Shown here piece by piece: positions 1 to 44,201 of a stretch of DNA of 44,201 bases. The notes under the pieces were generated by a model. That model was not told the DNA's origin, did not search any database, and worked only from the letters and a program-made list of their open reading frames with translations. This stretch comes from Salisapilia sapeloensis CBS 127946 (taxonomy: Eukaryota > Protista > Oomycota): assembly GCA_023334545.1 (NCBI GenBank), contig JAADVB010000160.1, forward strand, positions 1 to 44,201, in the 5' to 3' direction. Every line of letters starts with the position of its first letter. Position 1 is the stretch's first letter. Position numbers and translations under genes: made by a program.

Positions 1-438
1 TCGCAGACCCTTGGTGATGAATTTGTCGTCAAAAGTCCATCATGACAGTAGACGAGAAAAGATCGACACATCAAAGACAATTCTACGAGAAAAAGGTTTG
101 AAAGATTATAGCTCAGCACCTTCAACTGCGCTCGTTCGATACCAGTTATTGATACGATGTATACATGCGAGAAACGGTCGAGATACCAACTTGATGGGGT
201 AGGAGCTAGATATTTTTTACAGAAACCCCTTCAAGACAGAAATAACATATGAATAAAAGTAGTACATAAAGTTTACTATACTTTATCGAATAATAAAAAT
301 AGACTAAATCCGTCGGGGTTTCTCGTACATTCCCTTTAACTTTATTTACGATGTCGGTTGTCATGCCTCTCGCCATGAAGCAAGGTAGTTTAGGTAGAGG
401 TACCAGTTTCGGCTTGATGCTACAGCTTTACCAGTGGT
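1..438 (+). repeat. Left copy of a terminal inverted repeat (~440 bp), unidentified repeat family
   Basis: Reverse complement of 43763-44201. Positions 1-141 are identical. I count mismatches at 142, 264, 290, 295, 327 and 349, then denser divergence and one indel from 372 to ~438. No recognisable coding product. Confidence 0.97.
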
Positions 439-1712
439 TACTGCTAAAAATACGAAGTATGAAAGCTCAATGTTTAAGCCCGACAGAGAAGTTTCTTAAC
501 TAAAGTACTCATTGTCTTCTTCATCGATTATTAAGCCAACATAGACAGCAGATAGAAGCATTCAGTGACGTCGTTTTCTCTATTTTAAGGTCAAGTATAC
601 TAATAAAGTGGTAGGTGTTATTCATGCATGGCTATCCCAAAGATGGATCGTACCGACAAATATTGGAGAGCAAACAAAGCAGAAGGAAAACAGCATACAT
701 AACACAAAGCGAACATTTCTGCATCACAACATGTATTTGAATGTTTTAACCTTGCATTATCAAGAGAATTGTTTATGCAAATTGTGTCATGTCGACTAGT
801 GCACTATCAACTTCACTTGTTCTCACTTGAACAGATCGCGCGCGTTAAATTGTACTCTACGCGCATATGACTCATAAAGTTGATCGAGAATTTCATTTCT
901 CCAAGTCTGTACCTGTTTGCTCCTGCTTTCGCACTAAATAGTCTCGTAGAGACCGTTGTAAATCATCGAACTCTACTCTTCAGATAAGTAGTAGCCAATG
1001 CTAGATGCATTCATGAGACAGACTTAGTGCTCTAACAATTAGGTTCTCTGATATTATCGTTGCGAGAGTATTCAAAAGCTAGGCGTGCACAAATGTGTGA
1101 AGTTACTGATAGTTGGAGGTCGTGTGCAGGAGAACGAAAACTCCAAAGTGAGTTGTTATTATGCTTCCTACTTTCTTCTGCGGTCCGTGCTCGATGCCTT
1201 CGCTACCACTCGTTACTCGCGACATTGGCACGCAGATCGGTCGCGTTCGTGCTGGCTCATCCTGATCGCCAGAAACTCCATTGCGAAATGTCCGTGTTCC
1301 ACGGAATGAGCAAAATAAAAATTATGCATCTCCGGATGCCATGTTTCTGCTCCAGCGATATTCCCGAAACCCGAGCAGAAACTCATTCGGCCCTCTGGTG
1401 GCAGTCACCAGAACACTAAGAGCGCACACAGAAAAGCTAGTTTGGGCCATATACATGACTCGACTGTTGTCATCGTCCGTTTACGAAAAAGGGATTAAAT
1501 ATAAAACGTGCTAACCGTGATGGCTGCAGTCGATGACACATTAGAGGAAAGAAGTGCAGTATACTGAGCATCATAGTCTATTTGATTTTGTACTCTATGG
1601 CAACTTCGAAGGGTCTGATGCTTATTAATCTAATTCGTCGTAAAGTTTTTCAGACTTATCCAACAATAAGCCCAAGGCAGAGTGATCGGTATGGTTTCTC
1701 ATTACTTGGTGC

Positions 1713-1890
1713 CAGTACGTAGTGATTGTTGACAAGAAACAACAGGTCGTTAGCTTTCTAGAAAACCAAATATTGGGCACGAAAACATTGCATGCTGAAA
1801 CTCTTTTCAATATCATAAATAGACGACTATGAGCAGACGAGCGGATTCGACTTTAGCCTTTACATTGCGACTATCGCAGACTCAAGTACT
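1713..1890 (+). mobile_element. Possible decayed hAT-type transposase fragment (frameshifted, with stops)
   Basis: Translation QYVVIVDKKQQVVSFLENQILGTKTLHAETLFNIINRRL, then after a frameshift EQTSGFDFSLYIATIAD. This loosely resembles the hAT catalytic-region pattern RYVD...ERFL...TAETLFN.I...GLD.S...D. Judged by eye only. Confidence 0.2.
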
Positions 1891-3785
1891 CAATTTTCCC
1901 TCGGATATGCTCTAGACATTCTTCTGAAATCATGTTTGTACGGACTTGCAATTTAAAGTCGATTTCCTCGTCTAGATGGTTAAGTATGAAGCAAGGGACT
2001 ACAATACAAGACATTAGTTCTACCATGAAGATACCTTATAACTCTCTTAAAAGCACAAAGATGAAACCTTAGTACTATCGTCCTCTAGCTGTGACTAGAC
2101 TTCAGCCGGTTATTCGACATGCAATGGCACGATCAAATTCTACGTGAATGGGGATAAGAATCCTACGAACTACGATATTAGCTACTTTTCAAGCGCTTCT
2201 GCTTGGCCTCATTCATTGTAGCGATTGTAAGTCACCTCGATGCTCTGCATTCAATTCTACAAGCAAATGTTACGTAAGTGAGATGGGCAATACGAGAAGG
2301 TTCAATGTTAGCTGATTTCAAACCTCTGACGCTTGAGCGTACTACCAATAGAGTCACGTCGCGATCGCCACATGCCTGATGATACCAACTTGGCGCATCA
2401 TAGGCACCTAAAGGTTCACTTATTTGCTTCATCGTTGCAAATTTAACAGCAAATTTGATTCATGACTCATGAAAGCATGCTACAGACCTTTGTAGCCTAC
2501 CTGTAAAGCATTTGCATGCTTAATGTGAACCATTGCAACTTTTTTTTGGCATAGTGGAAAGTTGGTAGTCCAACTTTCCACTGAAGAATAGATATATACG
2601 TAAGAAACATCACTTTGCGTTCGATTGGTCTGTCTTCACTAGATGATGCCAGCATCACGGCTGACTCAGTGAACATGAATCCCCATTGCTCTAGGTCGTT
2701 CATGCTCTGTAGCGGGCCCTTACTGATTCGAACGCTCTCCACTTCTTCTTAGAGTTTACCATTGAATGAGATTGTGCCCTTAACCTTGAACTTTATTGAT
2801 ACTTTCCCGCAGAAGCAACTGCATCGTATACAAATCAAAAACAGAAGCAGATCTTCATGTCCACGTACGAATACGTCTACATCGTCAGGTTGGGCGATCT
2901 GCAAGTGCATGTGGGTTTGCTCGATCCCACTGCAATCAGTCCCATCTTACCAGCAATGCTGATACATTTGGATCAATATACACATCAATCCTACTGTTCC
3001 TACCAGCAACTGCCTATCAAGAAGCCCTCCATCACATAGTTTTTCCCATTCCCTCGAAAGCTGTGAGTTAAAGTCATCTTTACACTTACATTTTCCTACT
3101 CCAGGTTGAGTCCTGGCGGTGAAACTCTCACAAAATCAGAATCGATCTAAGTTACCATATGACGTGCATACCGCGGGGCTTTCGAAGGTACACATCTCGG
3201 AGAGATCGCGTCAGCTGATTGTTCATTCGCAAGGGTGGTACTTATTCGCGTTCACTGTCCTATAGATCGGCAATAGAATTTCTAGTAAATAAGATATTTT
3301 CATTTAAATAAGCTCAGCATATTTTGTTTTACTCTTGTTACTTATACATTTGCCCATCTCGCTTAGAGGTGTACAAGAATACGAGTAGTGAAAACAGGTA
3401 GTGAATCAGACGTCACAGATCGATGTCGTCGCATGTGCCAGATCCAACTGTATACATTGTTGTCTCTACCCCTTCCTACACTTGAAGATAATTGAAAAGT
3501 ACCTGTGCGCATCTTTAATAGCGTTAATCTTTGCTGAGTTCAGACTGTAGTGGTGTAGACGAGAAATAGTATCATGTAGATGATATGAATGTCATAAAGC
3601 TATTGATACGACTACAGATACTTGTGCGCTTTCTTTTCATCGAGATGCCCATCTTCTTGTCGGTGGTGTCACGGAATCGATATGCGTGACGACGATCTGA
3701 CTTCAAGCCGACTGTTTCGGAAATGTCGGGCAGAACCAGGACGAGGTCTTCCAAGGGTGCACTTTTGCAGCCTTCGTCCAGTTTG

Positions 3786-3801
3786 GCTCATTCTCAAATT
3801 C
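3786..3801 (+). promoter_or_regulatory. Oomycete INR+FPR core promoter of the FBT gene
   Basis: GCTCATTCTCAAATTC matches the oomycete consensus GCTCATTYBNNNWTTY at all positions and ends 36 nt before the ATG at 3838. Confidence 0.75.
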
Positions 3802-3837
3802 GCTTTCGACCGCTCAAGCCACACTTGGAACGCAGCA

Positions 3838-5571
3838 ATGGCCGGATCAACTTTTGACGGCATGAGAGGCGGCGACAAGGCCGAGATGGCTGCCCGTATC
3901 TCGCATGCTAGTGATGTGTCAAGACAAAAGGATGTGGCTGCCGGCTATGAAGAAGCCAGAACTCCTGAACGTGATGCGGTTGTCCGTCACGAAATCCAAG
4001 CTGATGGCGCTCTTCGTCCTGGTGGAAAGCCTGAAATCTTCAGCAGGGACTACATCGGTGTCCCTATCCAATACGCAGCCGTCGGTCTCATCTACGGTGT
4101 GCTACCCGCTACTCTCTATCCGTTCATCCAGAACTACTTGAACTCCGAAGGTACGGTCTACGTTGCTGCTGAAGCTCTTGTGACCATGCCTTGGTCTTTC
4201 AAGGTCTTCTACGGTATGCTGTCCGACTGTGTCCCGATCAAAGGTTACCGTCGCCGCCCGTACATGATCATCGGTTGGACGGTTTGTCTGATCATGCTTA
4301 TTGTCATGGCAGCTACTCCAGTTGAGAAGCCGTACTACCTCGAGCCTTCGGACCGTGATATCAAGCCTGAAAACTACGGTGATTACCCTGGCATCGAAAA
4401 ACGTCTCAACAGAGTTGCTGCTACCAGTGGTGGCAAGTACATCGTCCTCATGATGCTTGCTGCTGTCGGCTACTTGATGGCCGATGTTGCTGCTGACTCT
4501 TGCATGTCTGAGCTGGCTCAGCGTGAACCGTTGGAATCCCGTGGTAAGGTCCAGTCGGCCATCTACACCACTCGTACGGCGTTTCAGATTGTGGGTATCT
4601 TGTTGACTGGCTTTGCTTTCAACGGTGAGGACTACGGTGGTGACTTTAACGCATCTCTGACGTTCCCGCAGCTCATGCTCGTTCTTGCTTGCTGCCTTGC
4701 TCCTGCCATTCCGTGCACCTGGTTCTACATTAAGGAAGAGAAGCGTGAGCGTATTAACTTCAAGGGATACATGAAGGACTTCTGGCGCTTGCTCAAGACT
4801 CGTGCGATCTACCAGATCATCTTCTACAACTTCTTCTCGTCCTTCTTCAATACGTTCCAGTTCACGGCATCCAGCCCTGTAGAGTCGTACATGGCTGGCG
4901 TGACACCGATCAACAGAACCATTGCCCAAGTGCTCGGACAAGGTACCTTCATGGCTGGTATCATGGTCACTAGTCGCTGGGGTCTCCACTGGAACTGGCG
5001 AACGATGACGGTGATCACAGGCATTATCGTCATGGTTATCGATTGCACGATCACCATGGTTACGGTCTGGGACGTCTTGCGTAGCCAGTGGTTCTGGCTT
5101 GGTCCGCCGATTGCCGTCCAAGTCCCGTACGGTGTCCAGTTCATCATCGGTACTTATGTGACCGTCGAGATGGTGGAAGATGGTAACGAAGGTATGATCT
5201 ACGGTATGCTCACGACCGTATCCAACCTTGCCCAGCCGTTTGCCATGACCGTCTCCCGTAACATCAACGCGTCTTGGAACGTATCCAATGAAGATGTCCA
5301 GGGCGACACGCGCGAGACACGCCTCAACATCACACGCCAGGTGATGCTCATGTACGGCATGCAAGTCGTGTCGTGGTGCTTCTTGGTCTTCTTGCCTCGC
5401 CAGAAGGCCGAAACGCAAGAGCTGAAGCGCAAGCAGAACGACAGTGCCCTCATCGGTGGTATCACTCTCTTCTACATGGCCTTCGCACTCATCTGGTCCG
5501 TGATGACCAACTTGATGGGTATCTTCCCCGAGACTGGGTGCCTTCAGATTGCTGGTGGTACTGGATGCTAA
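3838..5571 (+). CDS. Folate-biopterin transporter (FBT/BT1, MFS) family, oomycete type, 577 aa, intronless
   Basis: Multiple TM helices, motifs PWSFKVFYGMLSDCVPIKGYRRRPYM and DVAADSCMSELAQREP..RGKVQS, and C-terminal CLQIAGGTGC. ATG at 3838 lies just downstream of the INR/FPR. Confidence 0.9.
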   Translation: MAGSTFDGMRGGDKAEMAARISHASDVSRQKDVAAGYEEARTPERDAVVRHEIQADGALRPGGKPEIFSRDYIGVPIQYAAVGLIYGVLPATLYPFIQNYLNSEGTVYVAAEALVTMPWSFKVFYGMLSDCVPIKGYRRRPYMIIGWTVCLIMLIVMAATPVEKPYYLEPSDRDIKPENYGDYPGIEKRLNRVAATSGGKYIVLMMLAAVGYLMADVAADSCMSELAQREPLESRGKVQSAIYTTRTAFQIVGILLTGFAFNGEDYGGDFNASLTFPQLMLVLACCLAPAIPCTWFYIKEEKRERINFKGYMKDFWRLLKTRAIYQIIFYNFFSSFFNTFQFTASSPVESYMAGVTPINRTIAQVLGQGTFMAGIMVTSRWGLHWNWRTMTVITGIIVMVIDCTITMVTVWDVLRSQWFWLGPPIAVQVPYGVQFIIGTYVTVEMVEDGNEGMIYGMLTTVSNLAQPFAMTVSRNINASWNVSNEDVQGDTRETRLNITRQVMLMYGMQVVSWCFLVFLPRQKAETQELKRKQNDSALIGGITLFYMAFALIWSVMTNLMGIFPETGCLQIAGGTGC

Positions 5572-7528
5572 ATCATTTAGGCATAACTGCCCGTGCTCTG
5601 CCTCTACCTTTGTCGAGGTGAAATGGACCAGATGCAAGCATATTGCTTCTCATCTCTTTCTAAACACCGACCATAACTTCACAACGACTTGGGCCCTGGT
5701 GTGTGCGTAAGAACTTTGATGCGTAGAAATGACATGACGAATACAACCGTTTTATCATATCCATGTTTAGATCCAGACTTTTTCTGTCTTCTTACTATAG
5801 CATTTAGGAGTGATCTAATGCCATTGTGTATTCCAAAAAGTGCTCATAGAAGACGATATCCTCTCATCCATGCACTGAAGTAGAGCTTACGTGGTATTTG
5901 CTTTTACAGCTGCGTAGTTCTTCTACCTTATGCATGCACGTGACTTTTAAACTCGGATACATTCTGGTCATAGATTTGTTGATCGCATTTGTGTGGTAAA
6001 TTGGGGTGCCAATGTTAGTTGTTCAGCAGAATAAGGCGTAATACCAAATATCCTAGAGATAGAGGCTATGGTTGAAGCCTCCTTCATACCATTCTTTATC
6101 TAGAAGGTATTTAATCGCGCTGTTTTGTCTACATTCACGCTAGCGTTATCCAAAGCTCACAAACGCAATGCCATGATGTTTAGTGTGCTATTTGAGGTCC
6201 AAGTCGAGATGCCTTGTAAAATAGATTATGGAGCTATCGAATGCCATAGTAGGAAGTAACTATCCGTTTTGGATTTAGGATGCTAAACAACATAGGCATT
6301 TCGACACAAAGGAGAACTATCAATACAGCCGATGTGATCGTGATCGTGGTCAACTTTATTCGGCAGATCCTCACATAAATATACCTTGTAGCAATGACCT
6401 AGAGCATACAACGCTTTGTGCACCTTCAAGGAACTAGCTTAAGATGTTTGACGTACAATTGAGTCGTGTTTGCGATGAACAACGCTTCGGTAAAATTGTA
6501 AATTCGTCTCTTGCAAATTTATTCATGATAGTCGAATCGGCAAACTGCATTCGTTGAGGATTGCTGATTCGGATTAGCTGCCTGACATGGGTAACCTAGC
6601 GAAACACTTCGATGTAACTTTCCTATCATAGCTAGAATACACAAGCAAGTGGTTGGTGCTGCCGATGAAGACGCGAATTCATATTCTTGGTCTATGTCTG
6701 TCTTCGTCTTCAATGCAATCAGGAGGAAATGATCTTCGAGAAGACTTCCAGTCACATCTGGTGCTCGAGATGTGCACATTTGAAAAAGCGCGCGAAAGAC
6801 TTAGTGAGCTCTTCGCTTTACTAGCGCTATTGAGCTCTTCGATATTATTTCGGAACAGGCACAGTACAGTTGTGGCCGGAATAATTGAGCGATATGTGTG
6901 ACTCATACTGTACGCCGTCCCACTAAAATGCCGAGGAGCTCAATAGTGGAAGTAAATCGAATGCAACTTCAATCTAAAGGACTTCCGGGGATACACCACG
7001 ATACGCTGGACACTATGACCCACCAAAATATCACAGAGGAGCTGGCGATAGATGTGAGTATCAATGGAAAGGTGGATAACGACGTACGAGTAGGATGGAC
7101 CAGCAAAGACTCAGGTACTGATTCCTATTACAGTGTTTGTGCGTTTGTTCACATAATGCATATAGCTTCTTCCATAATATCCGATTATCTGCTCAATGAA
7201 CACATCTTTAAATACTATCCTGTTAATGAAGAAGAAGCTGAAGTTGACAGTTACCATGCAAAATGTAATGCCTCACAGTACCAATCTTCGATTCACATTG
7301 CTCGTTAACTTGACAGAGCATCTCCAACAAATACGCTACTAACAAGAAACTAATAACTAGACAGAGTATCTCCTGCTTAAGCATAAACTTCAGGCATGCT
7401 CCAAGTTCACACAGCACCCGAAATGAGACCCTACATCGTCGTGTTTCGTACTTGATCGATTCTATGTAATTTTCTTAAGTACGACCTGGACCACCCTTCG
7501 TGTATAAAAGCATACAAATCGGCTAGTC

Positions 7529-8639
7529 ATGCTCCGGCGGGTAGCTCGTGCCTTCTCATCGACAGCACGTGGGACATCTGCGACTGTAAATGTTGTCGCC
7601 AATGCCGATACGAGTCTAAAGAAGGATGTCAACAGAGAAACGCTGCTTTCTCAATTGGAAGAGAGCATTTCGAGCAAGCAAGCGACGCGAGCATTGGCTG
7701 TGTTTGACATGTTAGCACCACCGCCAAGTCATACGACAACGCAGAAGCTCGCGATTCTACTTGCAAAGCGTGGAGATCGATCATTTACACTACGGGCTGC
7801 GTCTATCCTACAGAATGTGCTACAGTATGTCCACAATTGATAGTGATCATATAAAGCGAGCAAGCTGTACTCATTGCTGATGTACTAGAGCACCAGAGTT
7901 AGATGCAGATGACTACACAAGGCTGGCCTCCATCTACGTCGTAGACGCATGTCTGCGACACCGTCTACTGCGCAACGCTCTTGACGTACATTTCTTACTA
8001 GAGATTCATAGATTTTATTACTTATGCGTTCCATAGGTCCATGGAGATGCTTCCAAGCATGGCACTCAGCTCGATCTTCCAGCCTACAACTCTTTAATCC
8101 AAGCATTAGTTGATGCTGGAAAAGTAAATGAGGCCAGAGAGTTACTGGAAATGGTCGAAATTAAGAACGAAGTCGCACCTACGGAAGAAACTTACTTCCC
8201 AATTTTATACGGCCTGGTCGCTCGATACAATTACCCTGAGGTCGTGGACTTACTCTCGAACGGACGTGCTCGTGGTGTTTCTTTCACTTGGGAGGTACAT
8301 CGTATATATTCGTCTCTAGTCGATGCAAGTGTTTACGTTTGAGATGATCATGTAGACGTACGACCCTCTTGTCGAGTTAAGTGAGCAGCAGCAGCACGAG
8401 GAAGACGAGGAAGCCAATTTTGACGAAATCGAACAGTTCTTAGACTACGTGAATCGTGCGATCGAAGACGATGGTGTAAGTCGACGTTACCATAACTCTA
8501 TTTTGAATGGGAATAACCCAAGTTTCCAATCTAGTTGATGGCTGAATTTGCTGCCGAAATCGATCTGGGCGACGACGATGATAGTGACGATGACCTGACA
8601 CCAGGAGCTAGTGATGATGAGGATCAGAAACCGTACTAA
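7529..8639 (+). CDS. Pentatricopeptide-repeat-like protein with probable mitochondrial presequence, 291 aa, 5 exons
   Basis: Exons 7529-7824, 7889-7985, 8037-8294, 8356-8475, 8535-8639 join in frame. Presequence-like MLRRVARAFSST, PPR-like motifs AYNSLIQALVDAGKVNEARELLEM and TYFPILYGL, acidic C-terminus. Confidence 0.75.
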
Positions 8640-8760
8640 TACAATGTCCAACTCTCTCTGCACCTACTCTCTTTCCATTTCTACCTTGTCAAGTACATGC
8701 TAATAGATCTATTTTTGGAATGTACGTTAATTCTATCAGACATTAGCAGTCTGGTGGAAA

Positions 8761-11115
8761 ATGGAAGCTAATGTCGTAGGTGACACACTGTCCAAGGGTG
8801 AACGAGTAAAAGTATACTGTCGTGTTCGGCCGTTCCTCTCTCGAGAGCAGGAAGGTCTAAGCTATGAGGAGTACGCTCACCAGCAAGCAGAAGCTACTTT
8901 TTCCAAAACTATAGAGCCCGAAACCAACGGCGTGGACGACTCGAACACGTTTCTGACTGACAAAGAAAAGCAGGTCCATGGCCTTGGGCAATCTGTTGTA
9001 TCTATCCAAGATGATAAGCAGACGCTCCAAGTGTCTGCAGTAGATAATGCATCGAAGACATTCTGTTTCGATTCTAGTTGTGATGAAACAACGTCCCAGT
9101 CGGAGATGTATGACCTTGTAGCTGCACCAGTCGTTCGAGACTTTCTCGATGGTTATCACGGTGCTGTCCTAGCATACGGCCAAACAGCGACAGGGAAGAC
9201 GTTCACGATGGTTGGTCAAAACGACGCTGTCGAAGGTGACAATCGAGGTATCATCCCACGAGCTCTTGAAGATATCTTCGAGGTAAGCTTATCTTTCTCA
9301 TCACTATGCGTATACTGTGCATAATTACAATGGAATGGTAGGCTGTAGGCTCGGATCCGCCACATGTGAAAACGACTATCGCTTTAAGCTATGTGCAGCT
9401 ATATTGTGAACGGATTTTTGATCTTTTAGATCCGTCGATACCTCCGAACTCCATTACCGTCAAGGAAGACTCCGAGTATGGTGTTTATGTGGATGGAGCG
9501 TCCATGACTAGTGTCACAAATGCCCATGAATGTTTAAATCTATTTACTCGTGGCAACGAGAACCGAGCTGTGGCGAACACGGGCATGAATGCACAATCCA
9601 GTCGTAGTCACGCCGTCTTGACACTTCGACTTGAACGTCGAGAGTATCCGACAGTCTCATCTGGTGTTGAACCAACACAACAAGTTCGAATTAGTCACCT
9701 TCATCTTGTGGATCTCGCTGGCTCTGAACGTGTGAAAAAGACAAAGGTATATGGTCGACACGCGCGAGAATTGCGAGCAATCAATTTAAGTTTATCAGCA
9801 CTTGGCAACTGTATTGCAGCTTTGAGTAAAAGACAAAAGCATATTCCCTATCGCGATAGTAAATTAACTAGAGTCCTTCAGTCAAGCCTTGGTGGAAATG
9901 CTAAAACAGCGCTCGTCGTTACGATCTCTCCTTCCATCACTGAACGCAGCGAGACGGTATCTTCACTTCAGTTTGGTCAAAGAGCACGAGAGGTTATCAT
10001 CAGGGCACATCGCAACATCATGTCTGTACTGGACTACAAGTCGCTATATGAACACCTCCAGCAGCAATTAGATGATCGGGAACAAGTACTCAGAGATCTT
10101 GAATCCGAGTTGGCTGACCAGAAAAGCGAGACGAAAAGTTGTCAAGATGATGTAGTGAAAGCTCAGATTCGAATTCAACATCTAGAGTTTGAGCTTCAGT
10201 CAGCCAAGACATCCCTGCTACTCCATCAGCGGCAGTTGACACAGCAACAAGGAGCCGAGACCGCTGCTGCGTTTACACAAGAGCTCGAACAACTTATTCA
10301 AAAGCATGAAGAAGACGTGAAAGTCGTTCAAGAAAAGTGTAATTTGCAAATAGAAACATATAAAAAGTTGGCAGAAGGAGCTAGTGAAGAATGGCATGAA
10401 GTTGAGAACGAATTAGTCACGTCCAAGGAGCAAGTCTTACAAACGTTGCAAGACCTCAAGGACTTCAAGAAACGGTATTATGAACTAGAAGAAGAGTCTA
10501 CGGGTCGGATAGCTGAGCTCTTACAGCAAGAGAAAGAGTTGGAACGAGACTTGCAAGCACAAAAGGAATTTATGGAGACAGAGACGCGCCGAAAAGATGC
10601 TGAAATCGACCAGCTTACCCGAAAGGTATTTTTACTGAACAAAGTTTCTCTTATACTACTTTGCTGATATGTTATGGGTGTGCAGCTAGAAGGCGCAGAA
10701 GCTAAGGGCAATCAACTAGAATCTCGGATGGAGTCGGACTGCGTACCACGAGAAATGGTAACTGTCAACCCAGTATATCGTTCCAGTGGTAACTAGCGGC
10801 TTACATGAGCACTCGATATAGGTCGACAAGATGGAAAAGTTATACGAAGGTGCTATTGCAAAACTGCAAGACCGAGTGGGGAAATTGGAAATCAAAGCTT
10901 CAGCTCATAAAGAGAATGCATCTGCAGCAACCTCTGGAAGCAATCAAACGTCAGATCGAGTTCCAGTGTCAAAAAATCGTTTACAAAAACCTGGAAGAGT
11001 AGATGTCCTTGGAGCGAGAAGCGCCGTACCGGGGAAGGCGCTACCACAAGTTGGTCGAATCATGCCACCCGCAAGGGTGAATAACTCTAGACCAGACAGA
11101 TCGAAATTTTACTAA
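8761..11115 (+). CDS. Kinesin: N-terminal motor domain plus coiled coil, 723 aa, 4 exons
   Basis: RVKVYCRVRP, P-loop GQTATGKT, switch I SSRSH, switch II DLAGSE, HIPYRDSKLTR. Introns 9283-9341, 10626-10685 and 10758-10821 keep the frame. Confidence 0.95.
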
Positions 11116-11934
11116 GCTCTGTGTCATATTTGAGTTTGCTTACGATTTTACGCTTGGTTTTTCTATTGCCATCTAACTAGATCGCTAGGAGCAAGCATCT
11201 CTGCCAGTGCAATATGAGAGGAAGGAATTGTTCATTTATGTATGAAAGTTTTGACAATGCGCTTTTGTGCTTTACTAGACGAAGAGAAACGTAATATTTG
11301 CATGTGCTCCACCTTATCCAATGAGTGCTTATATTCAAAGTCAGCAACACCCATGCACATATCTATAAGTACAATCCGTGTATCCTATAAGTATAGTCAA
11401 AAGAAACCTCGTCTCTGTTGTATTCTCGTAAACTTATTGAGATACCACGACGACATTTGGACAAAGGTTTTGACCTTTGCACGTCTGTTTCAAGTATCTT
11501 TTATCGACAGTTATCTGATAGATGGAAGTTTATTCTCTCATTTCCTTAGGTACGTCTTGTACTATGTCATAATGAAAATACTCTTGATGATTTCCATAAA
11601 ACAAACTTAACGTTCTTGCAGTGTCGCTTTGAGCGTTTCCAAAGCTAAAACACAGGTCGTCGTAGTTTCGAAAACAAGTGGTCACCTACTACTTTGAACC
11701 AATTAACCTTCACATCCTCATTTCCAAAACCATCACATCTCCATGCAGCTTCGAATATTTTGCTACTTTCAATTGCAATCGTCTTGCTCATAATTCGAAG
11801 TTTCCGTATCGCTAATTATCGTAGGCTAATTTGCAGCCTTCCTAACGTGGCCCAAGACAACGCCACAAGAGCTTTGCTAGCAGCGTATTGGACTTCTACT
11901 TGATCAGCCATACTCGATCATTCGCCTATTGGTC

Positions 11935-12414
11935 ATGCCAGTCCAAAGGTGGCTTCGATCTACTTTCACGCATTCCCAGCAATGGCATCGTATGCCAAGT
12001 AAAGTCCGGTGCAACTCGTCCGACTCGAAGCAAGCTGCCCATTTCTCGGCATTACAGCAAGAACTCGAATTCTGTTGCCTCGTATGTGGGTGGGAAACAC
12101 CTTGTACAGCCTGTCCATTCGATTGGTACGGTTTCGACCCGAGAAAGCATCAAAGACATCGACGCAAACGTGATGGCCTTGGGGCCATTTCCGAGGACGA
12201 GCTACAGGAAGCTGCCAAACTACTTGGTCTCGTATCCAAATCCAGCGCCATTACGGCGCAATCCTTTTCCAAAGCTCAGATTAAAACTGCCTTTCGGAAA
12301 ATGGCACTTACAAGTCATCCAGACTGTTGCGATGACGACGATGCCGAGGAGAAATTTAAAGCTATTGTCAATGCCTACGAGCTGTGGATAGCTACCGTAC
12401 CTGACGATAGATGA
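11935..12414 (+). CDS. Small DnaJ-domain protein with Cys-rich N-terminal part, 159 aa
   Basis: C-terminal J domain IKTAFRKMALTSHPD...AEEKFKAIVNAYELW with HPD motif. First ATG at 11935. Confidence 0.85.
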   Translation: MPVQRWLRSTFTHSQQWHRMPSKVRCNSSDSKQAAHFSALQQELEFCCLVCGWETPCTACPFDWYGFDPRKHQRHRRKRDGLGAISEDELQEAAKLLGLVSKSSAITAQSFSKAQIKTAFRKMALTSHPDCCDDDDAEEKFKAIVNAYELWIATVPDDR

Positions 12415-12693
12415 AAATACTCAATGTCGACATTTCTATTCTATTTGCATCCATGTACTCATCAAGAGCTCTATCTACCAACGCAACATTCTTATGATAT
12501 ACCACGTCGATATGAAATGCTAGTAGAAAAGCTAAAACTACCCCTTCCGAATTCTATCCTGTTTTTAAATAACTTCGGTCCTCTCGACCATACTCACTTT
12601 CAGTCAAATCGGATCACAATCCGAAAAGGACAAAAGCCCGCGCAGATTCGCGCCAATCGACTGCCACCCGCCGTCGATCGCCCTTGCCACGCA

Positions 12694-12702
12694 GCTCATT
12701 CC
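12694..12702 (+). promoter_or_regulatory. INR-like element upstream of the Rad21 gene
   Basis: GCTCATTCC ends 8 nt before the ATG at 12711. The FPR half does not match. Confidence 0.45.
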
Positions 12703-12710
12703 TCACAAGC

Positions 12711-14572
12711 ATGTTCTACAACCAAGTGCTGCTTGCCAAGAAAGGCCCTCTAGGTAAAATCTGGCTGGCGGCCCATGGCGACCGTAAATTAAGCAAGCAA
12801 CAGGTCCTGCAGATCGACGTCGAGAATGCCGTCGAAACGATCGAGAATCCTCCTGTCCCGCTCGCTTTGCGTGTCTCGGGGCATCTACTCTTAGGTGTCG
12901 TCCGTATATACGCTCGTAAAGCCCAGTACCTCGTCTCGGACTCGAGTGACGCCGTGAAGCGCATCAACGAAGATTTCCGAACGAACGTCCTGAGTCTTCC
13001 CCCGAAAGCTTCAAAAGCAGGAAAGCAAGCCATGAACGTTGTCGTCTTTGGCGAATTCCGTACCGAGCATCTTAACGCCTTGGAGTAAGATATTTATCTT
13101 CGGTAATTTATATGTATGAAGAACTAATGGTGGACATGTAGCTCGGTCGAATTGACCCAGTTGGAGCTAGGAGACTTGTTGAGTGCTGCCAGTCAATCTG
13201 CCATGCCAGCTTCTCGTCGTCATGAAATCACGTTGGCTGAATCTGCGTCTCAACGATCGAAAAACGGAAACTACAGTGCCTTCCGTATGGTATTTTACTA
13301 TATACATACCAGTACAAACTGGACTAATGGTATCTACATAGATGACTTGCATATGGACGACTCGTTCGGGTATGGAGACATGCCAGCATTCGACTTTGAA
13401 CACACATTAGGTCGACCGGTATGCAATTTATAAAAATATATTACATCCGCATATGAAACTAATTCGATCACTAGGGAATGCGCAACTCATTTGATCACGC
13501 CATGAGCGAGATTGAAGTCGGGCGTAATGACTCGAGTGCTATGCCAGCATTAAACGAATCCCAGCTCCTCGGATCAACTGACGGAAAGTCGATCACTGGT
13601 GACTTGGACCATAAGAATCACGACAATGAGTTCGCGTTTGACGATGACTTTGACGGACCATCCGACCTTCCTGGCGCGAATGAACTACCTCCCAGTCCGC
13701 TCAACAACTCTCATTTTAGTGACAATGCTTCCCACGCATCTATGGACTTGGCACTTGCCAACATCGATGAAGACCAGACGACGGACGGAACGACGAAATC
13801 TAAGAAACGGCGGCGTGTCGAACGTGACACGGTCACACAGCTCAGTGGCTCTCTCATCCGCAAGAACATGAAAGACACGTCGAAAATAACACAGACGAGA
13901 GACTTGACACATGCTTCGAACGATAAGACGGGACTAGATGTGGACAACGCGGATCTTTTCAAGACACCGTGTCAAACGGACATGGCAGACGATCTGAAAG
14001 ACATGTACACAGCGACGATGAAGAAAGCCAAGTTCCCGTATTTATCTGCTCGAGGTCAAGTGGAGGACGTAGAGCAGATGAGACGCATGAGTCACGCGTC
14101 GCAGGATCGGGAACACGACATGAACGACTATGCGTTCGATCAAGAGGATGATCGACCGCAGTCCATGGGATTGATGGGTGATAAAGATCGCGACTCGCTC
14201 GACTTTGACTTTGCTGCACCGGAGCCGGATCGTCTGAATGACTTGGATACGGGTGACGTGGAGCTAGACCTCGGCGTCGATATTGAGAATGAAGAAGGTA
14301 TTCCGACTGCTACTTCTGCCAGCACTGATCACAAGTGGCATCCGAACACGGTGAAAGTGATGAAAGTGTTGCAAGCGACGATGAAAGGCAAGGAAGAAAC
14401 GACGTACGAGACGTTGACAAAACCTACGACGAGTAAACGCACTGCGGCGGCACTCTTCTGTGAATTACTACAGCTCAAGACGCTAGATTACGTCCGGTTA
14501 GACCAGTCAGAGGCGTATGGAGACATCTCGATTGCTCGATCCGATAGGTTTCCAATGACGTCTCGAGCTTAA
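12711..14572 (+). CDS. RAD21: Cohesin alpha-kleisin Rad21/Rec8 family (Rad21-like), 563 aa, 4 exons
   Basis: N-terminal MFYNQVLLAKKGPLGKIWLAAH...LALRVSGHLLLGVVRIY and C-terminal winged helix KRTAAALFCELLQLK...Q.EAYGDISI. Introns 13085-13141, 13285-13341, 13419-13474. Confidence 0.92.
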
Positions 14573-14718
14573 TGCGTATCTGACTAGTCCATGTATACCC
14601 GATCGGTTAACTTCAATATTTCTTTTCTTGGGGACAGCAGTTGTTGCTCGTTATTTTTAGCTTCCATCCTCTCGTTTATCCTTTAAGACGACAGTAGGGA
14701 AGACGCAGTCAAGGTAGC

Positions 14719-17460
14719 ATGTCCGACTTTCGATCGTTGAAAGCCAAAGTACGAGTCTTGTGCAAGCAACGACGTGTACGGTTAGAAGAGTTTATGAAAA
14801 CTTTTGATCGACATCGTGTGAAGAAGATTAAAGTCGAACAGTTTCGTCGAGCCTTAGACCTTAGTGGTTTGCAACTTGCACCGAGTGAAGTCGATGTTAT
14901 CTTGATGAAGTATCGTATTCCGACGGAACCTGCGTATGTTGATTATCAGCGTTTCTGCGACTTGATCAACAAGGTCTTCACGGTTAAAGGGTTGGAGCAG
15001 AATCCACATCTTTGTGGTAGCATCCAAAGTGAATTGAAGTCGACCAAGAAACTGCCGAAAGATCAGTTCGTCGGACAAGAGTTGGAAAGTCTGAAACGAG
15101 TGAAAGCGAAGATTGTGCACGCTGTACAAGTGAAAGGAGTTGTTTTGAAAGACGTCTTTCATGACTTTGATCGTGCGAACGCTGGAAAAGTTACCAAGCC
15201 TCAGTTCCTTCGACATCTACTCGACATCGTCACGCTTTCGGATGACGAATGTGAGTTGCTGCTTAAAGCCTATGGTGACGGACGCGACTTGTACTATCGT
15301 ACTCTCCACTACGACTTATTCCCGTCGACCTCGACTCCTGTCGCATTGCCTTCACTAAAGAAACGACTTCATCTGCATTACCGTGATGACGAGAGCGTAG
15401 AGGAAATAGAAGACGGTCTTCGAAAGCTAGTAGCACGCGATCGTATTCGTGTAAAAGAGTTCTTTGTAGATTTTGACCCTCTTCGCACAGGGACATGCTC
15501 CGAGGCACAGTTTCTACGCTGTCTGAAACTTACATTTCCATCTCTTCTCGAACATGAATTAGCAGTAATCACCGCAAAGTACCGTTGCAGTGACTCTGCC
15601 GAAGCCAAGACAAACTATTTGCACCTGTGTCGCTCTCTTGAACGCTCTGAAGCTTTCAGTAACAATGACATGGACGACGATTCACTCGCTAAGATGATGT
15701 TGCAGACCCAAACTGCGATCAATGACAGCGACAAGTGTTATCGTAAAGCAAGAGGAGCACTTACTGCAGATGAAGAGGTAGTCTATCAGGGATTAATGGA
15801 GCGTATTGCTAATTACTGCACCACTAGACGTGTGCTCATCAAGCCAACGTTCCAGGACTTCGATCGAGCGAAGAGAGACCATATTACCAATGAACAGTTC
15901 ATTCGTGTGCTTACCATGTTCAAGCTATCTCCTCAGTCTCGCCAGGAAGAACATGTTCTATTGAAACGATACGCGAGTGCCCACGGTGATCGTTTTATCA
16001 ACTACGTTGCCTTTTGTTCGGATGTAGAGCACTGGAATGACAGTGAGAACACGAACCAATCTTCTTCCCGTCCATCCAGTAGCAACGTAGCTTCGGAAAT
16101 CCTTGCTCCATCTCGAGTGGCCAAACAGCTAGCTCGAAGTCCAAGTGAGCTTATGTTGGACATTCAACGACAAGTCAAGCGTGATCGTGTGCGTCTGGAA
16201 GAGTACTATCGGGACTTTGACAAGCTACGTCATAACGAGATCACACGTGCGCAGTTTGCTGCGGGTATTCATGCTGCAGGGTTACTCTTAAGCAAAGAAG
16301 AAGTGGCTTCACTAGCAGATCAGTACGCGAGTGATGTTAAGGACAGTCAAGGATTGCCTTTAGTCTCGTGGAAAATATTTGTCGAGGCTGTCGAAAGAGT
16401 CTTTACGATTACGGACCTTGAGAAGTACCCGACGTATGAGTCTCTACTAAAGCCACAGGAAAAGAAGGTTTCGATTGAAAAGAAGTTGAGTGAAGCGGAG
16501 GAGAAACAAGTTACAGAAGCCGTCTTGGCCATGAAGAAATCTGTCGATCGCCAACGACTGACGCTTAAGCCAGTGTTTGAAGACTTCGATAGAGCTCGTC
16601 ATGGCAGCATCAGTGCACCGAAGTTCGAGCGTGCGCTCTCACGGCTTGGTCTTTTGCCTCCAGACGACCGAATTGCCAAGCTTGTACTGATAAAGTTCCA
16701 AGAGAGTTCGAATGGAAAAGGTCTGGGGTCTATTGGAGATGTGAATTACCGAGCATTCCTAGATGCACTTGATATCGTGTCGAGTCTTGGACCTGCTGAC
16801 ATCCTTCCTGGAAGTAGTGAATATCGACATTTGATTCAATCCGGTGGAGATAGTCACCTACAGAACGGAGGAAGGAGGACGATTCGCATGAAGAATGAGT
16901 CAAGCTCTGAATTGACACCACTGCTTCAAGAACTACATCGGCAAGTGAATACCCAACGCATACGATTGAAAGAATTTGTGACGGAAGGCGACAAACTCCG
17001 GACTGGTGAAGTTTCCGTTCCAAAGTTCCATACGGCTTTAAACCGTAGTGGATGCACCTTAAGTGCTGCGGATCTCAAAACTTTGTCGACTGCCTTCCGA
17101 TCGGACAAGCACACGGACATGATCAACTGGCGAGCATTCATCGATGCGGTGGAGAATGTCCAAATCATGACGTTGGTGACACCCAGAGCAGATGACAATG
17201 TCGATAAGCTACTTGCTAGCATCCGAGGGGAAGTCCTACGACGTGGTCTGCACTTAAAACCATACTTTCAAGACTATGACCGGAACTCGACGAATTGCGT
17301 GACCAAGACGCAGTTCGCTGCCGTGCTGGACCTCATGCGACTATCGCTTACACCTCGAGACATTGACTGCCTCACGTCTTACTACGGTAACGATAGCAAA
17401 GGCCGGAAGGATGTCCACTACCTGACGTTCCTTCAACAAGTGGATCCAAGTCAGACGTAA
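14719..17460 (+). CDS. Large multi-EF-hand protein, 913 aa, intronless, probably flagellar-type
   Basis: Repeated modules of the form (R/K)..LK..F.DFDR...G.IT..QF.R.L, e.g. FKTFDRHRVKKI, FHDFDRANAGKVT, FVDFDPLRTGTCS, FEDFDRARHGSIS, FQDYDRNSTNCVT. Confidence 0.85.
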   Translation: MSDFRSLKAKVRVLCKQRRVRLEEFMKTFDRHRVKKIKVEQFRRALDLSGLQLAPSEVDVILMKYRIPTEPAYVDYQRFCDLINKVFTVKGLEQNPHLCGSIQSELKSTKKLPKDQFVGQELESLKRVKAKIVHAVQVKGVVLKDVFHDFDRANAGKVTKPQFLRHLLDIVTLSDDECELLLKAYGDGRDLYYRTLHYDLFPSTSTPVALPSLKKRLHLHYRDDESVEEIEDGLRKLVARDRIRVKEFFVDFDPLRTGTCSEAQFLRCLKLTFPSLLEHELAVITAKYRCSDSAEAKTNYLHLCRSLERSEAFSNNDMDDDSLAKMMLQTQTAINDSDKCYRKARGALTADEEVVYQGLMERIANYCTTRRVLIKPTFQDFDRAKRDHITNEQFIRVLTMFKLSPQSRQEEHVLLKRYASAHGDRFINYVAFCSDVEHWNDSENTNQSSSRPSSSNVASEILAPSRVAKQLARSPSELMLDIQRQVKRDRVRLEEYYRDFDKLRHNEITRAQFAAGIHAAGLLLSKEEVASLADQYASDVKDSQGLPLVSWKIFVEAVERVFTITDLEKYPTYESLLKPQEKKVSIEKKLSEAEEKQVTEAVLAMKKSVDRQRLTLKPVFEDFDRARHGSISAPKFERALSRLGLLPPDDRIAKLVLIKFQESSNGKGLGSIGDVNYRAFLDALDIVSSLGPADILPGSSEYRHLIQSGGDSHLQNGGRRTIRMKNESSSELTPLLQELHRQVNTQRIRLKEFVTEGDKLRTGEVSVPKFHTALNRSGCTLSAADLKTLSTAFRSDKHTDMINWRAFIDAVENVQIMTLVTPRADDNVDKLLASIRGEVLRRGLHLKPYFQDYDRNSTNCVTKTQFAAVLDLMRLSLTPRDIDCLTSYYGNDSKGRKDVHYLTFLQQVDPSQT

Positions 17461-17696
17461 GATGAGAACGTCAGAACCAAAGCGATTGTATTTTTACTTC
17501 CCAACCTTCCTACATGCGAAAGAAGAAGAGTGTTCGCCTAATAGAAATAAAAGTTTCCTATCATTCTTGTCTCCGTCTTGCCAACGTGAGCAAACACCGT
17601 TTTCCTTCCACAAAATGTAGTAACAGGAAAGAGGCGTGACATGCAAAAAAGGATAAAAAGGTCCTCCGTCATCATTCAAGTGAGAGAGGAGAAAAT

Positions 17697-18485
17697 TTAT
17701 CGACGATGGATGAGTGACATGAATTCACTTCGAGTGCGTGGGTCGGATTTAAAGATGCCGTTCACGGAGCTCGAGATGGTTGATGCACCATTCTTCTCCA
17801 CACCACGCATCGTCATGCACATGTGTGTCGCTTCAATGACGACACCCACGCCCTTGGGCTCAATGGCGGCCCACACTGCGTTCGCAATCTGTTTCGTCAA
17901 CCTTTCCTGCACTTGTAATCGACGCGAAAAGACTTCTGAAATACGAGCTAGCTTACTCAAGCCCAGGACCTTGCCATCCGGAATGTACCCGATGTGCACT
18001 TTACCCGAGAACGGGACCATGTGGTGCTCGCACATCGAGTGGAGATCAATGTCACGGACGACGACCATCTCGTCATGGTCTTCTTCAAACACGGCTTCAT
18101 TCAGCACGTCCGAAAGGCTCTGCGAGTACCCTTTCGTGTTGTAAAGGAGCGCCTTGGCCATGCGCTCCGGCGTTTTCAATAGTCCTTCTCGAGTCGTGTC
18201 TTCACCGACGCATTCTAATAGAGTCCGTACAGCATCTGCCATTTTGGCAATCTTTTCCGTGTCATCCACATGGTCATTTTCATGCCGAGACGGAGCTGTC
18301 AATGATAGCGCCTGAAGCTGCTTTTCCCGTTCTTCCTCTTCACAGCTACTCACGCTTGCTGTCGATGTAGTTGCCGATGCATACCCATTACTGTACTTGG
18401 CAGCACTACCATTGATGGCATTGGTGGTCGTCAGGCACTCATCTGCTGGCGACAGCGCGCCGCTAGACACTGGCGATGGAGCCAT
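17697..18485 (-). CDS. GCH1: GTP cyclohydrolase I (type IA), 262 aa
   Basis: [62 protein letters not shown] at 18485. Confidence 0.97.
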
Positions 18486-18662
18486 TCTGATGGCAGCAGG
18501 TCCAAATGTGTGTTTGGTGGGTAGTGGCGAGCGGTTTTTGTCCAATCACAAGAACTTACGCACTCCTATCTTATGATGGATTGGGTACTTGCTCAGCCAA
18601 TCCACAGAGAGTTGTAGTAGCGGCACGATAGCGGCACAGGCGTGCAGCACGCCCGACACGAG

Positions 18663-21070
18663 ATGCTGCAGCAAGGACTGAGGAAGCGACCGGCAGTCGG
18701 GGAGCACCATGATGGTGACTTTGGTGTATACATGTCCCATAAGGTGCAGAAGCTTCGAGCTCAGAATGCGAATATCGGACAGTCCACGAGTCAGCCGTCG
18801 CTCTTCCATGGCGTCCACATCTGCGTCGATGGACACACAAAGCCGAGCAAAGAGGAGCTACGACAGCTTATACTAGAGCATGGAGGTGGATTCGAGCACT
18901 ACGAAACGTCTAAAGTCACGCATATAGTTGCAACTCATCTACCAGCAAGCAAAGTCCTGCAGCTCCAGTACGTCATATAAGTAGCATCGTCCTAATTAGA
19001 TCCTAATGCATGCACATTAGACGGATGAAGAAGCCAACACCCGTCGTGGATCCACAATGGGTTATCCAGAGCATAGCTCAGCAGAAACTCTTGCCTACTA
19101 GAGGGTTTCTATATAAAGCCTTTGTCGATCAAACACAAAGCCATTTATCCAATATCACTCGTGACCTCTCGAACTCAACGAAAGACGGACCTGCTTTCGT
19201 ACGCAACTACTTTGCCAAGTCGCGTCTTCACCATATCGGTTCATGGCGGACTATTCTCCAGCAAAAGATGCCAGATTTCCAGTCCAAATATAAAGGACCA
19301 AGTATACGACGAGAAGCATCGAGTTCAAATCGTCGAGTCATCCTCCACATCGACATGGACAGTTTCTTCGTTAGTGTAGCCATGCGCAATCATCCAGAGC
19401 ATATAGATAAACCAGTAGCAGTCGCCCATTCGAGTAAGGCAGGGTCCAGTGAGATCTCATCTTGTAATTATATCGCTCGTCGACATGGCTTACGCGCCGG
19501 TATTTTCATGCAACAAGCGAAAACTATGTGTCCTGATCTTGTTGTACTTCCGTACGCGTTCGATGACATACAGCAAGTGTCGTTCCAACTCTACGAGACC
19601 TTTTTCACCCACACACCTCATGTCCAAGCCATGAGCTGTGATGAAGCGTTGTTAGAGTTTGACGGCAAGACGGACGGTTTTGCTAAAGCACAGGAAATAC
19701 GTCAACAGATATATGACAGAACGAAGTGTAATGCTAGTGTTGGTATTTCGTATAATATTCTACTCGCTAAAATGGCGACGACGCGAGCGAAACCGAATGG
19801 AATCTGTAGATTAAGTGATCAAGAAGCTGTCGATACATTCCTATCGTCTCTGAAAGTCAAAGACTTGCCTGGTGTCGGATACAGTACGAATGCAAAGCTA
19901 CAGGAATTAGGTATCCACGACGTCACACAGCTTCGATCGATCTCAAAGACCGAACTAGAGCTTCACGTCGGTAAAGTCACGGCCAAGACACTACACGACA
20001 ATGCGAATGGCATCGACACGAGACCCTTGTCGACCGAAACAAACTTTATGAGAAAGAGTGTATCTGCTGTCATTAACTTTGGTATTCGATTCGAACGAGA
20101 AGAAGAGACAAAGGCTTTCATGGGCGCACTGGCTGAAGAACTCGTGCTTCGTCTCCAAAGTCTTCAAGTACAAACGAAATGCATTACTTTACTAGTGAAA
20201 AAACGAAAGCAAGGACAACCGCATGAGCCTGTCAAGTACCTTGGCTGTGGTATCTGTGACAGCTTTTCGAAAGCGCATGTCCTAGCTTCTGCCACTGATG
20301 ACGCGAAGAAGATTGCTCAAATCGGTATCCAGCTCTTGGAACAATTCCAGTTCCCACCACAAGAGCTTCGAGGTGTCGGTCTACAAGCGACGAAACTAGA
20401 CTCGACGCAACGTCCACAACCTGCAAGCCTAAAGCAGCACTTGCAGTCATGGTTGCAGGATAAAAAGGTACAATCGAAAGCTCTACTTTCACCATCCAGA
20501 CCGCAAGTCAAACAGACTGAAGCGACAGTACCTCCCAATCGTTCAACAGAGTACGCTCTAAATGACGTCTATTTGTCCCAAGTGGACTTGGAAGTGTACC
20601 ACGCGCTTCCGATGCGATTGCGTCAAGAGATCAATCGCCATGCAAAACCACCTCGATCACTGATGAGTGCCCAGCGACTAAAGAAACCACCATTACCAAA
20701 GCCAAAGCAGAGTCCAGTGAAAGAAAAAGAGGTCAAGCCGGTCGAATCCATCTTGGCTACTACATGGACACTCCTAGAACAAGTGAATACCTCGGACTTC
20801 GAAGCCATGGAGACATTGGCCGTAGACGTTACAGAAACTTTCGATACTATCTACGCTCGGATCCTCTATGATGTCGAGATGAATGCACTTGACCACGCTG
20901 CTCGGACACTACGTTTTGTTCGACGCAAGTGCCAAAGCATTGCTGGTAAAGCTCTCAACCTTCTACTGTCCGACCAATTTAATCAGCTCTTACACCGTGT
21001 CAATTCGGAACTAGAGAACCTTGGCATGCACTCCATATCGAAACAAACTGTATCTCTACTTGAAATATAA
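18663..21070 (+). CDS. REV1: REV1 deoxycytidyl transferase (Y-family translesion polymerase), 784 aa, 2 exons
   Basis: N-terminal BRCT (YMSHKVQKL...VTHIVATHLP), SRLHHIGSWR, HIDMDSFFVSV, MSCDEA, a UBM-like segment LSQVDLEVYHALP..LRQEI and a helical CTD. Intron 18968-19020. Confidence 0.95.
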
Positions 21071-21101
21071 ACTTTAAATGTATCATGCACGCTTTATTGT
21101 T

Positions 21102-22285
21102 TTACACGACACTTTGATATGTGTCATCTCCACTAATACTATCGTCCTCCTGCGTCGATAAACGCATGAGCAAGTGCCATCGATTCTTTATCGAGTTCAC
21201 ACTTCGACGTGGAAGCTCTTCCGAGATACGTTTCCATTGCTTTGGATGTCGATCGTAAGCTTCGTACAATCTTGCATCCTCATCTGGTGACCACTCCGTC
21301 TTGACTAACGACGGATCGACATAGTTCAGATATCGCTCTCGACATTGCTTCCCCGTGCGTCCAGGCAAGAAACTCGCAACCTACACGTTTATATGTTACG
21401 ATAGAACCAAGATAAGTAGTCTACGTTTCATGGTACCTTGCTCCACTTGTGGCCGAACTCGTCGACTTTAGTACGTAAGACGTTATCGTCCCAAGCAGAC
21501 CAAGTAAGTTTCTCTCGGACCTTCTTGGACGAATCATCCTCACTCGAGTCACTACTCACTTTTCTCCTCTTGGCAGGTGGACTCCCAATACTACTACCTG
21601 AGCCGATTTGATCCGGAGGTAGATTGTTTCGTATCGAAAGTGCGATGCATCGATTCTTGACGTCATCCGGACTTCGTCCATCAAACTGACGAGCGATGGA
21701 AGCCCATGTCGTACCCATTTCACGACGCAAGGACTCCAACTTAGCGTCCTCTTCAGACGTCCACGCTCGGCTGTGGAGCTTCGGGTCCAAGTGATTTATA
21801 TAGCGTTCTCGACATCGCTTTCGATCTCGATGTGGCATCTCTCGTGCCACTTGTGACCAGTTCGACGTGCCGTACTTGACCACGAGCTCTTTTAGCTTTG
21901 AATCCTCTTCAGTCGTCCAAAAGTGTTTCCGAGGTGCTTTTTGCTGCCTCGTAGACGCATCGTCGCGCTGGTTCTCAATCTCCGAAACAAAGTTACGTGA
22001 TCGCGCTCTGCCATCGTCATCCATCCCGTACTCTGTCACAGCGTAGACGACCTTTTCAGTGTCCATGGTGGTAATATGCTGCTTTGCATACGGACAAGGA
22101 GCATCGAATAAGGGGGACGCATCTCTCTTATTGTTTTTCGAAGAGGATGAGGCAGAGGTCGTCAGACGACTATCCTTGGCTCTATTGCGTTGCTGCTTCA
22201 AGAGCTCAATGCGTCGATGTATCAACCTTTCCATGTTGCTACACTCGAAGAGAGCGTGGATGGCCACACCGAACTTGTTCTCCAT
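21102..22285 (-). CDS. Myb-domain transcription factor with four repeats (two R2R3-like pairs), 375 aa, 2 exons
   Basis: WTTEEDSKL..W...RCRERYINHLDP, WTSEEDAKL..W...RSPDDVKNRC, WSAWDDNVL..WSKV.SFLPGRTGKQCRERYLNYVDP, WSPDEDARL..W...RSVNSIKNRW. Intron 21381-21436. Confidence 0.92.
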
Positions 22286-22751
22286 GGCTGCACTCTGCTG
22301 ACTGAGGTGCTAGGCTTGGACGTACGAACGCGTGTGTGCATAAATCAGACAGGTGACCGGAAGACCTTTGTTTATGCGATCAGATAGTCACTCCCAGAAG
22401 AGTGCAGCCCCATGGAAACCTCTTAAATAATTCCGTACGTTATTTTTTCCATGCAATGAAGCATTTCACATCCCACCAACAAGCACCTACGCTCATCTAC
22501 CAAACTAGTCGTCAAAGTTACCATTGTAATCTCACACTTTTATTCAATTCACATTTCCCTCCATTTCCCATTTAACTACCATCAAAACACAAAACGCCTT
22601 CTCTATATCTATACAAGTACATAAGCATCCACTTCCACCTCGTACCTATCTCCACAAGAGCTAGAACCTGTGCAAGATACTCGCATCAAGACACCTCTTC
22701 CAGTGCTTTTTCATATGTTATACAAGACAATAACTAAACGACTGGCACCGA

Positions 22752-22760
22752 GCTCATTTC
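22752..22760 (+). promoter_or_regulatory. INR-like element upstream of rpS3
   Basis: GCTCATTTC ends 29 nt before the rpS3 ATG. The FPR half does not match. Confidence 0.5.
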
Positions 22761-22789
22761 CCAAAGTCTGATCGATCCAAGTAGAGAAA

Positions 22790-23533
22790 ATGGCCCAAAA
22801 CATCTCCAAGAAGAGGAAGTTCGTAGCTGACGGTGTCTTCTACGCCGAGCTTAACGAGCTGCTCCAGCGTGAGCTTTACGGCGATGGCTACTCTGGTGTC
22901 GAAGTCCGTGTGACGCCCATGCGCACGGAGATCATCATCCGTGCCACCCGTACGCAGGAGGTGCTCGGTGAGAAGGGTCAGCGCATCCGTGCTTTGACCT
23001 CTGTCGTGCAGAAGCGTTTCAACTTCCCGGACGGTGCTGTCGAGCTCTACGCCGAGCGTGTCGCCAACCGTGGACTGTGCTCCCAGGCGCAGGCCGAATC
23101 CCTCAAGTACCGTCTTCTCGGTGGTCTCGCCGTCCGTCGTGCTTGCTACAGTGTCCTCCGATTCGTCATGGAGGCTGGTGCCAAGGGTTGCGAAGTCATT
23201 GTCACTGGTAAGCTCCGTGCGCAGCGTGCCAAGGCCATGAAGTTCAAGGAAGGTTACATGCTCAAGTCTGGTAACGCCAGCTCCGAGTACGTCGACACGG
23301 CCGTCCGTCACGTTCTTATGCGCCAGGGTGTCCTCGGTGTCAAGGTTGCCATTATGCTTCCGCACGACCCGACTGGCCGCATGGGCCCCAAGCGTAACTT
23401 GGATGATGTTGTCACGATCCTCGAGCCGAAGGAAGAGCCGTTCCAGCCGTACGTCGAGCCGAACCCGGCCGCCACGGCTCCTCCTCAGCCTGCTGCCGCC
23501 GTCCAGGCGCCTGCCGTTGACCCTGCGTTCTAA
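22790..23533 (+). CDS. RPS3: 40S ribosomal protein S3 (uS3), 247 aa
   Basis: [66 protein letters not shown]. Strongly biased codon usage. Confidence 0.99.
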
Positions 23534-23651
23534 GCATTGTGTTAGTTGTTCGCAGTTTAAGCTTAAACAGGATCAAATGATCAGACTTCCTATTGCATAA
23601 CCTTGTTCTCCATTCATTTTACCTTTCTACGCACGACTCGGCTTGGACGTC

Positions 23652-24779
23652 ATGTCAGACATGAATGGACGAGTGGTCTGTGACCGTTGCAAGCGTCCGC
23701 CGAATGTCTGCTATTGTGATGGGCTCCCATCGTCCCCGATCGAAACTGACAAGAGCCATGTACTTGTACTGCAGCACAGACATGAGACGCTGCGTCGCAC
23801 AGCCATTTCATCTGTCCCCGTGCTGGCGAATGTCTTGGACAGCGCGACGGTTGTTCAAGTGCCAAAGAGTAATGAGCTCGTGCCAGGGCGATGCCCTGAA
23901 CTAGATAAACCGCTTTTACATGATTCGTACAACTCGATACTCGTCCTCTTTCCAGACCCTAGTGCCCAGCCCCTCGCGGATGTCCTAGCAGATAGTCAGC
24001 TGAGTCAAGACAAGACGCTACTCGTGGCGATCGATGGGACGTGGAAAGAAGCCAAGCAGCTCATGAACCGCAACAAGGAGCTGTGGGAAGCGGCAAAAGA
24101 GCAGCAGACAGCTCGTGGAAAACACTTTAGCTTTGTCGTTCTTCCGGAAGACAATGATAGCATCTATGGCTATTTGCGCCGGTCCTCCCTTATTCCATCG
24201 TTCCCCTTCACTTGTATCTGACATATATATATATGTAGGGAGCCAAAGAAGGGATGTATATCGACGTTGGAAGCGATCGCCGGAGCTCTTCGGTTGATCG
24301 AGTCGAACGAAGAGGCTAGTGATGCTCTATTGACAGCCTTCCGTACGATGGTGACCAAGCAAGACACGTTTGCCGCCAAAGGTAGACAAGAAAAGCTGGA
24401 GATGTACAATGGCGTGAGCAAGGAAGAGGAGCTGCAGAAACGATGGGAGCAAGAGCGACAATCGAAAGAGACCAGCCATTCGGACAGCTACCACGGCAGC
24501 CATACTTGCGTTCGAGACTACGTCCTGACGTACACTGAAGTAGACTTTCGACAACGGCAGACTCTTCTCCAATACGTACGTACCTCATAGACCTTATCGA
24601 CGACTGACACTGACGACTGACACTAGGGAGACGTGATCCATGACAACTACCGACAGGTCATGGCGAAATGCACCGAGTTAAATCGTACTCGCAAGCGAGG
24701 TAATCGACTCATGGCTATGTCTCTCGAAGCATTTGAACGACAGACTGGTAACGTACAAGAGCAAGAAAAGGAAATCTAG
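23652..24779 (+). CDS. DTW-domain protein (DTWD2/TapT-like tRNA-uridine aminocarboxypropyltransferase) with C-terminal extension, 339 aa, 3 exons
   Basis: CDRCKRPPNVCYC, VLVLQHRHE, LLVAIDGTWKEAK and RREP..GCISTLEAIA, the last formed across intron 24182-24238. Second intron 24576-24626. Confidence 0.9.
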
Positions 24780-24843
24780 ATTTTTTCTGGTGTTTTCGAA
24801 AGCAAAAATAAAAGCTTTTGTGCAATGATCAATCGTCGTAAGC

Positions 24844-25473
24844 TTACGCCGAGGTTTCATCACCTTCCTCCATCTTGATGTATCGAGGGACGCCGTAGCC
24901 GCCATCGGCATTCGGCCACAACCACTTGGGCCAGTCCTCGCGCAAACGAATCTTCTCGTTTTCTTCATCCAGTTCCAAATACTCCGACTGACGCATCGCT
25001 TCCAATAGCGAGTCGTAATCCTGGTGCATCGCATACACCGCCTGGAAGCTACCGACGAACGCCAGCGGGACGTACCCGTCGACGTCCATGTTCTGACGCA
25101 AGAAGACGTCACGGACGAGATTATCAGGTGTAAAGTAGAATTCGATCTGCTCCCGAGCCCATTGCGCTGTGATGCGCACATCCGGGTTCGGCATGTAGAC
25201 ACCATTCATGTACACGCCATTGTCGTCATATTGCATTCGGCTGCGTCCACCACGTCCTCCACGTCCACGTCCGCGACCTCGGCCTCGGCCTCCACGCGAA
25301 TGACCATGCCCGTTGGACGACTGGTCATCCTCGACCGGTTCTTGGGACCAATTCGTCTTGGTCTTCTTTTTACCCTTCAATCCTTTCGAGCTGTCATCTC
25401 CAACTTCCTCAGCTTCGACCAACCTAAATTTCACGCTATCCGGCACCGTTTCGCCATCTCCGTGCACTGCCAT
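24844..25473 (-). CDS. La-motif RNA-binding protein (LARP-like) with RGG box, 209 aa
   Basis: QIEFYFTPDNLVRDVFLRQNMDVDGYVPLAFVGSF is a La motif, preceded by RGGRGRGRGRGRGGRGGR. An extra upstream exon cannot be excluded. Confidence 0.85.
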   Translation of the reverse strand: MAVHGDGETVPDSVKFRLVEAEEVGDDSSKGLKGKKKTKTNWSQEPVEDDQSSNGHGHSRGGRGRGRGRGRGGRGGRSRMQYDDNGVYMNGVYMPNPDVRITAQWAREQIEFYFTPDNLVRDVFLRQNMDVDGYVPLAFVGSFQAVYAMHQDYDSLLEAMRQSEYLELDEENEKIRLREDWPKWLWPNADGGYGVPRYIKMEEGDETSA

Positions 25474-25640
25474 CCTGATACTAGTATCACGAAATGCCTG
25501 GTCAAAGCGTCAGAACCAATGGAATTTTGCCGCCACTTTTGGTATTTTGAGCGGTAGAACTAAAACGAGACATGCTACTTTTCATAGACAACAACGTATA
25601 TTGTAGCTTCGACAACCTATACTACCAACGACGACGGCAG

Positions 25641-27884
25641 TTACCTCGATGCTGGCGACTGCAAGGCCAATTGGTCGATCGCTCGGCCATTCGTACTTCG
25701 CTGGTGGAAAGATGACGATGAATGTAGACGGCGTTCCCGTCGGTAGCTATTCGATACATGTCGAGATGGCATCGACTGGTTATCTTCCTTTTCGAATGAA
25801 AATCGAAGTGGACCGCTGGCCAAGGTACCGCCATTGGATGGTGCTGACTTCGGTACAGCCGATTGAGCTTCTGACTTATTGGTCTTTTGATTCGAGCACT
25901 GACATACAGACTTGGTATTCGTAGTGTCGCCATGAAGCACGCCTCCACATTCCTTGCAAAGTCCGCTCTTGGATCGAGGAGCTTCGACCCATTCACCATT
26001 TTCCAGTTCGATGAACTCACACGAAGTGTCAGTCAAAGACGTATTCAGGTCTTCTCTAGACAATCCTCTCGGGTGATCGAAGTGGAAGCCAGCAGCTAGG
26101 AGCGAATGAGAATGTGACGTTCCGGACACTGACGAGTGTCTCGATCGAGAATTGATTTCCGGAATCATACCAGTAGCATGGACTTTCATGGATGATGCAT
26201 TTTTATGCCGACCGCTTGACGGAGCAGAAGATAAGGCTCGAGATGTCCGAGTCCGTACGCGATCTCCACTTCCGAACGAAAGCCAGTCGCTTGAAGACGA
26301 CTCTTTCCTGTCACTACATCCCGAGAACTGTATAGGGGACAAGTGTCTGTTACTCTGCTGCCATGCTCCATTTTCCGATTCACTTTTGAGAGAAATATCT
26401 GTCTTTGGACGCATCATTTCCGATGGTGATGCGATCAGATTCATCTGAGAAGCTGTCCAGACATCCGAAAGGTCTGCCGTATCACGCAAGTGATCCATGT
26501 GCTCTGCAGCTTCTCGATCATATTCTTCCAATTCGTACTCGCGAGTAGGTCGTTCTGTATAACCATTCTCACTCTCATCCAGATCCGAGAATTGAAATGT
26601 CTGGACCTGCGCAGTCGGTCTAGCCTCAGGATAGCTCATAGGCTCCGATGACTCTCGCTCAGAGTGCATACGTCTCGCATCCGAAGAGCAGACTGTGCAA
26701 ATACGAATCTTCTTACTCCCGACGACTGGTAGATCGAGTAACCAATCATCACCACATCGCTTACACACTGCATTTCCACACTTTCGACACATGTACTGTC
26801 GGACGAACGTCGTAAAGGCACGATAACAGAGCTGACAAGACGTACGATGCGATCCAGACGGCACGGAAGAACGATGACCTGGTGCTCGTTGCTGTAGATC
26901 CAAATCACCTAGAAGCGTAGAAGAGCTCAGACGCTGCCGCTGAAGCACCGTATCGATGTCCGCTAGGAATGCAATGCGGTTTGCTAAGAAATTCGCGTGA
27001 AAGAACTCTGGGAATCTGCCTTTTAAGTCCATTTCGATTGTGTACGTGACAGCGAGCATGCCTGGCTCATGCGACGACTGGACAGCTACGAGACCACATC
27101 GATATAAACTACCGCGTACGATGCCATGAGAAGACATGAGTGATGGACAGCAAGGCAGACGGATGGAATGCATGGATCGAACCCAGCCACGTCGACCAGT
27201 GGATGGATCGCGGAATTCCTTTTGACATTCCAAGTAGCAGAAGTCTCGATCGCGAAAGAATTTCGATGGAGACTTGAGAAGTCCCCACTTGATGTCCACT
27301 GTCCGACGTGGATGGTCTGCTGATGGAGGCACCAACGGATATAACGTTCTTTTATCTACTAAATTCTGATTGAATAGCAGGTCGTGCTCGCCTGTACCTT
27401 TAGTCGAGTCGTATTTGAATAACACTGCCATCTCTTCTAAGCTCGCATGCAAATTGGTCGAGCCACGGACACTCGTAACGGAGCGTTGTTCACGACGTTC
27501 TCGAGCAGCTCCTTGTTTAATCGGAATACCTCGAATGGTTGTCATTGGTTTCCACACGAGCGTAGCTTCATGCTCTGGCTCAACCGTGTCTCGAATAAGG
27601 TGATTAGCAGTCTCGTTCGCTAGCTTGATCAGATACTTTTTCATCTGAGGCTGGAGAGGCGGTGGAGGTGGGAAAAGTACATCGCTATGCGAGTTTGTAG
27701 CACTATTCTGCTGCTGCCTCGAAGGCTCCGGCTTGTGGACCGAGTCGGCTTGGATGTAGAAAGTTTCGTGGTCATCAAGTACGTTCTGTAGCTGGTCATC
27801 GTGGCTACTCCTGGAAGTCGTCACGTGGGTCTGCTTCGCCGTCGAGTGCCCCCATCCTTTTAAAGCGTTCCCGACCATATCCAT
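25641..27884 (-). CDS. START-like plus FYVE-type zinc-finger protein (oomycete-expanded family), 747 aa
   Basis: START-like KWGLLKSP...RDRDFCYLECQ...GWVRSMHSI...RGSLYRCGLV followed by CQLCYRAF....RQYMCRKCGNAVCKRC...ICTVC, then a Ser-rich tail. Confidence 0.9.
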   Translation of the reverse strand: MDMVGNALKGWGHSTAKQTHVTTSRSSHDDQLQNVLDDHETFYIQADSVHKPEPSRQQQNSATNSHSDVLFPPPPPLQPQMKKYLIKLANETANHLIRDTVEPEHEATLVWKPMTTIRGIPIKQGAARERREQRSVTSVRGSTNLHASLEEMAVLFKYDSTKGTGEHDLLFNQNLVDKRTLYPLVPPSADHPRRTVDIKWGLLKSPSKFFRDRDFCYLECQKEFRDPSTGRRGWVRSMHSIRLPCCPSLMSSHGIVRGSLYRCGLVAVQSSHEPGMLAVTYTIEMDLKGRFPEFFHANFLANRIAFLADIDTVLQRQRLSSSTLLGDLDLQQRAPGHRSSVPSGSHRTSCQLCYRAFTTFVRQYMCRKCGNAVCKRCGDDWLLDLPVVGSKKIRICTVCSSDARRMHSERESSEPMSYPEARPTAQVQTFQFSDLDESENGYTERPTREYELEEYDREAAEHMDHLRDTADLSDVWTASQMNLIASPSEMMRPKTDISLKSESENGAWQQSNRHLSPIQFSGCSDRKESSSSDWLSFGSGDRVRTRTSRALSSAPSSGRHKNASSMKVHATGMIPEINSRSRHSSVSGTSHSHSLLAAGFHFDHPRGLSREDLNTSLTDTSCEFIELENGEWVEAPRSKSGLCKECGGVLHGDTTNTKSVCQCSNQKTNKSEAQSAVPKSAPSNGGTLASGPLRFSFEKEDNQSMPSRHVSNSYRRERRLHSSSSFHQRSTNGRAIDQLALQSPASR

Positions 27885-28234
27885 CACGTCTGACTAAAGC
27901 GAAAATAAGGTGGCAAGAGAGAGGGATGATACGAGGCACGACATCTTGAGAAACAGGTGCATCCTCACACTCGACTCTAGTATATCGACGATGTCCTGAT
28001 GGCAGACTTACGTGTCATTCGTCTTCTGGGTACGAAGCGAATATTCGGATGTACCGGTGGCACGTATGAAGCATACGAGATAACAAATTAGAATATAACA
28101 CGAAGATGCTGACGAGATGACTGATGTCAATTGTACATGCATGAAACCTATATAAGCAAGTAGTTCGGTAGATGAAACTGTACTTGAGATAGCTTCTTAC
28201 AAGTACTAGACAGCTGCATTCGATTCTTTCCATC

Positions 28235-29005
28235 ATGGAACAAAAGTGGACTCAGGAGCGAAAGGAGCTATTACGTACGATTCAGAGGCAGCAAGAAGAG
28301 TATGATACGCTCCGGAAGAGGTTTAAAAAGCTGCAGAGAGTGCTTGTCGACCAGCAGCAAGTGCTTGACAAGTATCATCGAGCGTTTCAGTCCACAAATG
28401 TACCCACAAACCGTGACTCGGAAGCCTCCATCAACCTGCGTCAGACGCCACAGGATCCAGAGCTGACGCAAATGACACAGCTCAACGTCGCTACCGCCCA
28501 TAAGGACGAGGACGAGCAAGAAACATGCATGGAAGATGATAGTGAGCACGAAGGATGGACGAAACGCAAGGTGAATTTCCACGAGACGAATACGACGGCA
28601 TATAAACCACCGACAGAGCCTAGTACACCTCCACCAGCAGCTTCTGGGAAACGAAAGATGGCAATGACATGGGCAGATGAGAAGAAACGGATGCGATCAT
28701 CTCCATCTTACAGGAGCAAGTTGAAAGAGCATCGAACGAATGATACGAAATCTACTAAAGACACAGGAAAGGAAGGCGAATCCTTTGCGTACGTAGATGT
28801 CGTCCGGAATCGAACTGAGAGAGCAGCTCTACCGGCATTCGACTGTGAAGAGTGTCGAAAGTACTATGAAGCGATCCAAGGTGTCGTGTCACCGACCAAG
28901 ATACGAGACGAATGCTCTCGACATCGCGCGAGGTACCAGCCAACAGATACACCGGATGACTTTTGGCGACTCAGTTTCCCAGATTCCTTGTCGGAGCATG
29001 AATAA
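28235..29005 (+). CDS. CtIP/Sae2/Com1 DNA-end resection factor, 256 aa
   Basis: N-terminal coiled coil and C-terminal YVDVVRNRTERAALPAFDCEECRKYY...CSRHRARY..TDTPDDFWRLSFP, containing the CxxC and RHR motifs. Confidence 0.9.
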   Translation: MEQKWTQERKELLRTIQRQQEEYDTLRKRFKKLQRVLVDQQQVLDKYHRAFQSTNVPTNRDSEASINLRQTPQDPELTQMTQLNVATAHKDEDEQETCMEDDSEHEGWTKRKVNFHETNTTAYKPPTEPSTPPPAASGKRKMAMTWADEKKRMRSSPSYRSKLKEHRTNDTKSTKDTGKEGESFAYVDVVRNRTERAALPAFDCEECRKYYEAIQGVVSPTKIRDECSRHRARYQPTDTPDDFWRLSFPDSLSEHE

Positions 29006-29051
29006 ACGTAGGAATCGGATCTATCTATTACGTTTAATTGACCTCGAGCGA

Positions 29052-30093
29052 CTAGGTCGTGAGGTACTTAAGCCTTTCATAAGCGGAATTGATGATACCC
29101 CACGACAGGAGCGAGCGAACAAAGTTCATGTGCACACCTCTATATAGCTTCCGTACAGACTGCCCACGTTCATGATACGTTCGATACAAGGCTTCCACCG
29201 GTCCGACATACGCTTCACCATACACACTCTGCATCTTGGTGCGTGCCACTAATGCAGACGTTAGCACCTATGCAAATCGACATAAAACTAGTACAAATAC
29301 CGTTAATCGGATAGCTGATGGTGCTTATAGCAGCACCCAAGAGCGCTCCGCTGATAAAGTCATGCGTCAGTACCAACAGTCCAGAGTCTGTCTCTGGAAA
29401 GGTGCGTCGGATAGGCTCTCGTAGACCAAAGAAGAGCACATTCGCTGGTCCATTACGTAGTAAGATGGCACTTAGACCTCGATAATGCTCCTTGAGTCCA
29501 TACTGGTTCAAATGCTTGAGCGCATCCATCGCACCTGTAATCTCTTGATTGAATTTCGGCGTCTGGAGTAACGTCTGTGCGCGTTCGAACGGCGCCATGA
29601 TTGCTTCCGTCGTGCCGGATAAACTTGCGGCTAGCAAGTGGACGCCGCGGAAGTCTCCACAGGACGCCACGAGCATGTCATGGTACCAATTATACAGGCC
29701 AAACATGATGGACTTAGAGATAATGGCTTGGACTAGTGGTGGCTTTACACCTCGATAGAGGAGAGGCAGACCTTCGGCACGTAACGTGCCAATAGCCTTC
29801 GGAACGCTCAAGCCAAAGAGCTGTTGTCGAAACATGACCTTGTTGAAAGGAAAGGTGAGGACGATATTGATAGCTGCAGCTGATCCACCACAGAAACACT
29901 CTTGCACGTGCGGATACTGGTGGAAGAAGTGCTGGATCGGACGTTCTGGCATCTCCGTGCCCGTTTCGTTTGTCCGTCGATGCGTTGTGCTTGAAGATGA
30001 TCGAAAGGACATACTTTGGTCATTATACACTCTATCGTTGTCTCTACTAGCTGGTCTAGACAAGTTCGTATCTTTGGCTGATGTGTCGTCCAT
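29052..30093 (-). CDS. Mitochondrial carrier, SLC25A51/52 (MCART)-like, 329 aa, 2 exons
   Basis: TFPFNKVMFRQQLFG, LYRGVKPPL, YRGLSAILLRNGPANVLFFGLREPI, DFISGALLGA and RSLLSWGIINSAYE parallel the SLC25A51 signature segments. Intron 29249-29300. The start codon could be a later ATG. Confidence 0.88.
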
Positions 30094-30313
30094 GACGAGG
30101 CACAAGTAGCGTACTCGCGACGAAAGCTTCTCTACGAAACTTGCGTGTGATGCCCATGAGGACCGACTCTCTTACGATTTGTATACTCTTGATCAAGTAC
30201 GATTATAAAATGTAGCTGACGATCTTGAAGCGACGGATGGAAAATGGGAAAGATAGACAATTGATTCTTCGGTCTTATGCAAGTGAAATGACAAATATGC
30301 AAGGTCATATAGA

Positions 30314-31044
30314 CTAGGCGACAGGAGTTGGTGGCACGTAGCCTTGCTCCATCGTACGTGGCTGTTGTGCCGAGTGACGAAGCGCCTCAGAGACAACGTC
30401 CGGATGCTCCTGCGCATAGCCTGTGACGAATCGACCGATCTTGGCAGCGTACTCTGGATGTTCATGCATTAGATGCGCAGTCTCCTAGTCATCGATATAG
30501 CACAATGTCGTCTTCATGTATAAAAACAAGAGGTACCTTGGAAGCTGGATCGTACGTGACAGTAGGATCCGATGTAGGCGATAGATGTCCATTGCGAAAG
30601 TCGTGATGGAAGAACATGATCAGGCAGGCCAAAACTGCATTTGCGCACATGAGTACACCGACAAACCACGCGAGCTTCACATCCATGCCAAAGTCCATGA
30701 AGCCGACCCTATGGATTCATATAAATATCTTTCCATACCAGAGTGATGGTCGCGACCTACATGAAGACAAAGGTCGTCCGGCCACTGTACGTGAATAAGA
30801 ATCCGAATTGTTCACGAAGTTGAGGCTCCATTGATGTAAAGCGGCATTCGAATGCTAGGAGTAAGAGTGCAAAGATGATCACGTAGGCAGAGATGAGGAA
30901 CGTCGTAATGTCTAGAACCACGAGGTCGAAGAGTCCTAGGAATCCAGCGAACGCTTGCAGCGTGGCTAAGATAACATTCGCATATCTCATATAACGGAGC
31001 AGTTCTTGCACATCCATTTGCTTCATCCTATTTCCATTCGTCAT
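30314..31044 (-). CDS. COPI-associated/TVP15-like small membrane protein, 208 aa, 3 exons
   Basis: Hydrophobic helices with AYVIIFALLLLAFE and QFGFLFTYSGRTTFVF. Introns 30709-30760 and 30485-30536 restore the frame. Confidence 0.8.
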
Positions 31045-31382
31045 TCCTCTTGCTTATTAAAGCGTACAAGTCGAGTTACTTGGCGAACCAGGACATGGGA
31101 GAAGCACGTTTTAGACTCGCAAGTGAGACAAAACCAGAGCTACTAGACGTCCCTTGTCCACTCCCTTCATCTCGAACGTCGGGCGTTCGTTGCTCTGGGT
31201 TTAAAGGCGTGCGCAAGTACCCGTCGTCCTCCATCTTGTCGATAGAAAACACTAGTCTCAAGCAACGAAAAGAAAAGAATTTATAAAGAAAAGAAAATCT
31301 ACTCGAGTCCCTCGACACTCTACGCACACGTTTTATCCACGCGCATCAACCCGACTTGTCTTATTACATGCAAAAACGGATC

Positions 31383-33580
31383 TTATCGTTGAATCACTTT
31401 CGGAGCTTGGTACGTAAAGTCATTCAAGTACTCTCGCTCTCGATCGACCGAGTCGAGCATACGCCACTCGGGTGTATCAACTGCTTCTTGATTGACAAAC
31501 TCTTCATCGACGTACTTGACATCCGAATCATCCACCACATCTGGAACCCACTCAGGTGCCACCTCCTTCTTCTGCAACGCGTCCCAATCGATATTTTCAA
31601 AGAACGGATGCTGCATGATCGACTCTGGCACCGGTCCATCTGTGGCACCCAATCGCTTCTCCGGTTCCTTCTCCAGCAGCCCCTGGATCAACGACTGTGC
31701 GTCTTCCGGGACTTCAGGAGGGATGTACAACGACCCTTCTCGGATATTCCGGTACATGATCGCCTGATTATCATCCTTGAACGGCGTTCGACCGATAAAC
31801 ATCTCAAAGAGCAGGATGCCGAGACTCCACCAGTCGCATTCCTTCCCATACGTCGCGCCTTCCACTGGTTTCTTCCCGTCTTTACCCATGACAGCCAAGA
31901 GTACTTCTGGTGCAATGTACTCTGGCGATCCAGCTAAGGAGTGGGACTTGCCGTCCGATGCACGAGCATACGTCGATAGACCAAAGTCGACGATGACGAC
32001 ATGTCCGTCCTTTTGCAGCAAGATATTCTCCGGTTTCAAGTCTCGATAGATAATGTCCGCAGCATGCAGATGCGCTAAGCCAGCAACAATCTCTGCTGCA
32101 TACAATTGGATGCGTGTAGGCGTGAACGGCGTGTCACCACTTGCACTCAACTGCATGTGTCGACGCAAGTCTCCACCGTTAAAGAACTCCATGCCCATAT
32201 ACACCTTATCTTCATTCTGGAAAGCAAAGAGCAATGATGCGACGAACGGATGGTCAATCTCTCGCAACATATCTCGTTCGATCTTGGCATTCCGACGCAT
32301 CGTTTCGTCCATCCCGATCTTACTGATGATCTTAATGGCATAAATACGTCCATCGGGACCTCGAGCCGACAAGACGCGACCAAAGGTACCTGTCCCAAGC
32401 ACTTGAAGCAGTTCAAAGTCATCGATTTTAATACTCGATTTGCTTTTGCCTTTGCCAGAGTCCGAGACACTTGTTGCACTCGTATCTTCTTCTATTGCGA
32501 CAGAATTTGTTTGTGCTCTTGATCGTGACAATTTCTCTTCATCCGACTCGACAATCTCAATCTCATCATTCAAAATCTGTTGCATGAACTTGATAGACTT
32601 TTGCATACGCGTCTTGTCGACGTCATTCACGGCGAAACGGTAGTACTTGTATCCGCCATTGATATATCGCTGGTCACCAGTCGTATGAATCAACAGCTTA
32701 TTCCGGACGAGACAATTACCTAGTAGCTGCACTTCTTCCAATGTCGAGCAAGTGATCCCGCCGTCCATCGGACGATTCGGGCCATGTCGAAGCATCCACT
32801 CCGACGCCTCTTTGCCTGTGATCACGGACGGATGGAGCTTCAAGTACAACGTCCGGTCCTTGCTCTGAACTTCTCGTCGCATCTGCTCTGCACATGCCCA
32901 GAGCTCCTTGAGACCTGGCTCTTGCGTTAATCGAATTGAAAACTTGAGCTTCCCACTGGCCGACCGCTTGGCTTTGCCATTGTCTCGCGCCTGGAGTTCG
33001 TACCATTCAATGCTTTCGTTACCACTCGGGTCGAGCTGATCGAGCTGAAGCAATAGACGACCTAGATCCTCCGTCTCGACACGACCTTTGTCCTTGCATT
33101 TGACACGAAGGTACTTAGCTTTCGCCAGATCGACGTTAATACCGAACGTATACTCTTCTGCGGCGGCAGCAGCGCCGATACCTAACGGCTGGTGACTCTC
33201 GGTGCCACTGGCGAGAGACTGCAAGACGGTCGCTTTAAGCGGACTCCAGACGGGCATCATGCCTCGGTCCATCCGAACGGGAGGCGTGCGTTGTTTTTCA
33301 CCCTTAATTTCCTGCTTCTTCGCGTCTAACAATACTAGTGTACAGTATACGTTCCGTGCCCTCCCGCTTTCTGCTGAAGCAATGTCTCTTGCTTCAATCG
33401 GTGTGAGTTTGAGCAAGAATCGACGGTGGTGTGGGAGCTGTGGTTTGCCATCGGACGAATAGGTGAGAGCTCTCGACGTTCGTTGTGACTGACTAGATCG
33501 ATGACTAAGTCCTCCTATAGTCGTAGGTGAGTATAAAGTAGATAGACTAGTTCTAGGGATCGACACGTACTGGAAGACAT
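31383..33580 (-). CDS. AGC-group Ser/Thr kinase with C2 and DEP domains, 713 aa, 10-nt first exon
   Basis: C2-like region (...KCKDKGRVETEDLGRLLLQL...WYEL), DEP-like region (ITGKEASEWML...LLGNCLV...LLIH...YRF), kinase motifs GTGTFGRV, YAIK, YRDLKPEN, DFG, APE, and C-terminal LNDFTY hydrophobic motif. The ATG at 33580 joins in frame via intron 33515-33570. Confidence 0.92.
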
Positions 33581-34177
33581 GGAGATAGTCGTGTGGCTTG
33601 ATACGAGGGAGGGAGGAATTCAAATTGTACGAGTAGGTGCACCACGAACGGGAGGATGTACAAGGAGATTGACAGTGATGGGACGTACGGAGGCTACTTG
33701 ATCCGACTGACAATAGGTACGGAGATGGAAAGCCCTCGCGTACAGACCTCTCCTGCGTTTGATGGAGGGAACGGATTACTTGGAGTAAGCCAGTTCATAC
33801 GCTTTCGCGATGGACACTAGTCCGTTCCAATACGCTTTGCTTGCCCCATTTCTTTTGGCACGGATGTTTGCACCGACGCAGTTTTCCAAAAGTGGGGACT
33901 TTTGTACTCTTTATGCCAAAAGCGGAAAAAATGTTCAAAGAGGGGAGCAAGAAAGTATTGAGCAGGGCGTATCACTCATGACCATTTCGATCCTTGCAAG
34001 TGGTGAAATCAGCCTTGTACATGCCCACTTTTGGTATGTTTCCACGAGTACAGGTCCTGACTTTTACCACGTATGGAAGATGCAAAATAGTCCCGGTTTT
34101 AGCACCTTTTGTCCAGTTTTGTCTATCGCAGTACAATTGTCTCCACTTTTGGAAATACGCTTCGAAGGATTGTAAAA

Positions 34178-35248
34178 ATGGACATCTGCACGGCACACGG
34201 GAAATTAATTCTCGATGGCACCACGTTCTATCTGAAGGGAGCGAGTTACTTTGGTCTGGAAAGTGATATTCGAGTACCACATGGGTTGTGGGGAGGTAAC
34301 GACTCGACCAACATTGCTGCCATCGCAACGTTTCTCCGTCAAAATAAATTTAATGTCGTTCGACTGCCTTTAGCAGCGGATGCAATCGATGCGAATGCTA
34401 GTATCGATACCAACAAGATTGGCAATGAAAAGGAGCTTTTAGAGAAGTTTCACGGTAGAGAACTAAAGTATCTAGACATGATCGATCATACTGTCAAAGT
34501 TTTTGGCCAGCATCATGTACTTGTGCTCTTGGACATGCACGTCCTTCACACCGGTGGACCCATTTCCGAGCTATGGTATGATCCTGCTGATCCAGATCTC
34601 GTCCAAAGAGCATGGAAGACACTGGCAACTCGGTTTTCTACTGCATGGAACGTGATAGGAGCCGACGTGATGAACGAGCCTCATGGAGCTGCTACATGGG
34701 GCACGAATGACAAAGCGACAGACTGGCGTCTTGCAGCTACTCGTCTTGCATCCACCATCCACGCTGTGTGTCCTCGATGGTTAATCTTCGTTGAAGGTAT
34801 CCAAAATCCTCAACATGCCCAGCCTCCATCGTTCTGGGGCGAAAACATATCGGACGCTCAAGAGCATCCGATCCATCTCCAAGTTTCCAATAAACTCGTC
34901 TACAGTCCACATGTCTACGGTCCAAGTGTCTCTCACCAGCCTTACTTTGATTCCTCCGACTATCCTATGAACCTACCTAATATCTGGCATGAACACTTTG
35001 GTGTCTTGGCGGGAGACACGCCGATCGTCATTGGCGAGTGGGGAGGTTCCTACAACTCTCCACCAGATCAACAGTGGCAAGAAGCCTTTGCAGAGTATCT
35101 CGAAAAGAGTCAGATCGGATCCATCTACTGGTGTGTCAACCCCAACTCTGGTGACACTCAAGGTCTCCTCCAAGACGACTGGCAGACACCACGTATCGAC
35201 AAGCTAGCTGTCTTAGATCGTTTTAAAAGTACAAACATCGCGCCATGA
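34178..35248 (+). CDS. Glycoside hydrolase family 5 (endoglucanase-like), 356 aa, intronless, no obvious signal peptide
   Basis: GASYFGLE...HGLW, NVVRLP, VLLDMH, acid/base MNEPHG, YSPHVYGPSV, nucleophile IGEWGG, YWCVNPNSGDT.GLL.DDW. Confidence 0.95.
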   Translation: MDICTAHGKLILDGTTFYLKGASYFGLESDIRVPHGLWGGNDSTNIAAIATFLRQNKFNVVRLPLAADAIDANASIDTNKIGNEKELLEKFHGRELKYLDMIDHTVKVFGQHHVLVLLDMHVLHTGGPISELWYDPADPDLVQRAWKTLATRFSTAWNVIGADVMNEPHGAATWGTNDKATDWRLAATRLASTIHAVCPRWLIFVEGIQNPQHAQPPSFWGENISDAQEHPIHLQVSNKLVYSPHVYGPSVSHQPYFDSSDYPMNLPNIWHEHFGVLAGDTPIVIGEWGGSYNSPPDQQWQEAFAEYLEKSQIGSIYWCVNPNSGDTQGLLQDDWQTPRIDKLAVLDRFKSTNIAP

Positions 35249-35282
35249 ACAATTCATTTCCAACTCTAGTTATGCATGCAAA

Positions 35283-37091
35283 TTAGTCCAACGACACGGC
35301 CGTGCTGAGGTCCAAGTGGGTCAATCGTGCCGTCCCGAGCAGTCGTTCTGGTAGTTCCTCCATTTGCTGTGCCTCGAGCACGAAACCCATGTCAATCACC
35401 AGTTTCTTCGTGTACCCTGCCACAAGCCCAACGACTCGATTTGCCACAGCAGACGACGCAATGTCGACACCTAGTTCAAAGTACTGTTCCCCTCGATGAT
35501 ATACCTGTCGTAGCTTTTTCCCCAAGATCGTCGGTGTGTTCCCGACAGCTTGTCGCACGATAAAGCTACCTTCGACGATGCACGGAATGAGTTTAAACCT
35601 TTCATCTCGGAAATCATCCGAGCCTTCGAGGAAGTCTTGAAGTAGCTCCGACGTCGGTGATCCGTCCGTCAGGAGCGACGGATGAGGGAGCTGGTAGTAC
35701 ACGACTAGATTCAATTTGCGAGAGCCAGGGACCATAAAGTTCATGACAAATGTAAACGGCATCGTCGTCCCGTCCTGCCTATGTCTAGCTAATTCTTTCT
35801 GTACGACATTATCCGGTCGAGCGGCAATGTGGTCAATCGTCTTGGACGTCTCGAAGAGGTCCATGCCGACCATTCGGAAGAGTGGAGGTGCAGAAGGGAT
35901 CTTACGTCTATCAGTCAAATAGTCCGGACCACGCACTAGTACGGTGCTACCGTCTGGTTCTGCCCACATCGCTTTCGGGACACTCGTGGACAATTCCTTT
36001 AGTGTCGACACGGACGCTGACTTGTCGACTGTCGACTGGATTTCCCCCGTCGAAGAATGATGACTAAGTACTCCTGCTGCTTCTTCAGCAGATGAAATGA
36101 CAGCAGTGAACTCTTCCGAGATATTTGGTGTCACGTACTTGCGTGCTTCCATGACTTCCTGTAGACCAGACAAAACTAGTATATGTGGCTTCAAGTACTG
36201 ATACAAACGATTGAAACGAAGGAGGAGACTGCTTTCCCACCCTTGTGGATCCAAGTGCACGACGTTCGTGACGAGAGATGTCGAGTCGTCTGTGAGACTA
36301 ATGGGCAGTTCACGAGGCGAGATGATGTAGCCACTGCCTTTGCAAGTCGCACGGACCATGTCTTGTGTCGTGGGACACTCCGGATGGACAGTGCTTTGTA
36401 GACAAATGACGTACGACCCGTCGTCCGTGCGTCGCCAATATCGCAGCAAACACGCGTCTCGAGGCTTGAGCCACCTAGAAACAACTAAGTCGACTAGTAC
36501 ACAGATCTCTTGATAGCTAATTACGTCGGCCAGAGCCACATGGGCTTGTAGATGAGTCGAATAATGTCCGAGTGATCATCGATCGTCTGTATAGCATACG
36601 CATTCTCCACGGCTGTATCCCACCTAGAGCATACCTTAGTACCTAGTTGAGATGTATACGATACAAAAAGATTACATGGGATAGTTTTCGAGGTTCATGA
36701 GGTACATGAAGATCTCTGAGGGAGAGCCATCGATGACTTGTACCGTCTTAAAGCACGGAACGTCTCTCCTCGCACGTACGCTCGACATGGACCACAAGAC
36801 GCCGACCAGGACGAGGAAGGCTAGAACCAGCCCACCACCAAGCCCAGCTCCTCCGAACAAGCCAGCGACAAACGAGATACCAGCAGCAGAACATGCCGAT
36901 ACGAGTGCTCGATTCAGCGGCTCGGCAAAGCTTTCATGTCCTTCATCCTCCTGCCAAATTTGCATCCCGGCAAATAGGTCGACAACCTTCCAATTTGCCT
37001 GGAACATCGCCCAGGACCTTTCCAACTCACTCAAGAGCTTGAGCGTATCGGACGGCTCAGCGTTCATTTTCGCTGGTGTAATCGCTGCCAT
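35283..37091 (-). CDS. EDR2-like START plus DUF1336 (EDR2_C) protein, 568 aa, 3 exons
   Basis: START segment PRDACLLRYWRRTDDGSYVI and DUF1336 motifs W.EPD...V.VRGPDYL.DRRKIPS and FRDERFKLIP.IVEGSFIVRQAVG.TP.ILG...YFELGVDI. Introns 36624-36675 and 36475-36524. Confidence 0.9.
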
Positions 37092-37341
37092 ATTTATGAT
37101 CTCCTTGTAAAAGATACTTTCGACAATCAAATGCCACTTGCGAAATGGCTCCACCAGTCAGGATGTGCAAGAGTCGACAGAGACTCAGTCGAGGACGTCG
37201 CACGAGAGCTCTCGGGCTGGTCGATCAAGAATTAGAGGTAGAGGGATCGACAGATGTACCGTGCAAGAGAGCATACGAAAGACATACGATTGTCGAGATG
37301 TAAACTATATGCCAACCTATAGTCTACCTATGCCCGAAAAG

Positions 37342-40311
37342 CTATAGCTTGGACGACCTCGGACGCTCGCGTTCGGGGAAGAGCGGCATTTGTCGTCGGA
37401 AGGCTGTCGCGTCCTTGATGAGTACGGAAGAAGAGGCTTGGGGGGTTAGAGACACGGCTGCTGCGACGCCAACGTCTTCCTTTTCACCTTGTACCTCCAC
37501 AAGTTCGTGCTCACATCCATACAATTGGATACTAAGCTTACTCCTTTCCTTTCCATCCGCACTGATATACGTATCAAAGAGGTCAATAATATCTTGACGA
37601 TGCAATGTCCGGACGACCGTCGCAAGTTCCTGCCGACGGTTAAAGTAAAACATTTCCGTCGCAATCTCTCGCCACAATCGAATGTACTCTTCCGACTCCC
37701 GCTTTGGTTTCTCCACGAGAGACTGCACCACTGCTTCTACTTGTTTCTTCCACGTCTCTTCTGGCATCGACAAAATCCAATTTCGGAATTCAAGTAAGAA
37801 ACTTTCCACTCGACTATCCAAGTACATCGGATCTCCGACAGTCGATTGCACGATGATACGAAGGTATTCGATACCCTCTTGATGCATACTTCCAGAAAAC
37901 ACAATGTATCCTAATTGCTCTTGCGTTCGAAGCTGATTGAAGCACGGTTCTTTCAGTACATGTGCCAGTACTTCGAGAGCAGCTCGTTTCTCCAGTGTTT
38001 CCTGGCCGACTTGGAAAAGGACACTTAGTGCCGAGTTCTTGTTCTGATCATTCCAATCCTTCCTTCGATACGCATACTCAGTCCCGGCATGTAGACGCAC
38101 GATACGAGGTCGAAGCGACTGGCTTGGAAGCAGCGGCCAGCTGCCTTCATGCTTGGCATCGAAAGCGAATTGGGACACGACACCGTCCAACAGGTCCTTA
38201 GCATGATGCTCTTGGATGTTGCCATAACAAAAGCCTTCGACAAAAACCTCTTGCAAAAGGCTTTGAGCATGCAATGCCAAGTCTTGGACGGACATGTGTT
38301 CAATCGCTTGGACTTTATCCTCCACGCTCCATTTAGACGCATCTAGGACCAGACCAGCGCTGTACACCGTGTGCTGATACGGTTCTTCCATAAAAAAGTT
38401 CTCGTACAAGCGCTTCGTCCGGTCCTTGACTCGATCAAACACATTTTCCTTGAACTGAAACGCAGGTGAAGTCATGTTCAGCAACTGCTTCAACACTCGA
38501 TCGAGTAGCTTGTCTAGTTTCTGAGAGAACCCACCGACGTATAGCTCAATCGCACGCGAGTTGAAAGATATGTCATAGTCCATACCAGCAAGCTCTGCGT
38601 CGTAGCTCCATTCAGTCAATTCGTCCTTGAGATAGCGAACGAAGAGACTAGTGAGGACACCATGACGAGGTGTTGGAGACACCATGGGCGAGTAGAATAG
38701 AAAAGACAAGGATAAGCGAGGTTTACGAAAGTATGTGTCCGCTTTGAACCACAGACGACACTGGTCGTCGTGTCGGACTTGCAAAGGAGCTTCTAGCACG
38801 TACTCACCACTCACCTCGGTGAACGGAGATGACGGTACGACGATATGGAAGTCAGTGCAGATGAGGTCGTTACGAGAAGGTAGATGCAGCGCTGTGTTTA
38901 TGTCTGGATGCTGCCACTTGGATACGAGGTCTGATGGGAGTTTCGAGTAGCTGTATGGAGTCTTGTACCACGTCTCGGCTAGATCCGTCGTCTCTTGGAA
39001 CTGTTTGCTCACCATGGTAAGACGCACACGCTCCGGGACGAGTAATTTCAGAATCTCTTGTGTCTTCTGACTGTCGTACTTGAACATCAAGTGTGGTCCA
39101 GCGATCACTAGTTCCTTCGGGTACTTGTGTAGGTTACCAGAAAGCGAATGGACGTAGTTAATCGGTCGTTCTTTGCTTTTGAATCGGAATTGTGTCGCGT
39201 GCAAGTCTCGAATTTCATGGTACATCCATTCCTCGATTGGAGCAGCACGCTGGAGCATCGCGAGGTACTGGAAGACAGCATTAGCAACGTCATAACACTT
39301 TTCAATCCCGACTTCCGTCGCGTCGATGTTCACGACGAACATCCCCCAGTCTTCGTGATCACGAACCAAGCCGGCGTAGAGGCCATTCGCTAGTTCCTGT
39401 TGTTTCAAGTAACTTAATAGAGACCCAGCGCCTTCATGGCCAAGGAGGTGCGATAGAATACGACTCGGCTTGCTCATGTACTCATCGTAGAGTGACGGCG
39501 TGGGCCATGCAAGCTCTATGACACGCAAGTCTTTCACGGGCGTCACACGTACTTCCGTCTGGAGGCGAGACGAATCGAATGGGAGGACACCGCCGAACTC
39601 TGGGGGAGATCTCCCAGAAGTCGGGACGCTCGTGAAGAGATTTTGCGCCCATGACTTGAGCGTCGTTAAGTCCTCTTGTCCGTACAGCACGAGCTTCATG
39701 ATACTCGCCGAGTAGTACGTCGCATGGAAGTCGAGCAGCGCGTCTCGCACGTGATCGCCGCCTAAGGTGTGGATGTTCCCTGTACCGAACTTGTGGAAGG
39801 CATGGTCCGGATTTGCCAACGACTTGAGGAGCTGATACAGTCGACGATGATCGTTCTGGAGGTTCTTACTATGCTCCGAGTCGACTGCACGGCGTTCACG
39901 GTCCGTCGCACTCGGTGTAAAGAGCGGCGCGACGAAGAACTGGGCAAAGCGATCTAGTGCACCGAGAAAGTGTTCTCCAAGCACGTCGAAATAAAAGTTC
40001 GTGTGCGTCGCGGACGTCGCAGCGTTGCTACGACCTCCGTGTGCACTTAGGAACTGCTTATAACTGTTCTCATCAGGGTATTTTTCCGTCCCGAGGAAGA
40101 GCATGTGCTCACAGAAGTGCGCTAGTCCAGGCAAATCGTCCGGATCGCTCTGATGCCCGACGTGGACGTCCATGGACGCCGCAGACTTTTCAGAGTACGG
40201 ATCGGAGACCAAGAGCACTTGGAGTCCATTCTCCAGTAAAATACTTTCGTACTGACGATCATCTAGCGCCGAGATCTGAATGTCATGGCTCATACGTACT
40301 GCGTCCGACAT
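37342..40311 (-). CDS. Insulin-degrading-enzyme-like M16A metallopeptidase, 989 aa
   Basis: Inverted zinc motif GLAHFCEHMLFLGT, LGHEGAGSLLSYLK, and FNQLRTQEQLGYIVFS. Likely start at ATG 40311. Confidence 0.95.
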   Translation of the reverse strand: MSDAVRMSHDIQISALDDRQYESILLENGLQVLLVSDPYSEKSAASMDVHVGHQSDPDDLPGLAHFCEHMLFLGTEKYPDENSYKQFLSAHGGRSNAATSATHTNFYFDVLGEHFLGALDRFAQFFVAPLFTPSATDRERRAVDSEHSKNLQNDHRRLYQLLKSLANPDHAFHKFGTGNIHTLGGDHVRDALLDFHATYYSASIMKLVLYGQEDLTTLKSWAQNLFTSVPTSGRSPPEFGGVLPFDSSRLQTEVRVTPVKDLRVIELAWPTPSLYDEYMSKPSRILSHLLGHEGAGSLLSYLKQQELANGLYAGLVRDHEDWGMFVVNIDATEVGIEKCYDVANAVFQYLAMLQRAAPIEEWMYHEIRDLHATQFRFKSKERPINYVHSLSGNLHKYPKELVIAGPHLMFKYDSQKTQEILKLLVPERVRLTMVSKQFQETTDLAETWYKTPYSYSKLPSDLVSKWQHPDINTALHLPSRNDLICTDFHIVVPSSPFTEVSGEYVLEAPLQVRHDDQCRLWFKADTYFRKPRLSLSFLFYSPMVSPTPRHGVLTSLFVRYLKDELTEWSYDAELAGMDYDISFNSRAIELYVGGFSQKLDKLLDRVLKQLLNMTSPAFQFKENVFDRVKDRTKRLYENFFMEEPYQHTVYSAGLVLDASKWSVEDKVQAIEHMSVQDLALHAQSLLQEVFVEGFCYGNIQEHHAKDLLDGVVSQFAFDAKHEGSWPLLPSQSLRPRIVRLHAGTEYAYRRKDWNDQNKNSALSVLFQVGQETLEKRAALEVLAHVLKEPCFNQLRTQEQLGYIVFSGSMHQEGIEYLRIIVQSTVGDPMYLDSRVESFLLEFRNWILSMPEETWKKQVEAVVQSLVEKPKRESEEYIRLWREIATEMFYFNRRQELATVVRTLHRQDIIDLFDTYISADGKERSKLSIQLYGCEHELVEVQGEKEDVGVAAAVSLTPQASSSVLIKDATAFRRQMPLFPERERPRSSKL

Positions 40312-40539
40312 GCTTCTCGTTTCGCTTTTTTTATATTCTACCGGACGCTCCGGAGGCGTAAGGCGTGGTGTGAAGCGTTGTACGATGTACGATCTCCCGT
40401 TACACGAGGAACATGGAAGGTTTGAAGCGGTAAAGTAGAGAGACAAATAAGGAGAAACAAGTAGACTATAGTGTCTTTATTCATGCATATTCCTCGACGC
40501 AAAGCATACGACAGGAGAACGATAAGCAGAAATGGAGAA

Positions 40540-40612
40540 GCGCGGTTGGCGTAATCGGATAACGCGTCGGTCTTATACCCCGGAGATGCGGGTTTAAGTC
40601 CCGCATCGTGCA
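40540..40612 (+). tRNA. tRNA-Ile (anticodon UAU), intronless, with atypical positions
   Basis: Cloverleaf: acceptor GCGCGGT/ATCGTGC, D stem GCGT/ACGC, anticodon arm TCGGT-CTTATAC-CCCGG, T arm GCGGG-TTTAAGT-CCCGC. Deviations are T at position 56 and a T31-C39 mismatch. Confidence 0.75.
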
Positions 40613-40755
40613 ACTTAACCTAGTACTAGTCTCCTACCTCAACTGCATACACCCATGGACTCCGTGTCCGATCGATTCAAAGTATCTCTTGCCAATATCC
40701 ATTTCCTTCCTACTTGTCGTCGACTAGCACTATGCCCAAGACTCATCCTCCATCT

Positions 40756-42053
40756 CTACGACCGTTTAGCAAGACGACCAAAGCGGACGACAACAGGTCG
40801 CGGGGCTTCTCGCAATCGATATAGAATCCGAGATAATCCCATGCCTGTCACTTCCTGTCCATTCACAGCGAGGATGACGACACCGTTCTGGATCTCCGGA
40901 TAACGTCTCGCTTCCGAGCCTTCAAAGCATTCCTTAACGATCGCAAACTGCTTACTTTCATCCGATCCGAGCTTCATGCCGATCGCCTGCTGCTTAAACA
41001 CAATATCAAAGACGTTTTCCAAGTGATTTAACGGACTCTCTTGACTCGAAGGACGTTGGCGAGGTGGTGTCTTGGGCAAATGAGCAGGAGACATGGACGC
41101 GGAGGAGCTTCGAGCGGGAGCTGGTGCTGGTGGCTTCTGAGCTTGCTCAATCGAGCTTGAAGTAGAGATAGGTGGACGTGGAGGTTCGACTCGACTGTCC
41201 TCCGGGTACGATCCAGAGCTGCTGATAGATGGACTGCGCTGCGGTGTCGACTGTCGCTGGCTGCATGTGCATTTCGTCGGGAGTTTATGACATCGAGAGC
41301 AGGATTGCCAGTCTGCAGGAGAGTCTGCAGGAGACGGAGGGATGGTATCGGCATCGAATGTGCCTTTCATGTAGCTTTCCATGAGCGATAGAAAGTGTTC
41401 CTTCTGCGCTTGCTGTCGACGCACGGTGGCGTGTGGTGGCGTCCGTTTGCCAATGAGTGTAAAGGCGTAGAGCTGCTGGAAGAAGAGGCCATTAGTGGAA
41501 TCGAGAGACTCATCGGACATGCTGCCAGGGTACGATCGCAGCCATGGGAACATGGCACTATGGATTCATGAAGATGAGCAAGCGATAGCGTAGGAAATAG
41601 ACCGACGTACTGTTTGTTTGTCAAGTCAGGTGTCTGTAGGAGTGTCCTGGCATCAATGACGTCCATGGGAGAAATGACTTTGCCAATAGGCTCCTGTAAA
41701 TCGATGACTAGCATGGGCATGAGCATATGCAAGTGTATCGGACTGAGATGGGTGCAGACCTTGGCGACGAGTGCGATTATAAAGCACTTCGAGCTCATCT
41801 TGTAATGCATCTGGGTTTTGCTTCTGAAGGCTCTTGAGATTCGTCCGATAGATCTTTCTCGCTTGCTGCAGTAGCCATTGCGCCGGGTGTCGAGGGTCGC
41901 ACGGTATATCGTACGTCTGGGTTTTTACAAAGAGTCTATTGCATGTGATATTGAGCCGCAAGTACTATTGTTCCTCGTGGGTATAGAGTACCGGACGGTG
42001 ATAGCATTGTCATCAACAGCATCGTTGGACCCGTAGCGACCGTCTCTCATCAT
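40756..42053 (-). CDS. Hypothetical protein with C-terminal PDZ-like domain, 378 aa, 4 exons
   Basis: C-terminal FDIVFKQQAIGMKLG...VKECFEGSEA....IQNGVVILAVNGQEV...RLREAPRPVVVRF. Introns 41936-41991, 41708-41759 and 41558-41610 give one continuous frame. Confidence 0.8.
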
Positions 42054-42210
42054 TGTTCTTTCGCGACGATCTTCCTACTGTCCTCTTCCGCCTCGATTCG
42101 TCCGCTCAAAAGACACAAATATCCCATGGAAAAGATACGATGGATGAAAATAGCCATTTTACAACCGACTTTGTAGCGGAAATAGCACTTTACACACTAT
42201 CTGGACAGCT

Positions 42211-43474
42211 ATGACTAGCATGGCTAGTGGGACGAATGCACACTTGTATCTGGGAGAACTGGAGGATTTAGAGGCTTCACAGCAAAGTTATTATGCAGAC
42301 GGTCAAGTACTGGAGCTCCCGGTTATTCATTTGCCACAGACAGTAATATGTATAAACGAATATAAGCGATTGCGTTCTAAGTTTTATTGCCATTGCCTAC
42401 TAGATCATCTTTCCTGGCAGCAATTTACCACTACGAGCTCTTTCAAGTCATGTGTCAGACACCCTTCGCCAGCGACTCCAGTCCCGTCAAAACTTGATCG
42501 CAGTTATCAATCAATCGGTACCTGGTTCCTTTGATCTAGCTGCTGGTCATGCTCCTAACACATTCCAGTATATAATTGAAGACGATGACGAACGATATGG
42601 ATCAACAATACGCATCGAACGAATGAGCATCGAGGAAGAAAGCGTCGTCGTCACTGGTGTAGCCAAACAGCGCTGTGTTGCGTTGGATACGATGTCATCG
42701 ACAAGCCTCATAGGCCGCGTGCAAATCCTTCCGACGCATTCACCACCCCGTCTTCCATTTTCTCTCCTACCATACGCACACTATGACACGCCCGCCAAGC
42801 GTGAAAAAGTTTCTCGTCGTTTTTGTTTCCTCCGTTTTCCTACTCACGTCCAACCCGATGCCCACTTCCAGTTCGATGCCTACGCGCTCATCGATCGCAT
42901 CCAAAAACTTTGGATTTCTTCCTTCCAGTTACAACAAATCCGCAGTGAACAAGGTGACACGTCCTATCTTGACGCTCCTATCGGCATTCCATCAAGCGTC
43001 ACGAAAGACCCCGTTCGTTTCGCCTACTGGGTCGCATCCGCTCTTCCGTTGGATCATTCCCAACGTCGCGAGCTATTCAAAATCGATTGCATCGTTCAGC
43101 TACTTCGTCAGGAGCTAACTTTGTTGCAGCACATGCAGGATGAATTGTATTGTGAACGCTGCAATGAGCACCTCGCAAGCACCGAACAGCTCTTTCTCAT
43201 GTCGTCTGCTGATACGTTTGTGAACCCTCATGGGTTTGTTCACCAGCTTCTTACTTTTCGAAATGTACTCACCGATCGTCTGTACTCGACCGATGAATTC
43301 AGTACGCAAGAAAGTTGGTTTCCCGGATACTCTTGGAGCATCATCCACTGTCGCCGGTGTTTCGCGCACCTCGGATGGAGATTTGATCGTACGGACGAGT
43401 CTCTCCATCCAGCTTGCTTCTACGGTTTCCGACAGACATCACTTACGCCATTTGGGGATCCAGAAGAGATGTAG
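42211..43474 (+). CDS. CRBN: Cereblon-like protein (LON N-terminal domain plus CULT domain), 400 aa, 2 exons
   Basis: HLYLG...LPV...IIFPGSNLPLR across intron 42343-42403, FAYWVASALPL...R.ELF, and CULT motifs CERC, FVNPHGFVH, SWFPGYSW, CRRC.AHLGWRF. Confidence 0.93.
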
Positions 43475-43762
43475 AGAGGGATAGTAGAGTACATGTGTTG
43501 CAGTTCGGGAGCTATTCACTTAATATATGGTACTTGAGGCAAATGCTCACTTGCGACAGCAGGCTCAGAGTTTAGCTTGCACAAAAGGTATTGATAGAAA
43601 CCCAGTATACTGTGCTAGATTGGTGCGAATGCCAAAGATGTTATCCCAGGTGACGTTTGGAGCCACGCATATACTACAATTTCTGTTCTTATAGTGCTTA
43701 CGAGGTGGAAATGACCGAGTTACGGAAGTGATGTATCTGAACCGAGACGAAGTTCGAAAAGT

Positions 43763-44201
43763 ACCACTGGTAAAGCCGTGGCATCAAGTCGAAACAGATA
43801 AATTTATCGAAATCTACATTGCTTCATGATGAGAGGCATGACAACCGACATCTTAAATAAAGTTAAAGGGAATGCACGAGAAACCCCGACGGATTTAGTC
43901 TATTTTAATTAGTCGATAAAGTATAGTAAACTTTATGCACTACTTTTATTCATATGTTATTTCTGTCTTGAAGGGGTTTCTGTAAAAAATATCTAGCTCC
44001 TACCCCATCAAGTTGGTATCTCGACCGTTTCTCGCATGTATACATCGTATCAATAACTGATATCGAACGAGCGCAGTTGAAGGTGCTGAGCTATAATCTT
44101 TCAAACCTTTTTCTCGTAGAATTGTCTTTGATGTGTCGATCTTTTCTCGTCTACTGTCATGATGGACTTTTGACGACAAATTCATCACCAAGGGTCTGCG
44201 A
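43763..44201 (-). repeat. Right copy of the terminal inverted repeat
   Basis: Reverse complement of 1-438. The last 141 bases (44061-44201) are an exact reverse complement of 1-141. Confidence 0.97.

Follow-up and report, generated by a model that had tools for sequence, protein, structure and literature searches.

Inverted ~1.3-kb copies around a 43-kb core of ordinary oomycete genes: a contig whose ends are probably those of its assembly graph

The window, i.e., the whole stretch of 44,201 nucleotides analysed here, is an entire contig (C435, positions 1-44201) of the Salisapilia sapeloensis assembly, which comprises 22.4 Mb in 1,365 contigs. Its core (439-43762) is single-copy and holds ordinary nuclear oomycete genes. 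Searches against Pfam identify a BT1 transporter, a kinesin, Rad21, an EF-hand protein, GTP cyclohydrolase I (GCH1), a REV1-type Y-family polymerase, Myb, ribosomal protein S3 (rpS3), DTW, La, FYVE, SAE2/CtIP, a mitochondrial carrier, a DEP-C2 kinase, a GH5 cellulase, START/EDR2, an M16 peptidase, PDZ and cereblon; a tRNA-Ile also lies in the core, and the genes likely have introns. These assignments agree with a sequence-only reading of the same DNA, which had listed rpS3, Rad21, REV1, GCH1 and cereblon as ordinary gene content. The same reading saw no mobility gene, and this holds as well: Pfam finds no transposase, integrase or recombinase domain in the window ORFs of at least 150 amino acids. 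The host is an oomycete without a close sequenced relative, and the best match of the cereblon, from Pythium, is approximately 40% identical. An exact-protein look-up with the product of the PDZ gene returned no record, and comparison of the cereblon-like protein with the JGI metagenome contigs returned no related locus.

The core is flanked by two arms in opposite orientation, the left one at 1-438 (minus strand) and the right one at 43763-44201 (plus strand). The inverted repeat is real and lies exactly where it had been proposed. Positions 1-391 are 97% complementary to 43811-44201 and, after a 1-nt indel, positions 389-438 are 80% complementary to 43763-43812. A chance origin of the pair is excluded because the repeat is too long; nothing else in the window is repeated over 40 nt or more. 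The arms had also been said to differ from each other. They do, by 10 substitutions in 142-391, 10 among the 50 positions of 389-438 and the 1-nt indel, though bases 1-141 are the same in both. Mismatches begin at base 142 and recur at 264, 290 and onward, and no later identical run reaches 141 bases. Divergence between the arms increases inward, toward the core, from 0/141 through 1/122 and 9/128 to 10/50 (0%, 0.8%, 7% and 20%, respectively), beyond which there is no similarity.

Outward, the repeat extends past both ends of the window into a second contig of 1,037 bp (C385). The left junction k-mer (1-141), at which the unitig ended, is the reverse complement of the 141 bases of the right junction k-mer (44061-44201) and also, at 100% identity, of C385 positions 1-141. 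C385 in turn ends in 141 bases whose reverse complement forms the end of C689, a contig of 102,062 bp. Because three exact coincidences of 141 bases occur at this locus (between the two ends of the window, between the window and C385, and between C385 and C689), we attribute the contig ends to a de Bruijn graph with k = 141. Each end of the window is an exact k-length copy shared with its neighbour, and the first difference falls at k + 1. In the literature, a maximum k of 141 is a commonly reported setting of MEGAHIT, with 73 papers naming it, and this is the program which we infer from the value of k to have been the assembler; a search for papers on k-length inverted contig ends gave nothing useful. 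At its end, C689 carries genes with Cation_efflux/ZT_dimer (zinc transporter), CBS and MORN domains. Its last 1.5 kb, compared with the assembly, reveals no diverged continuation of the repeat past C385. The outer flank of the right copy has no match in the assembly, and a 26-mer taken at the far end of C385 is without an exact match in the JGI metagenome contigs.

Together, the collapsed C385 node and the diverged inner 297 bp of an arm give the repeat unit a minimum length of 1,334 bp. The window contains only its inner part, 438 bp from the left copy and 439 bp from the right, inverted one. C385 contains an ORF of 70 amino acids with a signal-peptide-like N-terminus and a tail rich in Arg, Trp, Asn and Asp. 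This ORF is directed away from the core, being on the minus strand beyond the left end of the window and on the plus strand beyond the right end, and the arms in the window correspond to the distal part of its 5' flank, between roughly -143 and -581 relative to the ATG. On the plus strand of C385, the INR motif (YCAYTYY) is matched only once, at 224-230, which places it 54 bp ahead of the ATG at 284, and it is followed at 233-239 by a match to six of the seven positions of the FPR motif (motif definitions from PMC3599244). The signal-peptide-like sequence and the promoter-motif match suggest that the ORF is a putative gene. Its product has no homologues in Pfam, among 1.84 billion protein representatives or in the ESM Atlas, and no paralogue was found in its own genome. 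The unit has no terminal inverted repeats, there are no internal inverted repeats in C385 and the arms, and neither the arms nor C385 contain RNA genes (no rRNA, no tRNA). In a sequence search of the 22.4-Mb assembly, the two arms and the collapsed node were the only copies; for C385, a copy number of two would be expected.

These observations are probably best explained by a two-copy inverted duplication that was collapsed during assembly. The window would then be a complete unitig of a k = 141 de Bruijn assembly, lying inside a normal chromosome between inverted copies of about 1.3 kb. A small gene would have been duplicated as inverted ~1.3-kb segments that flank the 43-kb core, each copy being transcribed away from the core. 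The outer ~1 kb of both copies would be identical or nearly so, and for that reason would have been collapsed into the single node C385, while in each copy just the 297 diverged inner bp would stay joined to the unique core. Because only this inner part stayed on the core, both contig ends would stop at one and the same 141-mer in opposite orientation, giving the graph a “lollipop” shape. The proposed layout runs from C689 through the reverse complement of C385, the window and C385 to a second flank, which the assembly lacks and which was presumably lost as a short or unbinned contig. Identity within C385 may mean near identity, small bubbles having possibly been popped by the assembler. The claim that a 43-kb block is bracketed as a unit has to be given up in this layout, its borders being the points where an assembler with k = 141 stops and not the borders of an element. 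As a caution for this assembly, a contig with inverted-copy ends should be taken for a collapsed inverted repeat in the k = 141 graph rather than for a bounded element.

Plastid genomes assemble as LSC, IR and SSC nodes for the same graph reason. In such collapsed inverted repeats, as here, the two ends of a unitig carry one k-mer in opposite orientation, the overlap with the adjoining node is exactly k bases (141 in our case), and a unique segment loops on the repeat node. We see no difference in kind; the present example is a nuclear 1.3-kb duplication, the inner part of which has diverged enough to stay on the loop.

Two inverted copies on one molecule, here one unbranched contig, are what defines the locus as a segmental duplication. 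Identity between the copies is non-uniform with a decaying edge, divergence rising from 0% to 20% inward, which is the pattern taken to indicate gene conversion. At a uniform divergence of 3.2%, the probability of no difference in 1,037 bp would be approximately 2e-15. The gradient thus suggests that the copies have been kept alike by gene conversion. Gene-converted low-copy inverted duplications are well known, e.g., the arms of sex-chromosome palindromes and the inverted low-copy repeats that mediate inversions by non-allelic homologous recombination (NAHR). Like the present locus, they have two inverted copies on one molecule with a unique spacer, high identity in the centre with decay at one edge, and the potential for inversion by crossover. 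In contrast to them, the arms here are short (~1.3 kb) compared with the 43-kb spacer, conversion is deduced from a gradient in one genome rather than from a cross-species comparison, and no inversion has been observed. The locus is an ordinary feature of an already known kind. Biologically, it is a minor case of inverted gene duplication in an oomycete, the copies probably having been homogenised by gene conversion.

Compatible with the collapsed duplication, though unlikely, is an invertible segment, i.e., a core that is present in both orientations across the population or the haplotypes as a result of NAHR crossovers. At least 1,037 bp of the outer arms are identical or nearly so, and the identity gradient suggests that gene conversion is ongoing. 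Intermediates of homologous recombination may be resolved as crossovers, which here would invert the core. However, one assembly graph fits both orientations, and Pfam shows no recombinase or invertase domain among the window ORFs of at least 150 amino acids or among five ORFs from the adjacent 10 kb at the end of C689. A programmed inversion switch, which would call for a site-specific recombinase nearby, was rejected on this result. Nothing indicates a dedicated mechanism, and any inversion of the core would be passive homologous recombination between the arms. It is tempting to hypothesize a recurrently inverting block, in which outward-facing genes for orphan secreted Arg/Trp-rich peptides are homogenised and crossovers maintain an inversion polymorphism, but we regard this as distinctly improbable. 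Even if both orientations did exist, they would amount to no more than a modest inversion polymorphism of the NAHR type.

Large inverted repeats that give rise to flip-flop isomers are known from organelles, namely plastids and the mitochondria of some oomycetes. They too flank a single-copy region, and in both settings equimolar isomers could in principle arise. Here, in contrast, the region between the repeats consists of nuclear housekeeping genes with likely introns, the unit has an oomycete promoter motif, the repeat lacks rRNA and tRNA, and the locus is in a chromosome, adjoining C689. An organellar inverted repeat was therefore rejected, given the nuclear-type genes and the lack of RNA genes in the arms and C385.

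It is very unlikely that the copies are two non-autonomous mobile elements, whether MITE-like or forming the arms of a composite transposon, by which the block could be moved in trans. As in composite transposons and MITE pairs, two inverted copies enclose a block with cargo genes, and the cargo of the unit itself is an orphan ORF without homologues. Against this, the 22.4 Mb of the assembly contain just two copies and hence no multicopy family, terminal inverted repeats are absent from the unit, and no transposase domain occurs in the window ORFs of at least 150 amino acids. The inner edge is fuzzy, fading gradually from 97% to 80% to none where a sharp boundary would be expected, and a core promoter motif of the oomycete type precedes the ORF, as it would a host gene. 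A dispersed non-autonomous element, one of the options offered earlier, is left unsupported by the search of all contigs, which returned the two arms and the node, and by the fading edge and the missing terminal repeats.

Even more doubtful is a giant palindrome with C689 on both sides (C689-R-core-R'-C689 inverted), where the break between C385 and C689 would be a spurious or allelic branch. In its favour, the 141-mer at the far end of C385 is shared with C689 only. Such a palindrome demands arms of at least 102 kb without an assembled difference, whereas the inner 297 bp of the repeat differ by 1-20%. In addition, a junction in a de Bruijn graph requires a third branch, and the one implied here is most simply the missing second flank.

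We attach scarcely any weight to a small linear chromosome, the arms of which would be shared subtelomeric repeats with telomeres just beyond. The same inverted sequence does occur at both ends, as in subtelomeres, and one outer flank was not recovered. On the other side, however, the outward path leads through C385 to the 102-kb C689 with its ordinary genes and without telomere repeats, which contradicts this option of the sequence-only reading on that side. The reading was right that the window lacks a TTTAGGG telomere array, and such arrays are absent from the whole assembly too. Subtelomeric families are normally common to several chromosome ends, whereas this repeat is found nowhere else in the assembly, and k = 141 accounts exactly for the contig ends.

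Just as remote is an assembly chimera, in which arms from different loci or strains were misjoined to the core; its fragmentation into 1,365 contigs and the inverted ends seen on several of them speak for this, but a unitig is an unbranched path, with overlapping 141-mers tying each arm to the core. A fold-back artefact, which would produce identical copies, was rejected, as the arms differ by 1-20% and by an indel. Three unrelated contig ends were also sampled: one overlaps a lollipop contig by 85 bases, one shows no overlap, and one is a dispersed repeat. The second lollipop in the same assembly is C56, a contig of 1,765 bp, the 85-bp inverted ends of which are equal to positions 1-85 of C434.

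The two ends of the window, which is the whole of contig C435 in an assembly of 22.4 Mb and 1,365 contigs, form an inverted repeat. Positions 1-391 are 97% complementary to 43811-44201, and past a 1-nt indel positions 389-438 are 80% complementary to 43763-43812. Inward of 438 and 43763 the arms have no similarity, and besides them no further repeat of at least 40 nt was found in the window. The sequence-only reading, which placed the arms at 1-438 and 43763-44201 and held that the two copies differ, was correct on both points. It also described a 43-kb block bracketed by these arms. The inverted duplication is real, ordinary and low-copy, of a kind already known, but the bounded, bracketed look of the block is produced by the assembler.

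Three exact coincidences of 141 bases meet at this locus. The arms are identical over bases 1-141 and have their first mismatch at base 142; the start of C385, a contig of 1,037 bp in total outside the arms, is the reverse complement of window 1-141 (100%); and the contig beyond it, C689 (102,062 bp), ends in 141 bases that match the final 141 bases of C385 in reverse complement. From base 142 inward, the arm mismatches (142, 264, 290, 295, ...) are always spaced by less than 141 bases. These coincidences mark the unitig junctions of a de Bruijn assembly made at k = 141. A contig end is therefore the point where the copies match over at least one k-mer, and is not set by the end of any biological element. 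The option “--k-max 141” is named in 73 papers and is the largest k in common use with MEGAHIT, presumably the assembler here. It is also the default of that program.

The outer part, over which the two copies are identical, is collapsed into C385, which makes the graph a “lollipop” with the layout C689(+), reverse-complemented C385, C435(+), C385(+) and a second flank. Another lollipop in the same assembly is contig C56 (1,765 bp), whose inverted 85-bp ends are identical to C434:1-85; its overlap of 85 bases, not 141, hints that the assembly used several values of k and completed some contigs at a smaller one. For a junction to exist in the graph at C385:1037, a third branch must join there. 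Most simply this is the outer flank of the right copy, which was found neither in the assembly nor in JGI metagenome contigs and was presumably lost as a contig shorter than about 1 kb or excluded from the bin. That C689 flanks the window on either side, as part of a giant palindrome, is very unlikely: the arms would have to be flawless over at least 102 kb, beside an inner edge with up to 20% difference.

Going inward, the divergence of the arms is 0/141, 1/122 (0.8%), 9/128 (7%) and 10/50 (20%), after which similarity ends. Collapse into C385 over its other 896 bp requires that the copies match exactly there, or that any differences were isolated variants merged by the assembler. Given a uniform divergence of 3.2%, the computed probability of zero differences over 1,037 bp is about 2e-15; this value and the gradient together argue against a recent, uniform duplication. 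The pattern in this one genome points instead to an older duplication with a decaying edge, in which the gene-bearing parts have remained alike, with gene conversion as the simplest explanation. Such conversion would imply that the arms interact, and since homologous recombination can act on inverted sequence that is identical over about 1 kb, flipping of the core (439-43762) by crossover between the arms, as the earlier reading proposed, is physically possible. However, the domain search finds no recombinase in the window, and we consider flipping improbable, at most a passive inversion polymorphism arising by non-allelic homologous recombination. Both orientations of the core yield the same assembly graph.

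The full repeat unit of this older duplication, the arm part together with C385, is at least 1,334 bp long (1,037 + 297). The sole plausible gene in C385 is a 70-amino acid ORF at 284-496 on the plus strand. Its N-terminus resembles a signal peptide (a hydrophobic core, then AQ/EE) and is followed by a short acidic stretch and a tail rich in Arg (14), Asn, Asp and Trp, within which there is a 27-bp internal repeat. Speculatively, this composition is reminiscent of Arg/Trp-rich antimicrobial peptides. The oomycete initiator YCAYTYY (Roy et al. 2013; PMC3599244) has a single plus-strand match in C385, at 224-230, 54 bp upstream of the ATG, and two bases downstream of it is a 6/7 match to MWTTTNC, the motif of the flanking promoter region defined in the same study. 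These matches weakly favor the ORF being a real oomycete gene. It has no Pfam family, no match at E ≤ 0.001 among 1.84 billion protein representatives, no usable neighbor in an Atlas search and no paralog found in its own assembly. In both copies the ORF is directed away from the 43-kb core, so that window 1-438 and 43763-44201 form its distal 5′ flank, at approximately -143 to -581 from the ATG. No RNA family was found in the unit. The suggestion that the arms are dispersed copies of a non-autonomous element is unsupported: only two copies exist in the assembly, terminal inverted repeats are lacking, the inner edge of the unit is fuzzy and the promoter motif is of the host type.

The last 10 kb of C689 encode a Cation_efflux/ZT_dimer zinc transporter (E 4e-41), a protein with four CBS domains and a MORN protein, and this end, beyond C385, is ordinary chromosomal DNA. 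A small linear chromosome is accordingly contradicted on the side that can be followed, where the outward path enters these genes, and no telomeric sequence supports it.

The core holds only ordinary nuclear genes and one tRNA-Ile(TAT) (40540-40612, plus strand; ARAGORN; Rfam 57.8 bits), flanked by M16 peptidase and PDZ-domain genes. The absence of transposase, integrase and recombinase domains holds in a search of window ORFs of at least 150 amino acids. TTTAGGG arrays are absent from both the window and the whole assembly. Tandem repeats are limited to two trivial ones. The cereblon-like protein has its best matches in Pythium and Globisporangium at 38-42% identity, so this oomycete has no close relative among those sequenced. 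Adjoining the left arm, 3 kb (439-3600) are ORF-poor and AT-richer (approximately 41% GC versus 48% for the window) and unique in the assembly save for two short matches of 79-80% (approximately 2813-2966 and 3402-3471) to C462:4010-4723, minus strand. At 4102-5637 (minus strand), in the most GC-rich, AT-skewed part of the left half, the strand opposite the BT1 transporter gene carries a 511-amino acid open frame without a Pfam family, which codon bias in that gene has probably produced as a side effect. A kinesin motor domain extends over two adjoining plus-strand ORFs (8761-9324 and 9366-10667; profile positions 1-113 and 123-327), consistent with either a short intron or a change of frame separating the two.
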